From the IMG/VR virus record IMGVR_UViG_3300008255_004085: a stretch of 64,000 nucleotides of DNA, one strand, 5' to 3'. Positions within the stretch are counted from its first letter, which is position 1. Each line of letters begins with the position of its first letter. Below, piece by piece: positions 1 to 64,000 of this stretch. Source of the stretch: an uncultured virus (IMG/VR IMGVR_UViG_3300008255_004085). Its lineage: Duplodnaviria; Heunggongvirae; Uroviricota; Caudoviricetes. Under the pieces are notes generated by a model. The model ran no database searches. It had not been told where the DNA came from and saw nothing but the letters and a program-made list of their open reading frames with translations. The position numbers were made by a program, and so were the translations under genes.

Positions 1-363
1 ATTGAGAGAGTTCTTCATCAATTTAATCTTTATAATCCACAAAATAATTCAGAAAAAGATAAACAAAAAGAAAGAAAATTAATAAGTATCTTAACAGAAA
101 TAAGAGAAATTATTAATAATGATCTTTTAAAATCATTTGAACAAACAAAAAGTTATTTTGAAATAGGAGAAATGTTGAAATCTTTAAAAACAATTATAAA
201 TCTTTCATCTCAACTCAAAAAATATAATTATATTTTTTATGATTTGATTGATCAATCCTTTATAGATATGACAAAAGAAATTATATTAGAAAAATTAGAT
301 GAAATAAACGAAGAAAAAGATTGGTATTATAAAGAAATAATTAAAAATCTAGAATTAATCTAA
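1..363 (+). CDS. Hypothetical protein, 5'-truncated by window edge
   Basis: Frame 1 is open from base 1 (IERVLHQFNL...) through the listed 172..363 ORF to TAA; Lys/Glu/Ile-rich, no motif recognised. Confidence 0.6.
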   Translation: MERVLHQFNLYNPQNNSEKDKQKERKLISILTEIREIINNDLLKSFEQTKSYFEIGEMLKSLKTIINLSSQLKKYNYIFYDLIDQSFIDMTKEIILEKLDEINEEKDWYYKEIIKNLELI

Positions 364-1113
364 TCTTTTTTTAATCATCTCAAAATATTCTTCATTCTTT
401 TCAATTAGAATAAATTCTCTTTGTTCACCGGCTTTAATAACTGCTTCTCCGGTTGTTCCTGACCCTGCAAATGGATCAAGAATAACAGATTTTGGTGGAG
501 ATAGTGCTTGAATCCATTTAGAACAAAAATCTAAATCTTTTTGTGTTGGGTGTTTTGTTCTTTCCTTTTTTGGTAAATGATTCTTTGACTTCATTTCCAT
601 TACAGAGATTGGTTTTCTAAATCCATCTTTATTTTCGAAAGAATATTCATCTTTTGTTCGAAGCATTTGTTCATGTGAGGCACTCACATGTTTCTTTCTT
701 TTTCTTGAGTATGGTTCTTTGAAATAACCCAGAGGTCTTTCATTGAAAAAAACATCTGAATTCTTTTTTCTGAAGACCAATCCATATTCATGACAATTAA
801 CAGGTCTTTTTTTATAACTAGCAGCAAAATAATTAGAATGTTTGATGATTACTTCATAATAAAATTCAAGAGTTTTCCATTCTTGAAGCAATTGAAACCA
901 AAGTTGCCAAGAAGAAAAAAGAAAAATAGAACCATCCTTTTTCAAAACTCTAACAAATTCATTTTCGATATTTTTTAAATCAATTTTCCCTTCCCACTCA
1001 ACATGTTTAGTGTTCAACACTCCATAGGGAGGGTCTGTAAAAATTAAATCAATAGAATTTGAAGGAATTTCAGAAAAATTTTCTAAACAATCACCAAGAA
1101 TTATACTATTCAT
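355..1113 (-). CDS. DNA N4-cytosine/N6-adenine methyltransferase (beta class), orphan
   Basis: ILGDC, DLIFTDPPY (catalytic motif IV), HPTQK, ILDPFAGSGTT (SAM-binding motif I), in beta-class order; start moved to ATG 1113 (MNSIILGDC). Confidence 0.92.
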   Translation of the reverse strand: MNSIILGDCLENFSEIPSNSIDLIFTDPPYGVLNTKHVEWEGKIDLKNIENEFVRVLKKDGSIFLFSSWQLWFQLLQEWKTLEFYYEVIIKHSNYFAASYKKRPVNCHEYGLVFRKKNSDVFFNERPLGYFKEPYSRKRKKHVSASHEQMLRTKDEYSFENKDGFRKPISVMEMKSKNHLPKKERTKHPTQKDLDFCSKWIQALSPPKSVILDPFAGSGTTGEAVIKAGEQREFILIEKNEEYFEMIKKRLD

Positions 1114-1116
1114 AGA

Positions 1117-1126
1117 TATAATTATA
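1117..1126. promoter_or_regulatory. Palindromic TATAATTATA, candidate bidirectional -10 element
   Basis: Gives TATAAT on both strands in the 29-bp gap between two divergent starts; no clear -35. Confidence 0.4.
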
Positions 1127-1142
1127 CAAATTGGAGGATGAA

Positions 1143-1745
1143 ATGAAAACATTTTTGAGAATAATAGAAGAATTTAGTGAACATGGATCTTTAGTTAGAA
1201 ACGAATATCTTTTAAGTGCTGGGAAATTTGTTAAAGATGAAATTTTAATTCAAGGATCAATTGTTGAATTAGGATCTTATCGAGGTGGATTGACGATCAA
1301 ACTTGCAAAGATTGCCAACGAATTAGGAATAGAACCTATTTTCGCAGTAGATCTTTGGAAAGAAACTGAAACAGCACAATCAAAACTTGAAAGAATTTCA
1401 GAAGAAATTTATCAATCATTTTTAGATAAATTAGAATCTTTTAATGTTTCAGATGATGTCTTTGTCATCAGGCAAGACACAGCAGAGACAGGAGAAAATT
1501 GGGATGAAGGCCCCATCTCTTTTCTTGTAATTGATGCAAACCATAGATATGAAGCTGTTGTTCAAGATATAATTTCGTGGAAAGATCATGTAATCGAGGG
1601 CGGCTACATTTTCGTTGATGATTTTGGACCTTGGGATGGGACAAATGGTCCACAAGGGGCTGTTGAAGATAAATTACTCAAAACACAAGAAGCAGAACTA
1701 ATTGATCAAATTGGATGTTATGCATTGCTGAAAAAATTAAATTAA
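1143..1745 (+). CDS. Class I SAM-dependent methyltransferase (Methyltransf_24-like)
   Basis: IVELGSYRGG, AVDLW, FLVIDANHRYEAVVQD, GGYIFVDDF; GGAGG RBS 5 nt before ATG 1143. Confidence 0.88.
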   Translation: MKTFLRIIEEFSEHGSLVRNEYLLSAGKFVKDEILIQGSIVELGSYRGGLTIKLAKIANELGIEPIFAVDLWKETETAQSKLERISEEIYQSFLDKLESFNVSDDVFVIRQDTAETGENWDEGPISFLVIDANHRYEAVVQDIISWKDHVIEGGYIFVDDFGPWDGTNGPQGAVEDKLLKTQEAELIDQIGCYALLKKLN

Positions 1746-2405
1746 AATTGAAGAATAATCATTTATCTCTAAACTATAATCATTTTCAATAAAAGATCTA
1801 TATTCTAATTCTATTATTTTTTCTAGATTTTTTGCAGAAAATAATGCTTTCTCTTTTATCCCAATAGAAGAGATATTCTCAAATTTTCTATTTAAAACTA
1901 ATTCTTCCTCAAAATCAACTTCTAAAATTTTTAGAATTTCAATTAAATCTTCTTTTAGATTTTCTGTTTTACCTATAAAATTGATTTTTTTAAATCCTTC
2001 TGCTCTTGTGTAAAGATCATAAATTCTTGTTAAATATCCTGGTGTGAATTTGATTACATTTTTAATAAATCCATTAAAATCTTCTCGTGCATTGTTCTCT
2101 TCAAAACATAAAGTATCTAAATCCCAGGTTGGGTGCCATTGGGCTTTGTCTTCAAAAAGTCTTTGAGAAGATTTTGATTTAAAAGCCCAATAAGATCGAT
2201 ACCATTCAAGTGGATTTCTAACAAAAGTAAATAAAAAAAGATCTTGATGAATATATCTTTCAAAATATTTAGGTGAAAGAGCTAAAAATCCATGTTTTAA
2301 ACCAAATGATTCTATTGGGATGCTAAGTTCAAGAAAAATACGCCAAACCCAAGTTCCTCCTGTTTTTGGAATAATAGAATTATTTTCTGAAAGAAGAATT
2401 GGCAT
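1737..2405 (-). CDS. Sulfotransferase (Sulfotransfer_2-like)
   Basis: IPKTGGTW (5'-phosphosulfate loop), FTFVRNPLEWYRSYW (3'-phosphate motif), FIGKTENLKEDL; ATG 2405 overlaps the upstream TGA. Confidence 0.82.
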   Translation of the reverse strand: MPILLSENNSIIPKTGGTWVWRIFLELSIPIESFGLKHGFLALSPKYFERYIHQDLFLFTFVRNPLEWYRSYWAFKSKSSQRLFEDKAQWHPTWDLDTLCFEENNAREDFNGFIKNVIKFTPGYLTRIYDLYTRAEGFKKINFIGKTENLKEDLIEILKILEVDFEEELVLNRKFENISSIGIKEKALFSAKNLEKIIELEYRSFIENDYSLEINDYSSILI

Positions 2406-3937
2406 CACGATTTCCTTTTTAAACAAAAGAAACAACTTAAAAATTCTTTATTTTTAATTTTATCCCTAAAAGCATTTGATTCCTCTGCATCTGAATAAAA
2501 AGAATCCCGATCTGAAACAAACTGATCCCATTCATTGACTTTACGATATCTATCCCCATCAAGATCGTGGTAGCCAGGATGAATCATAGAAATAAAAACT
2601 TTTTTAAATTCTTTCAAAGAATTTAAAATTTCAAGAACTTGATCATCATTCTCTATAAATTGAAGCAACTCAAAAATAAATACAGAATCAAAATCTTTTT
2701 TATCTAAATTTTGAATTAATGACTCTAAAATATCAAAAATATAACTATTAAAATCTTTTTTAGGAAGAATATATTTATTTCTTATTTCTTTATTTTTAAC
2801 CCAAAATGCATAAAGCTGAGGACGAGTTATAATTAGAATTTTTTCTTTTTCACAAACATCTTTAATCTCTCTAATAAATTCATATCTATTTGATTTTACT
2901 TCGAATTTTTTTTTAGATTGTGTATCAAATAGATATCTTTGATTTTGATGACTTGATTTCAAAAGCTCAAGTTTTTCTTGATCTGAATTCAACTTTTGAA
3001 TGTCATCAAAAAGAATTCTAATATCTCTTCCAACAATTCCATTAACTCCAATTGGTGCTATCATTGTTTCTGGATTATTTCGAAGATAAATAAGATATTC
3101 ATCAGAATTGATTGGGGCAACTGCATTGCAATGTGGGCAAAATTTCCAGTCAAAATTTCTATAACTAAATCTATAATCATTTGTTGGAGGATTAAATTCC
3201 AGATCGAAAGTGTTCGGATAATTAACCAAACAGAATTCTTTTTCACAACAATAGGAATTTGGTTCTTCAAGCTCTGGAATTATTGAATTGGGTGATTTAT
3301 CATGCTCAATTCTAAACATTGCATGACTAATTGTTTGGGATTGAATCCCAGGGAGATGAATCCATCGGCTGTTCATATCTGCATCTTCGTGATGGATCAT
3401 TGTTGTTGCTGCCTCATCGTTCCCGTTGATTTTTAGCATATTCTCTCGTGTAAACGAAAACATACCAGAAGAGCAACACATAATCTGTCTGAGGTTGTTG
3501 AATCGTGGTTTAAACATTTCATAAATTTTATCTGGATGTTGATCCTCAAATTCTTCTATTGGTTTGGTGACATGTGAAAAATCTGTAAAAATTCCCTTTT
3601 GATAATTTTGAATAACCCATTCAAGTGTTTTCTTATGGAACCATCTATAAACGCCCATTCTTAAAAACAAATTATTTTTAGCTAACATTAGGGCATTATT
3701 ATAAACTTCCCAATGAAATCTTCTGCCGATATGTATAGCTTTGCACAATGGCAGATGCTTAACATCTTTTAAATCAAATTTTTCACAAAGATTTTTAACT
3801 ACTTCTTGGTTTCTTTGGCAATGACCATCAAGAAGTATCCATTCAAAATCTTGAACAGTTTGTTGAGCAAGACATTTAATCATTAACTCAAGTTGTTTAG
3901 TCCCAGGAAATACATTTGTAGTTAAAACACTAATCAT
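2405..3937 (-). CDS. GT2/GT7-like glycosyltransferase with Cys cluster and degenerate C-terminal domain
   Basis: MISVLTT...LAQQTVQDFEWILLDG N-terminus; LKINGNDE...HHEDADMNSR resembles the GT2/GT7 C-terminal motif; CCEKEFC and CPHC. Confidence 0.72.
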   Translation of the reverse strand: MISVLTTNVFPGTKQLELMIKCLAQQTVQDFEWILLDGHCQRNQEVVKNLCEKFDLKDVKHLPLCKAIHIGRRFHWEVYNNALMLAKNNLFLRMGVYRWFHKKTLEWVIQNYQKGIFTDFSHVTKPIEEFEDQHPDKIYEMFKPRFNNLRQIMCCSSGMFSFTRENMLKINGNDEAATTMIHHEDADMNSRWIHLPGIQSQTISHAMFRIEHDKSPNSIIPELEEPNSYCCEKEFCLVNYPNTFDLEFNPPTNDYRFSYRNFDWKFCPHCNAVAPINSDEYLIYLRNNPETMIAPIGVNGIVGRDIRILFDDIQKLNSDQEKLELLKSSHQNQRYLFDTQSKKKFEVKSNRYEFIREIKDVCEKEKILIITRPQLYAFWVKNKEIRNKYILPKKDFNSYIFDILESLIQNLDKKDFDSVFIFELLQFIENDDQVLEILNSLKEFKKVFISMIHPGYHDLDGDRYRKVNEWDQFVSDRDSFYSDAEESNAFRDKIKNKEFLSCFFCLKRKS

Positions 3938-5562
3938 TTTTCAGCTCTCCTAACATGAAAACATCTTGAAAGAGAGTTTTCAAATTCATCACCCATTGCT
4001 TCTCTTAATTCCGAAGACATTTCTGCATTTGTTAAAAATTGTTTGCTTTTTGAAAAGAACTCATCCCACCAAGAGAGGGGTTTTGAAGATGCTGGACTAA
4101 TTATCAAAAAAGCAAATTTATATTTTTGAAGAACTTCTTTTAAATAAAAAGAAACCATTTCCTCTTCAAACTCATCAATAGAAAAAACAACAAAAACACC
4201 ACCTGTTGATTTTTTATCCTCTTCAATTGATGCATCAAACTTTTCTTCAATTTTTTCAAGAGCATTAATTAATTCAAATTTATTTGAACTCATTTTTTCT
4301 TTTCTTTTCAAAATTTTATTAATAGCATTATATTTATCAACATTGATTTTCTCATTTCTTTCTTCAAGTTTGTATTTTTCATAGAAATATTTTGGGTGCA
4401 GTTTTATTTTTTTATTTCTAATTTTTTGTTCAAAAAGTTTGTCAAATTCTTCAAGATAAACATAAGCAGAATTTGACCTAATTTCCGATTGGAATAAAGA
4501 CAAATCTTCTATTTTAAGTTTTTTCCACCAATCAACAACATCTTTAAAAAAACTTGTCATTCTTCTAATATCTTTTCTTTTAATTGTTGGAATTAAACTA
4601 CAGGTAAATTGTCTCTGATCAATCCCTAATCCAAAACAAGCCATCCCATTTCCGGCAGCAGGAAGAATTCCGTGAACTCTCCCGCTAATCAAAACATCAT
4701 GGTCACCAAATAACTGAAAGAATTTTTGATAACATGGAGCAAAATTTGCTGTTTTTCCAGGAAAATATTTCAACCAAAAAAATTTATTATCTTTATTTAA
4801 ATTATCAATTTCAATTAATGGCATGTCTTCTTTTAATTCTAAATCATCAAAAACATTTCTTTGAAACATTAAATCAACTTTACAACCTTCTTGTTCAAAG
4901 AAATTAATTATTTTTTTCATTTCAGAAAAATAAAAATGTATTTCTTCTTCTGAAAAAAGACCATTGTTTCTCAAAGTGAACACATCTAAAATTTCTATTA
5001 GAATTTTATTTTTATTTTTTCTTAAATCTTGATCAAGGCAATGAAATCCAAGACATTGATTCATAATAACTCTTTGTGGAACAAATCTAGAGATCAAGCT
5101 ATAACAATTAGGATCACGACAAATAATTAATTTAAGTTGATCTGATTCAATTATCTGTTGCAATTGTTCACTTTTTGCTTTGAAAATGTGCCATTCATAT
5201 TTATCCCATTTACATCCTGTCCCGATGCTAAATAATGAAAATGGTATATTTTGTTGAATACATGATTCATAAATAACTATATCTGTTTTATTGAACCAAG
5301 CTGGACTTCCAACTCTGATCAATAAATCTGAATTTTCAAGAGCTTCGGAGGTATTCTTGGAGAATTCATTAATTTCATCATCACTCAAATTATCATTTTT
5401 ACATTTAACCCATTTAAAATCAATATCTAAATCTTTAAAAAGTCTATAAAATCCAGTACAAGCTATTCCATCAGCATTATCCCATCTATAATCCAAATCT
5501 TTAATATCTCTTTTTTTATCTAAATAATTATGTATTTTTGGTTTTACTAGAACTATTTTCAT
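3934..5562 (-). CDS. Polysaccharide pyruvyl transferase family protein
   Basis: DLLIRVGSP, FSIGTG, IICRDP, LISGRVHGILPAAGNG (typical RxH motif). Confidence 0.75.
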   Translation of the reverse strand: MKIVLVKPKIHNYLDKKRDIKDLDYRWDNADGIACTGFYRLFKDLDIDFKWVKCKNDNLSDDEINEFSKNTSEALENSDLLIRVGSPAWFNKTDIVIYESCIQQNIPFSLFSIGTGCKWDKYEWHIFKAKSEQLQQIIESDQLKLIICRDPNCYSLISRFVPQRVIMNQCLGFHCLDQDLRKNKNKILIEILDVFTLRNNGLFSEEEIHFYFSEMKKIINFFEQEGCKVDLMFQRNVFDDLELKEDMPLIEIDNLNKDNKFFWLKYFPGKTANFAPCYQKFFQLFGDHDVLISGRVHGILPAAGNGMACFGLGIDQRQFTCSLIPTIKRKDIRRMTSFFKDVVDWWKKLKIEDLSLFQSEIRSNSAYVYLEEFDKLFEQKIRNKKIKLHPKYFYEKYKLEERNEKINVDKYNAINKILKRKEKMSSNKFELINALEKIEEKFDASIEEDKKSTGGVFVVFSIDEFEEEMVSFYLKEVLQKYKFAFLIISPASSKPLSWWDEFFSKSKQFLTNAEMSSELREAMGDEFENSLSRCFHVRRAEK

Positions 5563-5585
5563 TTTTTCCTCTTTCTTATAAAATT

Positions 5586-6191
5586 TTATGCATATGCATA
5601 AAACCTATTCTCAAAACACCATTTGTATTTTTCTTCAACCAGATGAAATAGATTTTTAGAAAAATAATTCTCTGGGGCATCATGAATAGAAGTATTAACA
5701 CTTTTTAACTTTACATCTATATTTAATCCTTTGCTAGATAAAAAAGATGATAAATCATCATTAATACTTTCTAATTTTAGAATTGTAAGATTTTTAGGAG
5801 TTTGACCATCAATCGTCAATAACTCCCCAAAAGACCTATCATGAATATCCTTGCTTTTACACCAATATTCAACGAACTCTTCAAAAGTATGCTCTCTTGC
5901 AAATGACATTGATAATCTATTGGGGCTTACGTTACTTGCCTGATTATAGAAAAAATATAAAGAAACAATATGTGAATATGGATTTCGAATATTAGATATT
6001 ATATCATAATTATCTAGACAGATTCCTAATTTGTTAATATATTCTATCGGTTCTTGTAAAGACTCATGTTCTGTTTTATTGTTATAATAGACAAAATTTG
6101 GAAATAAGTCTTTTAAAAAATATTTGGTTGAAGTACCTCCTGTTTTTTTTATATGTAAAAATGCTATTTTAGGATCTGGAAAGATAATCAT
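5586..6191 (-). CDS. Sulfotransferase (Sulfotransfer_2-like)
   Basis: AFLHIKKTGGTS, IRNPYSHIVSLYFF, LKLESINDDL, VNTS. Confidence 0.85.
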   Translation of the reverse strand: MIIFPDPKIAFLHIKKTGGTSTKYFLKDLFPNFVYYNNKTEHESLQEPIEYINKLGICLDNYDIISNIRNPYSHIVSLYFFYNQASNVSPNRLSMSFAREHTFEEFVEYWCKSKDIHDRSFGELLTIDGQTPKNLTILKLESINDDLSSFLSSKGLNIDVKLKSVNTSIHDAPENYFSKNLFHLVEEKYKWCFENRFYAYA

Positions 6192-6577
6192 TTTTCCCTT
6201 TCATGATGTTTTAATGCTGGTTTCATTAAATTAAATTCTGGCCAGAGGAATTTGCCCCCGAAGATTACTTTTGGCTTTTTAATTTGTGAAGCAAGTGAGC
6301 AGGCATCGCTAACAAATCGTTGATTTAGATCTGACATAAAATTCTTTTTCACATAGATTTTGATGTCATTCCCGGTTAGACCTTTTTGGATAGCTTGATA
6401 GGCTGATCTGGTTGCTGATGATTGGATCGTCATTAGATTGAACAATTTATCTTTTGAAATTTGGTCAAACCAAGCGATAGCAGGGATCGTGGTTCTCATA
6501 GTTAAAGAATTCTTTAAATAAAAGATTGATCCCTTATTTGAATAAGTTTTTCTAAGTTTTTCTAAATTCTCGGCCAA
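6188..6577 (-). pseudogene. N-terminal fragment of an IS200/IS605 TnpB-related protein (no RuvC)
   Basis: LMTIQSSATRSAYQAI...LNQRFVSDA...KVIFGGK matches the N-terminus of TnpB-related accessory proteins; ORF ends about 20 aa after VIFGG; locally higher GC. Confidence 0.6.
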
Positions 6578-6591
6578 CGGTTGATGCCTCC

Positions 6592-7557
6592 TTAAAAAGA
6601 ATCTAATTTCTTTTTAACTGCATTCAAATCATCATCATAAAAAATTGGGAAAAAAGTTTTTTCAATATTTTCTGGATTAATTGGTCCAAGATATGGGAAT
6701 AATTTGTCAGATCTAGTCCCACCTTGACATCTGAAAATTTCAAGACAAGGTGTTTTTAAAACATCAGAAATCATTCCGAAACCAGATTCATAGGTAATAA
6801 CAAAATCAATTGATCTAATTAATTCAATTAAATCAAGAAAATTATGATCAATTAGAAGTTCACATTTTATGCCTTTTGCTTTCATAGAATTAAAAACATC
6901 AGAAGTTAGATCATTGTCATAGCTTGCACCGACAACAAAAATTTTTAGATCTTCAAATTCCTTCCAATTTTGAATTAACAAAGTAAGATCTAACCAGAAA
7001 TTTGGATCTGGGTGAACGTTGCAATTGAGATTGTTCCTATAACTTGAACAATAGAGTAAAAGATTTTGTTTGTTTTCTGAAATTTTTCTTTTAGCCCATT
7101 CTTTTGATTGATCGTTTGTTTTTAACTTGATGTCATAACAACATGGGAATTTTGGCATAAATTCTTCAATGTGTTTATTATTTTCAAGAAAAGAATTGAT
7201 GTGAAGAACAGGAATTCCATTGAATAAAACATTTTTGGGTGGATTGAAAATATCATCGATATTTTTTAAGATATATTTTTTGTGATTAAACCCAGGAAGA
7301 TATTCAAAAGATTTAATACCTTCCAAGGCCCCAAGAATCTGATGAGATCTTTGTGGCCAAGAATCTGTTGTTTTTATATTTATCTCAAAACCTTGATTTA
7401 TTAAATGAATTGTCTTGAAATGGGTATAAATGATATCTCCAAGGCCATTTAGATAAAAAAGATCTATTTCATTCTTTTTTTCAAGATGAGAAGGTTTTAT
7501 TTCTTTTATTTCTCCTGTTATGGCAATGGGTGTCTTTCCTTTAATTCTAATTCTCAT
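6592..7557 (-). CDS. GT9-like (GT-B) glycosyltransferase, divergent
   Basis: NGLGDIIY, FVVGASYD, DFVITYESGFGMISDVLKTP. Confidence 0.7.
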   Translation of the reverse strand: MRIRIKGKTPIAITGEIKEIKPSHLEKKNEIDLFYLNGLGDIIYTHFKTIHLINQGFEINIKTTDSWPQRSHQILGALEGIKSFEYLPGFNHKKYILKNIDDIFNPPKNVLFNGIPVLHINSFLENNKHIEEFMPKFPCCYDIKLKTNDQSKEWAKRKISENKQNLLLYCSSYRNNLNCNVHPDPNFWLDLTLLIQNWKEFEDLKIFVVGASYDNDLTSDVFNSMKAKGIKCELLIDHNFLDLIELIRSIDFVITYESGFGMISDVLKTPCLEIFRCQGGTRSDKLFPYLGPINPENIEKTFFPIFYDDDLNAVKKKLDSF

Positions 7558-8675
7558 TTCAACCTCTCTAAAATTTTTTCAAAAACCTGTTCAACTGAAA
7601 TTTCATTCATACAAATGTGGTTACTAAGTGGGCATCCCCAATTCCAACTTCCTCCATGTGAAAACTCACAGGGTTGAATTTCACATCTCGGTTTAGAAAA
7701 GATATAGTCAACACATTCTTTTTCTTCATGTCTCCAATATTTTCCTGTCGGTCCAGTTAATGCAATTGCAGGTTCGTTAAGCAAAGCTGCGGCATGAATT
7801 AAAGACCCTTCAACATCAACATGAATTTGTGCTTCTTGAATTAACCTACAACTTTCAAGGAAGTTATTTTTATCAAGAAAATTTTCAATTTCACCATTCA
7901 TTGCTATCTCATTTTTTCCACCTATTTGAATTATACGAATTCCAAGTTCTTTTTTAATTTTTTTTGCTAATTCTTGCCATTTTTCATATGGCCAAAATTT
8001 TGTTGTCCAAGTCCCATGTCCAACAAATCCCCATTGGTGAAATGTGACAAACTTTTGATTTTTTAATTCTTGAAAAACTTTTGAATTTTCAAATTCTTTG
8101 AATGCTCTTGAATTTTCAATTGATTCTTTTGCATCATCAAAGTTTGAATCTAAACAATGAATATGGTTGAAACCATCTATGGCTTGGATTGCCCCATTCC
8201 CCCAAACTTTTCCACCTGCGGCTTTTTCTGGGTTCACCTCCCAATAATCTCCAAAAAAGTTTTTTTGATTTGTTGCAGAATTTTTTAATTGATTAAAATA
8301 ATCTGTGTGTTTGATCTTTTTCCAATTAATAACAGAAAATGTTGATGGTCGCAAACAATAAAAAATATCAAAAACATTTAAGCAACTTCTTTGAATTTGA
8401 TAAATTTCACGATAAGTTGATTGTCGATGAATACAAAAATCTTGATGTTTAAAAACTTCAGAGAATGTCCCCTGTGGTGTTAAAAATTCAATTGTTGATT
8501 CTGGAAATTTTCTTTTAATTGCTTTCAAAACAGCATAAGAAAAAAAAGCATCTCCGAATCCACCATCTCTCCATGCGCCAATGTTCAATCGTGTGTGGCG
8601 AGATTTTTTAACCTCCTTTATTTGTTTGGTTTGATCAAGGGGGTTTAAACCTGCATTCGAAATTGTCATTCTCAT
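7554..8675 (-). CDS. GT9 family glycosyltransferase
   Basis: GGFGDAFF...IKRKFP, TKFWPYEKW, IIQIGG, HVDVEGSLIHAAALL...LTGPT, C-terminal Cys cluster. Confidence 0.85.
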   Translation of the reverse strand: MRMTISNAGLNPLDQTKQIKEVKKSRHTRLNIGAWRDGGFGDAFFSYAVLKAIKRKFPESTIEFLTPQGTFSEVFKHQDFCIHRQSTYREIYQIQRSCLNVFDIFYCLRPSTFSVINWKKIKHTDYFNQLKNSATNQKNFFGDYWEVNPEKAAGGKVWGNGAIQAIDGFNHIHCLDSNFDDAKESIENSRAFKEFENSKVFQELKNQKFVTFHQWGFVGHGTWTTKFWPYEKWQELAKKIKKELGIRIIQIGGKNEIAMNGEIENFLDKNNFLESCRLIQEAQIHVDVEGSLIHAAALLNEPAIALTGPTGKYWRHEEKECVDYIFSKPRCEIQPCEFSHGGSWNWGCPLSNHICMNEISVEQVFEKILERLK

Positions 8676-8687
8676 CAGTTAAACCTT

Positions 8688-9629
8688 TCAAAAATCAATC
8701 ACCTTTGTTGAATCAAAACCATCTAAAATTTCTTGAAGATATTTCTCAACCAATGCCATCGGAACCTTCAAAACGCAAAGATCTTCACATCCTCTCTCAA
8801 AACAAGGGCAACAAGGTTTGTTTGCAAACAAAACAATGATTTTCTCATAAAACATCGCAAGGTTTTCTGGACGTGTCGGACCAAAAACTGCAAGAATCGG
8901 TTTCCCCAAAGCACCAGCCAAGTGCATCAATCCTGTATCAACTGTCAAAACAGCATCAGAATGAAAGACAAGAGAAATTAATTGTTCAAGTGCAGGAGTG
9001 TTTCCAGACCAATTTGAGACATTTGGTGCCTCCTCAATTTCAACAGGATGACGACCGACGATGATGAAATTGATATCTTGAAATTTTTCAAAAACACAAG
9101 AAAAAAGATTTGTTGGTATACTTCTAGGGGAAGTTGATTTAAAACTTTCAGTTGAGACAAGGACTGTTCTGCCTGAAAGTTTTAAATCTTCAAGTGCTAA
9201 ATCTCTAATTTGAGGAAGACATTCAAGTTTTGGTCTTTTTTGTTCAAGGGTCAAGCAGGTTGGATCGATGTCGCACATTGCAAAAAAACTATCAATTTTT
9301 GTCACAATCCCCTGTCTCCCATTGTTGTGAATCTTGTTCAAAAGAAAAATCTTTGAGAAATCATGGACAGGAAAATTATCGTGTTCTTCAAACCCAATCG
9401 GAGGGATAGCACAATCAAGGACGGGTTTGTATTCGGGGAGGGTAGCGACAACGGGTTTGAACCCTTGCTCAAAAAAATAGCGTGCAACTGGTTCAAGCAT
9501 AATTAAATCGCCAAGCCGATAATGTCTTTGAAGAAGAATCTTTTCATCATTTTTAATTGAAATAACTCTTTCTTTCTTTTGATCGGATTTGTGGTTGGGG
9601 TTTTTCCCGCTAATTCTAATTCTCATCAT
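8688..9629 (-). CDS. GT9 family glycosyltransferase
   Basis: RLGDLIML, VLTVDTGLMHLAGALGKPILAVFGPT, CCPCF. Confidence 0.9.
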   Translation of the reverse strand: MMRIRISGKNPNHKSDQKKERVISIKNDEKILLQRHYRLGDLIMLEPVARYFFEQGFKPVVATLPEYKPVLDCAIPPIGFEEHDNFPVHDFSKIFLLNKIHNNGRQGIVTKIDSFFAMCDIDPTCLTLEQKRPKLECLPQIRDLALEDLKLSGRTVLVSTESFKSTSPRSIPTNLFSCVFEKFQDINFIIVGRHPVEIEEAPNVSNWSGNTPALEQLISLVFHSDAVLTVDTGLMHLAGALGKPILAVFGPTRPENLAMFYEKIIVLFANKPCCPCFERGCEDLCVLKVPMALVEKYLQEILDGFDSTKVIDF

Positions 9630-9677
9630 TTCGACCTTTCAATTTTGTTCTTCTCACAAAAAACAGAAAAACCTTCC

Positions 9678-9733
9678 CAAATCAAACAAGCCGCTAAAAG
9701 CCACTGGTGGCTCTGTGCGGCTTGTTTGATTTG
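9678..9733 (-). terminator. Long hairpin; possible intrinsic terminator or ncRNA 3' stem
   Basis: Perfect 17-bp inverted repeat (9678-9694 / 9717-9733) around an inner AGCCAC/GTGGCT stem; T-rich tract follows on the minus strand after a few nt. Confidence 0.5.
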
Positions 9734-9840
9734 TCGCTGGTCTCTGGGTAGTGGTTTCGTCTATCTATTGTCCTGGGGCATCCTGTGGCTTTTCGGCTTC
9801 GTTGCCATCGGAAGTCACCTCGGTTTCGTCACCGTTCAAG

Positions 9841-9912
9841 ATTCTTTCATGGGACTTGAACCCACGACATGCCGTTTTTCTACGAGCGCTACTACCAACC
9901 GTCACAGTGTAA
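9841..9912 (-). ncRNA. Degenerate tRNA-like element (Phe-GAA-like loop)
   Basis: Minus strand GTTGGTAGTAGCGC...TAGAAAAA...ATGTC-GTGGG-TTCAAGT-CCCAT: good T-arm and D-loop-like motif; acceptor and D stems poor, no CCA. Confidence 0.4.
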
Positions 9913-9945
9913 CACACACCCGACACTCTATCAAACTGAAAGGAA

Positions 9946-10854
9946 TTAGTGCTTTAAAATAAGTTGATAAATTGAGTCATACCAAGCTAAACAAGTATCT
10001 GTCCCAAAACTATTCCAGAAAAGATATGCTAAATCTCTTCTGCTTTCAAAAGTTTGAGGAGTTGATATCAATTTTTCATCAAAATCAACAAATCGAACTG
10101 CATTTTGTAAAATATCAAAATCATCAAATTTAAAATCTTTGTTTAAAACAACAGGACATCCAGAGGCAAGAAACAATCCTACTTCAATCGGGAAACTGTT
10201 AGACCAATTAAAAGGACAAAGACCCAAATCAACCTCAAAGTTCAAAGAGGAATAATCTAATGAATAGAATTTGAATTCTGAATTCAAATTTTTAATTTGT
10301 TCAACAACTCTTTTCTCTTCAAAAAATTCTATATCATCCACATAATTAAAATAACCAATTCTGTTGGTCACAGAACTATCATATTTTGGAGCTTCAAATT
10401 TCTCTCGTTCACCAAAATAACAAATGGGAATTTTGTGAACCTTTTTAAAATTTTTTGATTTGAAGATTTTTTCAGCTTCATTTGAATAAACAAAAATATC
10501 TATATCTTTCAAAAAAGAAAAAACTTTTTGAAAGATGTTTTCTTCATTTGATTGATTTCTATTTGTTGGAGAAGATGAAAAGGCTGAATAATTATAATTT
10601 GAAATAATAACTTTTTTATTTGTTAATAAAGATCTTTTGATTAAAACCAGAAACGGTTCACAAGCATCAAGTGGTGGGACGCCGTGGATATGAATGATAT
10701 CAAAATCTGGGATTTTTTCATCTAGATAATAATGAACAGGAGGACAAAGTAAACTTTTAATACCCATAAAATTCTCAAGATTTATCATATTTTTCATATG
10801 TAAATCAAAAGAAGAAAACATCATTTGAAAACTTGGAATGTGAGCAATTTTCAT
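9946..10854 (-). CDS. GT4-like (GT-B) glycosyltransferase, divergent
   Basis: MKIAHI, FDIIHIHG, DLGLCPF...SFPIEVGLFLASGCPVV. Confidence 0.6.
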   Translation of the reverse strand: MKIAHIPSFQMMFSSFDLHMKNMINLENFMGIKSLLCPPVHYYLDEKIPDFDIIHIHGVPPLDACEPFLVLIKRSLLTNKKVIISNYNYSAFSSSPTNRNQSNEENIFQKVFSFLKDIDIFVYSNEAEKIFKSKNFKKVHKIPICYFGEREKFEAPKYDSSVTNRIGYFNYVDDIEFFEEKRVVEQIKNLNSEFKFYSLDYSSLNFEVDLGLCPFNWSNSFPIEVGLFLASGCPVVLNKDFKFDDFDILQNAVRFVDFDEKLISTPQTFESRRDLAYLFWNSFGTDTCLAWYDSIYQLILKH

Positions 10855-10861
10855 AATTCAC

Positions 10862-11887
10862 CTAAAATACTTTATAATTAAGTTCCATGCGTTGGTATGA
10901 AAAGTTTTTATGTTCAACTTGAAAACCATTTTCTGTAAAAGTTCCTGGAATCTTCATTTTTATTTCTGGAAGATCAGCACGAACCAAAACAATCGTCATT
11001 TGACCAACTTCCTCTTGTGATAAAGAAGAAGCAAATGAAATAAACATTTTTCCATCTTCCTCAATCCAAAAATCATATTCTTTTGGTGATTTAAATTTTT
11101 GTTCTTCTCCAAGAAAAATTATTGGTTCAACAATAGAAACTAAAGAACATTGAGGTGTGCCAATGACATTAGCCCAATCACCAGTTGTTCTATTCAAATT
11201 TCCAACAGAAAACATGCTTCTCTCATCAACGCCAAATTCTTCACTAATATCAGAATAAAAAACTCCAAAATCAAGAGGATGATTAAACCGATCTTCACCC
11301 CCAAAAGGCATCTTCCCAATAGACTCTTCACCATTCCCCCGAATTAAAGCAAAAATGTCACCAAAAATTGATTCATTCGGAGAAACAAGAAGATATAAAT
11401 CATATCCCTCATTGAACTGAAAGTTCTTGTCTATAGATAAATTAAAATTCAATTTAACAGAATCAAAAGTGTTAAAACCATAACCACAAGAATTAATAAA
11501 AGACCAGCTATTTTTATTGATAACTCTACAAAAAGAATCTGAATAACTAACATCAAACTTATTATTTTCAGATTCTGTTGTCACTCTCCTATCAGCAAAA
11601 AGAATTGCATCACTAAAGGCTGAAATTGGAGAACTATAAAACTTGTCTAATCCAAAAATCATAAAAGATTCATTATCTGATTTTTGAACTAATCTAAAAA
11701 TATTCAAATCAAAATCATTAAACCAAAAAGGGTTTCTTGTGTAACTCTTGCAAAAAGAAACATTTCCGTATTGTGGTTTAAATCCAAGATTCACCTCAAA
11801 ATGATCTGAAGAACCAGTCCCTTCAACAATTATTTTACCAAAAGCCTCAACATTTGATGGCCCTTTCTCAAATCTTCTATTCGCCAT
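10862..11887 (-). CDS. Hypothetical protein, probably structural
   Basis: 341-aa ORF directly downstream of the giant proteins; VNLGFKP and TENGF motifs reminiscent of tail-fibre domains. Confidence 0.6.
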   Translation of the reverse strand: MANRRFEKGPSNVEAFGKIIVEGTGSSDHFEVNLGFKPQYGNVSFCKSYTRNPFWFNDFDLNIFRLVQKSDNESFMIFGLDKFYSSPISAFSDAILFADRRVTTESENNKFDVSYSDSFCRVINKNSWSFINSCGYGFNTFDSVKLNFNLSIDKNFQFNEGYDLYLLVSPNESIFGDIFALIRGNGEESIGKMPFGGEDRFNHPLDFGVFYSDISEEFGVDERSMFSVGNLNRTTGDWANVIGTPQCSLVSIVEPIIFLGEEQKFKSPKEYDFWIEEDGKMFISFASSLSQEEVGQMTIVLVRADLPEIKMKIPGTFTENGFQVEHKNFSYQRMELNYKVF

Positions 11888-11905
11888 TTTTCAAATCCTT
11901 TCATT

Positions 11906-14900
11906 TTATTCTTGTGCAAAGATGCTATATGATTTAATTGGCATCCCATAATTAATTCCATCAAATGGAATGATCTCACAATACCAAGTAACATTCCCAG
12001 CATTACTCTCTAATTTTGGCATAGACCATTTCCCATTTGTCGGAAGCAATGATTTACTACTATCATAACTTGGTGTCGAATTTCCATTTAAATACCAAGT
12101 TACAATAGAATTATTCAAAATAATCTCATCATCTTCTTCTGGATCATAGATATTAAATTTTATAAACAAGACATCTGTACTTGTTGCTGGAATGGAATAA
12201 TATGTGTAAAGTTCTGTTGAATATCTAAGATCTAATCTTTTAACCGCAGAAAAATTTGTTGGATCAGTTGGATAGAAAGTGTTTAAAGAAGATGTGTCTT
12301 CAGTCACAATTTCTAACCCATAAATAACAGGTGGTGTATTCACAAATTTAACTATTTGCTTATTATACACCTTCCCAACAACTATTTCATTAGAAGTATA
12401 CACCAATCCATCAGCATTTTGAGTTTTTGGTTTGACGCTAACTTTCCAAGTATCTCCATCAGTCCAAACACCAGAAGCGGAAGGAGAATAATCTTCGATC
12501 TCATCTGAGATTTTCTTAACAACAAAATCTCTATAACTCTCTACTTCTGAAAAGACACTTTCATTTTTTCTCTTTCTATACCATCTAATCTCAGAATCAG
12601 ATTCCTCTAAATCTTCTTCGTGTGAGAAAGAATATTTGACATAAGGAATTCCATGCCTTGTCATAATCTTTTGATTGTTAATTGTTGAATTGTTAAAATA
12701 TTCTGTCTCAATTCCATAATAATCAGAAGTCACTAACTCAACATCATCTGAAACAACAGGTGGTGTTGAATTTGTCAGAATATCTAAATCTGAATTTTCT
12801 ATTGATGTTGTTGAATACATAAATGAGAAATTGTTAAGAACAACTAGGACATCTGAATAATTAACTATCTCTAACATTATTCTATAATTATCTGAAGAAA
12901 ATATCGCAATTTTAATATCTTCTGTATCTAGAATATAATCATCAAAAATAATTAAACCATCTTCTGGGATTAAAATAAATCCAGAAAAGATTGGGATTGA
13001 ATTACGATAAACAATTGTTGTTGCATCATGTGGCCAAGCACCATTAATTGCTTGGAATGTTGTATTATTTAATTTGATTGTTATCTCACCCTTTTTAGTC
13101 GAAGACGCCGCAGCAGTAGAGATTTGAAGACTAACAACAGAACCATCTGAAACAGCAGAGAGGAATTCTACAATCCCAGCAGTCCCATCTGTTCTATATG
13201 GTGTCGTTTCTATGTTAATTAATTGATTGTCAACAAACACAGAAACATCATCATCTGTGTTACTCCAAGTTATCCTCTCATCTGCTCCACCACCTTCAGG
13301 GAAAGCAGCAAACAAAAAAGCATTGCCGATATCTGTCATCTCATAAGTCATAGATGATTCTGGAACAAAATAAATAGAACTTTCACGAATATTAAAAACA
13401 TCTTTTTTATTAACAATAGTTTTATTATAAAGATTTCTATCTAAAGTATCACCTCGTGCTACATAAAAATTAACAACAGACAATTCAGAGAATGAGAAGT
13501 TATGTGTTAACAGATATTCAAGTATCTTTCCATTACTATCAAGAGTTTCTGTGAAATAGTATTGTCTACTTGGTGAAACAATCCCATAACTAATTGCTCC
13601 AATAATTGGGCTGGGATAATTAGTGTCTTCTATTCCTTCATAACTATAATTATCATAGTAGTAATCACTAAAATATTCTGGATCGCCAGAAACTGTATCG
13701 CCCTGTGTTAATGTGATGCGATACTCAATCATTGTAACAAATCGCTTCAATAAGTATTCTTGATTAACTGGAATTTCTAACCAATCACTCCAGATGTTAA
13801 AATCTTTAGTTGTTCTAATTTCAAATTTAACAGAACTTGTTGAAGGTACAATAGCTGGACATTTTATCCATTGAACAAAATTAATTTCTCCATCAAAATC
13901 AATTTCATCTTCATAAAGACCATTCCAAATATAAAATTCACCATTAAGAATTTCATCAAATGCATCATCCCATTTATCTAAATTATTTAAAATATTAAAA
14001 TAACTTCCTGATGTCTCTTCACAAGCAGCAATCATTTCAGTTTGGTTGTTGCAGTCGCCAAGTCCGAACATAAACAATGGACTATTCCCTGTCTCTTGGA
14101 ACCCAGAAACTGTTAATGCTAAATCTCTCCAGCTTGAACCATCATCAACAGAATCAAATCCATCAGTTGCAACAAAAATAGATTTAGCATATGAATAAAT
14201 AAAATCATTAATAACATAATCTCTGAGATTGACAAATTCATCTAAAAGAAGAGTTGATGCATTTCCATCATATCTACTATCAATTGCTTGAAGTTCTGCT
14301 GTGTTCAACCTCTTCATAGCATCCATGTAGTAAATTGCAAAGTCGTAATCATCATCTCTGATTAAAGCATCTTTAACTCCTTCATAAAAAGCATTCCCAG
14401 CAGCTAATGAAGAACCAGACCAAACCTCTGAATCAGTCCCGCTAGAAATAATCTGCCTTATTGCTGCTTCAATTGTCGAAATATCTCTGGTTAATCCATC
14501 AGTCAAAGTATGTCTAAGTCGTGTGTCAAAATGCCAAAGATCAACATAGCTCCATCTTGATCTTGCTAGTAATTTTTCCATCAAATCCAACAACTTCTCA
14601 ATTCTTAAATCATCATCATAACTTCCATAAATATCATTCAATGGAGCTAGGCTGTCTTGCCAAACCATTGAACCAGTGGCATCTACAACAAATGAGAAAA
14701 CAAATCTCAAATCTAAAACGAGATTGTTTAAAGTTGTTACTGCTATGTTGTTAGCTTTTGTTTTGTCATAATCAACTGAATATTCAGAAATTTTATAATT
14801 TGTTTCAGCATCGTAATGAATTATGAAAAAGAAATTATGATCTTCATTAAATAATTCAGACCACTCATCTGAATATTCAAATGATTTTCCTTGTTCATAA

Positions 14901-17900
14901 GTTGAAGAAATTCCCCATGAAACAAAACCACGAGTATCAAAACTATTATTTTCTTCTTCTAAAACAATTGCATAATAATTATTTGTGTTTAAAGTTCGCT
15001 CAAGCTCAAAAGTATACCATCTCCCTTCATTAACAAGATCTGCTGTTAATTCAGTTGTGCTAACTTGAAGAGCAGAACCAGTTGGAGCACCATTAACATC
15101 TGTCGCAAATAAACTTAAAGTGACAGTCGTCTGATATTCATATGTATATTCTTCTGTTTCATTAAATAAATTCAAATCTTTTCTTCGATTTAGAAAAACA
15201 CTAATTTTTGTTATATCTTCTGAAATTGGTTTAAATGTTTGAGACAACTTCAAATCATTTGCGAGATAATAATAATTTGAGAAGTTGAATTCACTTGAAA
15301 CTTGCCAACTTTCTCCCAGGTCATCTGAAAAATAGACACCCTTTGAGGTAAAGGCATAAAGAATTTCATCAGTGTATTCGAAGTTGTAAACTGCGGCTGT
15401 GCCATCTGGGAATTTATTTAATGGCATCCATTCATAGCCATTAAGACTCCATACTATTCCTTTGTTTGTTCCAACAAAAATTCTAAAATGTTTCCAAGAA
15501 TCATAATCATTGCTTGTGTCAGGATCTGAGATACAGATGTGAGAGAAACAAGTATATCCTTCTCCTTTGAGTGGTTCTTTGTACCAAGAAATTCCTGCCT
15601 CTGAAGCACCAGCATTTCCAGCGAACATCCAATCTCTGGAAATTTTTATTCCATCGTTGGTTAAAATAAGCATATCAATATTTCCAAATCTGTCGTGGAC
15701 ACTATTCTCATCTAAATCAAAATGTGGCAGTCGTGGATTTAAAAAGAAATCATAAAAAATTAATTGTTCTAAAATATTTTCTTCGCTTCCACTTGAATTA
15801 ATTTTAACTCTTGGGCCATAGAAATATGGTCTATCTTCACCAACTGAATCTATTCTTAAATCACTAATAAAATCATCTGTTGTTTCAATCCCCTCAAGAT
15901 TTTCTAATGAATAAAGTCCATTTTCTCCACCTGTTAAAATTTGACTTTGATATCTTAATCCATCAGAAATCTGTTCATAGTTAGCCAAAAATCTTAAATC
16001 ATATCCATCTGAATTAGCTAAATGATCTGAATTAAAATCTCCAGTCCCATCAACATTTTCTAAATAAAGGACAAAACTCAATCCATCACTCTTCAAAAAT
16101 GCCTCAAAATATTTTGAGGTTGGTTGAGAGCTATCATTCCCAATGCTTTCTGTTGATTCAGAGGTTGTCCAACCACCATCTGAATAGGAAATTGTTTTGA
16201 TGTCTCTTGTTAACTCAATGCCACTTGAATTAGAATTTGTTTTAAATGGTTGCCAATTAATTTGTCCAGTTTCTGCTTGAAAAACATTTTGATAAAAAGT
16301 AGAACTTTGAGACCAAGTTTCTCCTTCGTCTTCACTGATCCAAATCCCATTGTCTGTTCCAGCCCAAACATTTCCTCTTAATGGTTTAATGAAATAAACT
16401 CTTGTGCAATCATCACAAGATGAAACACGATCCCAATATCCACCAGATCTTTTCTTCCAAATTCCTTTGTTTGTTCCAACAATGCTGTTGGTTTGGTTAA
16501 ACTCTCCTATTTCACCAATAAGTCTGCCACGATAAGAACAATAAACATGGATTGATTCAACAGGGTTATCATTTTCAGATGTCTCAATTCCATCAAATAA
16601 TGTATCAAATGTATTTAAATCATCTAAATTATCTAAATCAAAATCATGATAATAACTATTGATATGGCCTTCTACAATTGTTGTGTCTGAATTTAAACCC
16701 TGTGCAATCAATGTTTCGTCGCCTGTTATTTCTGGGTAAATTTCACGAAGAGTTCCTGTCAACCTCATATGATTTGAGGTGATTAAGCTATGGAAATTGT
16801 AAGGAATACCAAAAGATGTATCCATTGAAAGATAATCTTGGATTCCTAAAATTGATTTAATTTCCACAAGTTTAACAACTGTACCGATAGCATATTCTAC
16901 AGACGAAGATCTTGGTTGAAGAATCCTAAATGATGTAACAGTTCTTGTTGTTGGAGAGATATCTCTAATTTCAACTGAAATTATCTCACCAGAGATGCTA
17001 ATAAATCTCGTTGTGGTTGGGAATGTTGCTGCATTAATTTGAATTATGTTACTTGTTGCATTTAATGCTTGGCTAAGCCTTGAAGTGTAATCATCATTCT
17101 CAACATATCCTTGACCTATTTCTTCATGTGGGGTTGTTCCAACATTGGTAAGATAAGCACCCTTGCTAATTAACGAGAGATTAACAAAATCATCTCTCGT
17201 TAATCTTTGATCAAATCTTATCATTCCATTATCTGGAAAAGCAGTCCATTGCACAGACGTTGGTTTATTATTGACGTAAACAAGGATGTCCGCATCTGTT
17301 TGTTCCCATGTCCCATTCACCAAGAAATATTCTCTAAAATCTTTTTCAATCATTATTTTGTTATAAATATTTTGACTAGCAAGAAAGGTGACAGATTGAT
17401 CAACTTGATTGATTGTGTAAAGAGAATCATCAACAATTTCATCATTTAAATAAACATTCGGTTCAACTGCTTTATTCCAAAAATCATAAGTTCTTTGAAT
17501 AGATGATCCATCTGTACCTTTACTATACCAAATTCCATGCTTGGAACCTATAATCAAATTCGGTGAAATAACAACATTCGGTGTAATTATAGATTTTTCA
17601 TTATCCGTTGAATCACCAAACGAATCAATTGACAAAGCTGTTGCACTTGCTGGATTTTGATTTGATGGGAAACTATTATTTTGAGATAAATATCGTTCAA
17701 ATTCAGTTGAAACAATTGAATCATTTGTTTTTGTAATTAAAATTCTATAACTTAATGTATCAATCCAAAAAATTTTTGTCTCTATTTCAAAACTTCCAGT
17801 CCCAGAACCAGTTTTTGCGGTTGTGTTTGTTGCTGTTAATGAAACACCATTTGCAAATTGAAAAATAACATTTGTTGAACTTGTTTGCCAATCGAAGTCG

Positions 17901-20900
17901 ATGTATTTATCACTTTGTTCTTCTTCATAACTTTTTCCAGAAAGAGGACCTGTTCTGCCAATCCCTGCTTCTTTTTGTGGTGGCCCATACCCATATTGGT
18001 CAATTCCACTTACGATTGAAAATGAATATGGATTATTTGCAAATTCACCAAATTTTGTTTTATTCCAAGATGTTAATTCCCATCCAAAATATTTGCTATA
18101 ATCTTCATCGCTCTTCTCAAGAATTGCTTGTGCTCCAACAGCAGAGTCTACATAAATCTGAAAACTTAAATCTGAATAACTAACACCACTCTCAACTTCA
18201 ACATGGAAGCTGATCAAAGAAGTTGAATTATATCCTGAAACATTAATCAAGAATGAAAGATCTTCATTTTCTTCTCCTGCACCTTTCAATCTTTCAAGAC
18301 CATACCAAATATTTTCATCTGTTCCAGTCATTAAAAATCTATAACTTTCACCAATCGCTGTAAAAAAATCTCCATCAAAATCATCAATATCAGCAATTTT
18401 ATATGGCCTTGAAATTGTTTTTGTGAGAGGATGATTCCAACCACGACCATTTGAACCCTCTTGCGTTGTTTCATAGTATTCCGCACTATGGGTTGTGTAA
18501 ATAGCATCATCTGTTAAAAAGATAACATTGTTCAACATCCCAAATTGCTCATCAAATGGAAGATTTGATTTATCATCTTCATGAACATGTTCTTGGTTAA
18601 TTAAATAAATCTTCTTCGGTGAAATTGCGACTGGAGAACCAGATTCATATGGAGATTTCAAGACATGGCTAACATAAAGTCCAGAGTTTGTTGCAATAAA
18701 AACAGTTTCTGGATAAGCAAGTTTATATGTTGATGAAGTTTCCGAAAAACTTTCTGTTGCTAATTGTTTGATGTCATAAACAATTTTTTCATCATAGACA
18801 CTATTTTTAGACCAGGGGATTGAAGTCAAAGGGAGTGGTTCATCGAGTTTTCCGCTCCAAAGACCACGAACTGAATTCTCACCTGTTGAATAACCAGCTA
18901 CATAGAACTGTCTCCAATAACTATCTATTGTTGATTCAGGTGTCTCATAGTAAAATTTTCCAGTTCTTACAGAAAAGGCAGTTGCAATAAAATTCGTGTA
19001 TGGCAGTCTTAATTCATTCCATGTGATCAAGTTGTCATTTGAATATAAAACTTTTCCTGTATTCAAAAGAACATATGTTTCAAAATATCTATTGAATCCC
19101 CCAGAAGATCCTAAAACAAGATTATCAATTGCCGCAACGACAATCCCTTCATCTTCTGAAAGATTTTCAATCTTTTCAAAAAATTGAAAGTTTTCAGTTA
19201 AATAATTACCATTTCTTGCCCCAACAAGATATTTGTCGTTGCCACCGATACTTTCTTTTAAAGTGTTGGTGGAAGAGACAAATGAATAATATTCTGAATC
19301 GGTCACATCCGTGCTGTTTGAATCTCCAACAGGAACACCAAGACTAGAATCTGCGTTAATAACTCTCCCGACAAAAATAATTTCATCGTCATATTGAATT
19401 TGAGCATTTGGATCTTGAATTGTGTACTTTAAATAATCTTGAGTTCTCATATTAGAATATGGCTCTAAAGATGCTATTTCTTTAATTCTTTGATTCCCAT
19501 AATGGTTTGGTGCTTTTATAAATCTTTTCGGAATTGTCCCATATCTAATGCTTTCAGCATTCAAAAAACTTATTCTATTTTTTGAAAGAGATCCAGAAAC
19601 CTGTGTTTGAGTTGGATTTATGTGTAAAACAATTTCAAGTTTATCATCTGATTTGATATTGTTTTTTAATTCAATATATCCATAAGAATTAATTCTTAAA
19701 GATAGTTTGTAATCATTTGGATTTAATGTTTCACCATTTAAAAGAACTTCTGCTTTGTAGTAATCTTGTTGAGCAAGGATGTCCTTGATGTCTCTGTTTG
19801 CACCCAAGGCTTGATTACTTTCAAAGATGCCAGGGATTTGATAGCTTAATGATTCGACTGAACCGTCTTCGTTGACTGTGAATGTTTCATCGCCAGTGTA
19901 ATAAGTTATTGTTTTATCAAAAGAAAAATCATTTGTCTGAATTTCTTGTTCAAAAGAATTTTGTGGTTGAATTAGGGGGGTAATTAAATCTTGACCATCA
20001 TCTTCAAATTTTGTTAATGTTAACCTATTAGCTAATTGATAAAGAGCAGAACCATCAGAATCAGATTCCTCTGATCTATAAATGTTATAAGAAGTAGCCC
20101 CGGAAACTTTTTCCCATTTAATTACAGCTTGTTCTTCTGTGCCTATATCAATAAAACTTTTATCACCAATTAAACTTTCTTTTTCTTCTCCATTTTCAAA
20201 AATAACAAAACTTATAGCATAATACCATCTTCCGGTGGTTAAAGAACCGCCAGTTGAGATAGTCTCAATTGAAAGAATTTCAGGTCCATAATCTAATGAT
20301 TGTTTCAATTCAATTGGATCAAAAATATAGATAGGGCTTTTGATTGTTGATTCTCTTTCGATGATTTCTTCAAAACCTTTAGTGCTCAAAACTATTTTTG
20401 GAGAAGAAACGCCATCATGGACATGTTTTAAGAACAAGTCTTTGATTTCTTGAACAGCTAGACCTTTTAATTGATATAATTCAATTCTTCTATCTTCTTC
20501 AACTGAAATAGCAGAAATATATTGTTGTTTAGTTGTTGAATTGTAAATAACCGTAACAGTAGCTAAATAAACAGCAATATTATCTTCATCATAACTAGAA
20601 TCTTCGTTGATTAAAATCTGTGCTTTGTGTTTTAGTGGTTCTGGAAGCGCATCAGTTGGGACAGACCAGACATAATAAGTATGGTTTGAAGCATCTTGTG
20701 GGAAAGCATAGTAGCAATCAGAAGTTGTAAAACCTGCCCAAACACCGACAATTCCATCACCTTCTGTTGTTTTTATAATCATTTTATAATTTAGATTATT
20801 TAGACTATTTTTAGTTGTATTTGAGAGATTATCAATTTCAGATTGTGTGATTGGTGATAATCCTTTTGAAATAATTAAATCTTCATTTGTTTCACTATAT

Positions 20901-21073
20901 TCTCCATCTATCCATGAAACCACATCCCATCCATCAACAATACCTTGCCCAATATACTGATAAATGCCAAGAAGCTCATTGTCAACTATTTCCATATTTA
21001 ATTGATCAATATATGAGTTCCAGACTTCACTATTTTTAAGCCAGTGAAATTTATAGACTAATGTTTCACCCAT
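11906..21073 (-). CDS. Giant (3055 aa) putative virion/baseplate-associated protein with FN3-like, Asp-box beta-propeller and VWA domains
   Basis: Asp boxes SEDEGETW and SDDLGESW; GTxxG propeller repeats; VWA motifs VVDATGS and VATDG; no signal peptide. Confidence 0.7.
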   Translation of the reverse strand: MGETLVYKFHWLKNSEVWNSYIDQLNMEIVDNELLGIYQYIGQGIVDGWDVVSWIDGEYSETNEDLIISKGLSPITQSEIDNLSNTTKNSLNNLNYKMIIKTTEGDGIVGVWAGFTTSDCYYAFPQDASNHTYYVWSVPTDALPEPLKHKAQILINEDSSYDEDNIAVYLATVTVIYNSTTKQQYISAISVEEDRRIELYQLKGLAVQEIKDLFLKHVHDGVSSPKIVLSTKGFEEIIERESTIKSPIYIFDPIELKQSLDYGPEILSIETISTGGSLTTGRWYYAISFVIFENGEEKESLIGDKSFIDIGTEEQAVIKWEKVSGATSYNIYRSEESDSDGSALYQLANRLTLTKFEDDGQDLITPLIQPQNSFEQEIQTNDFSFDKTITYYTGDETFTVNEDGSVESLSYQIPGIFESNQALGANRDIKDILAQQDYYKAEVLLNGETLNPNDYKLSLRINSYGYIELKNNIKSDDKLEIVLHINPTQTQVSGSLSKNRISFLNAESIRYGTIPKRFIKAPNHYGNQRIKEIASLEPYSNMRTQDYLKYTIQDPNAQIQYDDEIIFVGRVINADSSLGVPVGDSNSTDVTDSEYYSFVSSTNTLKESIGGNDKYLVGARNGNYLTENFQFFEKIENLSEDEGIVVAAIDNLVLGSSGGFNRYFETYVLLNTGKVLYSNDNLITWNELRLPYTNFIATAFSVRTGKFYYETPESTIDSYWRQFYVAGYSTGENSVRGLWSGKLDEPLPLTSIPWSKNSVYDEKIVYDIKQLATESFSETSSTYKLAYPETVFIATNSGLYVSHVLKSPYESGSPVAISPKKIYLINQEHVHEDDKSNLPFDEQFGMLNNVIFLTDDAIYTTHSAEYYETTQEGSNGRGWNHPLTKTISRPYKIADIDDFDGDFFTAIGESYRFLMTGTDENIWYGLERLKGAGEENEDLSFLINVSGYNSTSLISFHVEVESGVSYSDLSFQIYVDSAVGAQAILEKSDEDYSKYFGWELTSWNKTKFGEFANNPYSFSIVSGIDQYGYGPPQKEAGIGRTGPLSGKSYEEEQSDKYIDFDWQTSSTNVIFQFANGVSLTATNTTAKTGSGTGSFEIETKIFWIDTLSYRILITKTNDSIVSTEFERYLSQNNSFPSNQNPASATALSIDSFGDSTDNEKSIITPNVVISPNLIIGSKHGIWYSKGTDGSSIQRTYDFWNKAVEPNVYLNDEIVDDSLYTINQVDQSVTFLASQNIYNKIMIEKDFREYFLVNGTWEQTDADILVYVNNKPTSVQWTAFPDNGMIRFDQRLTRDDFVNLSLISKGAYLTNVGTTPHEEIGQGYVENDDYTSRLSQALNATSNIIQINAATFPTTTRFISISGEIISVEIRDISPTTRTVTSFRILQPRSSSVEYAIGTVVKLVEIKSILGIQDYLSMDTSFGIPYNFHSLITSNHMRLTGTLREIYPEITGDETLIAQGLNSDTTIVEGHINSYYHDFDLDNLDDLNTFDTLFDGIETSENDNPVESIHVYCSYRGRLIGEIGEFNQTNSIVGTNKGIWKKRSGGYWDRVSSCDDCTRVYFIKPLRGNVWAGTDNGIWISEDEGETWSQSSTFYQNVFQAETGQINWQPFKTNSNSSGIELTRDIKTISYSDGGWTTSESTESIGNDSSQPTSKYFEAFLKSDGLSFVLYLENVDGTGDFNSDHLANSDGYDLRFLANYEQISDGLRYQSQILTGGENGLYSLENLEGIETTDDFISDLRIDSVGEDRPYFYGPRVKINSSGSEENILEQLIFYDFFLNPRLPHFDLDENSVHDRFGNIDMLILTNDGIKISRDWMFAGNAGASEAGISWYKEPLKGEGYTCFSHICISDPDTSNDYDSWKHFRIFVGTNKGIVWSLNGYEWMPLNKFPDGTAAVYNFEYTDEILYAFTSKGVYFSDDLGESWQVSSEFNFSNYYYLANDLKLSQTFKPISEDITKISVFLNRRKDLNLFNETEEYTYEYQTTVTLSLFATDVNGAPTGSALQVSTTELTADLVNEGRWYTFELERTLNTNNYYAIVLEEENNSFDTRGFVSWGISSTYEQGKSFEYSDEWSELFNEDHNFFFIIHYDAETNYKISEYSVDYDKTKANNIAVTTLNNLVLDLRFVFSFVVDATGSMVWQDSLAPLNDIYGSYDDDLRIEKLLDLMEKLLARSRWSYVDLWHFDTRLRHTLTDGLTRDISTIEAAIRQIISSGTDSEVWSGSSLAAGNAFYEGVKDALIRDDDYDFAIYYMDAMKRLNTAELQAIDSRYDGNASTLLLDEFVNLRDYVINDFIYSYAKSIFVATDGFDSVDDGSSWRDLALTVSGFQETGNSPLFMFGLGDCNNQTEMIAACEETSGSYFNILNNLDKWDDAFDEILNGEFYIWNGLYEDEIDFDGEINFVQWIKCPAIVPSTSSVKFEIRTTKDFNIWSDWLEIPVNQEYLLKRFVTMIEYRITLTQGDTVSGDPEYFSDYYYDNYSYEGIEDTNYPSPIIGAISYGIVSPSRQYYFTETLDSNGKILEYLLTHNFSFSELSVVNFYVARGDTLDRNLYNKTIVNKKDVFNIRESSIYFVPESSMTYEMTDIGNAFLFAAFPEGGGADERITWSNTDDDVSVFVDNQLINIETTPYRTDGTAGIVEFLSAVSDGSVVSLQISTAAASSTKKGEITIKLNNTTFQAINGAWPHDATTIVYRNSIPIFSGFILIPEDGLIIFDDYILDTEDIKIAIFSSDNYRIMLEIVNYSDVLVVLNNFSFMYSTTSIENSDLDILTNSTPPVVSDDVELVTSDYYGIETEYFNNSTINNQKIMTRHGIPYVKYSFSHEEDLEESDSEIRWYRKRKNESVFSEVESYRDFVVKKISDEIEDYSPSASGVWTDGDTWKVSVKPKTQNADGLVYTSNEIVVGKVYNKQIVKFVNTPPVIYGLEIVTEDTSSLNTFYPTDPTNFSAVKRLDLRYSTELYTYYSIPATSTDVLFIKFNIYDPEEDDEIILNNSIVTWYLNGNSTPSYDSSKSLLPTNGKWSMPKLESNAGNVTWYCEIIPFDGINYGMPIKSYSIFAQE

Positions 21074-21086
21074 GATTCCCCTTTAA

Positions 21087-24000
21087 TTATTCTATCATAT
21101 TAACAGAATTGGTTCCGCTATCAAAAGTCAATCCCCATTCATGAACAATTGCAACCTCATCAGGTGTGGAAACCAACATAATACCAACTCTAAATTCAGT
21201 ATCTTGATTATTCATTTCAAATCTTTTATTTGGTTCAATTATTTGGTAGTCTTGCCAAGATGTAGAATCTGTTTCTGTCGTTATTCCAAATTCTATTTTA
21301 CCACCATTGGGGATTGATCCATTATAAGTTAATAGACCTCTTCTGATTTTTACATTTGAGTAATCTTCTATTCCTTGACTGTCTGCTAATGCTGAAAGAT
21401 CAAAAATATTAGAATAAAAATAAGAAGCATTTGTTGTTATGTACCGAAGAATAATAGAATAAACTTGCGGTGTTGTGTTTTCAACAGATGTTTTTAAAAT
21501 AATTCTAAATTGAATCCATTTACCCTTTAATGTGGAAATATCAACAAAATCAGAAACATATCCAGAGGAATTATATTCATATTCATAGCTATAATCATAT
21601 TGATCGTAGTATTCATCACCAGAAGCATTTTCTTCTGTTGCAAAAAGAATCCAATCTGTTAATTCTAAATCAGAAAGTGTATCTGCTGTTCGAACATAAA
21701 GATCAAAAGTGTTTCCATTGTTCAACCAACAAAGATATTGAATTTTATCCCATTTAGAAAGTGTCTCTGCATAAAATGGTTCAGAAACATAAGTCCCAGA
21801 TTCATAAAGGTTTTTTTCAGGTGAAACAATTTTTAATGGTGAAGCTAATTCACTTTCATACACATCCAAAAGCTCACCCTCTTCATCAATTTCTAATAAC
21901 GATTTCTCATAAAGGAGATTTAAATAAATATCATCATATTTTGTATCACTTTCATTCCCAAGTGTATCTTTTGATTTTAAGTAAATTCTTTTAGTCCCAG
22001 AAGTTATAACAGATCCAATAAATTTATAAACTTTTGATGTTCCAGTTAAATCTGCTCTAGACGAAATCAAAACAGTTGCATTATACTCATTTATTTGATC
22101 GATTAAATTCATTTGAGATGGACCGCTCATTGTGATCATAGCACTTTGATTATAAACATAAATTCTTCCATTATCTGTCCCGAACCACAATTGAGAATCG
22201 CTTGTTGAAGGGGCTCTAACACCACCTGTATTAGTCCCAATATCTGTAAAATCCAAAAGATTTGTGTCGCTATTTAAATAACTATCTTCTGTAATCCCTG
22301 ATTTTAATCTTCGAAGAAATAATTCACTTTGATCGTTTCTAATAGTCCTATAAATATTAAAACTTTTTGCATCTACCACTCTTGACCAAGATAATTTAAC
22401 AGATCCGTTGCCATCTGAAAATATATCGACATCTGCAACAGGACCGATTAAACTTTCCACATCGTCATAATTAATATAAGAAATTGCATATAAATAATTC
22501 CCACCATAAAGAGACCCAGAAGCATTTACATCTTCATAAATATCTGCAATTGGAGGACCTATTTTAACAAAATCTAATGAGCTTGTGATGTTATCAGCAG
22601 AAACATTTTGAAAAATATCCCATGAAGAATCTTGAAGTTTATAAACAGTCCCTCTATCACCATAAAAATATGGATCACCATCAGCAGTGTAAACTATTGA
22701 CCCTTTCCAGGTCGTTAACTTCGTGTTTATCTGAGATGAATAAGTTGTCCCATCATGTTTGAAAATTCTACCAGATGGTCCTGTTCCAATGTAAAGATAG
22801 ATTCCATCAACAGAAAGCGTTTCAATGCTTTGATCTGAAAATATTTTGATACTTTCAATTTCATTAGTAGTTGGGTCATAAATATAAAGTCTAAAATAAT
22901 CAGTTCCAAAATAAATTTTGTCGTCAAAAGAGGCGATACTTAAAACGCCTTCATACAAAGTCTCATCGCCTGAAAAGGTTAAAGTTAACAATGGTGTGGT
23001 TGACCAACTTAATCCATTTGATGATCTATAAATATTCCCAGAATTAGAACCAGCATAAATATAATCACCATCAAAAAATAGAGTATTTATTTTCTCACCA
23101 AGATCTGCAACTAAATTGAATGATGTTGAATCTTCATTTGAAGCAAGACTTAGATAATAAATCTCTCCTTCATCAGTTGCAAAGAGAATCGCCGTATCAA
23201 TTTTTACTTGTGCTGTAATTATTTTTCCAGAATCCCAAAGAAGTTCCCAATTCAAAGTTTCTTCAATTAATTCCCAATCAATATAAACAACACCATCGGT
23301 AGTCGTTATCCACCCGTTAGCATCTGCATCTGTTCTTGTCGCAGCATCTCTAAAATCTGAATATCCACTTATTTTATATGCTTCTGTCCCTGCTCCTTGA
23401 TCAACATTCGAAAGGGCTAATTCAACACTTGGACTATTTGTTTCATAATCACCACGATGATAGATTCTAATTGCATAAGTCGGTTGGGCAGTATCCCATT
23501 CAAAAGAATATTCTTTCCTTTCACCAGGAATCGAAGTATCGCTTTTTAAAATTTGCCATTTCCCACCGTCCCAAGCTTCTACTGTATAGCTTTTTCTAAC
23601 ATCAGATTCTGTAACCCATTTTATCTTTTTTAAATAAAGAGCTTGATCAAAATTTCCACCAAAATCATGAAGAATAAATCTAACTCCATCTTTTCCTATT
23701 GTTGTGTATGTTGTTAAATCACCATCCATGACCTCTGTGGCCTCACCTATAACTTCGTTAATCGGAGAACATTTAACAATCAAACCTCCTGTGTAATTAT
23801 CTGCTGCGATAAAAGGAGACATCAAGGTATCAAAGTTCCCATCTTGTGATCCTGTAGCCGAGTTGTTCAAAGCCCACACAAAATCATCAAGTGTTGTATC
23901 AGTTGATTCATTTAGATTGAGATAAGTAAATGAAGCACTTAATTTACTAGATTGATAGTTTAAATAATATTCAATTGAAAATTGATCTCCGACATTTGGC

Positions 24001-24152
24001 TCTGTTGTTGATGAGCCAGATGTTAAATAAATAGAATCATAAATATTAAGAATATCTTGTGTTAATACAACTCGAACAGCATCCCAAGTTGATGTGCTTG
24101 TATATTTGTGTCCGAATAATATTTCGACCCCTAGAAAATCTTCTTTTGCCAT
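21087..24152 (-). CDS. Large (1021 aa) putative structural protein: discoidin-like, beta-propeller, FN3-like and Ig-like modules
   Basis: EVMDGDLTTY...YTVEAWDGGKW...IRI; IYAGSNSGNIYRSSNGLSW and YIGTGPSGRIF repeats; SWSRVVDAKSFNIYR. Confidence 0.65.
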   Translation of the reverse strand: MAKEDFLGVEILFGHKYTSTSTWDAVRVVLTQDILNIYDSIYLTSGSSTTEPNVGDQFSIEYYLNYQSSKLSASFTYLNLNESTDTTLDDFVWALNNSATGSQDGNFDTLMSPFIAADNYTGGLIVKCSPINEVIGEATEVMDGDLTTYTTIGKDGVRFILHDFGGNFDQALYLKKIKWVTESDVRKSYTVEAWDGGKWQILKSDTSIPGERKEYSFEWDTAQPTYAIRIYHRGDYETNSPSVELALSNVDQGAGTEAYKISGYSDFRDAATRTDADANGWITTTDGVVYIDWELIEETLNWELLWDSGKIITAQVKIDTAILFATDEGEIYYLSLASNEDSTSFNLVADLGEKINTLFFDGDYIYAGSNSGNIYRSSNGLSWSTTPLLTLTFSGDETLYEGVLSIASFDDKIYFGTDYFRLYIYDPTTNEIESIKIFSDQSIETLSVDGIYLYIGTGPSGRIFKHDGTTYSSQINTKLTTWKGSIVYTADGDPYFYGDRGTVYKLQDSSWDIFQNVSADNITSSLDFVKIGPPIADIYEDVNASGSLYGGNYLYAISYINYDDVESLIGPVADVDIFSDGNGSVKLSWSRVVDAKSFNIYRTIRNDQSELFLRRLKSGITEDSYLNSDTNLLDFTDIGTNTGGVRAPSTSDSQLWFGTDNGRIYVYNQSAMITMSGPSQMNLIDQINEYNATVLISSRADLTGTSKVYKFIGSVITSGTKRIYLKSKDTLGNESDTKYDDIYLNLLYEKSLLEIDEEGELLDVYESELASPLKIVSPEKNLYESGTYVSEPFYAETLSKWDKIQYLCWLNNGNTFDLYVRTADTLSDLELTDWILFATEENASGDEYYDQYDYSYEYEYNSSGYVSDFVDISTLKGKWIQFRIILKTSVENTTPQVYSIILRYITTNASYFYSNIFDLSALADSQGIEDYSNVKIRRGLLTYNGSIPNGGKIEFGITTETDSTSWQDYQIIEPNKRFEMNNQDTEFRVGIMLVSTPDEVAIVHEWGLTFDSGTNSVNMIE

Positions 24153-24164
24153 TCTTGTTCTCCA

Positions 24165-27100
24165 TTAACTTTCGACACTATCTTCTGTTCTCTCAACATA
24201 TGCCTCAAATGAAAGAATTTTAATTCCACCTGCGTTCTCGTTTGGTTTGATAACTATTTCTGTTTCTGGTGATTTAGTATCTTTTATAATTTCATCAAAA
24301 GCATGTGTTATTCTTCTATTGTAAATATTTCCAGATGAAGAAAGTTCAGATTTTGTTGTGGATGATGCTTCAGCAATTAAATCTAATTTTGTATGATTTA
24401 TAACATCTGATGAAATTTCAGTCCCTGAATAAAGAATGTTATCCCAAACAACTGTTGAAAATACCTGAACCACCTCTTCTTCGTAAATCCCATCAATTGA
24501 AGAATCTGAAGAGCCCCATTCAACAGCATCTTCAGAAGAAAGTATATAACTTTTTGGATTTAGGTCTAGAACAGAATCTGTTGTCTTTTCAACAGAAAGT
24601 GGATTAACTATTGCAATTAGAGAATCTCTAAGAATTTTTAGCGATTTAACTTCTTTTCCACCAGCAAAAACATTCATTAAATTCCAATTTATTATTTGTT
24701 CTTCTTTTGGTGTCAAAGCCCCTCCGGTATAAACCTTAAAACTTTGCCAATCAAAATCACTATCATCTTGTTCTTGATAAATCTTTCCAAATGTTATTTG
24801 TTTATCATTTGTTGTATTTTCAAGCCAAGCATTTTTGTGAATGATCGGTGTGTTATTCCCATTCAAATAAACATCAACATCATCATCAACAACACTTATT
24901 CGATAAGTATTTAAATCAGATGTTGAGAAAACAGTTTGAGTCTTCTCACGAATTATTATATATTCAATTTCAAATTCAGAATCTATTGTCGGTTCAACTA
25001 AAATGCGAAGAGTGTCAAGACTCCCAATCCACCCAGGAGAAATGTCAAAAGTCTTCCAGATGTTGTTGTTCGGGACAGAGAACATATATGTTTTCTCTTT
25101 GATTAAAGCATTTGTTGAAACTTTCTTCCACTGCAAATAGAATTTAGCGGAATCTAACGAGAAGTTGCTTGCTCTAATTTTCATTAAAACTCTTGTATCT
25201 TCATCTGCTGTGATCCCCAATGAAGTCATTTCAAAGTATGGATATTGACCATCATCTAGTGTGTCAACTTTTAATTTAATGCCATCTGTTTCAGAAGTGT
25301 CAGTTAATAAATTATAAAAATCAACATTAGCTGTCCCACCAGAGAAAATTCCAGTAAAAGCATCGTTGTCAACTTTGACTCCAGTTTCTACAGACCCACT
25401 TGTTGCAGTAAAAGATTTATTCCCATTTTTAAGAACCAACTCATCATCTCCAATAGATAATTCTAATTGGTAATCACCATCAAAAACTCTAACACCTTGA
25501 GTTCCATTCCCTGAATTCCATCTTGAAACAAACTCAAATGACCAACCTGTTGAATTGTTTAAATTATTCATAAGATCAGAATTGTTAATAGAATTTTGAG
25601 TAAATTGAATATATTTCCCACGATCTCCTAAAATATTTAACAAATAATTAGAGTTTTCAAGAGAGGTTGAGACAAAAGCAGACAAACCCGGATTTGTTCT
25701 ACCAGGAGATTCGTAATATTCCCATGGATAAACTTCTTTAAGAAAATCTTCACTAATCTCAGTTATATGTTCCCATTCACTTTCGGTCGGTTGATCGACT
25801 GTTGTTGCTTCATAAACAAAAACTGTTGCAGCATCCGTTCCAGCAAAAAGTCTATTCCCAAAAGATTTTAATGAATAAACTCTTGTCCCAGAAAGTGCTG
25901 ATGAAATTTCTGAAAGTTTAAACATTTCAACCGTTTCGGTGATTGATAAATCACTTTCATCTAATTCTCTTTGATAACTAAAAATAATACTATTTTCACC
26001 AGTCCCAATGAACAAACTTTCATTGTAACCTTCAATTGAAAGGACATTTGTTTGATCACTAAAATTAGTTGTAAAAGATCCAACTGTTTCAGAAAAAGTA
26101 TTTATTTCAGAAATTGATTTCCAGCTATAATCGTCGATAGCGTTATTTCCACCATACCTCCAAACTCTTGCTTGTTTCCAAGAGCCGACATACAAGAACG
26201 GTCTTGTCTCATGTGCGAATTGATAAGTATTCATAGCGCCAACCGGGAGTGTTGTTGAACCTCCGTCGGTTGTTGTTAGAGTGAAGCTTAATCTCATTTT
26301 TATGCCGTTGTAAACATAAATGTTCCCACTTTCGAAACCTATGTACAAATTTTCACCATAATTTTTCATTGAGGTGCAAAGGCGTTCACCTTCTGACGAA
26401 AATTCATAAATCATTGAGGTAACAGAACCGTTGAAACGATAAAGTCTACAGACTTCCTCACGAGTATCCATTGTTACAACATCTGTTGAAACCAATGGAG
26501 TAACAAAGATAATTAAATTATTATTTTCATTTCTTGTGTAATCAACATCTTCTGTTTGTGCAATAGAATTAACTTTAACAGTTAGTTCTTCATTAGAATT
26601 AATTGTTTGATTGACGCTGCTGCTGTTCTTAAATCTAAAAGCAGAAAGTGCAGCGTAGCTACCGAAATCAAGTGTTTCTCCGGTTAATCCAGTTCTTGTT
26701 TTGATCGCAGTTGTTGCAAAATATAGACTTTCTTTACCAAAAATCTTGAATTTATCTAAAGCTGTTGAAATTTCTGTTGTTTGATCTCTTAATGCATGAA
26801 CAATTATAGATTGATCTGCATTATCTGCAAAATCTCTAAATTGAACAACAATTGTTTTCAATCCATCATCAAGACCAAGATCTTGAACAAAGTTAGGAGT
26901 GTAAGGCATCCAGCTTGACCAAACAAGTTGTCCAGCGCCATCTGATTCAAAGTCTAAATTGTATCTAAAATCTTTGATATCACTAACTTCATCATAAGCA
27001 TAGATTGAAACATCAGCGTTTCTTTCGCTGGTAATCTCGGATTCGTTTGGATCTGTTTCAAGTGTAGCGTCGCCTTCAATTCTAACTCTAGTTGTGCTTG

Positions 27101-30100
27101 GTGGTTCTGTGTCAAGCAAGAATCCATAATCAAGATCTACTAAAATCTTTTCACTTTGAGAAATATTCCCTGTGAAATCTTCAATTTGAACAAAAATTTC
27201 TTTTGAGCCAAGGAAATTGCCAGTGTAATTCCAGACAAATGAAATTTCCCCATCTGCGTCATTGTCAACCCACTTGTTCCATTTGCTAAATTTTTGAAGA
27301 CCAAAATCATCTTCATACCCAACTCTAAATCTTCTAATCCCAGAACCAGTTGTCCCAGAAATACTATCTTGTGCTTTAATGATTAAAATCTTTTTCCTAG
27401 AGATTCCGACACTTGTTTCGTCTACTTCTATTTCAGGTGGACTTGATGAACTTAATTCAAATGGTGCAACAACATCAACTTCATAAAGATCTGAAAGGTC
27501 AGAAATCTCTGATTGAAGTCGTTGATTGTCATAAGTAGAAGATTGAAGAGCATAAATTTCTGAATGAACCTCATTTCTTATGTTGTAATAACAATTCTTA
27601 AAAATCTTAAACCAAATATTTGATCCTTGATCAACCCATTCAGATCCAGCAACACTCCAAAGAAGACTTGTGTCGTCCGAAAGATGTCTTAATGTAGAAT
27701 AAACACTTGAACTTGAAGCATAAACTTGGGCTGTTGAAAGGCTTGCTTTATCTGTTGAATAAGAATAAGTATCGACATAATCATCATAAATTGATGATGT
27801 GTAAGCATTAGAAATTTCTGGATGAGACAAAACTAACCAATATTTTGTATCTTTTGAAAGAGTGACATAATTTTCAAAAACAAAATGAAGATATTCGCTA
27901 TCATTCACTTCGTCAGAGTAAGCTATTCCAAGAATTTCATACCCATTGGAATCTGTATCAAAAATTCTGATGTCTGTGTTAGGTCTATCTCCTGTCTCTT
28001 GTGAGGTTGAGTTGATGGGAATGTTCTTCCCTGTCCCGACATCAGGTTCATCTGAACTATCCTCAACAATGATTAATCTCCATTTTGAAAAATTACTATT
28101 TATAACTTTTTTCAAATCAATTAGTTTGATATCAACTGTCGAGGAAGATTCTAAATCATCTGATTCAAACGGCAGGGCATCATCTGATGGAACAACAAAA
28201 GATTGAGCAAGATGTGGGTATTCTCCTGTTAATTGAATTAAATTAGAATAATTCTCATATTGCCCACAAACAAATTGATTTCCATAAATCAAATCATCAT
28301 CCTGAAGAGCACCATCCTGTTTGATGAAATAACTAACAGTTTCTGGCCTCAACGGTACAAGATTTGAGGTATCAGCAGATGAAATTTTAACAGTCCCAAT
28401 TTTAGTTTTAAAAATTCCGGTGTCATATTTCTCACGCACACCAACATGTGGATAAAGATATTCGAAAATATCATCCACATTCATTGTTTCACAATAAACT
28501 TTTATAATCTCTCTTTTAGCTGTGCCAACACCTTGATAAACAACCATCACATCGAAGTTTCCAGAAGAGGTTATTGCAGAAAAAGTTCCATCGGCTGCAT
28601 TGAAAGCATTGGAAACTGTGCTACTTGAAACTCTAGATGTTTCGACTGTGATCTTTCCACTAGAAAGAAGATCAACCATCAACCCTGTGTCGTTTTCTTC
28701 CCAATCGTGGGCACTAACTCCATCCCATCCCGAGTTATAAGCGACAAAAATTTTGCCTTCATTAGAGATAAAAACTTGCATAAACTTTCTATTTGTAGCA
28801 GTTATCGGAGAAGCCGTTGTCCTTGAAAAATTCCCAGATAAACTTGCAAATGGTAACATGATGTTATATGTTTCTGCTGTCGTGTCCTGGGCTATTTTTT
28901 GACCTTTGTTTCCAACATATCCATCAACAAAATATTTATTCCCTGTGTTCTCAAAACCACCAAAGCAAAATGCGGTTGAAACTAATTTCTGATCATAATA
29001 TCCAGCAAATTTATTTCCAGAAACATTTCCTTTAGCATCATGTCGAGAAAGTTTCCAATAGTTTTCTGTTGGTTCATAAACATCAGATTCTTCTAATGGA
29101 TTATAAATAATTTCTTCTTGTTCACCGGAGTTGTAACAACGATAAGTAGGTTTGAAGTTTGACAATCCTATGTAAACCTGAAGATTTCCAGCAATTGCTT
29201 GGTCATTAAGAGCATAATCAAACGAGAATGTTTGATCAGCGCTTTGGATACTGTCAACATTTAGCGGATCGCTTTCTCTTAAACCAGATGGTTCTGATGA
29301 ACTTGAGTTGGTGATCCAATTTTTATTTGCGGACCAAGGCGTGAGACCTTCATAGAACTGCCATTCAGAGCAAATCCAATGAGATTGGCTAAAAGCTCGT
29401 GCATTGACCAAAAGATTAATCTCTTGGTTGTCACCAATCCCTGCTGTGCTTAATGGATTCGAGCCAGAATATGATCTTCTATCACCATATGGCGGAGCTT
29501 TATCGTTCCCAACTAATCCAGAACTTGAGGTTATCTCTGTTAATCTTTGAGGTTGCCCTGCTGACCTTAAAACATCAGCGGCGTTGCAAACCACGACACC
29601 GAAACATTTTACATTTTCTGTGTCTTCGACAACTTGATCACAATAATTTATTTCACTTCTACCTAGAGAATAGGACCCTTGTGCAGCAAGCACGAATTTT
29701 TTACAATTTGATCCATCTGTCGCAATCACATAGCTGAATTCATCTTGTGCGTAGTAATCAGTGTCCGAAGCATGAACTGATGTGTCCGACAGATCTGGAT
29801 AATCGACCAATCTTGTTGTTTCGTCCACTCCATTCAACTCATCATAAAGTTCTAATGTTTCACCTACGGTTGTCACAATGTCGCCGATCACCGGCTCTAA
29901 TTTTAGATTAGACAAAGAGAATGTTGAATGATTTCTATCTATATTTTTGACTCTTGAACCGACACAAATGTAAAATCCTCTGTTTGTTGTTGGAAGAATT
30001 TGTTTTTCAAGAAAATCATTAATAACTATTGCTTCAACAACCCCATGAGAATTTCCAGGGTCACATGTGATAACTATTTTTAAGTGTGATTCTCCATCAT

Positions 30101-33100
30101 TTTTTTCATTATCTAAAATTATTTTTATTTTTCCTTTTAGATTTCCAATCTCATCTTCCCACCAATCTATATCATCTCCAAGTGTTTCTTTGATTGTTTT
30201 TCTAATATCATAAATGATCCTATAAGCTTCTTCGTTACTTTCATCATCATCTCTGTTTTTGTAAATAATTATATCATCAGTTGTTGAAATAGAAATTCTG
30301 ATGAAATCAGATGGATTCCTAATTCCTGTGTAATAATTTCTAGAGATATCAACCATTGAAGAAACTATTTGTTGTGATGAAATAAAAACATAAAATTCAG
30401 ATTCATCAAAATCTTTGATTTGTGAAAGATCAAATTCTGTTTCAACAATTACAGATTGATCATTTGTCGGAGTTTCATAAACAATATCTTGTCCAACCCA
30501 TCCTTCAATCCCGTCGGAAACAAAATCTGGTTGACCGCCACCGTTGTTAAACACGGGGGTGCTACTGAAAATGCTTGATTGAATTAAAACATGTGATTGT
30601 GTTGAATCTTCTCCTGTCAAGAACTCAACAGCATCAGTTGAATATTCTGCTGCTAGAACATGGTAAGGAGAAAGCAAAGAATCTGTATATCTATTGTTTA
30701 GAATTGTTTTCCATTTTGATTTCTTATTGATCAAATTAGGAACAGAAGAAAAAATCCAACTATCTGCAACAAGATCAGAGGATGCAATGTCGGCAGGTGG
30801 GATTGTTGAGATATCAGAAAGCAAAGATCTATCACCAAAAATAATCTCGTCTAAATCTAATTGATTCAAACTCTCATCATCTGTTGTTCCCGTGACATTG
30901 TAAGCATTTCTATGTCTTAACCCAACAGTTGCAGTTCTGTTAATCCCAGGCATTGCCGGGACTTCAAGAGAAGCAAGTCTGATGTTTCGGCTATCTTGAT
31001 CATCGTGCCAGTAAACAGAAACTTGAGCATTTTTCTTGTTGTTAAAACTTGAAAACACTATCTCATCACTATCATTATTTAAAATTTCAAATTTAATTGG
31101 TTTATCTTCGTCAGCAACGAAGATTGATTTAACCTCATTGATCCTCAATCCATTTTGTGACCAATAAGTATTTGTAAATCCACCGTCTTTTGATGAAGCA
31201 ATCAGCAATTGTCTGAAACCAAGCATTGGATTTATTTTATCAGAGGTTGCGATAGCTATTTTATCACTCGAAGAACTTTCATTTTGAAGAGCAATAACTA
31301 AAATATAATTTTCACCTGGATTTAAGCTAACTCCGACTCCTGTTGTTGTCGTTAAATCAACGGTTGTTTCACTTCCTCTGACTGCAATTTTTGTTCCAGA
31401 GAAGATTGTTTCAATTGTGTCAACATTGTTCCATTCATCCGATCTTGAGAAATCAAGATTAATTGGTTGCCCAGAGGAATCACATTTAGCTAAAAATGCA
31501 GAGATTATCAAAGCATCGACACCATTCCCTGTTCTTATATTTTTAAGATAAAGTCTTATTTTATAAGCCCCTGTTGAATTTGCTGGTGTTGCATCCCACA
31601 TCAGCCCTTGTGTTGGAGAAAAGGTTTGAGCAATAATTTGTTGTTCAGAATCGTCAGCATCTGTTAAAAAGAAATAATCTTCAAAGAAAACATTTGGGTT
31701 ATTTCTTTCTTCATAAAAAAGTTCAATTATTCCAGAGTCTGGGAATTCACTTAATTCAAACAAAGATTTATAACAATCACTAGAAACAAAATCTGGTTTT
31801 GCAATTGTTAAGAAATTTGAGTTACTAATTCCGACACTAACGAAATCTTTATTAGTGGTTGAGCCTAAAATTGAGTCTATTCTTGCTGGCACGCTGTCAA
31901 TATCTGTTGCGAAGATATAATCTGTTAACGCTCCCGCCCCTGCGACACTCATTTGAAAAGATAAAAATGAAGATGAATAGCTGCTATCGACGGCTATTTC
32001 GAAATCTAATTGCCCGCTTGTATTTGAGCCATTGACTGGAAGTTCGAAGCTGATTTCTCCGCTTGATCCCATTGCGGAGTAGCAATCTTGGAAGTTTTTG
32101 ACAACAAAGAAAATTTCTCTTTCGTTTCCGATAGTGAATTCAACATCGGTCCCACTTGAGGCAACCCAGGGGCTACCTGAAACCGGAGAATTTGTGGTAG
32201 GCCAATTGCTGACAAAGACAGTTTTCCAGAACCCTCCTTCTGGAATGTTTTCGTCTGCTATTCCACCAGCGGTTTGTGCGTGAAATGATTCTTCTGTGAT
32301 CATAAACACGACATCATAAACACCATCGGCGAGTTCAACATCAATTGCATCATCGGTTTCTTTTTCAAACCAAAGTCTAACTGTTTCAGAGCCAGCGGAA
32401 TCATAACTATCTGTGGTTCTGGTGATCGTCTTTAGTCTTGGTGCATCATCTGTTCCGCCACTTGTTTGTGTTTCTTTCCAAGTGACATGATAGCTCTTTT
32501 CACATGAGGCATCAATCCATCCGTTTGTTGATCCATCTTCGTCTGTGACAAAATAATTGTAATAAAAGTATCCAGCGACCCAATCTTTATCACCTGCTGG
32601 CAAAGCTCCATATTCTGTATCATCAGTTGCGTTATCAACAACTTGTTCATTTTGATAATCCCACCAACGACCTCTGGTCCCGATCCATTCGTTTTGTGTT
32701 TTGTCCCCGGCCGAATCCCACAAACCGCTTGCTGCTTGTCCTGGTTTTCCCATTAATTTCAATTGATAGCAGAAGTTGGGTTTTAATCCTGTTGCATTTA
32801 ACTCTGCCTCGAATTTTGAAGTTAGAGGATTCTTTTTGTATCTCATTTGAACAGATGAATTTGCATAATCGAAAGAAGATTGGAAAGAAGCTGAATATTC
32901 AGTCCCGCCGACATCAAGCCAACGATCCTCCGCAGAAGGCCATTGGTCATCAAATTCGAGCAAGGTGATTGTCTCCCAATCTTCTGTGTCAACAAAGCTG
33001 AAATCGAATTTAGTTGAGAGATAGGCATTTTGGTTTTCGATGTTGTTATAAATTGAAAGTTCTGCGCCTTTGAACAAGGTAGTTGATGGGTCTGAAGTTG

Positions 33101-33944
33101 AAAGTCGAAGTCGAGAGGGGGTTGTTTGGAGCGAATTTGTTGCAGTCGAAGCATTTGTTTTGATTGAAAAAACGGGTTCATCTAATGAAACTTTTTCATC
33201 TGCATCAGGCCATAGTGTTTCTTCTAAACTAGAGCCGTCGTCGAACTCTTCTTCTATTTCGTTGTCCCCGATTTTAACTAAATCTACTGAATAACTCTCA
33301 ACGTTGGCGATCAATCCCTGTGATTTTTGATATGTCCAAAATATTTTCTGGCCAACAAAATCATCTGGTGTTGAATTTAGTGGGGTTGGTTTTCCTGGTG
33401 TTGAAGGAGGGCTTTTTGAAAGAATGATTGTATCAGAAATCCCTTTTGCGGAAGAATCTGCGGTTGGGTAAACAGTTGAGTCATCAAGGATAAATCTTAG
33501 ATAAACTGTTTTTGTTCCGTCGCTCAAGCTTAATGGCCATCCACGGATAAACATCAATTGACTGGATGCGTTCAAAGCTATTTCATCAGAGGTTAAATCA
33601 AGGTCTTCATTTGTCGGTTGAACGCCGGGGGCTCCATAGCCCAAAATGAAGATGGTGCCATCTGATTGCTGATCAAGTTCATACCAGCGATTGACAGAAT
33701 AGCCGAAGTCTATGTAGGAACTAAAGCTAGAATCGTTAGAGACTCTGACGGCATAAATTGTTGGTGAAACAATTGCTAGTCCAGTGACAGAGTCAAAAAC
33801 TTCTGCTTTGAATGTAAGATTCACAAGACCAGAACTTCGTAGAGTTCTGTTATAGACATATCTATTCCCATAATTTATGAAGTTTGAACTAAAATTTGTT
33901 GTAGATGTCTGGCTTGGATAAGTCAATCTAACGGCAGTTGCCAT
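24165..33944 (-). CDS. Giant (3259 aa) putative virion/adhesin-like protein with Ig-like, lectin-like and beta-propeller modules
   Basis: Repeated W..L...G.KT(V/I).V.F.D...N Ig-like units, AQ(T/S)F...Y(W/I)LV units, LY(I/V)G propeller blades; GGAGG RBS; no signal peptide. Confidence 0.68.
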   Translation of the reverse strand: MATAVRLTYPSQTSTTNFSSNFINYGNRYVYNRTLRSSGLVNLTFKAEVFDSVTGLAIVSPTIYAVRVSNDSSFSSYIDFGYSVNRWYELDQQSDGTIFILGYGAPGVQPTNEDLDLTSDEIALNASSQLMFIRGWPLSLSDGTKTVYLRFILDDSTVYPTADSSAKGISDTIILSKSPPSTPGKPTPLNSTPDDFVGQKIFWTYQKSQGLIANVESYSVDLVKIGDNEIEEEFDDGSSLEETLWPDADEKVSLDEPVFSIKTNASTATNSLQTTPSRLRLSTSDPSTTLFKGAELSIYNNIENQNAYLSTKFDFSFVDTEDWETITLLEFDDQWPSAEDRWLDVGGTEYSASFQSSFDYANSSVQMRYKKNPLTSKFEAELNATGLKPNFCYQLKLMGKPGQAASGLWDSAGDKTQNEWIGTRGRWWDYQNEQVVDNATDDTEYGALPAGDKDWVAGYFYYNYFVTDEDGSTNGWIDASCEKSYHVTWKETQTSGGTDDAPRLKTITRTTDSYDSAGSETVRLWFEKETDDAIDVELADGVYDVVFMITEESFHAQTAGGIADENIPEGGFWKTVFVSNWPTTNSPVSGSPWVASSGTDVEFTIGNEREIFFVVKNFQDCYSAMGSSGEISFELPVNGSNTSGQLDFEIAVDSSYSSSFLSFQMSVAGAGALTDYIFATDIDSVPARIDSILGSTTNKDFVSVGISNSNFLTIAKPDFVSSDCYKSLFELSEFPDSGIIELFYEERNNPNVFFEDYFFLTDADDSEQQIIAQTFSPTQGLMWDATPANSTGAYKIRLYLKNIRTGNGVDALIISAFLAKCDSSGQPINLDFSRSDEWNNVDTIETIFSGTKIAVRGSETTVDLTTTTGVGVSLNPGENYILVIALQNESSSSDKIAIATSDKINPMLGFRQLLIASSKDGGFTNTYWSQNGLRINEVKSIFVADEDKPIKFEILNNDSDEIVFSSFNNKKNAQVSVYWHDDQDSRNIRLASLEVPAMPGINRTATVGLRHRNAYNVTGTTDDESLNQLDLDEIIFGDRSLLSDISTIPPADIASSDLVADSWIFSSVPNLINKKSKWKTILNNRYTDSLLSPYHVLAAEYSTDAVEFLTGEDSTQSHVLIQSSIFSSTPVFNNGGGQPDFVSDGIEGWVGQDIVYETPTNDQSVIVETEFDLSQIKDFDESEFYVFISSQQIVSSMVDISRNYYTGIRNPSDFIRISISTTDDIIIYKNRDDDESNEEAYRIIYDIRKTIKETLGDDIDWWEDEIGNLKGKIKIILDNEKNDGESHLKIVITCDPGNSHGVVEAIVINDFLEKQILPTTNRGFYICVGSRVKNIDRNHSTFSLSNLKLEPVIGDIVTTVGETLELYDELNGVDETTRLVDYPDLSDTSVHASDTDYYAQDEFSYVIATDGSNCKKFVLAAQGSYSLGRSEINYCDQVVEDTENVKCFGVVVCNAADVLRSAGQPQRLTEITSSSGLVGNDKAPPYGDRRSYSGSNPLSTAGIGDNQEINLLVNARAFSQSHWICSEWQFYEGLTPWSANKNWITNSSSSEPSGLRESDPLNVDSIQSADQTFSFDYALNDQAIAGNLQVYIGLSNFKPTYRCYNSGEQEEIIYNPLEESDVYEPTENYWKLSRHDAKGNVSGNKFAGYYDQKLVSTAFCFGGFENTGNKYFVDGYVGNKGQKIAQDTTAETYNIMLPFASLSGNFSRTTASPITATNRKFMQVFISNEGKIFVAYNSGWDGVSAHDWEENDTGLMVDLLSSGKITVETSRVSSSTVSNAFNAADGTFSAITSSGNFDVMVVYQGVGTAKREIIKVYCETMNVDDIFEYLYPHVGVREKYDTGIFKTKIGTVKISSADTSNLVPLRPETVSYFIKQDGALQDDDLIYGNQFVCGQYENYSNLIQLTGEYPHLAQSFVVPSDDALPFESDDLESSSTVDIKLIDLKKVINSNFSKWRLIIVEDSSDEPDVGTGKNIPINSTSQETGDRPNTDIRIFDTDSNGYEILGIAYSDEVNDSEYLHFVFENYVTLSKDTKYWLVLSHPEISNAYTSSIYDDYVDTYSYSTDKASLSTAQVYASSSSVYSTLRHLSDDTSLLWSVAGSEWVDQGSNIWFKIFKNCYYNIRNEVHSEIYALQSSTYDNQRLQSEISDLSDLYEVDVVAPFELSSSSPPEIEVDETSVGISRKKILIIKAQDSISGTTGSGIRRFRVGYEDDFGLQKFSKWNKWVDNDADGEISFVWNYTGNFLGSKEIFVQIEDFTGNISQSEKILVDLDYGFLLDTEPPSTTRVRIEGDATLETDPNESEITSERNADVSIYAYDEVSDIKDFRYNLDFESDGAGQLVWSSWMPYTPNFVQDLGLDDGLKTIVVQFRDFADNADQSIIVHALRDQTTEISTALDKFKIFGKESLYFATTAIKTRTGLTGETLDFGSYAALSAFRFKNSSSVNQTINSNEELTVKVNSIAQTEDVDYTRNENNNLIIFVTPLVSTDVVTMDTREEVCRLYRFNGSVTSMIYEFSSEGERLCTSMKNYGENLYIGFESGNIYVYNGIKMRLSFTLTTTDGGSTTLPVGAMNTYQFAHETRPFLYVGSWKQARVWRYGGNNAIDDYSWKSISEINTFSETVGSFTTNFSDQTNVLSIEGYNESLFIGTGENSIIFSYQRELDESDLSITETVEMFKLSEISSALSGTRVYSLKSFGNRLFAGTDAATVFVYEATTVDQPTESEWEHITEISEDFLKEVYPWEYYESPGRTNPGLSAFVSTSLENSNYLLNILGDRGKYIQFTQNSINNSDLMNNLNNSTGWSFEFVSRWNSGNGTQGVRVFDGDYQLELSIGDDELVLKNGNKSFTATSGSVETGVKVDNDAFTGIFSGGTANVDFYNLLTDTSETDGIKLKVDTLDDGQYPYFEMTSLGITADEDTRVLMKIRASNFSLDSAKFYLQWKKVSTNALIKEKTYMFSVPNNNIWKTFDISPGWIGSLDTLRILVEPTIDSEFEIEYIIIREKTQTVFSTSDLNTYRISVVDDDVDVYLNGNNTPIIHKNAWLENTTNDKQITFGKIYQEQDDSDFDWQSFKVYTGGALTPKEEQIINWNLMNVFAGGKEVKSLKILRDSLIAIVNPLSVEKTTDSVLDLNPKSYILSSEDAVEWGSSDSSIDGIYEEEVVQVFSTVVWDNILYSGTEISSDVINHTKLDLIAEASSTTKSELSSSGNIYNRRITHAFDEIIKDTKSPETEIVIKPNENAGGIKILSFEAYVERTEDSVES

Positions 33945-34028
33945 TTTTCCCTCCGCACATTGAATTGTGACGTTTTGTTTTTCAAAATGTAATTATTGTA
34001 TTAATTATTTTTTGAGCAACTTAATCGC

Positions 34029-34964
34029 CTAGTCGTCTAAATAAAAAGAAAATTTCTCAATCACAGGAATAACTTCTGTTGGGACATTAGTTTTCCATTC
34101 ATCATCACCATTGATTATAGAGTTTCGTATTTCGGTAGCTGAAATACCTTTAATTTCATTTGGAACTTCTACTTCGTTGATTGAATATCCTACATTTCTC
34201 CCAATGTTTATACTAGAAATATCTGGAATCTCAACAACCTCAACATCATTTCTAAATTTTGCATGGACGAGTTGTTGAACGACATAGAATGGGAAGGGGT
34301 TGCTTTTATCTCTAGGTGTCTTTCTGACGCCTACAACGACCCTCTCACCCGTTTCAATAGCTTTTTCGATGATAGAGGCATGGCCATTGTGAAAAGGCTG
34401 CCAGCGGCCAACGTAGAGCGCCGAAGGTCTATTCCTAATTTGTTGAATTTGATCCCAAATTCTTTCTGCTTCTTCATCAACATTTCTCGGCCAAGGTGAA
34501 TAAATCACATAATCAAGAGCGGTGTCTGGTTTATCAAATGGGGCATCATAACCGGCAAGGTTTGCGACGCCTCGATTTCCTGTTTTTGCAAAAAGTTCTG
34601 CATCTTTCCAGATGCCTTTTTGGTCAAGTTTTGCACAGGTTTTTGCTGGTGTGTCAACAAAAACAAGTGAAAATCTTTCTTTGCTGACGATTTCTCGGCA
34701 AGCGGCACGAACTTCTTCAAGCGGAGAAATAACAGGGACAATAGCAAAAATCCCATGCTTGTTGAGGTAATGGCAGATCAAAGCGACTCTTCGGAGGTGG
34801 TCATTGACAGATTTGGAGTCAAACCCTGTTGGTGCCCATTTTCTAATTGCGTCTCCATCAAGAACTTCAACTTTTTCATTTGATTTCAGAATTTCTTTTT
34901 CAACAGCAGCCGCAAGGGTTGATTTCCCTGATTGACACATTCCAGTCATCCAAATTGTATGCAT
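34029..34964 (-). CDS. cysC: Adenylyl-sulfate (APS) kinase fused to an HxGH nucleotidyltransferase (cytidylyltransferase-like) domain
   Basis: TIWMTGMCQSGKSTLA (P-loop), VLDGDAIR, ISPLEEVR, GYDAPFDKP; C-terminal YVGRWQPFHNGH and ISATEIR; start moved to ATG 34964 after GGAG. Confidence 0.88.
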   Translation of the reverse strand: MHTIWMTGMCQSGKSTLAAAVEKEILKSNEKVEVLDGDAIRKWAPTGFDSKSVNDHLRRVALICHYLNKHGIFAIVPVISPLEEVRAACREIVSKERFSLVFVDTPAKTCAKLDQKGIWKDAELFAKTGNRGVANLAGYDAPFDKPDTALDYVIYSPWPRNVDEEAERIWDQIQQIRNRPSALYVGRWQPFHNGHASIIEKAIETGERVVVGVRKTPRDKSNPFPFYVVQQLVHAKFRNDVEVVEIPDISSINIGRNVGYSINEVEVPNEIKGISATEIRNSIINGDDEWKTNVPTEVIPVIEKFSFYLDD

Positions 34965-34983
34965 TTTTAACTCCAATTAAAAT

Positions 34984-35709
34984 CTATTTATTAATAATAA
35001 CCATTGAATTACAAATTTTTATTTGTTCTGTAGATATTTTTTTATTAATAATAAATTCATCAACAGCTATATCAACACCTGAATTTCTATAAAATTTAGC
35101 TAATGATAAATTATAATCATGAATAGCTATATATCCATTATTTTCTAATTTTTCCCAATAATTATGCAGATCATTAAAACATGTTTCATAACTATGTCCA
35201 CCATCAACAAAAATTAATTTAGCTATAGGGCATTGATTATAAATATTTATATCTCTAGAATCTCCATTTAATTTATTTACTTTTATTCCAACTAATGAAT
35301 ATAAAAGATCAGAGCATTCATCTAAATCTTTCCATCCGGGAAAAATATCCTCAATTCCAATAAATTTATTATTAAAATCATACGGCATAAGATTTTCTTT
35401 TTTAACACATGTATCTATAGAATAAATATTATGTTTACCAGATAAAAATATGGTTGAAAAACCAACAAACCTACCTACTTCTATAACATTATCATTATCA
35501 TTTAAATTTCTAGATAATTCAAATAAACATTGATTTTCTTCTTTTGAAGATAAATGAGTTATATATTCCCATTTATCCCAAAGTTTTTCAAACTCATCAT
35601 TTTTTTCTATATTATATTTTTCCCATTTTTTTATATTATTTAATATATTACTTTTTCTTTCTGGTGTAACAGCAAGCCTTAATTTTTCTTCTAATGATCT
35701 TTGAAACAT
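34984..35709 (-). CDS. Class I SAM-dependent methyltransferase (Methyltransf_24-like)
   Basis: VIEVGRFVGFST, LIFVDGGHSYE, GYIAIHDY. Confidence 0.88.
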   Translation of the reverse strand: MFQRSLEEKLRLAVTPERKSNILNNIKKWEKYNIEKNDEFEKLWDKWEYITHLSSKEENQCLFELSRNLNDNDNVIEVGRFVGFSTIFLSGKHNIYSIDTCVKKENLMPYDFNNKFIGIEDIFPGWKDLDECSDLLYSLVGIKVNKLNGDSRDINIYNQCPIAKLIFVDGGHSYETCFNDLHNYWEKLENNGYIAIHDYNLSLAKFYRNSGVDIAVDEFIINKKISTEQIKICNSMVIINK

Positions 35710-35727
35710 TTCATCCTCCAATACAAA

Positions 35728-36600
35728 TTATAAAATTATACAATTCTTTGGTAAATAAGAATTTTTTTCAATAATTAAATTAAACTCATCATAATAATTT
35801 ATTTTAATCCAATCTAAAAAATTTAAAATCTTATCATCTTTTTTATATCTATCTATTGATTCTTTATATTTACAATAAGGATATAAAGAATTCAAATCAA
35901 TTCTATCTATATCTGCCCCAATTATATTAATTATTTTTGTATATATTTTTATAAAATTTTCTTTATCTATTATTTTTTCACTAATAATTCCAAAAACATT
36001 ATTATCAAATATATCTTTTTTATTAAACCAATCGTTTATAATATAATTTCTTAATATTTTAAATAATTCTTCTTCTGAATCTCCTCCCCAAAAAAACCAG
36101 GGTTGATTTATAAGTGAGGACATAGCATCTAGTGGATTTCTTATAAATAGGAATAATTTGCTATTTGGAAAAATATTTTTCAAAAGATCTAATTCATGAT
36201 AATACGAAATCCCCTTGTCTCCAGCAAATCTTGCAGCATATTTATGTTTTACTAAAATGTCAAATATTTTAACTATATCACTGGTTTTAAATTGTTTATT
36301 TTTATAGTTAGCATATGTAAATTGTTTATTAAAAAATCTTCTTTGAGATAATATTTTATAAAAAGCAATTGGTATTTGTCCTTCTTTATCGCAATAAATA
36401 TATGGATGATTATTTAAAATATTAGAAAAAATTGTGCTACCAACTCTCGGGTACGGCATTAATCCAAAAAAATATTTTGAAGTATCTATTTCAAGACTAT
36501 CATTTAAAGGTAAAGAACCAAATTCCATAGTAGAATAAAATGAGTTACTTTCCATTTTATCTTTAAAATTATTTTGCTCATTTTTTAAGTTATCAGACAT
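35728..36600 (-). CDS. Sulfotransferase (Sulfotransfer_3-like)
   Basis: PRVGSTIFSNILNNHP, GDK, IFPNSKLFLFIRNPLDAMSS. Confidence 0.82.
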   Translation of the reverse strand: MSDNLKNEQNNFKDKMESNSFYSTMEFGSLPLNDSLEIDTSKYFFGLMPYPRVGSTIFSNILNNHPYIYCDKEGQIPIAFYKILSQRRFFNKQFTYANYKNKQFKTSDIVKIFDILVKHKYAARFAGDKGISYYHELDLLKNIFPNSKLFLFIRNPLDAMSSLINQPWFFWGGDSEEELFKILRNYIINDWFNKKDIFDNNVFGIISEKIIDKENFIKIYTKIINIIGADIDRIDLNSLYPYCKYKESIDRYKKDDKILNFLDWIKINYYDEFNLIIEKNSYLPKNCIIL

Positions 36601-37730
36601 TAATTAATCTCCATTCTTATTTAATGATAAATTAAATTTTTCAAAATCTATATTTTCTTCTATTAAATATGTTTTAGGATAATTTATTGATAAACCATTA
36701 AAATTTGATGAAAAAACATTATTATAAGATGTCCCTATTTTAGTTAAATGACCAAAATCTATTATTTTTGGGATACCATTAACCATTGGAGTATGATAAG
36801 ATCCTAAATCACAATGTGCATATCCTTTTTCATGTAACCAATTTAATGCTTTTGTTATTATTTTAATATTTTTATCTGTTTTTTTAAATTTTTCCAAATT
36901 CAACCATTTGCTTATAATATAAAATTCACCACTTAAAAGACCATTTGTTTCAAATATTTCATCCCCGCATAAAAAATTTTCATTATTTTGTTCTTTTAAC
37001 CATAATAATTCATTTTTTTTCTTATTTTGTAATTTTATATGATAAAAATTATTATCTTTATCAATAGCTTTCCAAGTGGCCCCACATGCAGTAGCTCTTC
37101 CAATACCATTTGATAATGCTTGCTCATCTAATTTATCCCAAGGTAAAAAATATAAATCTTTTAAATATCGACTTGCAGATATTATATTTCTACCATTTAC
37201 TGTATTAGCTATAATTTTAACATTTCCAAATCCATTTTTCCATAATAATTCCCTAATAATATCAAAGGAATAAATATAATAATTTGAATCTTTATTGTCA
37301 AAATATTCTGGTACAAAATTAAAATTACATTCTATATAAATTCTTTTTTTAGTTAAAGAACATACTTTATTTATTATTTCTTCTATATTTTTATTCCAAT
37401 TAAGAACAGAAAATAATAATGTTATATCAAATTTTTTATTAATAGAAAAATCTAAAATTCCCAAATAATATAAATCTATATTACTATCTGGGATACATCT
37501 ATTTATACATTGCTTAGTTAATTCTATACTTTTTTCACTATAATCTATTGCTGATACTTCTAATCCTAATTTAGAAAAATGTATTGGAAACCAACCATCA
37601 GCACAACCTATATCCAATAATGTTTTAGCATCAGAAATATCTATTAGACTAGCACGATATTCAGCATCATCTCTATAATATTTTATAGAAAAATCAAATT
37701 TATTATATGTTTCCATTAATTAATCTCCAT
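36598..37730 (+). repeat. 17-bp direct repeat CATTAATTAATCTCCAT (36598-36614, 37714-37730)
   Basis: Exact match at both gene junctions flanking the methyltransferase-kinase gene. Confidence 0.85.
36604..37716 (-). CDS. Methyltransferase-kinase fusion (WbdD-like architecture)
   Basis: N-terminal LLDIGCADGWF...VSAIDY; C-terminal LHEKGYAHCDL...KIIDFG. Confidence 0.78.
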   Translation of the reverse strand: METYNKFDFSIKYYRDDAEYRASLIDISDAKTLLDIGCADGWFPIHFSKLGLEVSAIDYSEKSIELTKQCINRCIPDSNIDLYYLGILDFSINKKFDITLLFSVLNWNKNIEEIINKVCSLTKKRIYIECNFNFVPEYFDNKDSNYYIYSFDIIRELLWKNGFGNVKIIANTVNGRNIISASRYLKDLYFLPWDKLDEQALSNGIGRATACGATWKAIDKDNNFYHIKLQNKKKNELLWLKEQNNENFLCGDEIFETNGLLSGEFYIISKWLNLEKFKKTDKNIKIITKALNWLHEKGYAHCDLGSYHTPMVNGIPKIIDFGHLTKIGTSYNNVFSSNFNGLSINYPKTYLIEENIDFEKFNLSLNKNGD

Positions 37731-39324
37731 AATATAATATATTACCATTTTTAATATCCCAATGTCTCGTCTTAATATCCCAATCATTTAATAAAATTAA
37801 ATTATTTTTATTCAAAATTCTTCCAAATTCAATATCTGGATATGGATATTTATTTATATCATCTAAAACATTACAATATAAAGGAAAATATTTAGACCAG
37901 CATATACTTCTCCATAAAGCCAAACCGAATCCACAACATCCTATTTTAGATAATCCTTTTTTATTTTTTTCATATTTTATATCTTTTAGTATTATTTCTT
38001 CATCTAAATCATATGATAATAATATATCATTATTATATCTAGAAATAATTGTAGCAGTTACGACACCAATGCTGTAACTCATTGATTTTATAAATTTTGG
38101 AATTATATCAGTAGATGTGCATTCTTGATCATCTTCTATTGTTAAAACAAAATCACAATTTTTAGGAATATGTTGTTTAGCTAGATTATATAAATAAACA
38201 ATATGTTCACCAAATTTATGTTTTAAAATAGATCTATGTTTTGAATTATTGGCAAAATCAGAATTTGACATATCATTTGAAACTTTTTTATTACAATTAA
38301 TAATATTAACAGAATTCCAATCTAATTTATTTAAATATTCATTTAACTTTTGTGTAAATTCTAAATTACATGAATTATTTATAAAAATTCCATGTAATTT
38401 ATTTTTATTCCATCCTAATTTATATAAATTACTAATAACATTTTCTAAACACCATTCTCTTCCAGAAAATAACATAACAACAGCTATATGAGAATTATTA
38501 AAAATTAAATAATTATTATTTCTATTATGAATATTAATCATAGAATCTTTATGTTGTCTATAATTCCAAAAATTACCATCAATATATTTGAATTCCCATC
38601 CAAAATTATATATTTTTAGGAATAGACTCCAATCTTGAAGTGCTGGGATGTCACTATCCCAACCATTGACACAATCAATTGCCATTTTTCTTATTAAACA
38701 GCATGTATCTATATAATTTTGTTTTCTTATATATCCTTCTTCTGGTTCTTTTTTAACATAATCATATTGTCCAATAATATTATCATTATTATCAATAGTA
38801 TTAGGAGTAGAATAAACTATAGCAATATTTCCAGAAATATATTTTAAATGATTTTCTAGAAAATGATTTTCTAGAAAATTATCCGCATCTATATTAACTA
38901 TAAATTTAGTTTCAACCATATTTGTAGCATATTGCCTAGATCTTCCCACTGAAGCAAAATTTACTTTATAATATTCAACATTATATTTTTCACAAATATC
39001 TTTAGCGTTATCATTGTCAGAAGCATCATCTATAACAATAATTCTATCAAATTTTTTTGTTTGATTAACAACAGAATATAAACATTTATCAAGATAATTA
39101 TCATAATTATGATTTGTTATTATAGCTGTAGTATTTGATTTATTATTATCTAAAATATAATCAAATTTTTTTAAATATTTTTTTACTATTTCTATATCAT
39201 CTTTTATTATAAAATTGTTATCTTTAGATTTAATTAATACAAAATCACCATCCATTTTATATGAAATAATTTTATTTTCTTCTATTAATTCTATAAATTT
39301 TATTAAATTTATTTCTTTTATCAT
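37720..39324 (-). CDS. GT2 family glycosyltransferase with two GT-A domains
   Basis: IITNHNYDNYL, IIVIDDASD, NIDADN, QDW; second domain TIEDD...CGFG; start moved to MIKEIN (39324) by paralogy. Confidence 0.85.
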   Translation of the reverse strand: MIKEINLIKFIELIEENKIISYKMDGDFVLIKSKDNNFIIKDDIEIVKKYLKKFDYILDNNKSNTTAIITNHNYDNYLDKCLYSVVNQTKKFDRIIVIDDASDNDNAKDICEKYNVEYYKVNFASVGRSRQYATNMVETKFIVNIDADNFLENHFLENHLKYISGNIAIVYSTPNTIDNNDNIIGQYDYVKKEPEEGYIRKQNYIDTCCLIRKMAIDCVNGWDSDIPALQDWSLFLKIYNFGWEFKYIDGNFWNYRQHKDSMINIHNRNNNYLIFNNSHIAVVMLFSGREWCLENVISNLYKLGWNKNKLHGIFINNSCNLEFTQKLNEYLNKLDWNSVNIINCNKKVSNDMSNSDFANNSKHRSILKHKFGEHIVYLYNLAKQHIPKNCDFVLTIEDDQECTSTDIIPKFIKSMSYSIGVVTATIISRYNNDILLSYDLDEEIILKDIKYEKNKKGLSKIGCCGFGLALWRSICWSKYFPLYCNVLDDINKYPYPDIEFGRILNKNNLILLNDWDIKTRHWDIKNGNILYYGD

Positions 39325-39337
39325 TTTTTTATCTTTC

Positions 39338-40894
39338 TTATAAAATTTGTCCATGTGTATTATGTTTACATAAAACATTGGCATCTAATAAAATTTTATA
39401 TCCTATTTCTCTGAGCATTCTACAAACATTTGCATCCCATCCTAATGGTTCCACAGATCTATCTAATAAATTAAATCCACCTATTTTATTAATAGCATAT
39501 CTAGGATATAATGTACAACCACCACCAACAAATCCTACCTCTATTACTCCATATAATTCATCCATATTAGGTATATCTTGCCATGCATCAAGTGCTCTTG
39601 CAGCACAAGCTTTTCCTCTTATTTCTGGTGTTTCATAAAGACCACCAACAGCACCTATGTCTGTTAGATCAGCAATTGATTTATGGAGATCATATATAGC
39701 TGTTAATGGAGGAAGAACATCATCTTCAAGAGTAAAAATAAAATCTTCTACAACCCTTGGAATAACTTCAAGATATAATTTAGAAACCAATCTATGTATT
39801 CCATACCAACCCGGTTGACATATATCAGAAACTTTAGAGTAAGAAAATGATTCAAATCTTGAAAGATCAATATTCTCTAATAACCATTTATGAGTGTTTT
39901 TATCATTAGTATTATCAACAATATATAAAGAACAAAAATTTGGCAATATAGCATTATTAATCCATTCAACCCATAATTTTTGAACATTTTTTCTATTTGG
40001 AGCCAAACAAGTTACTATTCCAAAACTTCTACACTTAAAAAATACATCAAAAATTTCTTTTTTACTTATAATAGATCTTCTACCCCTTTCGTGTTCTCTC
40101 ATTAAAACAGAGGGTGCAGAAGAATGTTTACCGCACCAACCTTTTGAAGATAATTTTAATGAAACAATCCAATCATCACAATTTTCTATTAATAAATATC
40201 CTCCTATAGATCTTAATGCGTCAATTCTCCAACATGCAGATGTATCTAAAAAATTATTTTCTCTTAAAAGATCATAATTCCATTCTGGAACAATTCTTAA
40301 TTTAGTAGGATTTAAATTAGAATCTGTATATTGTATATCACTATAAATAAAAGCGACTTTAGAATTAGAATTTTTTATATCTCTTCTATAGGAATCAATA
40401 AATCCTTCAGGCATATAATTGTCAGTATCCCATCCAACCTGCCATGAGGTTTTACATTTGTTTAAAGCTAAATTTCTTGCTGGAATAGGTGTTCCCCATT
40501 TTCCAGTAATTATTTCCCAATCTTTCTTTTCTTTTAACCAATCAGGAATATTTATATCATCTAAACAAACTATCTTCTGATCTGGATTATTTTTATCAAT
40601 TGATAAAATAGTTTCCTCAAGCCAATCAGAATAAGCTTCATGACAAGTTAATGTAACAGCAATAGTATTTCCATTCTCAAACACAAATTTATCATAAATA
40701 CTTAATATTTTAGATTCTCTATCATAATTAATATTTATTTCTTTTAAATATTTTTCTGCTATATCTAAGTTATTTTTTATAACTAAAAGTTCATCTGATT
40801 TTATTTCAATTGAATCTTTTAAAATTTTAAAAGATTCAATTTTATTTTCTTCTATTAATTCAATTAATTCAATTAAATTTATTTCTCTTATCAT
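39338..40894 (-). CDS. GT2 family glycosyltransferase with two GT-A domains
   Basis: ARNLAL, WDTDN, FIYSD, CDDW; second domain YIVDN, TLEDDV, VGGGC. Confidence 0.85.
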   Translation of the reverse strand: MIREINLIELIELIEENKIESFKILKDSIEIKSDELLVIKNNLDIAEKYLKEININYDRESKILSIYDKFVFENGNTIAVTLTCHEAYSDWLEETILSIDKNNPDQKIVCLDDINIPDWLKEKKDWEIITGKWGTPIPARNLALNKCKTSWQVGWDTDNYMPEGFIDSYRRDIKNSNSKVAFIYSDIQYTDSNLNPTKLRIVPEWNYDLLRENNFLDTSACWRIDALRSIGGYLLIENCDDWIVSLKLSSKGWCGKHSSAPSVLMREHERGRRSIISKKEIFDVFFKCRSFGIVTCLAPNRKNVQKLWVEWINNAILPNFCSLYIVDNTNDKNTHKWLLENIDLSRFESFSYSKVSDICQPGWYGIHRLVSKLYLEVIPRVVEDFIFTLEDDVLPPLTAIYDLHKSIADLTDIGAVGGLYETPEIRGKACAARALDAWQDIPNMDELYGVIEVGFVGGGCTLYPRYAINKIGGFNLLDRSVEPLGWDANVCRMLREIGYKILLDANVLCKHNTHGQIL

Positions 40895-40903
40895 TTAACT
40901 TTC

Positions 40904-42790
40904 CTATCTTAAAAGATAATCTGGGTCTCTCAAATAACTAAATTCAGCAACAATCATAAAAGAACTTGGTGAGGTTGATGTTTCACAAATCAAATAATCT
41001 GTTGTTTCAAGAAAAAGTTTGTCAATCAATTCAAAATTGTCTGTTTGAGTTCCAGCAGAAATAATTGATCCAGAAGAGGTCGAAATTGAAACAACCGTTG
41101 AATTTGATGTGCATCCATAAATCTTGCTAATTAAAAACCCATCAATCCAATCAATTTTTGGAAAATGAAGATAAAAATCTTGTGCAAAATCTTGATCAAT
41201 ATTTGCCTCTGAAACAGAAACTCCTGCTTTAAAAACCTGTGTGATCACTTCTTCACTAATCCAATAACCTTCAACACCTCCATAAGTTGTTGATTCTTCC
41301 CATCTCCAAACCAAATCTGTAAAACTCAAATCACGAATTCTATACCCATCAAGTCTTGAATTCCCATAAAACTCATCATCAACTGGAAGATAACCAGATC
41401 TGATGCTACCAACTTCTTTTTGAATCCAAGCATAATCTCCAATCCCATTGTCATAATAATAAAGCCAAAGAGCACCGGATCTATCTCTAAGTGTTGTTCC
41501 GTTAACTAACCTTGAGGAGTCATCGTTATGACCATATTTATCTCCCCATTCTTTTTCATTAACAAACAAACCCTCTTCGTCGCTAATAATCGTTTGGAAA
41601 GAGTCCCCATAAAGGGTCAAAGTTAATCCATCACCAGAATAAACTATTGGGGAACTCGCATCAACCTTGAATTTAAGTGTGTTGGTTGCACTTGCCTCTG
41701 AAACAACAGACCCAGAACCAATGATCCTCAAACTTGAATTTTCTGTCGCTGTCCCTGTGCCGGTGTCTCCAACTAAAAGAAATTCAGCAAGAGTTCTTCC
41801 AATCCCATCTGTTGTCAAAAATAAACCATGGTTTGTTGAATGGAGTTTAATCCCAAGTTGATCTGCAACAAGCTGAAGTCCAGATTCGTCTGAAATTAAA
41901 ACACTTACTTCAATTTCATCATTCGAATTTAAATAAGTTCTCATTGGAGAATCTGAAAGAATTTCAAAAGTTTCATCGTTTGAAATGTTCTCTGTTTCAC
42001 CTTCGTCAGCATCAACATCAAAGTTGAAATCAACTTCTAAAATTCCAGTAGCATAAAGCCCATCGGAGTCTATTGCTAACCCACCACCAGATTTCAACTT
42101 CAGAAGAAGTTTTCCACCTGAAATTTGAAGCCCATCATTTGATTTTAAATCAAGAGCAATTTCAAGTTCATTTGACCCAAGATTTTCAGTTGTAACACCT
42201 TCGCCACCAAGGACATATAGAACATCTCCAATCCCGATTGTTTGTGAATCAACATCCCCTGAAAGCGTCCAAGTCAAATCGTCCGGCCAATTTTTAAATG
42301 TTGTTGAGATTGATGTGAAACTTGAAAAAGAAGGCGTTATATCTAAATCACCTGTTCCAAGTTTAAAAGAGTTATCTGGTGCTGTTGCATCTTCATCAAC
42401 AGCTATGAATTCAACATCTGTTGGCCCTGCAATCGCTGCGTCTGTTGCAAGTCCAGAAAGGAGAGAAATAACAGCATAAAGATCGCCAGAAGTTGCTCCA
42501 CCAGTTGTGTTGAATGTAATTCCAGTTGTCAATGTTGTTGAAAAAGCAAAAACCTCATCGTCATCATCAACAATGAGCATAGAAACAGCAGGATAGCTTT
42601 GACCACCATCAGTTAAATCTGTTTCATCAACAGCCCCACCTGAATAAATTCCCTCACCACCAAAGACAGTCAATTGAGCCTTGGCATAGCTCGTCCTGGC
42701 AAGAATGTTTTGAGACAAATCAGTTGATGAAATATATTCTATTTTTTGAGATGTTAAAAGATTTAATCCTTTTCGTCTAATCCACGGCAT
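40904..42790 (-). CDS. Putative tail fibre/appendage protein (paralog 3, no RCC1 head)
   Basis: Shares N-terminal domain and LKSGGGLAIDSDGLY shaft repeats with the 45062 and 50855 ORFs; start at MPWIRRKG after GAGGAG. Confidence 0.62.
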   Translation of the reverse strand: MPWIRRKGLNLLTSQKIEYISSTDLSQNILARTSYAKAQLTVFGGEGIYSGGAVDETDLTDGGQSYPAVSMLIVDDDDEVFAFSTTLTTGITFNTTGGATSGDLYAVISLLSGLATDAAIAGPTDVEFIAVDEDATAPDNSFKLGTGDLDITPSFSSFTSISTTFKNWPDDLTWTLSGDVDSQTIGIGDVLYVLGGEGVTTENLGSNELEIALDLKSNDGLQISGGKLLLKLKSGGGLAIDSDGLYATGILEVDFNFDVDADEGETENISNDETFEILSDSPMRTYLNSNDEIEVSVLISDESGLQLVADQLGIKLHSTNHGLFLTTDGIGRTLAEFLLVGDTGTGTATENSSLRIIGSGSVVSEASATNTLKFKVDASSPIVYSGDGLTLTLYGDSFQTIISDEEGLFVNEKEWGDKYGHNDDSSRLVNGTTLRDRSGALWLYYYDNGIGDYAWIQKEVGSIRSGYLPVDDEFYGNSRLDGYRIRDLSFTDLVWRWEESTTYGGVEGYWISEEVITQVFKAGVSVSEANIDQDFAQDFYLHFPKIDWIDGFLISKIYGCTSNSTVVSISTSSGSIISAGTQTDNFELIDKLFLETTDYLICETSTSPSSFMIVAEFSYLRDPDYLLR

Positions 42791-44388
42791 TGAGACTCCT
42801 CTATAAACATTTTCTCGGCACAATCAACAACTTCCTCTGGATTCGGAAGATATTCATACCAATCTCTAACTAAAAATTCTGCTGTCTGTCCGTAAATTTC
42901 GGTCGGTGCAGACGGGATATCATCAAGAGATAATTCCTTAAATAATGCTTTTGATTTATAATTCTTGTCCCCATTTCTCCATGGAAGAATATGGTCTGGG
43001 TTTTTGCAACTCGGGATTAGAAGTATTTGATTATCAAAAGCACCAGCTATATGAATTGGTGAAGAATCATTAGAAACCAAAACTTTTGCCTGAGAAATAA
43101 CAGCAAAAAGTTCGCCCAAACTCAAAAGATTCCTAAGATCAATCATCCCATCTCTAACTTCTACATTCAATGTTCCCCGAGTTTCTTCCTCTTTCCCAAT
43201 CAAACAAACTTTTAATCCTTTTTCGTGAAGACCGTCAATAATTTTCTGCCACCATTCAACAGGAAAAGTCTTAGATTCCCAATGCCGACCAGCGTGAACA
43301 AGAACAACATCTTCCAATGAATCAAAATTAACTATTTCATTAACAGAATCAATATCATCAACTTTTAGATCTAATTGTATCTCTTTATCTTTGTCAGGAA
43401 GGGTTCTTCTTAAAACAGCTATTGAAACGAAATCAACTGTGTGACACAGAAGGTTTGAGACATATGTCCACATCGGGGTTTCTGGGCCAGGAAGTGTGAC
43501 CACATGATAAAATTCGCCATCAAAATCTTTTTTCAATTCACCATGAAGATAAACAGGAGCATTGATGTGTTGAAAAACTCTTGGGAAATGAGTCACAATT
43601 CTAACATCATCATTTGGATAAATATATTTCAGAAGATATCTAATTGTTGGTCCTGCATCAATTTGATCACCAAGACCTCCTTGGACATCAATTAAAATAT
43701 GCCTTTGATATTTAAATTCAGGGGCATCATTTTTCCATTTTTCAAGATCTTTAGCAATCAACCCTGGAAGGATGCTAACATCTGGGACTCCTGCATAGTG
43801 AATAGCATAACTATCAAATCTTTCCTCGCCTGTCTTTCCATCCATACAACACATTCGATTGAATTTGTGAGTTATTTCAAATGTTTTAATTTTCATTTTT
43901 GCAATCATAATGTTCAGATAACTTTGTTCATAAAAGTTAAAGATTTCTTTTTCTGGTTTTTTAAAAAGATCTTTATGATATCTTGAAACTACCATAACAC
44001 CAGAGTTAAAATATTGTCCATCCCAATTTGGCAAAGTTGTTTCATATTCTTTGCAAGCTTGATAAATTGTTGTCACCCTTCCATCTGTGAATGGAGCCTC
44101 GTTGAACACCCCCAAAGAATCTTCAGGGACAATACCAAAAAGGTCTGGACAATCTTCACGGATGATGATGTCGGTGTCAAAATAGATAATTCTATGATAT
44201 TTATTTAAGAAATTTTTAATTGCAAATTTTTCCCAATGCGGAGTTGTTTGTGCAATATTTTTTTCAGAAAGAACAATAAAATCAGCCCCAATTTTTTCAG
44301 CATAACTCTGAATTGTTGGGTGTGTCAACTCTCCAATTTTCTGATACTTCTCACCCATACAAATAGTAACAATAGCATTTTTATTCAT
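42763..44388 (-). CDS. GT8-like / GT9 glycosyltransferase fusion
   Basis: YFDTD, YFNSGVMV, EQSYLN, IHYAG; then GGLGDQI, LVSNDSSPIHIAGA; start moved to MNKNA after GGAG. Confidence 0.88.
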   Translation of the reverse strand: MNKNAIVTICMGEKYQKIGELTHPTIQSYAEKIGADFIVLSEKNIAQTTPHWEKFAIKNFLNKYHRIIYFDTDIIIREDCPDLFGIVPEDSLGVFNEAPFTDGRVTTIYQACKEYETTLPNWDGQYFNSGVMVVSRYHKDLFKKPEKEIFNFYEQSYLNIMIAKMKIKTFEITHKFNRMCCMDGKTGEERFDSYAIHYAGVPDVSILPGLIAKDLEKWKNDAPEFKYQRHILIDVQGGLGDQIDAGPTIRYLLKYIYPNDDVRIVTHFPRVFQHINAPVYLHGELKKDFDGEFYHVVTLPGPETPMWTYVSNLLCHTVDFVSIAVLRRTLPDKDKEIQLDLKVDDIDSVNEIVNFDSLEDVVLVHAGRHWESKTFPVEWWQKIIDGLHEKGLKVCLIGKEEETRGTLNVEVRDGMIDLRNLLSLGELFAVISQAKVLVSNDSSPIHIAGAFDNQILLIPSCKNPDHILPWRNGDKNYKSKALFKELSLDDIPSAPTEIYGQTAEFLVRDWYEYLPNPEEVVDCAEKMFIEESQCRGLDEKD

Positions 44389-44402
44389 TTCACTCTCCGT
44401 TT

Positions 44403-45014
44403 TCAAATTTCAAAATATAAGCGGTTACTGTGTTGATATCCATTTTCAATAAATTGTTTAATTATAGGTTTCTCGCTCTCGATCACATATTCCGAATCAT
44501 CAATGACTACAAGACCATTATATTTCATTTTTGATGAAAACCATGTAATTTCTTCTTGAATTGTGTTTTCTTCATGATCACCATCAAGATAGGCAAAACC
44601 AATCTCTTTTGGGATTTCTTTGCCTTCAAACCACATCGGGATTGAATCATAAATCTTGATGAAATCTAAACTTCTCATTCTCCAGTGATAATGGAATTGT
44701 TTTGTTTCTTGACAAAAATTTGCAAGTTCTTTCATTGCTGTGAGATAGTAACCATCGTTATAATTCATATTTAAAACTTCTTTTCCACGAAGATATGGTT
44801 TGTTTCCATATGGGTCAATTGTGAAAAGTGGGCGTTGAATTTTGCTTTCTTGAATTGCGACTGCAAAAAGAAGCGCAGAGCCTCCTGCTCTTGTCCCAAC
44901 CTCAACAAAAGGAATCCCTGCTGGAATTTTTTTTGCGAATTCAAGAGTCTTTTCAAATAAAAAATCCATATCAGACGAGTGATCCGAAAAGCGTTTTGCT
45001 TGTTCTTTATCCAT
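44403..45014 (-). CDS. Class I SAM-dependent methyltransferase (Methyltransf_24/TylF-like)
   Basis: VEVGTRAGGS, TIDPYG, AYLDGDH, GLVVIDD. Confidence 0.85.
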   Translation of the reverse strand: MDKEQAKRFSDHSSDMDFLFEKTLEFAKKIPAGIPFVEVGTRAGGSALLFAVAIQESKIQRPLFTIDPYGNKPYLRGKEVLNMNYNDGYYLTAMKELANFCQETKQFHYHWRMRSLDFIKIYDSIPMWFEGKEIPKEIGFAYLDGDHEENTIQEEITWFSSKMKYNGLVVIDDSEYVIESEKPIIKQFIENGYQHSNRLYFEI

Positions 45015-45032
45015 TTTTTCTTCTTTCTTTTG

Positions 45033-45068
45033 ATTAACTAATTAACTAAAATTAACTAAAATTAACTA
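45033..45068 (+). repeat. Tandem ATTAACTA(AA) x4
   Basis: Read directly; overlaps the stop codon of the 1920-aa gene. Confidence 0.8.
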
Positions 45069-48000
45069 TAACCTATGATCTTGATCGGACTTACTTTATC
45101 TGATGTTGATCCATCTCCAAGTTGACCAGATGCGTTATCTCCCCAAACCCAAAGCGATTTATCTACTTTTAATCCAGAACAAAATGCGCTTGCACAATAA
45201 AACTGTGAAAATGAATGATTACCTATCACAGAAATTGGGCTAGATTCTGATGTAAACGAGTTGTTCCCAAGTTGACCAGATGTGTTGTCTCCCCAAGCCC
45301 AAATTGATCCATCTGATTTTAACCCAGCAGAGAAATTTGACCCAGATGAAATTGATGAAAAAGCATGGTCTCCGACAACTGAAATTGGTGAGCTTTTTGC
45401 ATCCACTGTTTCATTACCAAGTTGTCCATTTGTATTATCTCCCCATGACCAAATTTCACCTTCCGCTGTCAACAAAATTGAATGTGTATCACTGGCAACA
45501 AGTTGTTCGGGAGTATTTTGATTTAAAGCTATGTTTACCAAAACAGGGCTTGATTTTAAAACTGTTGTGCCATCTGCAAGAAATCCATATGTGTTAGAAC
45601 CCCAAGCCCAAACAGTTCCGTCCTCTTTTCTTGCATAGGTTGAATAAAATCTTATGTTAACATCTATAAATGAATGATCGCCTATAACAGAAACTGGAGA
45701 AGACCTATTTATATTTGTTCCATCAGCGAGTTGACCTATGTCATTAAATCCCCAACCCCAAAGTGTTCCGTCATCTTTCAACCCAAATGTACAGATGTCG
45801 CCACTAAAAATATCTACAAACGAATGAGCACCAATAACTGAAACAGGTGAAGATCTTGTTATGTTAGTCCCATCTCCGACGGATCCTCCATTTAGACCCC
45901 AACACCAAACAGTCCCATTTTCTTTTAATGCTGCAAATCCCCATTGATTATTTGATGTTATTTTAATAAATGAATGAGCACCAACAACAGAGACAGGAGA
46001 TGAAGTCCCAGATCCAACAGCGACAGAAGGATTTGCTATTTCACCATATTGGTTATATCCCCATTGCCAAAGAGTTCCATCGCCGCTTAATGCACAAAAA
46101 CCTCCATAACTAAATCCAACAATATCAACAAAAGAATAATCATAATCAAACATTGATGGGAAATAAGAATCTGAAGTTGCAGTATATTCACAATATCCAA
46201 GACCCCCGAAAATAACGATTGTACTATCTTCTCTTTTTCTTCCAGCACAACCACTTATTTGATCATAATCTTGATAAGTCACGACCTGAACAGGGCTAGA
46301 AACGTCTGGGATGTCAGCATAATTCTTCCCTCTTATTGCATTATTATTTGTTTGTCCCCAAGCCCAAACCATTCCATCTTCTTTTAATCCATAAAAAGTT
46401 CCAGATCTTCGATTACTGCCTATTTCAATAAATGAATGTCCACCAATGACTTGAATTGGTGAAGTGTTTGTAGAAAATCCAGATGGAGCACATTGATAAT
46501 GTGCATTAGATCCCCAAACCCAAATTTCTCCATTTTCTTTCAAGGCTGCAACTGTCTGATAAGCATCTGTCGCTTGGCAGAAAACTAAATCTATAAATGA
46601 ATGAGCACCCCCGAGAACTGCCACAGGAGAAAGTTTATAACTTGTTGTGCCATCACCAAGCTGACCATAGTTGTTAGAACCCCAAGCCCAAACAGTTCCA
46701 TCGGCTTTGATTGCATAGCTATCTAAATAACTTGCAATTATTTTTATAAATGAATGATTACCAACAACTGAAACCGGAGAAGATCTTGAAATCATCGTAT
46801 TATCGCCTAATGGAGTTTGTCCCCAAGCCCAAACACTTCCATCTGCTTTTAATGCTAATGTATGAGTATTTCCAGTAGAAACAGAAATAAATGAATGATT
46901 CCCGACAACTGAAACTGGTGAAGATTTAACTGTTGTCGTTCCATCTCCCATTTGCCCATAGTAGTTTCCTTCTAAACTTGGAGTAGAAGAAGTTAAACCC
47001 CAAGACCAAGCTGTTCCATTTGCTTTCAATCCAACTCCATGAGTAGATATCCCAGAGACTTGAATAAATGAAAATAGATTTGGATATAATGCTATTGGAC
47101 TTGTAAGATCAGATCCTCCATCTGCTGTTCTTGTCCCATAATACCAACAAATACCATCTGAATCTAATGAATAAATTCTATAATATCCAGTCTCAAAAGA
47201 TTCAAATTCTTGAACACTATTGTATCTTGCATCTATGTATGAATATCCAGTCTGATAACCACTAGAGCTAAAAGTAGACCATAAATAAACTTTTCCATTA
47301 TCTCTTAAAGAACATCCTACCAAACATTTTTGTCCCAATTTTGTGAAGGTTTTATTTGTTTGCCCTATTGCAATTGTTGGACTAGAAACTGCTGTCGGTA
47401 AACCCTCTCCAGCCCCAATATAATTCCCAACACCCCACCCCCAAATTTTTCCATTTGTGTCTAATGCCGCAGTAGCATAGTCTCTTGGAACAATTGTTTG
47501 AAAACTCTGTGTAATTGAGTGGAAATAACTTCTAACAGCAGGAATAGACACAAAAGAATAAGTTGATTCGAGCATCAAGTGCCCAGCATAATTATATCCC
47601 CAATTCCAAACATAGCCGTCAGAATCTAAAAGAGAAATCACATTCTGAGAAACATTCATTTCAACCCAAGATGTATTTGGTGGAGCATAAGCGATTGAGA
47701 TAGGTGAACTTTTTGAAGCTGTTGTTTCATCGCCAAGTTGACCAGAAGAATTCAATCCCCAAGCCCAAACTGTCCCATCTTCTTTTGAAGCCAGATTGTA
47801 GCTTCCACCAGCAGAAATTGAAATAAATGAATGTTCCCCAACAACTGAAATTGGTGAGCTTTGTGCATTAATTGTTTCATCTCCAAGTTCACCAGACGCA
47901 TTGTCTCCCCAACCCCAAACAGAGCCATCTTCTTTTAATCCAATGATGTGTGTGGTCCCTGCTGCTAAAGAAACAAACGAATGAGCCCCAACAACTGAAA

Positions 48001-50824
48001 TTGGTGAGCTTTTTGAATCTGTTGTTTCATCTCCAAGTTGACCAGAAGCATTATTTCCCCAAGCCCAAACAGTCCCATTGGATTTTAATCCAGCGGCAAA
48101 AGTTGCACCAACAGAAAGTTGTGTGAACGAATGTCCACCAACAACTAAAACATAAGAATTTGTATCTGTTGTCGTTTGATTTCCAAGCTCTCCATAAGTA
48201 TTATCTCCAGATGTGAAAACCCAACCATTTTCATCAATAACAGCATTAAACAAATTTCCACCAATTCCAAATAATTGAACATTCTCAAAAAGAATTAAAT
48301 CTGGGACTGGATAAATATGAAAATCATCTTCTCCATAACCTAAAACACCATCTGGATCTTTGATGTATCTGATGTTAAGTGTTGCTAAAACTTTCCCATT
48401 AGCATACCCAGCAACTATTTCAGACGGATTAGCACCAGTCGCTGTCCCATTTATAGAAAATTTAAGAATTAATCTTGAAGAAATAAATGGAGAATCTTTA
48501 TAAGATCCAATAATCATAGAACTTTCAGAGGCAATCCCATCCGAAAGGACCCATTGTTTTTCTTCAATATCATCAAATTGATAAGAAAGTGTGGCGACTG
48601 TTGAATCTAATGTTATTTGGCCCAACGGATCACTATAAAGTTCAAGTTCAAGTTTTGTTGAAATATCTGAAATATAGATTCCATCATAACTATTCAAAAT
48701 TTCATAAAAACTTACTGGATCAATTGTTGATGTTACAAATGCTTCTCCACCGACTCCTGGTTGTCCATAAAAAACCCTATCATCAGAGAATTCTATTGCT
48801 GGTTCAAGAGTAATTGGCATAACATAATCAGAAACCCAAAAACCGACAAATGTCATGTTTTGTCGAACTGCCCAAGTCCAAATGAAATCATTGTCATCAA
48901 AGACTCTAATTGAATAACCTGCTAAAATTGTTCCTCCATAAAATTCTGTTTTATCTGGGAGTTCTGTGCATTCACCAATGCTTAATTGTGTTGCTGTTGA
49001 GGCAGATGTCGCAACAAATGAAGCACCTGATTTATCCCTAAAAATTTCACCAGTGGTCATTCCAGATGATGGATATCCATAGTAACCAGGATAAGGGATT
49101 GGTGAAACATAACCATCAATGATATATGGCTCTGCCCTTAAACTATCTGTGCCAGAGCCCATTTGTCCGCCGGATTTTCTTTTAACTACCAATTGATTTA
49201 CTAATTCTTCCAATCCACCATCAGAAGCTAAATCAACAGCTAAAGTGACTGTGTTTGATGAAACTGTTGTGTTCAAAGCTTGATATCCAGAAAATGTGAA
49301 TTCTTCATCTTGTGTTAGTGTTTTGTTGTCTCCACTATCTGCAACGATTGAGAATTCAGCCGGGATCAAAGCTAATCCATAGGCATTTTTTTCAAGCTGG
49401 TTGTCAGCAGAAAGTTTTAATGACAATCCATCAAGAACCCTGGAAGTTAACAAAACCCCGACTTGACCACTTAAATCATTTGAGAAAGTGATTTTTACCC
49501 AATAAAGAGCAGTTGAGACAACTGTTCCCGGTGCGTCAACTCCAAACAAAGTTGAACTTTTAACAGCAGTTTGCCAATCGGTTTGAGGAGACCAAGATAC
49601 TATTTCACTTCTTGAAAGTGAGACACTTGCTTCAGAAGTCTGGTCGTCAACAGTCAAAGAAGACCAAGCAGAACCATTCCAATAATAAACAGAAATTGTT
49701 GTCTCATTTGAGTTTTTAACAGTTCCCATAGAGAAATTGATTTTTCCAAAAGGATCTGTTGATCCGAAATAAAAAGCATCTTCTGATGAAATCCAAAATC
49801 CACCCATTAATTCTGTCCCTGTTAATCCATCTCCACCGCTAGAAATTTGGTCTAATTCGTCTGTCAGAACACCGTCATTAGACATGATTGCAGCATCAAA
49901 ATCTTCATCTGATCCAGAAGTGTTTTCAAAACCAGATCCTAATTCAAGAGAAATTGTTGCTTCATTCGAATCAGAAATAGATGTTTTAACTGCCCCGTTT
50001 CCACGGAGAATTAGTTTGTCGCCAATCGCTAGTTCTTGTGAGACACCAGAATCTGCGACAAGGAAAAATGCATTTAATGGAAGACTGTCAACATAGATCC
50101 CATCAGCATCAACAGCCAAACCACCACCTGATTTGAGCTTTATAGCCAATTGATCGGAGACAGAATAAATTCCACCATCTGATTTAAGATTTGCATTTAT
50201 TTCAATTGTATCAAGAGTTGTTGCATTTGTTTTAATTCCAGAGCTTCCATCGAACAGAAAAACAGATCCATCTTCAATAGCTTTTAATGTGGAGTTCAAA
50301 CTATTTACATTAAATTCCCATGACCAAAGATTATAACCAGATCCTTTGAAGATTGAGCTTTCACCAGAAAAATTAGAAAAGACAGAAGAAGAAACATTTC
50401 CTTTCCCTATTTTTAGGGAATAGAGTGGTGCTGTGTCATCTTCAGAAAGGACTACAAATGAAACAGCGTCCTCACTTGGATCTGCTGAATCTGGGAGCAC
50501 AAAATCTTCCAGATTAATTACAGCATAAAGATATCCAACGCCAGAAGAAATCTGATAATCAATATCTTTTTGTGTGGTTGAGAACCAAAAAGCTTCTCTT
50601 TGATCATCAAATAAACAGATGATACAACTTGGATATTCTGTTGCGCCATTTTTAAGATCCGAAAATTGTCTAGCACCACCAGAATAAATTCCCTGACCAC
50701 CAATGATTGTGGCTTTTGATCTTGAAAGTGCCATCCGTGCTTCAATATTTTGATTAATATCAATATAACCAATTTCATTCGCACTAGGAATTATATTTAA
50801 TCCATCTCTATTTGTCCAGGACAT
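45062..50824 (-). CDS. Putative tail fibre/appendage protein with 21 RCC1-like blades (paralog 2)
   Basis: About 51-aa repeats DGTVWAWG.N..GQLGD.T...SSP.SVVG.HSF; shared N-terminal domain; AGGAG RBS. Confidence 0.8.
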   Translation of the reverse strand: MSWTNRDGLNIIPSANEIGYIDINQNIEARMALSRSKATIIGGQGIYSGGARQFSDLKNGATEYPSCIICLFDDQREAFWFSTTQKDIDYQISSGVGYLYAVINLEDFVLPDSADPSEDAVSFVVLSEDDTAPLYSLKIGKGNVSSSVFSNFSGESSIFKGSGYNLWSWEFNVNSLNSTLKAIEDGSVFLFDGSSGIKTNATTLDTIEINANLKSDGGIYSVSDQLAIKLKSGGGLAVDADGIYVDSLPLNAFFLVADSGVSQELAIGDKLILRGNGAVKTSISDSNEATISLELGSGFENTSGSDEDFDAAIMSNDGVLTDELDQISSGGDGLTGTELMGGFWISSEDAFYFGSTDPFGKINFSMGTVKNSNETTISVYYWNGSAWSSLTVDDQTSEASVSLSRSEIVSWSPQTDWQTAVKSSTLFGVDAPGTVVSTALYWVKITFSNDLSGQVGVLLTSRVLDGLSLKLSADNQLEKNAYGLALIPAEFSIVADSGDNKTLTQDEEFTFSGYQALNTTVSSNTVTLAVDLASDGGLEELVNQLVVKRKSGGQMGSGTDSLRAEPYIIDGYVSPIPYPGYYGYPSSGMTTGEIFRDKSGASFVATSASTATQLSIGECTELPDKTEFYGGTILAGYSIRVFDDNDFIWTWAVRQNMTFVGFWVSDYVMPITLEPAIEFSDDRVFYGQPGVGGEAFVTSTIDPVSFYEILNSYDGIYISDISTKLELELYSDPLGQITLDSTVATLSYQFDDIEEKQWVLSDGIASESSMIIGSYKDSPFISSRLILKFSINGTATGANPSEIVAGYANGKVLATLNIRYIKDPDGVLGYGEDDFHIYPVPDLILFENVQLFGIGGNLFNAVIDENGWVFTSGDNTYGELGNQTTTDTNSYVLVVGGHSFTQLSVGATFAAGLKSNGTVWAWGNNASGQLGDETTDSKSSPISVVGAHSFVSLAAGTTHIIGLKEDGSVWGWGDNASGELGDETINAQSSPISVVGEHSFISISAGGSYNLASKEDGTVWAWGLNSSGQLGDETTASKSSPISIAYAPPNTSWVEMNVSQNVISLLDSDGYVWNWGYNYAGHLMLESTYSFVSIPAVRSYFHSITQSFQTIVPRDYATAALDTNGKIWGWGVGNYIGAGEGLPTAVSSPTIAIGQTNKTFTKLGQKCLVGCSLRDNGKVYLWSTFSSSGYQTGYSYIDARYNSVQEFESFETGYYRIYSLDSDGICWYYGTRTADGGSDLTSPIALYPNLFSFIQVSGISTHGVGLKANGTAWSWGLTSSTPSLEGNYYGQMGDGTTTVKSSPVSVVGNHSFISVSTGNTHTLALKADGSVWAWGQTPLGDNTMISRSSPVSVVGNHSFIKIIASYLDSYAIKADGTVWAWGSNNYGQLGDGTTSYKLSPVAVLGGAHSFIDLVFCQATDAYQTVAALKENGEIWVWGSNAHYQCAPSGFSTNTSPIQVIGGHSFIEIGSNRRSGTFYGLKEDGMVWAWGQTNNNAIRGKNYADIPDVSSPVQVVTYQDYDQISGCAGRKREDSTIVIFGGLGYCEYTATSDSYFPSMFDYDYSFVDIVGFSYGGFCALSGDGTLWQWGYNQYGEIANPSVAVGSGTSSPVSVVGAHSFIKITSNNQWGFAALKENGTVWCWGLNGGSVGDGTNITRSSPVSVIGAHSFVDIFSGDICTFGLKDDGTLWGWGFNDIGQLADGTNINRSSPVSVIGDHSFIDVNIRFYSTYARKEDGTVWAWGSNTYGFLADGTTVLKSSPVLVNIALNQNTPEQLVASDTHSILLTAEGEIWSWGDNTNGQLGNETVDAKSSPISVVGDHAFSSISSGSNFSAGLKSDGSIWAWGDNTSGQLGNNSFTSESSPISVIGNHSFSQFYCASAFCSGLKVDKSLWVWGDNASGQLGDGSTSDKVSPIKIIGYS

Positions 50825-50854
50825 ATTCTCTCCTAATTTAATTATACATAAATC

Positions 50855-53800
50855 TTAAACTTTAATCACTTGCACTGGTGAACTCTTTGAAACTTTTGTT
50901 CCGTCACCAATTTGACCTGAAGCATTGTTTCCCCAAGCCCAAACAGTTCCATCTGTCTTAACTCCGAAAGAGGTATCATATCCAACCCCTATTGAAATGA
51001 ATGAATGATCTCCGACAACTGAAATCGGTGAGCTTTTGTCAGCGGTCGTCTCATCTCCAAGTTGACCAGAACCATTTTCACCCCAAGCCCAAGCTGTCCC
51101 ATTCTCTTTCAACCCCAACGAAAAAACTTGCCCAGAAATCAACGAAATAAATGAGTGATCTCCGACAATAGAAATTGGTGAGCTTTTTGCTGCTGTCGTT
51201 TGATCTCCAAGCCCTCCTGATGAATTGCTCCCCCAACCCCAAGCTGTTCCATCATTTTTTCTTGCCAAGATGTGTGAATAACCCATTGAGATTTCAACAA
51301 ATGAGTGATCTCCAACAACGGAAACTGGTGAACTTTTTGCTGCTGTAGTTTGATCCCCAAGTTCTCCTGTGGAATTATCTCCCCAGCCCCAAGCTGTCCC
51401 ATCTGATTTCAGGGTCAAAATTGTCCCAAATCCTGCTGAAATTGACGAAAATGAATGGCTTCCGACGACTGAAACTGGCGAACTTCTTGACACTGTTGTT
51501 TGATCTCCTAATGCCCCATTAGCATTTGAGCCCCAAGCCCAAGTTGTTCCGTCAGCTTTTAAGCCATAAGCTCTAAGATCTCCTGCGGAAATTGATGTGA
51601 ACGAATGTCCACCAACAACTGAAACGGGGGAAGAAGAATCATCTTTTGTATTATTTCCAAATTGACCGTTCGCATTCCTGCCCCAAGACCAAATAATTCC
51701 ATCTGTGTCCAGAGCAACAGCAAAATCACCAAATGATGAGACTTGGGAGTATGAAACATTTCCAACAATTGAGACAGGTGAAGATTTTCCAGATTTTTGC
51801 TGAATTCCAAGTTGTCCAAATGAGTTGTCGCCCCAAGCCCAAATTTTAAAGTTCTCATCGAGAGAATAGGTTGATTCTTCTGTGCCTGTGATAGTTCTAA
51901 ATTTCATAGGCAAAATCCACCTACCAATGTGAACATGTATCTCATCAACAAGATCTGATTTGAGGACAACTTGAATTGGAGAACTTTTGTCAACGGTCGT
52001 TTCATCTCCAAGCTGCCCAGAGCCATTTTCTCCCCAGGCCCAGACTGTTCCATCTTCTTTTAGTGCCTCAACATGTGAAGACCCAGCGGAAACGGAAAGG
52101 AAAGAATGATCACCAACAACAGAAACAGGGGAACTTTTGTCAGCGGTTGTTTCATCTCCAAGCTGCCCAGAACCATTTTCCCCCCACGACCAAACAGATC
52201 CGTCTGATTTTAATCCAAGACTAAAATCATCGCCAACAGAAAGATGTGTAAACGAGTGACCACCAACAACAGAGACTGGTGAGCTTTTTGCCGCTGTTGT
52301 TTGATCCCCAATCCCACCACTTGAGTTGTCACCCCAGGCCCAAGCTGTCCCGTCTGCTTTTAATGCTAAAATTCTAATTGATCCACAGGCGATTGAAGTA
52401 AAAGAATGGCCTCCGACAACTGAAATAGGAGATGATTTTGATGCTGCTGTTTGATCACCTAGCTGACCGAGTTGGTTTCTCCCCCAGGCCCAAACAGTCC
52501 CATCTGACTTCAACCCCAAATTAAATCTTGTTCCACCTTCGCTTTGAATAAATGAATGACCTCCGACAACTGAAACGGGAGAAGATTTGGAAGTTGTTGT
52601 TTGGTCTCCAAGTTCCCCATAAGTATTGACACCCCATAGCCAAACGGATCCGTCCTCTTTCCGTCCACCACGACCATCCGAGGTGTGAATCGCTATAAAT
52701 GAATGATTCCCGATGACAGAAACAGGAGAAGATTTGTTTGTGGTTGTCCCATCTCCAAGCTCTCCACTTGAATTTCCGCCCCAAGTCCAAGCTGTCCCGT
52801 CTAATTTTAATCCTTCATAACGAACAACTTGTACAAAAGAATGACTTCCCACTGCTAAAACAGGGAGAGATTTGTTTGTTATTGTTTGGTCTGCTAAACC
52901 ACCATTTGAAGCACTTCCCCATGAAAAAAGTCTTCCATATCTATCTAAACCTATTGATGTGGCTGCTTGGTGAGATGAGATTTGTTTAATTTTTACCTCT
53001 GAAAAATCAATGAATTTATCTGGCCCATAAAACAAAAAGTCATCAACAACAATTCCATATTCATTTGTTGAAAATATATATTCATGGAAATGGAATTGAT
53101 GTTCTGAAACCCATCTATTTTTTGCATCATCTTTAAACCAAATCATAAAATCAATTGTTGGATGACTTGATGAATTTGAAAATATTGAACTAGCTAAATA
53201 TTTTATCCTATAATCATCATTCACTTGATAAAGATATGGAATTGTTTCTGATGATGCAACTTCAACTTGCATCCATTCTCCAGGTGTCCCACCAACAACA
53301 CATTTAAACAATGATCCAAGGGCATCTCTGATTAAATGCTTTTCTTGGAATGTGCCAGTTGTTGGAGCACCATAATAACTTTGAAGTGTTAAATCCTGGG
53401 TGACATCAAGATAAAGGCCATCTGTAGAACAAAGAATTCCACCATTTTCTTTGATGTTAACTTGAAATTCATCAGAAACTTCTTCAAAATGTTCAGGATT
53501 GTATTTCAAATAAAATTCAATTTCCTCTCCAGTTTTAGTCCTTGTTAAAATAGATGGAGCACCTGAATTATAAATCAAAGTTATTTCATCATCTTCTTCC
53601 ATTGATTGACTTGTCCCAGAATTCCCAGAAAGAGTTAAATTAACTTCGTCTCTAGCTAATCCATCATCTTTTAGAATTAGATATCCATCATCAACGATCT
53701 TAATTCGAATCCAATCTTCACCTTGAATTAAGCCACCATCTGCATCCAAGTTTAGATAAATTGAAATAACATCTGTATCTTCAATAGCAGTTGAAAATGG

Positions 53801-54640
53801 TGCTATTCCACCGATTGAGATATTTAAACCAAGGCTGATGTTTGAATTATTCCCATAACTATCTTCTAGGATAAAAGAAGAAGGGGAAGAAAGAAAAATA
53901 CCATCAAGATTTGCTCTTACGATTCCACCAGATTTTGTTTTAATTTGAAGCTGATTATCAAAAAATTCTAGACCAGAATTATTTGCAAGATCGATAGCTA
54001 GATTCAAACTCGTTGATGGTCCTGTTGTTAATTTAACGCCATCACCAGATGAAAAAGAAACAGTCTCACCATTAGATATTTCTTGGTCTGCTCCGCTATC
54101 TGCACTTAATGTGAAATATTTAGAGAAAACAGTTTTAAAATTTGTTGAGAAATAAGAAAAAGATGTAAATGCGCTGGATGCAACAACACCAGTCCCAAGT
54201 TTCAATGAGTTTGAAGGGGCTGCATCTGCTGTTGCTTGTGCAATTAAATAAAAATCGTTTCTACCACCAATTGCAGCAGCAGGGACCAAACCATTCTCGG
54301 TTAAAACAACAGCATAAAGAGTTGCCGCAGCAATTGAGGCTGATGAAAAATAGATCTGTTTGAACACATCACAATCAAACCACCATGGATTATTTGAAGA
54401 ATCTAAAATAGCCATTGTGATCGGTGGGTATTTGTTAGCAGAAGAATTAAAATCAGTTAAATCAACGGCACCACCAGCAAAAACACCAGGAGCATCAAGC
54501 ACACTTGCGTCAAAATATGACCAAGCAATCCTTGCTCGAATATTTTGTTCAAAATCCTCTTCATTTGCAACAGTGTTAGATCCATTACTTTCTGGAAGAA
54601 TGTTTAAACCTAATCTATCACTCCACGCTGACGTTGCCAT
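50855..54640 (-). CDS. Putative tail fibre/appendage protein with 14 RCC1-like blades (paralog 1)
   Basis: 14 WxWG repeats in two blocks of 7; shared N-terminal domain; PTTGT...GTPGEW motif; AGGAG RBS. Confidence 0.8.
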   Translation of the reverse strand: MATSAWSDRLGLNILPESNGSNTVANEEDFEQNIRARIAWSYFDASVLDAPGVFAGGAVDLTDFNSSANKYPPITMAILDSSNNPWWFDCDVFKQIYFSSASIAAATLYAVVLTENGLVPAAAIGGRNDFYLIAQATADAAPSNSLKLGTGVVASSAFTSFSYFSTNFKTVFSKYFTLSADSGADQEISNGETVSFSSGDGVKLTTGPSTSLNLAIDLANNSGLEFFDNQLQIKTKSGGIVRANLDGIFLSSPSSFILEDSYGNNSNISLGLNISIGGIAPFSTAIEDTDVISIYLNLDADGGLIQGEDWIRIKIVDDGYLILKDDGLARDEVNLTLSGNSGTSQSMEEDDEITLIYNSGAPSILTRTKTGEEIEFYLKYNPEHFEEVSDEFQVNIKENGGILCSTDGLYLDVTQDLTLQSYYGAPTTGTFQEKHLIRDALGSLFKCVVGGTPGEWMQVEVASSETIPYLYQVNDDYRIKYLASSIFSNSSSHPTIDFMIWFKDDAKNRWVSEHQFHFHEYIFSTNEYGIVVDDFLFYGPDKFIDFSEVKIKQISSHQAATSIGLDRYGRLFSWGSASNGGLADQTITNKSLPVLAVGSHSFVQVVRYEGLKLDGTAWTWGGNSSGELGDGTTTNKSSPVSVIGNHSFIAIHTSDGRGGRKEDGSVWLWGVNTYGELGDQTTTSKSSPVSVVGGHSFIQSEGGTRFNLGLKSDGTVWAWGRNQLGQLGDQTAASKSSPISVVGGHSFTSIACGSIRILALKADGTAWAWGDNSSGGIGDQTTAAKSSPVSVVGGHSFTHLSVGDDFSLGLKSDGSVWSWGENGSGQLGDETTADKSSPVSVVGDHSFLSVSAGSSHVEALKEDGTVWAWGENGSGQLGDETTVDKSSPIQVVLKSDLVDEIHVHIGRWILPMKFRTITGTEESTYSLDENFKIWAWGDNSFGQLGIQQKSGKSSPVSIVGNVSYSQVSSFGDFAVALDTDGIIWSWGRNANGQFGNNTKDDSSSPVSVVGGHSFTSISAGDLRAYGLKADGTTWAWGSNANGALGDQTTVSRSSPVSVVGSHSFSSISAGFGTILTLKSDGTAWGWGDNSTGELGDQTTAAKSSPVSVVGDHSFVEISMGYSHILARKNDGTAWGWGSNSSGGLGDQTTAAKSSPISIVGDHSFISLISGQVFSLGLKENGTAWAWGENGSGQLGDETTADKSSPISVVGDHSFISIGVGYDTSFGVKTDGTVWAWGNNASGQIGDGTKVSKSSPVQVIKV

Positions 54641-54658
54641 AAATAACTCCTAAAAACT

Positions 54659-55672
54659 TTAAATAATTATATCAGAATCTCCAATAGAACTTGAATTAAC
54701 TTTTGCATAAACAACACCATCAACATCTATTTTCATTATTAAATCCTGTGAATATTTTTGAATTAATTTTAATTGAATCTTATGAATTCCATCAACAAAT
54801 AATGGTTCTGATTGTTTATGAATTGTATAAGTCCCTCTATAAACAGAAACATTATTTATATTTCCCACGAATTCTGCTATTTGATCTGTTGCATAAAGGG
54901 CTGTTTGGCTTGGTGGAATTACATCATAAAGAAGTGTCGGCGCATAATCATCATCAGCCATCATCCTATTTGCAACAAATTCAATATAAATAGTAGAAGA
55001 ATCCAAAGACTTCCCAAGTGTATAACTTTCTAGTTTTGTTTCATCATTACCTATTAAAGCAGAAGAAATAGGAACAGTTCCTGTGATTGGCATGTTTTGC
55101 CAAATATTAAATGGATAATCTATAACTTGTTCATCTTGATCATTAGTTATCAATCCATGAAAGAAATAAATAGAAAATTTTAAACTTCCTGGTGCTTGAT
55201 TATAAATAGATCTATCTTCTGAAGTTACAGAAATAGAAAGGGCACTAGCACCAAAATTGGGTTCTACTATTTTATAAAAAGTTAAAACAAAAGAAATTGT
55301 GAAAGGAACACCAAAAGAATCTTCTAATAAAATCTCAATTTTTCCATCTTTGACGTTCGCTGGCTCTTTTTTCAAAACATTATTTTCATTATCTTTAAAA
55401 ATTATTTCAGAAATGTTCCAAGACACAAGATTATCATAGTTAATTTCTATTTTATTCGATTCATTTGTTTTTACATGAAAAACATTTGTAACTGATGAAT
55501 ATCCAACAAAAACATCTAAATCTATTCCATTTAAAACATTCCCATAAGAATAGACATCATTTTGATTTTCAAATTGAATTGAATTATTTGATTGAATTTG
55601 AAAATTGATAGTTTCAGATCCTATTTTTATTGTATATTCTGGTTTATTTATTTTACTTTCGAATAAATACAT
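54659..55672 (-). CDS. Hypothetical protein
   Basis: 337-aa ORF with GGAG RBS, co-oriented with neighbours. Confidence 0.7.
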   Translation of the reverse strand: MYLFESKINKPEYTIKIGSETINFQIQSNNSIQFENQNDVYSYGNVLNGIDLDVFVGYSSVTNVFHVKTNESNKIEINYDNLVSWNISEIIFKDNENNVLKKEPANVKDGKIEILLEDSFGVPFTISFVLTFYKIVEPNFGASALSISVTSEDRSIYNQAPGSLKFSIYFFHGLITNDQDEQVIDYPFNIWQNMPITGTVPISSALIGNDETKLESYTLGKSLDSSTIYIEFVANRMMADDDYAPTLLYDVIPPSQTALYATDQIAEFVGNINNVSVYRGTYTIHKQSEPLFVDGIHKIQLKLIQKYSQDLIMKIDVDGVVYAKVNSSSIGDSDIII

Positions 55673-55696
55673 ATTTCACTCCAATAATTAAAATAA

Positions 55697-58600
55697 TTAA
55701 CATGAGATAAGCACATGGTCGTTTGAAAGGATTGAGACACCAGTTGGGAGTTTTAATCGACCTAATCCATAATCCCAAACAACATTTGTTGTTGAATCAA
55801 AAATATATGCTCTTGAATTTAAACCTTCTGGTGTTTTTTGTGAAATTAGAACAAGTATGTTCCCATTACTTAATTTATAAGCATCTATTGGAGAATATTT
55901 AGTTGAAATTGATTTAATTATTTGTTCTTGTTCTGGATCAATTTCAACAATTAAATTAAGTGAAGGTAAAGAAGCAATCAAATTCCCATCTGATAACAAT
56001 CTAGCTGAACCAAATTCTCCGATAGAAAATGTCGTTGATGTATCTAACACACTCCAAGCTTTAATCCCATCTGTTGTTAAACTAACAATTGAGTGTTTAT
56101 TTGCTTGTGCAATAACATATCTACTTTCGCTTTCTTTTATTACACTAACAGGATGAAGGATGTCCCAATAAATAATATCTGCTCTTTGAACAGATACTTC
56201 AAGATTAAAATCATTTGATTGTGTATCGATCAAAACAGTGCTATCTGCATTTCCATCATCATCAAAATCACCAAGTCTGACCCATTCATCGTCAGAAAGT
56301 TCTAAATCTGAATAAAGCTGATTAAAATCATCTATTTGGGTGGGGGTATAAAGTCCGCTCATTCTCATTAAAATCCAAGGAACGTTATATCTTGGTTCTG
56401 TTAAATAAACAGTTGATGTTCCAGAGGCATAAGAGAGATATGGAAGTAAACCATAGAAATTCACCGTTGAACTTGAAATTAATTGAGTTGAAGAATAAGA
56501 ACCATTTGGATAAGCTTCGATTAAACTATCAGTTTCAGTTGAAAAAATAAATGGATTATAATTGTTAACAAATTCTGTTGCCCCATGCTCGCCTGAAGTG
56601 CTTCCAAAATTGCTTGATGAAGTATCAGTCTCTTCTTCAAACCATTGGGCACTTGGAGCACTTTCGATTGATTGTGCTGAAGCTGAAGATAATGATTTAA
56701 CTTCTCCTCCGGTTGGGACATAAGCTCCATTGTCTAATTGAATAATCAAATCACCAGAGCCCCAAGCTTCAACTCTGGCTTTTGACTCTGATGTTAAATC
56801 AAACAAAACAATTGAGCCAATGATTGTTTGCAATGAACTATTTGAACCACTTTTACCTATTCCTGGAATTATCGTAGCTCTATTTTTTTGTTTTTGAGTC
56901 CCAGCTTCTATTTGCGAAGAATTTGAAGGGTCTGTAAATTCATCATCATCTAAATCTACAAGGTTATTATGAAGAGCACTCCCAATAATTGAAATTTCAG
57001 AATTTGTTTCATTCAAAAGAATCTGATTTGTTCCATTCTCTGTCATTAATTTAACTTTATCAAAATCAAATTTTGCTAATTCAACCATTTGTGAGAATGT
57101 TATTGCTACTTGTCCAAGTCTTGAATTATAACTCGCTGTTAAAACAACAAGATCTCTTAATTTTAATGGTAAATAACTATTGCCTTGGAAAATTTTATAA
57201 ATTTGTCCAGCACTCGTCATTTCGATAACCCTATCATTGCCTGTGTCAGAAATTAAATAGTTCCCATTATCTAATTTTTCAACTTGCGTGGGGTGAATTA
57301 ATCCGCTCCCAAGCTTGAAAAATGCTTGAATCGGAGAAATCGGGAAATCAAATCCATCAAAAGTATAATCAACTATTTTTTCATCATTTTTATCTATTGT
57401 TTTAACAACATTCCCTTCAATAAAATGTCTTGAGTTAACATTAGAATATTTTTCTAATTCTATATAATCACTTGTTCCATCAATTAAATTAATATTTAAA
57501 ATTTCATCATAATTTTGCCAAGTTGAATAGGTATTCCATGCTTTTAGGTTTGATCCTGATGCTAATGTATAATGAAGTGTTAAGGATGAAAAAGTTGGTG
57601 TCACCAATCTATTCCCAGATGCGATCAAATTGATTTGGACTTCAATCCAATAACTATTTGATTGATTAAGAACATATGTCCCAGGATCTGTTTCATGTGG
57701 TTCGATATAAATAGCTCTTGCTGATGATAATCCATCTTCTGTGTCGGCAGTTCTAGTAAAAATTGTTATATTTGGATCTACTCCATATCCAGAATAAGCA
57801 GGGATTAAAGAATCATAAATAATTCTTGTCCAATTTGTTAATTGATTTGTAGTAAATCTGAGTTTTAGATATCCACTTTCTTGAAAAAGTGAATCGTTAT
57901 ATCTATAAATTAAAATGTTTTCAGTCGGATCAGCACTAGAAATATAATCATAGATACTTGTTGACATATCACCTGCATCTGGTCTTGTTACAACAAATTG
58001 GAATGGGACTTCTGGATCCCATCCAGAAGAAGTTCTGGTATAAAATCCAATCCCAGAAATCGAACTTAAATCAGAAAATTGTTGAAGATCTACACTTGTG
58101 AATCTTGGTTCGTCAGTCACCGACCCTTGATCTAAAATTTTAACCCCATCTTGAACCACAATTTTATCTGTTCCTCCACTTGTTTCAAATGCAACAAGAT
58201 TTGAGTTTGTGGAATCAAAATCCGAAGGGACGGATCCGATAAGGAACATATAGATATCACCATGATCACTTTGACTTTCTTCAGAAAGCTCAAATGAAAA
58301 TTCTAATTTTGAACTAATTCTCCAATCTTGAGAATCTATTGTCGTTGTCCCTGGAAGATAAAAGAATCTAAATGTAAAATATCCTATATCATAATTAACT
58401 GTGAAATTGCCATCTGATCTAGAAGAATTATTTGAAATTATTTGAACAGAAGAGAACCAATCAGCAGAATCTGTTTTACTAAAAACAGATGAAAAATCAA
58501 TTGTTTTTTCTATACTTATAACACCATCATCATCAAGAGAAATATTTTCAGATCTTGTAATTAAATCATTTGGATTTAAATCGGAATCTTTATAATCACT

Positions 58601-59707
58601 TAATGAGACATTATATTCATCAATAGCTGTTTGGAATTCTGTTTTTGTATCCCATTTAACAAAATCAGAGGCAGCAGAACTAGCTAAATATCCTAAAATT
58701 CTATTATTGTCATAATCTATAGTTGCAGTAGTTGCGTCTAAATCAATCCAATCAGAATTATACTCATCTGTATTTGGTGGCAACCCAGGGACAAAAACAA
58801 TTAGGTTTAGAAGTGTGTTATCAATTGTAGAATAGATATGTTTTAACATTAAAACTAATTGAATTTGATTAGCGATTGAGACATCTCCAAGATAATTATC
58901 TTGATTTAAATTTATAGCTAAAAGTAAAGTGTCGATATCACTATGGCTAAGAATTCCTATGCCTTCAAGATCGTTGTGATCAAAAGTTGGAAGTCTATCT
59001 TGATTTATCTTTCCTTTTTTAATTAAACTAGCATCTATCCAATCAATATAATCTCCTGAAAGTTTTCCTGTAACATGCCGATAAAGATTTATTTTTGAGG
59101 GATTGTTTGCTCCTCCGACGTGGATATGGTTTTTGATGAAATAAGATAGGTTGTCGAATAATGTTATTTCATCTCTGAATTCATAAGTTGGATCATCATC
59201 AATTGTAGTATAAATATTTCCTAAATCATCTTCAACTTGTTTTACTAAAATTTCGCCTATGATGATTAAACCACCAGGACTTAATTCTGATTCTCCTTGG
59301 GAGGTATATTGAAAATTATAATCTGAATAGCTTAATTTATTAGGTGAAACAAAAAAGTCAACTGATCTATCTATATGTGTGTTTATGGTTTCTTTTGCAT
59401 ATACATAGAATGTTAATCCATTATCAGGAAAAGTAATATCCGGTGGGGTTTCAACAACGATAGCGGTGTTATTTATTGTAACAGCAGATTTAAATCCTAT
59501 GTGGCCTGTTCCTGGTGTAATATAAATTGTTGTGTTGCTAGATTTTCTTATCTCCCATCCAGTTAAAACACCATTCCCAAACAAAGAATACAATTCAAAA
59601 AGCTGTGTTTCTAATGCGGCCCATCTTTTAAACTCTTCGTTAACGCAAGCAGATGTGTCTTGACCAGCTTCAAGATAAAATAATCTATAAATATCAGTAA
59701 AAGCCAT
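55697..59707 (-). CDS. Large (1336 aa) putative structural protein with NHL/PQQ-like propeller blades
   Basis: HPTQVEKLDNGNYLISDTGNDRVIE, PIDAYKLSNGNILV; N-terminus paralogous to the 3055-aa protein; GDFDDDGNAD Ca-loop-like motif. Confidence 0.68.
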   Translation of the reverse strand: MAFTDIYRLFYLEAGQDTSACVNEEFKRWAALETQLFELYSLFGNGVLTGWEIRKSSNTTIYITPGTGHIGFKSAVTINNTAIVVETPPDITFPDNGLTFYVYAKETINTHIDRSVDFFVSPNKLSYSDYNFQYTSQGESELSPGGLIIIGEILVKQVEDDLGNIYTTIDDDPTYEFRDEITLFDNLSYFIKNHIHVGGANNPSKINLYRHVTGKLSGDYIDWIDASLIKKGKINQDRLPTFDHNDLEGIGILSHSDIDTLLLAINLNQDNYLGDVSIANQIQLVLMLKHIYSTIDNTLLNLIVFVPGLPPNTDEYNSDWIDLDATTATIDYDNNRILGYLASSAASDFVKWDTKTEFQTAIDEYNVSLSDYKDSDLNPNDLITRSENISLDDDGVISIEKTIDFSSVFSKTDSADWFSSVQIISNNSSRSDGNFTVNYDIGYFTFRFFYLPGTTTIDSQDWRISSKLEFSFELSEESQSDHGDIYMFLIGSVPSDFDSTNSNLVAFETSGGTDKIVVQDGVKILDQGSVTDEPRFTSVDLQQFSDLSSISGIGFYTRTSSGWDPEVPFQFVVTRPDAGDMSTSIYDYISSADPTENILIYRYNDSLFQESGYLKLRFTTNQLTNWTRIIYDSLIPAYSGYGVDPNITIFTRTADTEDGLSSARAIYIEPHETDPGTYVLNQSNSYWIEVQINLIASGNRLVTPTFSSLTLHYTLASGSNLKAWNTYSTWQNYDEILNINLIDGTSDYIELEKYSNVNSRHFIEGNVVKTIDKNDEKIVDYTFDGFDFPISPIQAFFKLGSGLIHPTQVEKLDNGNYLISDTGNDRVIEMTSAGQIYKIFQGNSYLPLKLRDLVVLTASYNSRLGQVAITFSQMVELAKFDFDKVKLMTENGTNQILLNETNSEISIIGSALHNNLVDLDDDEFTDPSNSSQIEAGTQKQKNRATIIPGIGKSGSNSSLQTIIGSIVLFDLTSESKARVEAWGSGDLIIQLDNGAYVPTGGEVKSLSSASAQSIESAPSAQWFEEETDTSSSNFGSTSGEHGATEFVNNYNPFIFSTETDSLIEAYPNGSYSSTQLISSSTVNFYGLLPYLSYASGTSTVYLTEPRYNVPWILMRMSGLYTPTQIDDFNQLYSDLELSDDEWVRLGDFDDDGNADSTVLIDTQSNDFNLEVSVQRADIIYWDILHPVSVIKESESRYVIAQANKHSIVSLTTDGIKAWSVLDTSTTFSIGEFGSARLLSDGNLIASLPSLNLIVEIDPEQEQIIKSISTKYSPIDAYKLSNGNILVLISQKTPEGLNSRAYIFDSTTNVVWDYGLGRLKLPTGVSILSNDHVLISC

Positions 59708-59709
59708 TT

Positions 59710-60021
59710 TTAATTATCTCCAAACCTTTTTATAATTTGGTCCCTATCAGATGTCCCTGTTTTATCTCCTGTTATTTTATGAACTCCCCAAGTAGAAACA
59801 CCCCAAACAAAATGTTGATCATAATCGAATCTTGAAAAGCCTTCAGATAAAGCAGTGCCATTTGGGTAAAGTCTAAGTGGTCTATTAGTTTTAATCATTA
59901 ATCTATTGATAGATTCACTTCTAGCTATTTCTGATTGTGCTACATTAGAAGCTATGGTCTCACTTTCTTTTGTTATAGTTTTTATTAATTTTCTTTTAGC
60001 TTCTTTTGTTTTTTGATCCAT
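59710..60021 (-). CDS. Small hypothetical protein (WGxxxWG motif)
   Basis: Tightly packed between neighbours; FVWGVSTWG. Confidence 0.65.
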   Translation of the reverse strand: MDQKTKEAKRKLIKTITKESETIASNVAQSEIARSESINRLMIKTNRPLRLYPNGTALSEGFSRFDYDQHFVWGVSTWGVHKITGDKTGTSDRDQIIKRFGDN

Positions 60022-60026
60022 TTTAA

Positions 60027-63000
60027 TTATCCTGTTATCATGTTAGATGATGCCTCTGAAATAGATGGTTTTAATAATTCATATTCATAATTAGTAGTCA
60101 AATTATTCCCAGATTCAGCGTCCCATGAAATATCTGTCTGTCTCAAAATAATTGCATTGCTTTGCATATTTGTAAATGGAATGTTAATAGCACGATAAGT
60201 AAAACCAGCTCCTCCACCTTCGCTTACATATGATGCCGGCAAACCATATTCAGTGTATGAAACAGTCATAGAATTCAAAAATTGATTTTGTCTTTCCATA
60301 AGAGCTTTTAGAACATTTATTTCTCCTCTTTCTGTTAATACTCCTTTAACATTAATATCTTTCTCACTTCTGAACCCTGTGATTGCAGGAGTTGAAAGCA
60401 TACCCATTGGCACCCAGATAGGTATTTGTCTCCATCTATCTTCTGAAATGATGTAATTTTGATAATTCATATCTGTGTTATCAAAACTAACTCTAAAACT
60501 ATCTCTTTGTAATGGTTTATTTTTATTGTGTGCGTCAAAATAATTAAATGTAAACATTGAAGATGCTTCAAAAGCATTTCTATAACCACCTGTTAATGCC
60601 GGTAAAACATGCTTCAAATCATAAGCATTTCTATAACTAATTTCTGGATTTTTAATACCTCCAGACCAATAAAAGACAGGATATTGATAAGCAAACAAAA
60701 CACCTAATGCACGTTGAAGATTATTATTAAGATCTTCATTGAATGATATTTCTTTGGTTTTTGTATCAGTTGCAATCCATCTACCTATTCTTGGCACTGA
60801 TTGAATGTTGCCTTGAACATTAAAAACAGAATAATTCATTGGCAATCCAAGCCTACCAAGAATGTATGGAACAGCTAAATGGACAAGCCATCCATCAACA
60901 GGGTGATCAGCCGGATATTTTAATTTTGACAATAAATAAGAAACTGGATCTTGGATTTTTAATGTCATCACAGCACCATGCCCTGTTATTTGGTAATCAC
61001 TTGATGTAACAAACCCTGAAAAATTAACGCTTTTGCCAGCTAAACTTTTAACAGAAAAATCAACCCACCCCTGTGATCCTATTGTAAATCCTTGTTGCCT
61101 TATAAAATCTATAACTTTTGAACTAGGATTAACAATTTTTATTGTAGCAGTTCGTGTTATAACTGGACAACTAAGAGAAGATGTAATATTAAAACTTGAG
61201 ACACTATCAGAATCAACTTCAACAGAAGATGTTCTATCTGATTGATTAAATCTACTTTCAGAACCATAATAATTAGAATAATCTCCTGATGATAAAGCAG
61301 AAGGCAAAGAGGCACCTCCGCTTAATTTACCTTTTATTTTGGAGACCCAAGCTGTATAACTCATTTCTGGCCAAATAGTTAATAATTGGCTATTTTGATA
61401 AGCATGAGCCCAAACTGCAACTGTCGGAACTTGCAAACGATTATAAACAGGAAGGGTGTTGCCGAAAGATGGTGAATCATACAATCCCCTGTTTTGAATT
61501 TGTTGTATCCCAAAAGTTTCAGATAATGAAGAACCACCTAGATCGCTGGTTTCAAAACCATCACCAATGGGGCCTTGCAAAAAAGATCCCTCGATTTCAG
61601 CAGATGTTTCCCAAACAGCACCGCCATTCACAGGGAGATTTGATGCTGTTAATTTTTCATTTAAAGTAGCAGTATGAAGTGAAATTATCATTCCTCCTCT
61701 TGGATCTGAAATAGCATCAGGGTATCTTGTAACAGAGGTATCTTTTGTGAACAATTCATCTGTCGAATTGTTAATTAAAGTATTAAAACTATATCCTATT
61801 TCACCTTTTGCATATGGTGTCGTTTTCTCAATTGGATCGTTCCCAGACATAATGAAATTTTTAAGAACAGAACCGCTGAAAAGGTGGGTATAATGATGCC
61901 TAAACATTATCATTCTTGAATTCCAGCTTTGATAACAAATTGGACCAGCATCAAAAATCCCATTACAATTTGTTGCTAGAATTTTGAAACTTCCCTTCAT
62001 AGCACAATAAGAACTTGTTCCTAATTGTGGGACACTATTTAAACCTTCGTTATTTCTTGAAACACCCATTTGAGGTGCTATTATGGCATTGATGGTCTCA
62101 CCTGAAACATCTGTTCTAATTTCTCCAACATCGCCAAGAGCCTGAAATGAAAGAGCAACACCATTAACATCTGTCGCTTTTAATGGATTTTTCCCAGTTA
62201 CAGTGTTAATATAATAATTAGAAATATTTGAAACATTTAAATCTAAAATCCCAAGAAATGCTCTATTCGCATCTCTAATTGCATCAAAAATTGTTTTAGA
62301 TCCAATTTCAGAAGATCCTAAAACTTTTGCATTCATTGCAAGATATCTATTTGCATTTGTAGCTCTAACGGGGAATGTTATTTGTGGCGGTTTGGATGGG
62401 CTTAAAATAATTTGAGCGCCTTTTACTGCATCACCATCGATTAGGAGTCCATTACCAAGAATTATCATAACTGTTGGAAAACCAGAGCGAAAAGCACTTA
62501 CTGAATTTATTCCTGTAATATCAATTTTTAGTCTAAATGGAGCATTAATCCCAGAGGAATATTCTTTACCAGTTTTTGTTCTAAACAGAGCGACCCCTTC
62601 TAATTTTTGTGCAGCACTCATGTATGCTTTATCGAACCCAGATTTTTGAGGATCTATCCCTGTTATTTTTTCAAAGAATTCAGAATCTCTATAGCTTCCC
62701 ATAAAAATCCACATTGAATTTGGATCAATCTTAAAATAATCATTATCAACCTTGTATATTTTAAGAAAAGTTCCACGAGCAAACCAAGTTATTCTATTCC
62801 CTTCTGGGTTATTTTGTTGTTTAATATATCCGTCAGAGAATAAAGAACTTGGAGTTATTGGGCCTTGATTAAAAATATATCTTGATGATGCAGACCCTCT
62901 GATTCCAGATTTTGTGTTAAAATCCCAAATATTATTTGTTTCATAAATATGTTGTCTAAATATTTCTTTTTGTCCATCTGTGCTATTATCTTTACCAACA

Positions 63001-63530
63001 ACATTAGGTGGTAAAGACATGTGGTGATGAGGAATGTAGACATTGTTTGTTCCTGCACCAGATTCGATACCTGGGACAAATGAGCCAAGAGCGACATTGA
63101 ACCCTCCCCCTGGGTCTTTGAGCGCATTTGAAAAGAAATCTCCAAGATCTTGATAGAATGAAATATCTGGACCATACAAAGTTGGATTTTGAATATCTGT
63201 GGGACATTTAATTAAATCTGCTTCTGAATAAAAATATCCATTTGGTGAAGCGCCATAGACAAAGGTGTGTTGTGGAGCGCCAGGGATAAGATTGATTGGA
63301 AGTCTTTTTCCAGTTCTCATCCTATTTTCACCGATGCTAAAATCTCCTGGTTCAACTTCATCTGCACTTGGACCAGTGTATCCAACAGAAGATGCTGAAT
63401 ATTGGGGATCATCATCACTTCCAACATCTGTTGGGCAATGAGACAAATCTTGTCTTGATTTAAGATCAACCAATCTTAAATTTAAGTTTAGTGAAGCTAT
63501 TTCATTTTCATAGATGTAAGGCGATGGCAC
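60027..63530 (-). CDS. Large (1167 aa) protein, possible baseplate-hub-like C-terminal region
   Basis: RTATIKIVNP...FSGFV...MTLKIQDPVSYL resembles phage tail hub proteins; the ORF is solid but the function is tentative. Confidence 0.5.
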   Translation of the reverse strand: MPSPYIYENEIASLNLNLRLVDLKSRQDLSHCPTDVGSDDDPQYSASSVGYTGPSADEVEPGDFSIGENRMRTGKRLPINLIPGAPQHTFVYGASPNGYFYSEADLIKCPTDIQNPTLYGPDISFYQDLGDFFSNALKDPGGGFNVALGSFVPGIESGAGTNNVYIPHHHMSLPPNVVGKDNSTDGQKEIFRQHIYETNNIWDFNTKSGIRGSASSRYIFNQGPITPSSLFSDGYIKQQNNPEGNRITWFARGTFLKIYKVDNDYFKIDPNSMWIFMGSYRDSEFFEKITGIDPQKSGFDKAYMSAAQKLEGVALFRTKTGKEYSSGINAPFRLKIDITGINSVSAFRSGFPTVMIILGNGLLIDGDAVKGAQIILSPSKPPQITFPVRATNANRYLAMNAKVLGSSEIGSKTIFDAIRDANRAFLGILDLNVSNISNYYINTVTGKNPLKATDVNGVALSFQALGDVGEIRTDVSGETINAIIAPQMGVSRNNEGLNSVPQLGTSSYCAMKGSFKILATNCNGIFDAGPICYQSWNSRMIMFRHHYTHLFSGSVLKNFIMSGNDPIEKTTPYAKGEIGYSFNTLINNSTDELFTKDTSVTRYPDAISDPRGGMIISLHTATLNEKLTASNLPVNGGAVWETSAEIEGSFLQGPIGDGFETSDLGGSSLSETFGIQQIQNRGLYDSPSFGNTLPVYNRLQVPTVAVWAHAYQNSQLLTIWPEMSYTAWVSKIKGKLSGGASLPSALSSGDYSNYYGSESRFNQSDRTSSVEVDSDSVSSFNITSSLSCPVITRTATIKIVNPSSKVIDFIRQQGFTIGSQGWVDFSVKSLAGKSVNFSGFVTSSDYQITGHGAVMTLKIQDPVSYLLSKLKYPADHPVDGWLVHLAVPYILGRLGLPMNYSVFNVQGNIQSVPRIGRWIATDTKTKEISFNEDLNNNLQRALGVLFAYQYPVFYWSGGIKNPEISYRNAYDLKHVLPALTGGYRNAFEASSMFTFNYFDAHNKNKPLQRDSFRVSFDNTDMNYQNYIISEDRWRQIPIWVPMGMLSTPAITGFRSEKDINVKGVLTERGEINVLKALMERQNQFLNSMTVSYTEYGLPASYVSEGGGAGFTYRAINIPFTNMQSNAIILRQTDISWDAESGNNLTTNYEYELLKPSISEASSNMITG

Positions 63531-63544
63531 TTTTTATCTCCTAG

Positions 63545-64000
63545 CTATAACAGAATTAAGGTATTAGGGAAGTTTTCTTCCACTCCAACATTTTCTAAAT
63601 TTATAGGACAAAAACTTATTGAATTTTGTGAACTATAAAAACATGTTATTAAATTACCATCTCTATGGATGTTTAAAGTCGGTTTTTGCTTATTTTGATC
63701 AATTGCATATTCTCTATTCCCGAATTTAACATGAACAAACGGTGGTTCTACTGCTTCCCAATCTGGGTTATAAAATCTATTATAAGTCTCTAATTTACTC
63801 TTTTGAGGATCTGGATATTTAACTTTCACGCTATCTTCTCTTGCTTTTTTCCCACTATAAGCTTTCAACAAGGTTGCGGCTGGAGATTCGTCTCCTGGTT
63901 TTGGCGTAGGTGCATTTGTCTTGTTGAATTCTAATATTCTTTCAACTGGCCCAGCAACTATAAATATTTCTGAGATTTCTAATGGTTCCCAAAAGAACCT
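63545..64000 (-). CDS. Hypothetical protein, 5'-truncated by window edge
   Basis: Frame stays open from 64000 (RFFWEPLEIS...) into the listed 63545..63871 ORF. Confidence 0.65.
   Translation of the reverse strand, partial: RFFWEPLEISEIFIVAGPVERILEFNKTNAPTPKPGDESPAATLLKAYSGKKAREDSVKVKYPDPQKSKLETYNRFYNPDWEAVEPPFVHVKFGNREYAIDQNKQKPTLNIHRDGNLITCFYSSQNSISFCPINLENVGVEENFPNTLILL

Follow-up and report, generated by a model that had tools for sequence, protein, structure and literature searches.

Glycan-tailoring enzyme genes interleaved with tail-fibre genes in a probable very large uncultured phage: a candidate virion-decoration system

The 64,000-nucleotide stretch of DNA analysed here (hereafter the window) carries about 15 sugar-, sulfate- and methyl-adding enzymes between fibre genes, so the fibres probably receive a sulfated sugar coat from the phage's own enzymes. 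Glycosylation of virion proteins, accompanied by sulfation and O-methylation, is our best reading of the locus and is held with moderate confidence. The window itself is best explained as that end of a tail module which runs from baseplate to fibres; the phage would be very large, uncultured, low in GC, from groundwater and of a lineage with no cultured relative. The genome comprises at least 135 kb, and probably ~270 kb or more; aquifer metagenome contigs of 135,540 and 272,967 bp carry window proteins. The features are listed in Table 1.

Table 1. Features of the window, ordered along the minus-strand array, with the evidence for each assignment (bit scores are followed by the family cut-off in brackets where given).
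Position	Strand	Product or feature	Evidence
63545..64000	-	C-terminal 151 aa of a conserved ~488-aa protein upstream of the hub gene	cut by window end
60027..63530	-	baseplate central hub, 1167 aa	AF2 model, Foldseek, VIA, BFVD
59710..60021	-	small conserved 103-aa protein in the interval between hub and 1336-aa genes	synteny
55697..59707	-	conserved protein of 1336 aa, candidate for baseplate or wedge, NHL-type propeller blades	
54659..55672	-	conserved 337-aa protein between 1336-aa gene and fibres	
50855..54640	-	fibre 1, 1261 aa: shared N-terminal domain, adenovirus-fibre-like shaft repeat, RCC1 propellers	WD40_RLD E 2e-153; RCC1 E 2e-103; Av_adeno_fibre 27.9 bits (22.7)
45062..50824	-	fibre 2, 1920 aa: shared N-terminal domain, RCC1 propellers	
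44403..45014	-	Methyltransf_24 O-methyltransferase-like, 203 aa, block A	PF13578 40.6 bits (26.3)
42763..44406	-	GT8 + GT9 fusion glycosyltransferase, 547 aa, block A	PF01501 36.9, PF01075 56.8 bits
40904..42823	-	fibre 3, 639 aa: shared N-terminal domain	Av_adeno_fibre 36.1 bits (22.7)
39338..40894	-	GT2-like glycosyltransferase, 518 aa, block B	PF00535 21.6 bits, below 23.3; paralogue of adjoining GT2 (BLASTP E 2e-22)
37720..39384	-	GT2 glycosyltransferase, 554 aa, block B	PF00535 72.9 bits (23.3)
36604..37716	-	SAM methyltransferase + C-terminal kinase-like domain, 370 aa, block B	Methyltransf_31 34.7 bits (27)
35728..36600	-	Sulfotransfer_3 sulfotransferase, 290 aa, block B	PF13469 42.6 bits (27)
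34984..35721	-	Methyltransf_24, 245 aa, block B	PF13578 39.7 bits (26.3)
34029..34976	-	APS kinase + HIGH-motif nucleotidyltransferase domain, 315 aa, block B	PF01583 112 bits (21.1), PF01467 32.8 bits
24165..33944	-	acidic, S/T-rich giant protein of 3259 aa; candidate for distal tail or fibre	
21087..24152	-	1021-aa structural candidate	
11906..21073	-	giant 3055-aa structural candidate	weak F510_1955 (BNR-type), E 1e-6, below cut-off
10862..11887	-	341-aa protein	no match (Pfam, PHROG, NCBIfam)
9946..10854	-	302-aa orphan	no family match
9630..9945	-	structured GC-rich 316-nt intergenic region splitting block C	MFE -111.6 kcal/mol, z -5.88
8688..9629	-	GT9-family glycosyltransferase, 313 aa, block C	PF01075 60.8 bits (22)
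7554..8675	-	GT9-family glycosyltransferase, 373 aa, block C	PF01075 34.7 bits (22)
6592..7557	-	GT9-like paralogue, 321 aa, block C	no Pfam match
6188..6577	-	129-aa basic protein	no significant match
5586..6191	-	Sulfotransfer_2 sulfotransferase, 201 aa, block C	PF03567 31.5 bits (22)
3934..5562	-	542-aa alpha/beta protein	AF2 pLDDT 50
2405..3937	-	GT2-like GT-A domain (~1-340) + possible methyltransferase-like C-terminus, 510 aa, block C	Glyco_transf_7C E 0.03; Methyltransf_31 E 0.016
1737..2435	-	Sulfotransfer_2 sulfotransferase, 232 aa, last minus-strand array gene	PF03567 26.0 bits (22)
1131..1745	+	Methyltransf_24, 204 aa, convergent with array	PF13578 62.8 bits (26.3), TylF 26.7 bits
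355..1152		DNA N6/N4 methyltransferase, phage-typical family, at array end	phrog_67 E 2e-58; Pfam

Assignment to a phage-type tail module is supported by the hub fold, by a fibre set with a common N-terminal domain and by synteny of the module in five metagenome contigs. The AF2 model of the 1167-aa protein, computed from a 10-sequence alignment and of low confidence outside residues ~770-1160, has a gp27/Mu gp44/VgrG-type hub fold formed by residues ~3-20 and ~770-1160. Foldseek returned 56 PDB matches at E<=1e-3, including 3d37_A at E 1e-10, and a search of BFVD gave 390 matches at E<=1e-3. VIA aligned the model with 9g8s_q (Z 19.1, 305/311 aa), Mu gp44 (1wru; Z 17.0, 308/325 aa), T4 gp27 (1k28_D; Z 15.4), PVC (6j0m_A; Z 17.9) and diffocin (8v3w_H; Z 18.0). 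The whole chain of the known hubs thus superposes on the protein, which differs from them in a ~750-residue insertion of unknown fold that interrupts the hub fold, in a tiny family (10 clusters in 1.84 billion proteins) and in the absence of any Pfam or PHROG match or sequence-level match to known hubs. Searches of IMG/VR and of 185,579 species genomes gave no relative of the hub, and the lineage as a whole had no match in IMG/VR in five of six scans.

The gene order hub, 103-aa, 1336-aa, 337-aa and fibre is kept in all five related loci (metagenome contigs with the hub module, labelled L001-L005), as far as each extends. The protein truncated at the window end has 37-40% identity to ORFs of 488 aa that precede the hub gene in L001-L004, and the 337-aa protein 33-47% identity to equally placed 378/385-aa ORFs in L003-L005. 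In L001, L003, L004 and L005, the 1336-aa protein is matched over its full length at 44-47% identity by tblastn and 45-48% in a MAFFT alignment, and the 103-aa protein shows weak similarity to syntenic ORFs of 109-115 aa. Residues 799-833 of the 1336-aa protein match NHL-type 'Pizza'/PknD blades by profile, with no Pfam or PHROG match to the protein. Together with the hub fold, this conserved module supports the viral origin that the preliminary description had left to be confirmed; neither the window nor the related loci extend far enough to show genes for capsid, portal or terminase, and none was seen.

The three fibres share an N-terminal domain of ~250 aa at 35-40% identity, with 32-34% given for fibre 3 against the N-termini of fibres 1 and 2 (alignment, BLASTP), all three pass the Av_adeno_fibre cut-off, and the propellers of fibres 1 and 2 match phage RCC1 PHROGs. 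The true start of fibre 3 is likely a Met ~33 nt inside the ORF, which aligns with the starts of the other two. Among the giant proteins, those of 1021 and 3055 aa have a module of ~100 aa in common (36% over 103 aa, E 2e-8, BLASTP), and the 3259-aa protein, a candidate acceptor of glycans, has no signal peptide, transmembrane segment or family match. Signal peptides and transmembrane segments were likewise absent from the structural proteins. The fibres had been called Ser/Thr-rich, which is true in a modest sense: Ser plus Thr make up 18-21% of the fibre and giant proteins (1336, 1261, 1920, 639, 3259, 1021 and 3055 aa), compared with 16.7% in the hub and 8.5-14% in the enzymes (9-11% for most), and the fibres lack mucin-like tracts (maximum 15 S/T per 30 residues).

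Positions 1143-45014 form a minus-strand array nearly without gaps, in which the three enzyme blocks lie downstream of fibre or giant genes, as had been described. Sixteen of the 17 proposed enzyme genes are co-oriented on the minus strand, the sole plus-strand gene being the Methyltransf_24 gene at 1131/1143-1745. Junctions are tight: four show 4-nt overlaps and most of the rest are spaced by 3-14 nt. No intergenic terminator-like site was found in blocks A and B. Block C is split at 9630-9945 by a long hairpin with a T-run, which is terminator-like, followed by a promoter-like site at 9642-9613; no Rfam family or tRNA was found in this region.

Twelve of the 17 proposed modifying enzymes score above the curated Pfam cut-off and three have other support, namely 39338-40894 and 6592-7557 by paralogy and 2405-3937 by Atlas structure and features; two stayed unconfirmed. 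The three Methyltransf_24-like genes, the three sulfotransferases and the APS kinase fusion were all borne out at family level. For the methyltransferase-kinase, the SAM methyltransferase domain stood, and the kinase half gave a Pkinase match over the catalytic-loop region only (E 0.001-0.003, below cut-off). Seven of eight glycosyltransferases (GTs) were upheld by Pfam, paralogy or Atlas. The GT2-like domain of 2405-3937 was matched in Atlas at TM 0.73 (matched row) with features at 0.93, the protein encoded at 6592-7557 is 23% identical over 296 aa to that of 8688-9629 (pairwise E 2e-4, BLASTP), and the latter matches PDB 1psw (E 1.8e-6) across the C-terminal motif. The eighth, the 302-aa orphan, found only itself among 5.8 billion proteins, on seven contigs of which the longest is 272,967 bp. 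The pyruvyltransferase proposed at 3934-5562 was not sustained (PS_pyruv_trans E 2.2, at 8.5 bits where 25.3 is the cut-off); its three homologues have no Pfam domain, and its model gave weak GT-B-like matches with TM <= 0.2. No NCBIfam model reached its cut-off in 29 proteins except TIGR00125, a generic domain-level nucleotidyltransferase.

The APS kinase fusion (TIGR00455 108.6 bits, below the cut-off of 138.7) is predicted from its sequence to make or help make the sulfate donor PAPS and is encoded near a sulfotransferase gene; its two-domain build recurs in nine phage records at >80% coverage. The GT8-GT9 fusion has a 43%-identical relative near a tail sheath gene in an IMG/VR contig of 56.8 kb, estimated to be 18% complete. 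All enzymes are predicted to be soluble (Kyte-Doolittle). In the window (64 kb of at least 135 kb), neither a flippase, Wzy, ABC exporter or initiating phosphoglycosyltransferase (Pfam, NCBIfam) nor a membrane protein was found, no 19-residue stretch having a mean Kyte-Doolittle value above 1.61. The expectation that the blocks would stay beside homologous fibres found no support in the ~5.5 kb covered after the wedge genes of relatives with the same baseplate module: this stretch has two fibre genes and, after them, no enzyme gene, so that the enzyme blocks do not show up there as a conserved fibre partner. The enzyme genes of block B have a GC content of 0.21-0.27, compared with 0.32-0.40 in structural genes, and therefore look like later, moron-like additions of mixed origin.

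On the preferred reading, one long late transcription unit would give rise to the gp27-type hub, to three conserved proteins of the baseplate, to the three fibres with their common N-terminal attachment domain and to the three acidic giants, and ~15 soluble glycan-tailoring enzymes have been inserted into it among the tail genes. The GT9-, GT8- and GT2-type transferases would act in the cytoplasm late in infection, using host nucleotide sugars to equip freshly synthesised fibre and giant proteins with short O-linked glycans. The sugars may then be O-methylated by the Methyltransf_24 enzymes, possibly phosphorylated by the kinase-like domain, and sulfated from PAPS by the three sulfotransferases; the phage APS kinase would top up PAPS, and its fused HIGH-motif nucleotidyltransferase may supply APS. 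The decorated proteins would subsequently assemble on the baseplate, and the particle would acquire a sugar coat, anionic and methyl-capped, with possible effects on its adsorption, stability or recognition.

A serious rival reading, though a clearly less likely one, is that during infection the enzymes act on the glycans of the host envelope and alter its LPS core or O-antigen, its capsule or some other surface glycan. This could block superinfection or stop progeny sticking to debris, with host machinery flipping and exporting the products. The GT9, GT8 and kinase-like domains resemble the LPS-core toolkit, which classically comprises GT9 enzymes (the heptosyltransferase family), GT8 enzymes and WaaP-like kinases. 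As these are soluble or peripheral and use host export, the missing flippase, Wzy and exporter do not discriminate between the readings. LPS heptosyltransferases are also the best NCBIfam matches of the GT9 genes and the only solved relatives found by sequence in the PDB, the latter across the sugar-nucleotide motif alone; however, all these NCBIfam scores, at 20-56 bits, lie far under the equivalog cut-offs of 134-569. The mixed GC of the enzyme genes would suit accessory 'moron' cargo, but the three blocks are wedged among structural genes of one array rather than forming one cassette near integrase or early genes, no integrase or lysogeny gene was found in the window (Pfam, PHROG), and superinfection exclusion would be ill served by late expression.

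A cell-encoded extracellular contractile injection system (eCIS) or tailocin, with fibres glycosylated by neighbouring cellular enzymes, is very unlikely. Such machines and T6SS VgrG share the hub fold at similar Z, as the PVC and diffocin values above illustrate, eCIS fibres also have adenovirus-fibre-like repeats, and the lack of capsid and terminase genes in regions that do not reach them, like the absence of the lineage from IMG/VR, would fit this origin. Yet no relative of the hub turned up in the 185,579 species genomes, among which eCIS and prophages should be represented, the 64 kb hold no housekeeping gene (NCBIfam), a DNA methyltransferase of phage-typical family lies at the array end, and the same genes lie on contigs of 135-273 kb. 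Furthermore, the window contains ~30 kb of giant fibre-like genes plus three modular fibres, and to our knowledge eCIS loci are far smaller in such content. Glycan hypermodification of the phage DNA by the GTs and their companion enzymes, as a defence against restriction, is in our view extremely improbable. Neither sulfotransferases nor sugar O-methyltransferase-like enzymes nor GT9 are known to modify DNA, the enzyme genes lie within a tail-fibre module instead of a replication module, and no hydroxymethylase, DNA-GT family or nucleotide-kinase context was found in the window (Pfam, PHROG, NCBIfam), notwithstanding the DNA methyltransferase at 355-1152 and the well-documented precedent of virus-encoded GTs that decorate DNA (Pyle et al. 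2024; Markine-Goriaynoff 2004; via PMC12619734 and PMC5852040).

Virion decoration, the reading we favour, can be set against several known systems. LPS core assembly employs the GT9 enzymes WaaC, WaaF and WaaQ, the GT8 enzymes WaaI/J and the kinase WaaP from one locus with no exporter of its own. The present array differs in having no Kdo or lipid A genes, in scoring far under every NCBIfam equivalog cut-off, and in adding sulfotransferases and Methyltransf_24 enzymes within a tail-fibre operon. In the TibC/AAH systems with TibA/AIDA-I and in serine-rich-repeat adhesins, GT9-like, GT8 and GT2 enzymes glycosylate Ser/Thr in the cytoplasm, acting on large beta-rich surface proteins encoded beside them; those substrates are cellular adhesins exported after glycosylation. 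PDB sequence searches gave no TibC match, so kinship to TibC is supported no further than the GT9 family. Mimivirus fibrils represent giant-virus glycosylation of a comparable kind, and we know of no sulfation pathway in giant-virus glycosylation. Giant viruses are a eukaryotic, unrelated lineage whose genes are not interleaved with tail fibres. Like the set proposed here, that of the chlorovirus PBCV-1 is viral, multi-enzyme and ER/Golgi-independent, and makes complex, partly methylated glycans on the virus's own surface protein Vp54. PBCV-1 Vp54 and glycoproteins of the jumbo phage XacN1 are precedents in print (PMC5852040). Mycobacteriophages encode their own virion glycosylation (Freeman et al. 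2023, Cell Host Microbe 31:1216, as relayed in PMC12619734), and those of the Che8 type, as proposed for the present phage, have soluble, presumably cytoplasmic GTs with their own structural proteins as targets. The mycobacteriophage glycans are reported to be shown experimentally, on capsid and tail-tube C-termini, and to involve a few GTs and no sulfation. In the present phage, by comparison, fibres and giant distal proteins would be the acceptors, and the predicted enzyme set is larger: its ~15 members include three Methyltransf_24 enzymes, three sulfotransferases and an APS kinase.

In the ORF listing of the window, 29 minus-strand genes formed a near gap-free array running from 64000 down to 1737, with tight junctions and with products that include proteins of 3259, 3055, 1920, 1336, 1261, 1167 and 1021 residues. 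The array contains the three blocks of co-oriented enzyme genes that the preliminary description had proposed: block A, consisting of a GT8-GT9 fusion gene and a Methyltransf_24 gene, and blocks B and C, whose enzyme genes lie at 34029-40894 and, counting the unconfirmed 302-aa candidate, within 1737-10854. A scan of blocks A and B revealed no intergenic terminator-like sites. The island that divides block C had a GC content of about 0.48 within a 0.30-GC region and folded far better than its shuffled versions (z -5.88), with a long, perfect hairpin of the terminator type; it also carries a T-arm-like motif, yet no callable tRNA. Overall, the GC content was low and uneven (0.22-0.41 per 2 kb), the tRNA scan found no tRNA in the window, and no Rfam family reached its gathering score there. 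An alternative genetic code was considered and dropped, as table 11 yields long open frames and Shine-Dalgarno-like motifs precede most ATG starts. The coordinates of individual features are compiled in the table.

Table. Features of the window, and of the loci compared with it, that are referred to in the text. L001, metagenome contig with a hub relative; L007, IMG/VR contig; Salvo, Xylella phage.
Feature	Sequence	Coordinates	Strand	Remarks
DNA N6/N4 methyltransferase	Window	355-1152	-	PF01555 E 5e-32, phrog_67 E 2e-58; diverges from the next gene, with overlapping 5' ends
Plus-strand gene (Methyltransf_24)	Window	1131-1745	+	Convergent with the array, beyond its end
Sulfotransfer_2 gene	Window	5586-6191
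Fourth GT9-like gene (321 aa)	Window	6592-7557
127-aa ORF	Window	9579-9962	+	Hydrophobic stretches; overlaps the intergenic island; may be spurious
Intergenic island, 316 nt	Window	9630-9945	minus-strand sense	Hairpin and T-run, then promoter-like site; splits block C
3055-aa protein	Window	11906-21073
APS kinase-nucleotidyltransferase fusion	Window	34029-34976		phrog_10255
Segment of block B	Window	34984-39384		Mosaic composition relative to its flanks, inside one operon; enzyme genes GC 0.21-0.22, adjoining APS kinase gene GC 0.40
GT2 paralogue	Window	37720-39384
GT2 paralogue	Window	39338-40894
Baseplate hub (1167 aa)	Window	60027-63530	-
ORF upstream of tail genes	L001	3-833
ORF upstream of tail genes	L001	733-1566		Overlaps the preceding ORF by about 100 nt, in a different frame
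PEP-CTERM-motif protein	L007	7512-8186	-	Near the GT8-GT9 fusion relative, a GT1 gene and two metallophosphoesterases
APS kinase-nucleotidyltransferase fusion	Salvo	15167-15913		phrog_10255

Sequence searches alone are uninformative on whether this DNA is viral. An exact 50-mer taken from the end of the window did not occur in collections of viral, metagenome or genome contigs, and the stretches covered here, the window and five related contigs, end short of the genes for major capsid protein, portal and large terminase. Megablast of positions 40-64 kb against 50,697 phage records gave zero matches, and tblastn against the same records found none for the 1167-aa protein (the hub, see below), the 1336-aa protein or the fibre N-terminus. 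IMG/VR contained no relative of the hub (searched as single sequence and as alignment), the fibre N-terminal alignment, the 1021-aa protein or the Sulfotransfer_3 protein, and a word-index protein search with the hub and with a 302-aa protein returned each query alone. An exhaustive HMMER search of 1.84 billion representatives retrieved 10 clusters of hub relatives; none of the 10 family members matched a Pfam family, the hub had no PHROG match, and its profile found nothing among PDB sequences at E<=10.

An AlphaFold2 model computed from the alignment of these relatives was poor overall (pLDDT 46), with moderate confidence only at residues about 770-1160 and in an N-terminal strand; the modelled part nevertheless superposes on entire baseplate-hub chains. 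Foldseek returned 56 matches at E<=1e-3 (E 1e-10, TM by target 0.63), and VIA aligned about 300 residues to more than 40 hub entries with Z values of 14-19, including the hub of phiCD508 (Z 19.1, 305/311 residues), Mu gp44 (Z 17.0) and T4 gp27 (Z 15.4). Among 390 BFVD matches at E<=1e-3, those with a name were baseplate hub, 43 kDa tail protein, gpP or protein D. As modelled, the 1167-aa protein fits the gp27 / Mu gp44 / VgrG-type hub fold over the whole reference chain. Some 20 residues at the start of the protein and some 400 at its end make up this fold, and the about 750 residues between them form an insertion of no assigned fold, within which residues 326-536 gave a beta-sandwich-like match to an invertase C-terminal domain (Z 9.7).

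Hub relatives are encoded on five metagenome contigs, where the genes follow one order as far as each contig reaches: a 488-aa protein, the hub, proteins of about 110, 1330 and 380 aa, and fibres. According to tblastn, the about-1330-aa proteins are 44-47% identical to the 1336-aa protein of the window, and the fibre N-termini match those of the window fibres, so that in the window and the contigs alike the hub lies upstream of wedge-like and fibre genes. Searched against Pfam and PHROG, 15 neighbour proteins of these contigs yielded no family and one sub-threshold propeller match, and no gene for a sheath, tube or tape-measure protein could be recognised. The overlap of the two ORFs upstream of the tail genes on L001 may come from programmed frameshifting, as for tail chaperones, or from a start that was called wrongly.

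The three window fibres (639, 1261 and 1920 aa) have a common N-terminal domain of about 250 residues at 35-40% identity, and all three exceed the cut-off for the adenovirus-fibre shaft repeat; phage fibre sets typically combine a common anchor with distal parts that diverge. In PHROG, the 12 structural-candidate proteins had no match except for the RCC1 repeats of two fibres. PDB sequence searches gave no matches for the 1336-aa and 1021-aa proteins and nothing significant for those of 639, 321 and 302 aa (best E 0.3-0.7). By eye, the giant 3055-aa protein and the 1021-aa protein have an FN3-like module in common; the former also shows several 'SxDxGxTW' repeats of the BNR/Sortilin type, for which a weak NCBIfam match (F510_1955) is the only backing, and, around residue 2130, a 'DxTGS' motif resembling vWA.

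The hub fold, the module conserved in five contigs and the fibre set with its common N-terminal domain together support the viral origin assumed at the outset, and the window is very probably phage DNA. Because the hub fold is also common to eCIS, tailocins and T6SS, a cellular contractile or tail-like machine is a formal rival, and Pfam models for sheath, tube, gp25-like, Baseplate_J and AAA ATPase proteins had no match in the window or the five contigs, in which the region upstream of the hub is partly covered. Against such a machine, however, a pattern-based search of limited reach found no hub relative among 185,579 species, each represented by a single genome, and none of the 29 proteins reached an NCBIfam cut-off, save for the generic domain-level nucleotidyltransferase model TIGR00125. 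Moreover, the giant proteins lack signal peptides, and proteins of the window have been recorded from contigs of 135,540 and 272,967 bp.

All 17 enzymes listed in the preliminary description correspond to ORFs; 12 pass curated Pfam cut-offs, three are backed indirectly, and two, proteins of 542 and 302 aa, could not be substantiated. Soluble phage-encoded glycosyltransferases are present, with GT2, GT8 and GT9 domains and no transmembrane segments. Those passing the curated cut-off are one GT8-GT9 fusion, one Glycos_transf_2 and two Glyco_transf_9 proteins, with Glyco_transf_9 (PF01075) scoring 34.7, 60.8 and 56.8 bits in three genes against a cut-off of 22. Paralogy is the sole support for the fourth GT9-like gene, whose product aligns end to end with the adjacent GT9. 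A 518-aa protein scored 21.6 bits for GT2, under the cut-off of 23.3, yet is plainly paralogous to the GT2 beside it, and a 510-aa protein appears, from its Atlas model and features, to contain a GT2-like GT-A domain, its nearest feature clusters including GT2-methyltransferase fusions labelled viral. The 302-aa protein, proposed as an eighth glycosyltransferase, is an orphan that matches no family. The two GT2 paralogues listed in the table have a common N-terminal extension of about 75 residues, absent from ordinary GT2 enzymes and weakly matching Paratox (PF24313, E 5e-4) and phrog_2133, which may be an adaptor or targeting domain. Assignment to the LPS heptosyltransferases WaaC/WaaF/WaaQ was not supported, as the best NCBIfam equivalog score was 55.9 bits against a cut-off of 134.6 and the others were 18-40 against 134-569.

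Within the 50,697 phage records, tblastn found one weak GT9 match and, for the GT8 part, four S-CAM7 records. A relative of the GT8-GT9 fusion (43% identity) is encoded on the IMG/VR contig L007, estimated by CheckV to be 18% complete, where genes for a tail sheath, a GT1 and a Mom-family protein lie nearby. The fusion thus circulates in large phages, though on L007 no adjacent fibre was recognisable.

The three sulfotransferases belong to Sulfotransfer_2 (26.0 and 31.5 bits against 22) and Sulfotransfer_3 (42.6 against 27), and the translation of each shows an N-terminal Gly/Ser/Thr loop where we would expect the loop for the 5'-phosphate of PAPS; the Sulfotransfer_2 gene listed in the table had no tblastn match among the phage records. 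APS_kinase (PF01583) scored 112 bits against 21.1 over positions 3-147/152, with a visible P-loop, which identifies the domain, while the score for TIGR00455 (108.6 bits) was under the equivalog cut-off of 138.7. At its C-terminus, this kinase is fused to a HIGH-motif nucleotidyltransferase that matches only CTP_transf_like / HIGH_NTase families. A bifunctional PAPS synthase (APS kinase plus ATP sulfurylase) was not supported, since no match to an ATP-sulfurylase domain was found and the bifunctional NCBIfam models align to the kinase part alone; a role of the fused domain in making APS is accordingly speculative. Phages of Xylella, Xanthomonas and Stenotrophomonas have the same two-domain build at about 25% identity, and in phage Salvo the gene lies among early and nucleotide genes, a context that lends no support to a link with fibres and neither helps nor hurts the proposal. 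Annotated 'kinase' in PHROG (phrog_10255), the fusion recurs among phages and is also found in those of Clavibacter; as the phages carrying it are not obviously sulfating anything, its real substrate there may not be APS.

Three Methyltransf_24 proteins and one SAM methyltransferase pass the curated Pfam cut-off, and secondary matches of the former include TylF and rhamnosyl-O-methyltransferase. As phrog_2675 (Methyltransf_24) is labelled 'DNA methyltransferase', the substrate of the plus-strand copy might be DNA instead of sugars. In the protein described as a methyltransferase-kinase, the SAM methyltransferase was confirmed, and the kinase half resembled the catalytic loop of protein kinases at a score under the threshold. 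The 542-aa candidate pyruvyltransferase aligned to positions 12-279/280 of PS_pyruv_trans (PF04230) at 8.5 bits (E 2.2) against a cut-off of 25.3, and its homologues had no Pfam domain in 3/3 cases. Its AlphaFold2 model (pLDDT 50) was poor for a fold test, with weak GT-B-like matches, the best to UDP-GlcNAc 2-epimerases, at TM <= 0.2.

Judging by family, the enzymes would transfer sugars (GT2, GT8, GT9), O-methylate them (Methyltransf_24) and sulfate them (three sulfotransferases), with PAPS supply probably helped by the APS kinase. The best explanation, on which our judgement is evenly poised, is glycosylation, sulfation and methylation of virion proteins in a novel jumbo-size groundwater phage, whose enzymes would decorate its own fibres with a sulfated, O-methylated glycan. 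The fibres are favoured as acceptors because each of the three blocks sits between structural genes of a single array and export and lipid-carrier genes are absent from the window. Indeed, as initially described, no window protein matched a flippase, Wzy, ABC exporter or initiating-transferase family or had a transmembrane-like stretch. The enzymes could instead remodel the host envelope, which we consider rather unlikely. GT9, GT8 and a kinase are also an LPS-core toolkit, and LPS-core enzymes need no phage exporter, which weakens the argument from the missing flippase. Furthermore, in a test of TibC kinship, phmmer searches with the GT9 genes against the PDB at E<=1 listed only LPS heptosyltransferases, matching over the C-terminal nucleotide-sugar motif alone, although a distant relation to the protein heptosyltransferases TibC/AAH may exist, and the GC content of the block B enzyme genes (0.21-0.27, versus 0.32-0.40 in structural genes and 0.37 in fibres) suggests later acquisition from elsewhere.

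Two further expectations bear on fibre decoration. The fibres are modestly Ser/Thr-rich (18-21% Ser+Thr), which is often the case for phage fibres, and acceptor-like Ser/Thr tracts were not found in them. That the enzyme blocks stay beside fibres in related genomes gained no support: the two relatives whose sequence reaches past the wedge genes carry two fibre genes and no enzyme gene in the about 5.5 kb covered there. The DNA of the window was present in aquifer and groundwater metagenomes in 18 rows, which may all derive from one campaign, two being possible sources and six containing at least half of the words. Contigs from four further runs were identical to the window wherever they overlapped (33-52 kb compared), being low-depth pieces of the same genotype with short noisy joints in AT-rich stretches, and no variant among them was informative on presence or absence of the enzyme blocks. 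A more specific form of fibre decoration, which we put forward tentatively and hold to be somewhat short of probable, is that jumbo groundwater phages of an unseen lineage coat their giant tail fibres with a heptose/hexose glycan resembling the LPS core, which would bear sulfate, O-methyl and perhaps phosphate groups, with their own PAPS supply, possibly via a minimal APS-kinase/nucleotidyltransferase 'PAPS synthase'.

The enzyme set beside the fibres is among the largest seen, carries its own sulfate-donor enzyme and comes from a phage lineage that lacks cultured or annotated relatives. Should the fibres be the acceptors, the particles could carry anionic, methyl-capped glycans, which would matter for adsorption and host range, for how stable the particles are in groundwater and for whether defences or grazers recognise them. 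With a sulfated fibre coat, these phages would be the first bacterial viruses to bear sulfated glycoprotein on their surface, which would explain what phage sulfotransferases do, and the compact, soluble enzyme/substrate pairs of the locus are suited to co-expression tests. If the host envelope is the target, the locus would represent a large phage-borne LPS-remodelling kit, likewise of interest.

Adhesins are known to be glycosylated in the cytoplasm by GT9-like and GT8/GT2 enzymes whose genes adjoin those of their substrates, and virion glycosylation by phage-encoded enzymes is, to our knowledge, established for few phages only. Precedents are mycobacteriophage virion glycosylation (PMC12619734) and the glycoproteins of jumbo phage XacN1 and PBCV-1 (PMC5852040); the function of phage sulfotransferases is stated to be unclear in PMC10580990. 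A literature full-text search, which covered texts other than subscription journals and supplements, returned no report of phage-encoded virion sulfation or of GT9-type glycosylation of phage fibres or virion proteins. Compared with virus-encoded virion glycosylation, the system proposed here would work alike; as a candidate predicted from genes, it is not filed as a member of any of those cases, which are defined by glycans on virion proteins. New features would be sulfation, for which the phage itself encodes a PAPS step, how many and how varied the enzymes are, the use of fibres and giant distal proteins as acceptors, and the lineage of the phage.

Follow-up and report, generated by a model that had tools for sequence, protein, structure and literature searches.

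How PAPS might be supplied to three sulfotransferases encoded in a phage-like region without Sat or CysDN is the question raised by this locus. The window, i.e., the whole stretch of 64,000 nucleotides that was analyzed, carries a gene for a protein (P0001) in which an APS-kinase-like domain is followed by a small HxGH nucleotidyltransferase domain (NTase). The initial annotation suggested that the small domain makes APS and that the fusion feeds the sulfotransferases. Judging from sequence and gene context, we regard this NTase-kinase fusion as a candidate mini PAPS synthase of phage-like DNA. We assign a probability of roughly 55% to the reading that P0001 is a compact bifunctional sulfate-activating enzyme, in which a small HxGH ATP sulfurylase and an APS kinase would together make PAPS.

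The fusion gene and its surroundings

The features of the locus are listed in Table 1. A CysC domain fused to a domain carrying GRWQPFHNGH and SATEIR had been read from the letters of the DNA, and this was borne out: both strings are present in P0001, where Pfam identified APS_kinase (PF01583; residues 3-149; E = 4.6e-32; 111.6 bits, cut-off 21.1) and CTP_transf_like (PF01467; residues 183-222; E = 8.8e-8; 32.9 bits, above the cut-off of 21). The cytidylyltransferase-like profile TIGR00125 also exceeded its cut-off (41.1 vs 27.7 bits). An alternative TTG start at 34976 falls within the Shine-Dalgarno GGAG of the gene. At 40.4%, the GC content of the gene is above the 21-22% of the four genes immediately upstream. 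No close relative was found when P0001 alone was used as the query in viral contigs, and metagenome contigs gave a single weak, partial match. The best identity to the P0001 clade in IMG/VR, searched with the clade alignment, was 38%.

The three PAPS-type sulfotransferases claimed for the window all scored above the Pfam cut-offs and showed the expected loops. We take a PKxGGT-type loop together with an RNP...S loop, present in all three ORFs, to be the motifs of PAPS-type sulfotransferases. The Sulfotransfer_3 gene lies two genes upstream of the P0001 gene, in the same strand run, and no minus-strand terminator-like site was found between 34984 and the P0001 gene. The giant protein encoded downstream is a possible target of glycan or sulfate decoration. 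The two largest proteins of the window, the giant one included, matched no Pfam or PHROG family, and the flanking proteins of 1167 and 1336 aa had no match among 50,697 phage records.

The reported absence of Sat and CysDN holds for the 64-kb window: Pfam searches of 30 ORFs found no Sat, CysD, or CysN, and in tblastn searches with real Sat, CysD, and CysN proteins the kinase part alone was matched. A DUF2061 partner was also absent from the window. The window is part of a 273-kb contig, so that APS could come from elsewhere, either the rest of the contig or the host.

Table 1. Features of the fusion gene and of its surroundings in the window
Feature	Position	Strand	Basis and remarks
Sulfotransferase, Sulfotransfer_2	1737..2435	-	Pfam E 1.2e-5, 26 bits; PKTGGTW and RNPLEWYRS loops
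Sulfotransferase, Sulfotransfer_2	5586..6191	-	Pfam E 2.6e-7, 31.5 bits; KKTGGTS and RNPYSHIVS loops
Giant gene, 3259 aa	24165..33944	-	Starts 84 nt downstream of the P0001 gene; own GGAGG
P0001 gene, kinase-NTase fusion, 311 aa	34029..34964	-	ORF, Pfam, PDB alignments; stop codon 34029-34031
Small HxGH nucleotidyltransferase domain, residues 176-311 (136 aa)	34032..34439	-	Family alignment, PDB profile, AF2 model, fold searches
APS-kinase-like domain, residues 1-175 (also given as 3-175)	34440..34964	-	PF01583; PDB APS kinase alignment; site comparison
Shine-Dalgarno GGAG	34971..34974	-	6 nt 5' of the ATG at 34964; read from sequence
Glycan-modification run: 3 methyltransferases, 2 GT2, 1 GT8/GT9, fibre-like protein	34984..45014	-	Pfam; upstream of the P0001 gene
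Sulfotransferase, Sulfotransfer_3	35728..36600	-	Pfam E 1.1e-10, 42.6 bits; PRVGST and RNPLDAMSS loops

The nucleotidyltransferase domain

The NTase of P0001 carries the motifs GRWQPFHNGH (186-195), VRKT (213-216), NP (222-223), IPDISSINIGRNVGY (246-260), and ISATEIR (274-280). The alignment of 42 family sequences (alignment A3, domain numbering) revealed that G-R-W-Q-P-F-H-x-G-H, R39, P48, G80, V83, G84, and R105 are invariant. The ATP-binding motifs HxGH and SxTxxR, corresponding to H192-N-G-H195 and S275-A-T-E-I-R280 in P0001, are invariant in the family, and the family invariants are unaltered in the P0001 clade. By these alignments, the NTase is a separate and sharply conserved family, with ATP-side motifs and new invariant arginines.

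The comparison of a predicted structure with Sat and NMNAT, proposed in the initial annotation, placed NMNAT nearer. The AF2 model of the NTase (pLDDT 94.7) has the archaeal NMNAT 1f9a as its nearest fold (Z = 15.0; rmsd 2.5 A over 130 residues; 28% identity), and the family profile matched archaeal NMNAT in the PDB with an E value of 6e-14. PPAT structures matched the model at Z = 13.0, with PPAT profile matches at E = 2e-4 or worse. The ATP sulfurylase of T. thermophilus (1v47_B) superposed at Z = 10.0 (rmsd 2.7 A over 126 residues; 21% identity), in line with the earlier statement that NTase and Sat have the HxGH superfamily in common, and other Sats at Z = 6.2-8.4. As far as the model goes, NTase and Sat belong to one superfamily, which does not imply membership in the same family.

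NMNAT profiles scored far under their cut-offs on P0001 (PRK01153, 55.8 bits vs 127; TIGR01527, 45.2 vs 181.2). Residues 77-108 of 1f9a, from strand 3 to the last strand, presumably carry the nicotinamide-binding residues and shape the NMN site; in the profile alignment they correspond to about 7 residues of the NTase family (positions 75-81). As for Sat, PF01747 had no match on P0001 at E ≤ 1, and the motifs QxRNPxHxxH and GRDHA, which read FQTRNPMHRAH and VGRDHA in the real Sats used for comparison, were absent from P0001, with GRWQPFHNGH and IGRNVGY instead. The alignment of the NTase family with three real Sat catalytic domains by hhalign reached a probability of 21.6% over 60 columns, which spoke against a special kinship with Sat. 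BLAST had extended matches of a Sat-CysC protein into the NTase part, but these extensions were not upheld.

The kinase domain

The kinase domain of P0001 matched the stand-alone APS kinases of Mycobacterium tuberculosis (4bzq) and Synechocystis (5cb6) with E values of 6e-21 to 8e-21. Its score with the TIGR00455 equivalog was 107.7 bits, under the cut-off of 138.7. It retains the P-loop G8-T16 (K14, S15), D36-G-D38, R41, F48, I79-S-P81, and K116, so that the P-loop, the DGD motif, the first phosphosulfate Arg, the first stacking Phe, the ISP loop, and the lid Lys are common to P0001 and the stand-alone CysC proteins. Equivalents of M. tuberculosis Asp480, Arg483 (first phosphosulfate Arg), Phe492 (first stacking Phe), and lid Lys562, whose roles are described in PMC4373884, are all present.

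The domain departs from the APS-kinase pattern at V53, H56, L113, and L136. V53 stands at Arg497, L113 at the ATP-stacking lid residue Arg559, and L136 at the second stacking residue, Phe576; in addition, Asn500 is changed to His, and the lid has a 6-residue insertion. Sulfate binding is the role given to Arg497 in the same paper (PMC4373884). This residue is replaced by Ile or Val in 8/8 members of the P0001 clade (aligned kinases), and Arg559 by a nonbasic residue, whereas Arg is found at the first position in all the other partner kinases aligning there (74/74 cellular and 77/77 viral). Both equivalents are gone in all 8 members of the clade and in none of the 151 other aligned partner kinases. 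The kinase of the clade may still accept APS as its substrate.

Partnership of the two domains across genomes and viruses

Labeling the fusions by the order of the NTase (N) and the kinase (K), P0001 being K-N, the 78 family ORFs found at 74 cellular loci comprised 46 N-K, 21 K-N, 6 N-only, and 5 K-only proteins. The well-supported branches of a quick NTase tree required that the K-N label changed at least five times and the N-K label at least twice. Viral contigs contained at least 585 relatives. Among 78 viral NTase ORFs, the kinase was fused in 10, directly adjacent in 58, and about 0.4-2.2 kb away in 8, i.e., fused, adjacent, or near in 76; the remaining 2 had none. The partnership of NTase and kinase is near-obligate and occurs in both fusion orders.

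Sulfotransferases were the commonest neighbors of the NTase family. A Sulfotransfer_3/1 gene was present in 42 of the 78 viral NTase loci, and the recurrent neighbors in cellular loci were four sulfotransferase clusters (14, 14, 5, and 5 loci), sulfatase, TauE, and ASST. Two Omnitrophota loci (L025 and L033) encode a stand-alone extra kinase of 197 aa beside a sulfotransferase. The search for larger NTase-containing fusions among proteins of 546-2000 aa, a weak test, found none. In Patescibacteria (200 random genomes and the center genome), 11 of the 201 genomes had a match at E ≤ 1e-10, full-length in the center genome only; the family was too rare in this sample for a phylum-wide profile.

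Canonical sulfurylases in carrier genomes

Among 50 genomes bearing the family, Sat was found in 4, CysD in 18, and either of them in 20. Neither was found in 30 of the 50, a set that includes MAGs, so that some of these absences may be gaps. All 17 CPR/DPANN genomes are among these 30, as is a 4.5-Mb chromosome record (G016), and 17 of the 30 encode Sulfotransfer_3 (PF13469) at or above the cut-off. Of the 20 genomes that encode Sat or CysD, 16 also have CysH; conversely, 16 of the 18 genomes with CysH had Sat or CysD. The canonical sulfurylase tracks assimilation, not the NTase-kinase module.

Sat, CysD, and CysN were all absent from 80 viral loci. At L057/L084, an N-K fusion is divergent from adjoining cysD-cysN genes, where CysN has no fused CysC. 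With cysD-cysN beside it, the fusion could just provide the kinase, and a sulfurylase activity of the NTase would then be redundant. Pyrophosphatase (PF00719) was found in 20 of the 50 carrier genomes, in none of them near the fusion.

Proposed role and alternative explanations

The C-terminal 136-aa HxGH domain would adenylylate sulfate (ATP + sulfate -> APS + PPi), and the N-terminal APS-kinase-like domain would phosphorylate the 3'-OH of APS, yielding PAPS. This PAPS would supply the three sulfotransferases of the window, which would probably decorate glycans from the adjoining glycosyl- and methyltransferases. Both sulfate as the substrate of the NTase and the nature of the sulfated target are what we infer. 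PAPS synthesis is proposed because the NTase almost never occurs without the kinase and is usually found beside sulfotransferases. The earlier claim that the small domain supplies APS to the kinase was only partly sustained. The near-obligate partnership in both orders, the sulfotransferase neighbors, and the 30 carriers without Sat or CysD are circumstantial evidence in its favor. A sulfurylase is less well matched by an NTase that is much nearer to NMNAT than to Sat and has no Sat-like sulfate motif, by the canonical sulfurylase in 20 of the 50 carriers, and by the cysDN genes adjoining one fusion. Against PAPS as the product of P0001 itself stand the missing Arg497 and Arg559 equivalents of its clade and the TIGR00455 score under the cut-off. 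The extra kinases in the Omnitrophota loci, the lack of a pyrophosphatase near the fusion, and the lack of a larger informative fusion were also counted against the proposal.

The kinase half alone could serve sulfation, using APS from the host or from a canonical sulfurylase, while the NTase activates a phospho-sugar or phospho-alcohol or is a regulatory nucleotide-binding module. We find this rather unlikely. The carriers with Sat or CysD and the fusion beside cysDN favor it, as do the many glycosyltransferases of the window and the matches of the NTase to HxGH transferases of similar size that use phosphate-ester substrates (GCT, PPAT, and HldC; Z = 6-13). Fungal ATP sulfurylase illustrates that sulfate-activation domains can turn regulatory. 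However, the NTase accompanies a kinase in nearly all the viral ORFs, no APS source was seen in 30 of the 50 carrier genomes, and what widely differing loci share in their neighborhood is sulfation rather than one particular glycan pathway. Moreover, a dead regulatory domain would hardly keep all of the ATP-side catalytic residues invariant, as they are here. An explanation confined to the P0001 clade, which by analogy may be conceived but which we consider improbable, is that the pair has stopped PAPS synthesis and makes another 3'-phosphorylated nucleotide donor: the NTase would activate another anion or phospho-compound, and the remodeled kinase would phosphorylate the product. This would come in addition to the possibility, which concerns the whole family, that the mini NTase is a third, unrecognized class of sulfate- or anion-adenylylating enzyme. 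The analogue is the CysC-like cytidine diphosphoramidate kinase Cj1415 of Campylobacter, acting after a nucleotidyltransferase. This donor is suggested because the Arg497 and Arg559 equivalents are gone in the clade and kept in the other partner kinases, the former being the sulfate-binding residue described in PMC4373884, and the low TIGR00455 score points the same way. It is opposed by the PAPS-type loops of the three sulfotransferases, the intact NTase invariants, and the equivalents of Arg483, Asp480, Phe492, and Lys562, as well as by the absence of glutamine kinase and amidohydrolase families, the companions of the Campylobacter type, from 24 window ORFs searched with Pfam.

The remaining explanations concern the relatives of the NTase fold. 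With archaeal NMNAT and NadM as its top sequence and fold matches, and phage NadM-like genes among the weak ones, the C-terminal domain might be a genuine NMN/NaMN adenylyltransferase that serves NAD salvage, an activity encoded by many phages, and its fusion to a kinase might be accidental. The scores far under the NMNAT cut-offs, the missing counterpart of NMNAT residues 77-108, and a family that has APS kinases and sulfotransferases rather than NAD genes as its partners and neighbors make this very improbable. Scarcely credible is a CoA-synthase-like pair, in which a PPAT-like adenylyltransferase would form dephospho-CoA and a 3'-kinase would convert it to CoA. APS kinase and dephospho-CoA kinase both phosphorylate the adenosine 3'-OH, and PPAT structures do match the NTase model, but the kinase clearly belongs to the APS kinase family and not to CoaE, the context is one of sulfation, and the PPAT profile matches are weak.

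Implications and comparison with known systems

If the 105-136-aa HxGH domain adenylylates sulfate, it would constitute an ATP sulfurylase of a new class, and a very small one. Such an enzyme would explain how PAPS-dependent sulfotransferases can work where Sat and CysDN are lacking, as in many phages, CPR bacteria, DPANN archaea, and other microbes. It would also alter what genomes are taken to say about sulfation capacity, since the family genes at present carry no more than the label "adenylyl-sulfate kinase" or "cytidyltransferase." For the window, it would mean a phage-like element sulfating its own glycans or those of the host. A PAPS synthase of about 300 aa would also be a handy biocatalyst for in situ PAPS supply. 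Our literature search found no publication on an NTase-APS kinase fusion or on a small NMNAT-like sulfurylase.

Archaeal NMNATs (M. jannaschii MJ0541, 1f9a; M. thermautotrophicus, 1ej2) and the N-terminal domain of NadM have GRxQPFHxGH, NP, and SxTxxR in common with the NTase. The NTase family differs from them in having an invariant Arg of its own that follows strand 2, in its GRxVGY loop, and in its genomic partners, which are APS kinase and sulfotransferases. Among phages, the PHROG family phrog_10255 ("kinase"), with gp32 of Xylella phage Salvo and proteins of Stenotrophomonas and Xanthomonas phages, has a profile that spans residues 1-281 of P0001 (E = 1.1e-18), and tblastn matched both domains of P0001 in 9 phage records. 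These proteins have about 240-250 aa and 23-27% identity to P0001, and are annotated only as "kinase" or "hypothetical." In phosphoramidate biosynthesis of Campylobacter jejuni, a nucleotidyltransferase (Cj1416) is likewise followed by a CysC-like 3'-kinase (Cj1415), which phosphorylates the 3'-OH of NDP-X. Those two are separate proteins, the nucleotidyltransferase has another fold, and the pathway requires a glutamine kinase and an amidohydrolase.

The PAPS synthases and Sat-CysC proteins (human PAPSS1, 1x6v; Aquifex aeolicus, 2gks; fungal, 1i2d and 1m8p) have a second domain of about 350-400 aa, against 136 aa in P0001, whose sulfurylase role is putative and which has no PUA-like N-terminal domain, QxRNPxHxxH, GRDHA, or PF01747. 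Their kinase part aligns with that of P0001, and their sulfurylase domains superpose on the NTase model at Z = 7.0-8.0. Like P0001, they join an APS kinase and a nucleotidyltransferase of the HxxH superfamily in one chain, and both domain orders occur among them too.

The fusion gene and its surroundings

The fusion protein (P0001) starts at an ATG at position 34964, preceded 6 nt 5' by GGAG. An alternative TTG at 34976 lies within this ribosome-binding site, and the start methionine is the one used by aligned homologues. Pfam matched APS_kinase to residues 3-149 (E 4.6e-32) and CTP_transf_like to residues 183-222 (E 8.8e-8), in agreement with the initial annotation of an APS kinase joined to a small HxGH nucleotidyltransferase (NTase) in one 311-residue ORF. 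Sequence searches of the PDB related residues 3-175 to APS kinases (best 5.8e-21) and residues 184-231 to the NMNAT of M. jannaschii (1.1e-8). The NCBIfam APS-kinase equivalog scored 107.7 bits, under its cut-off of 138.7. In a protein-cluster search, the cluster of P0001 appeared on a 272,967-base contig.

Nearly all ORFs of at least 100 aa in the 64 kb are on the minus strand. The three sulfotransferases initially annotated as PAPS type were found by Pfam (see table), and each carries two motifs of PAPS-type sulfotransferases, a loop resembling PKxGGT and one of the form RNP...S. The Pfam matches 5' of the fusion comprise a methyltransferase, Sulfotransfer_3, a methyltransferase with a kinase-like tail, two GT2, a fibre-like protein, a GT8/GT9 gene, and one more methyltransferase; two GT9 genes and a DNA methylase are found elsewhere. 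The rest of the window consists of giant genes (3259, 3055, 1920, 1336, 1261, and 1167 aa), of which only the two RCC1-repeat proteins belong to a Pfam or PHROG family. Searched against 50,697 phage records, the 1336-aa and 1167-aa flanking proteins matched nothing. Both RCC1-repeat proteins and a 639-aa protein contain short stretches that match the N-terminal motif of the avian adenovirus fibre. The 3259-aa gene starts 84 nt 3' of the fusion gene, with no terminator-like site between them on the minus strand.

The GC content is 40.4% in the fusion gene, 32 to 40% in the giant genes, and 21 to 22% in the four consecutive genes directly 5' (34984-39384: methyltransferase, sulfotransferase, methyltransferase/kinase-like, GT2). 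This sharp boundary suggests that an AT-rich cassette was acquired separately. When ORFs are listed from the first start codon, two pairs overlap, by 47 nt (37720-39384 and 39338-40894) and 61 nt (40904-42823 and 42763-44406), and the downstream genes therefore probably have true starts further in. The ESM Atlas clusters nearest to the NTase part are 75 to 92% viral (Uroviricota). No phage hallmark genes were seen in the window, which we read as a portion of a large phage-like element.

Features of the window discussed in the text
Feature	Coordinates	Strand	Evidence or remark
Fusion gene (P0001), 311 residues	34029-34964	minus	ORF
Sulfotransfer_3 gene	35728-36600	minus	Pfam; 5' of fusion
Sulfotransfer_2 gene	5586-6191		Pfam
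Sulfotransfer_2 gene	1737-2435		Pfam
370-aa protein	36604-37716		N-terminal SAM methyltransferase; weak Pkinase-like C-terminal part (E 0.0033, under cut-off)
639-aa protein	40904-42823		Short fibre-motif match
Giant ORF, 3259 aa	24165-33944		No Pfam or PHROG family
Giant ORF, 3055 aa	11906-21073		No Pfam or PHROG family
RCC1-repeat protein, 1920 aa	45062-50824		Phage PHROG matches
RCC1-repeat protein, 1261 aa	50855-54640		Phage PHROG matches

The NTase domain resembles NMNAT

Of 1549 candidates from a search against 5.8 billion protein clusters, 340 qualified as relatives at E <= 0.001. The majority were about 300 aa long with PF01583 and PF01467, and those named at the source were called "adenylyl-sulfate kinase". 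Both domain orders, NTase first (N-K) and kinase first (K-N), were found among the aligned relatives. In an NTase-only alignment of 42 sequences, G11, R12, W13, Q14, P15, F16, H17, G19, H20, R39, P48, G80, V83, G84, and R105 were invariant (adding 175 gives P0001 numbering).

The AlphaFold model of the domain was confident (pLDDT 94.7), and Foldseek ranked archaeal NMNAT at the top (TMq 0.74), followed by NadM and PPAT. An independent structure aligner gave Z scores of 15.0 for NMNAT, 13.2 for NadM, 13.0 for PPAT, 10.0 for the ATP sulfurylase of T. thermophilus (1v47_B; rmsd 2.7 A over 126 residues, 21% identity), and 6.2 to 8.4 for other Sats. The family profile matched three real Sat catalytic domains only weakly (probability 21.6%), and the motifs seen in real Sat sequences are absent from the domain, which is not a member of the Sat family. 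Nor is it an NMNAT equivalog: archaeal NMNAT models were the top NCBIfam matches of the C-terminal part, at 55.8 bits, far under the cut-off of 127. Moreover, the profile matches NMNAT 1f9a at family positions 6-74 and 82-123, leaving only about seven residues in place of NMNAT residues 77-108. The domain thus belongs to the HxGH superfamily, where it is NMNAT-like and constitutes a separate family. The initial annotation had approached it through Sat; the superfamily stands, with NMNAT as the closest structure. In the profile alignment, the family-specific arginine after strand 2 corresponds to Gly35 of 1f9a, in a G-I-G-S-A stretch near which NMNAT presumably binds the phosphate of the incoming nucleotide.

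Partners of the domain in cellular and viral genomes

Using one genome per species, we confirmed 99 cellular relatives and kept 80 loci, from Acidobacteriota, Bacteroidota, Planctomycetota, Omnitrophota, Alphaproteobacteria (with the cultured Inquilinus limosus), many CPR phyla, and DPANN archaea. A simple ORF caller yielded 78 family ORFs, spread over 74 loci, and none in the other six: 46 N-K, 21 K-N, 6 with the NTase only, and 5 with the kinase only. The neighbours within 7 kb included four Sulfotransfer_3/1 clusters (14, 14, 5, and 5 loci), a B12-radical-SAM protein (16), an ADI-like protein (14), a methyltransferase (13), a sulfatase (7), an arylsulfotransferase (6), and TauE (3). At least 24 loci had a sulfotransferase among the six nearest labelled neighbours. 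A conserved cluster recurs in Omnitrophota and Planctomycetota (loci L022, L024, L025, L033, L041-L044, L046, L050, and L056), with a methyltransferase, the N-K fusion, the ADI-like and B12-radical-SAM proteins, two sulfotransferases, and often a sulfatase. In four loci from Alphaproteobacteria and Kaiserbacteria (L019, L045, L060, and L078), the nearest neighbour of the fusion or NTase is an ASST-type arylsulfotransferase (Arylsulfotran_2), not a PAPS-type enzyme.

The family is abundant in viral contigs, with at least 585 confirmed members among 600 matched stretches. The 80 viral loci kept for context analysis contained 78 NTase ORFs, of which 10 were fused to the kinase, 58 lay immediately next to a kinase ORF, before or after it, 8 had one 0.4 to 2.2 kb away, and 2 (one at a contig end) had none in the stretch covered. 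A sulfotransferase was the commonest neighbour (42/78), followed by 2OG-Fe oxygenases (24 and 19), a 651-aa protein of no known function (23), and DUF2061 (22). The last, a small membrane protein near the kinase/NTase pair (e.g., L096:8893-9318), was not found in the window. Partner kinases are often only about 128 to 150 aa long, covering the first 90 to 110 positions of the kinase profile, and thus without the lid (viral loci such as L128:7616-8002; carrier genomes G039-G050, G015, and G023); a study of M. tuberculosis CysC calls this lid essential (PMC4373884). In Xylella phage Salvo (L001, NC_042345.1), the annotated "kinase" gp32 (5989-6735) is a short kinase-NTase family member adjoining a DNA topoisomerase gene, with a "cysteine dioxygenase" gene about 3.5 kb off.

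On a quick NTase tree, the well-supported branches force multiple label changes (at least five for the K-N label, two for N-K, and six for the split K>N label), indicating that fusion and fission of the two domains are repeated events. The row of the window is on a long branch of unsure placement.

Canonical sulfurylases follow assimilation

We searched 50 of the 80 carrier genomes, including the unpublished G034, for Sat, CysD, CysH, and Sulfotransfer_3. Sat was found in 4 and CysD in 18 (E <= 1e-20; 6 above the TIGR02039 cut-off); the three shorter matches that were examined are real CysD, scoring 316 to 344 bits with NF003587 (cut-off 195), and in each case CysN comes next. Thus, 20 carriers have Sat or CysD and 30 have neither, although some of the absences may be assembly gaps. 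All 17 CPR/DPANN genomes belong to the 30, as does G016, a 4.5-Mb record with the title "chromosome: 1" in which the fusion is split into two ORFs. Sulfotransfer_3 alone, hence a lower bound for sulfotransferases, matched 35 of the 50 (33 above cut-off), and 17 of the 30 without Sat or CysD at or above cut-off, with one further weak match. CysH occurs in 18 carriers, of which 16 also have Sat or CysD; G022 and G032 are the only two in which no sulfurylase was detected alongside it. Canonical sulfurylase therefore goes with assimilation, while the NTase-kinase module goes with sulfotransferases and persists without assimilation. With real Sat, CysD, and CysN queries, tblastn found none in the window, as initially annotated, none in the 80 viral loci, and, among the 80 cellular loci, matches in L057 only.

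What the fusion may make

We consider P0001 a candidate compact PAPS synthase, in which the small HxGH domain would be an ATP sulfurylase of a kind not yet recognised (probability of about 0.55). We found no paper on the kinase-NTase fusion. The main rival, that the kinase alone serves sulfation and the NTase has another job, is less likely. Several observations count against a sulfurylase: 20 of the 50 carriers have a canonical one; the NTase sequence has no recognisable counterpart to the sulfate site of Sat; in none of the 50 genomes does a pyrophosphatase lie close to the fusion; no larger multi-domain fusion was found among proteins of 546 to 2000 aa; and an additional stand-alone 197-aa APS kinase adjoins a sulfotransferase in L025 and L033 (also in G019 and G025). 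In L057/L084, moreover, the N-K fusion is divergent beside cysD-cysN, whose CysN lacks the usual fused CysC, and may simply supply the kinase. That the NTase is a true NMNAT, the closest fold, is very improbable given the equivalog score, and a CoA-synthase-like pair, to which the PPAT likeness might point, is harder still to credit beside so many sulfotransferases.

An altered donor made by the clade of the window protein (P0001-P0008) is improbable as well. Its kinase residues suggest either that APS is bound differently or that the substrate has changed; we favour different binding, because the window has three PAPS-type sulfotransferases. The NTase invariants are unchanged in the clade. 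According to the report on M. tuberculosis CysC structures (PMC4373884), the phosphosulfate of APS is held by Arg483 and Arg497, and the adenine of APS lies between Phe492 and Phe576; its 2'-OH is touched by Asp480 and Lys562, and Arg559 stacks on the adenine of ATP. In the alignment with PDB hits, P0001 keeps D38, R41, F48, and K116 of this site, whereas Arg497, Arg559, and Phe576 are replaced by V53, L113, and L136. Among 163 partner kinases aligned with hmmalign, the equivalent of Arg497 is Ile in seven and Val in one of the clade proteins but Arg in all cellular (74/74) and viral (77/77) kinases aligned there, and that of Arg559 is nonbasic in all eight but Arg in 50 of 54 cellular and 25 of 25 viral kinases with a lid.
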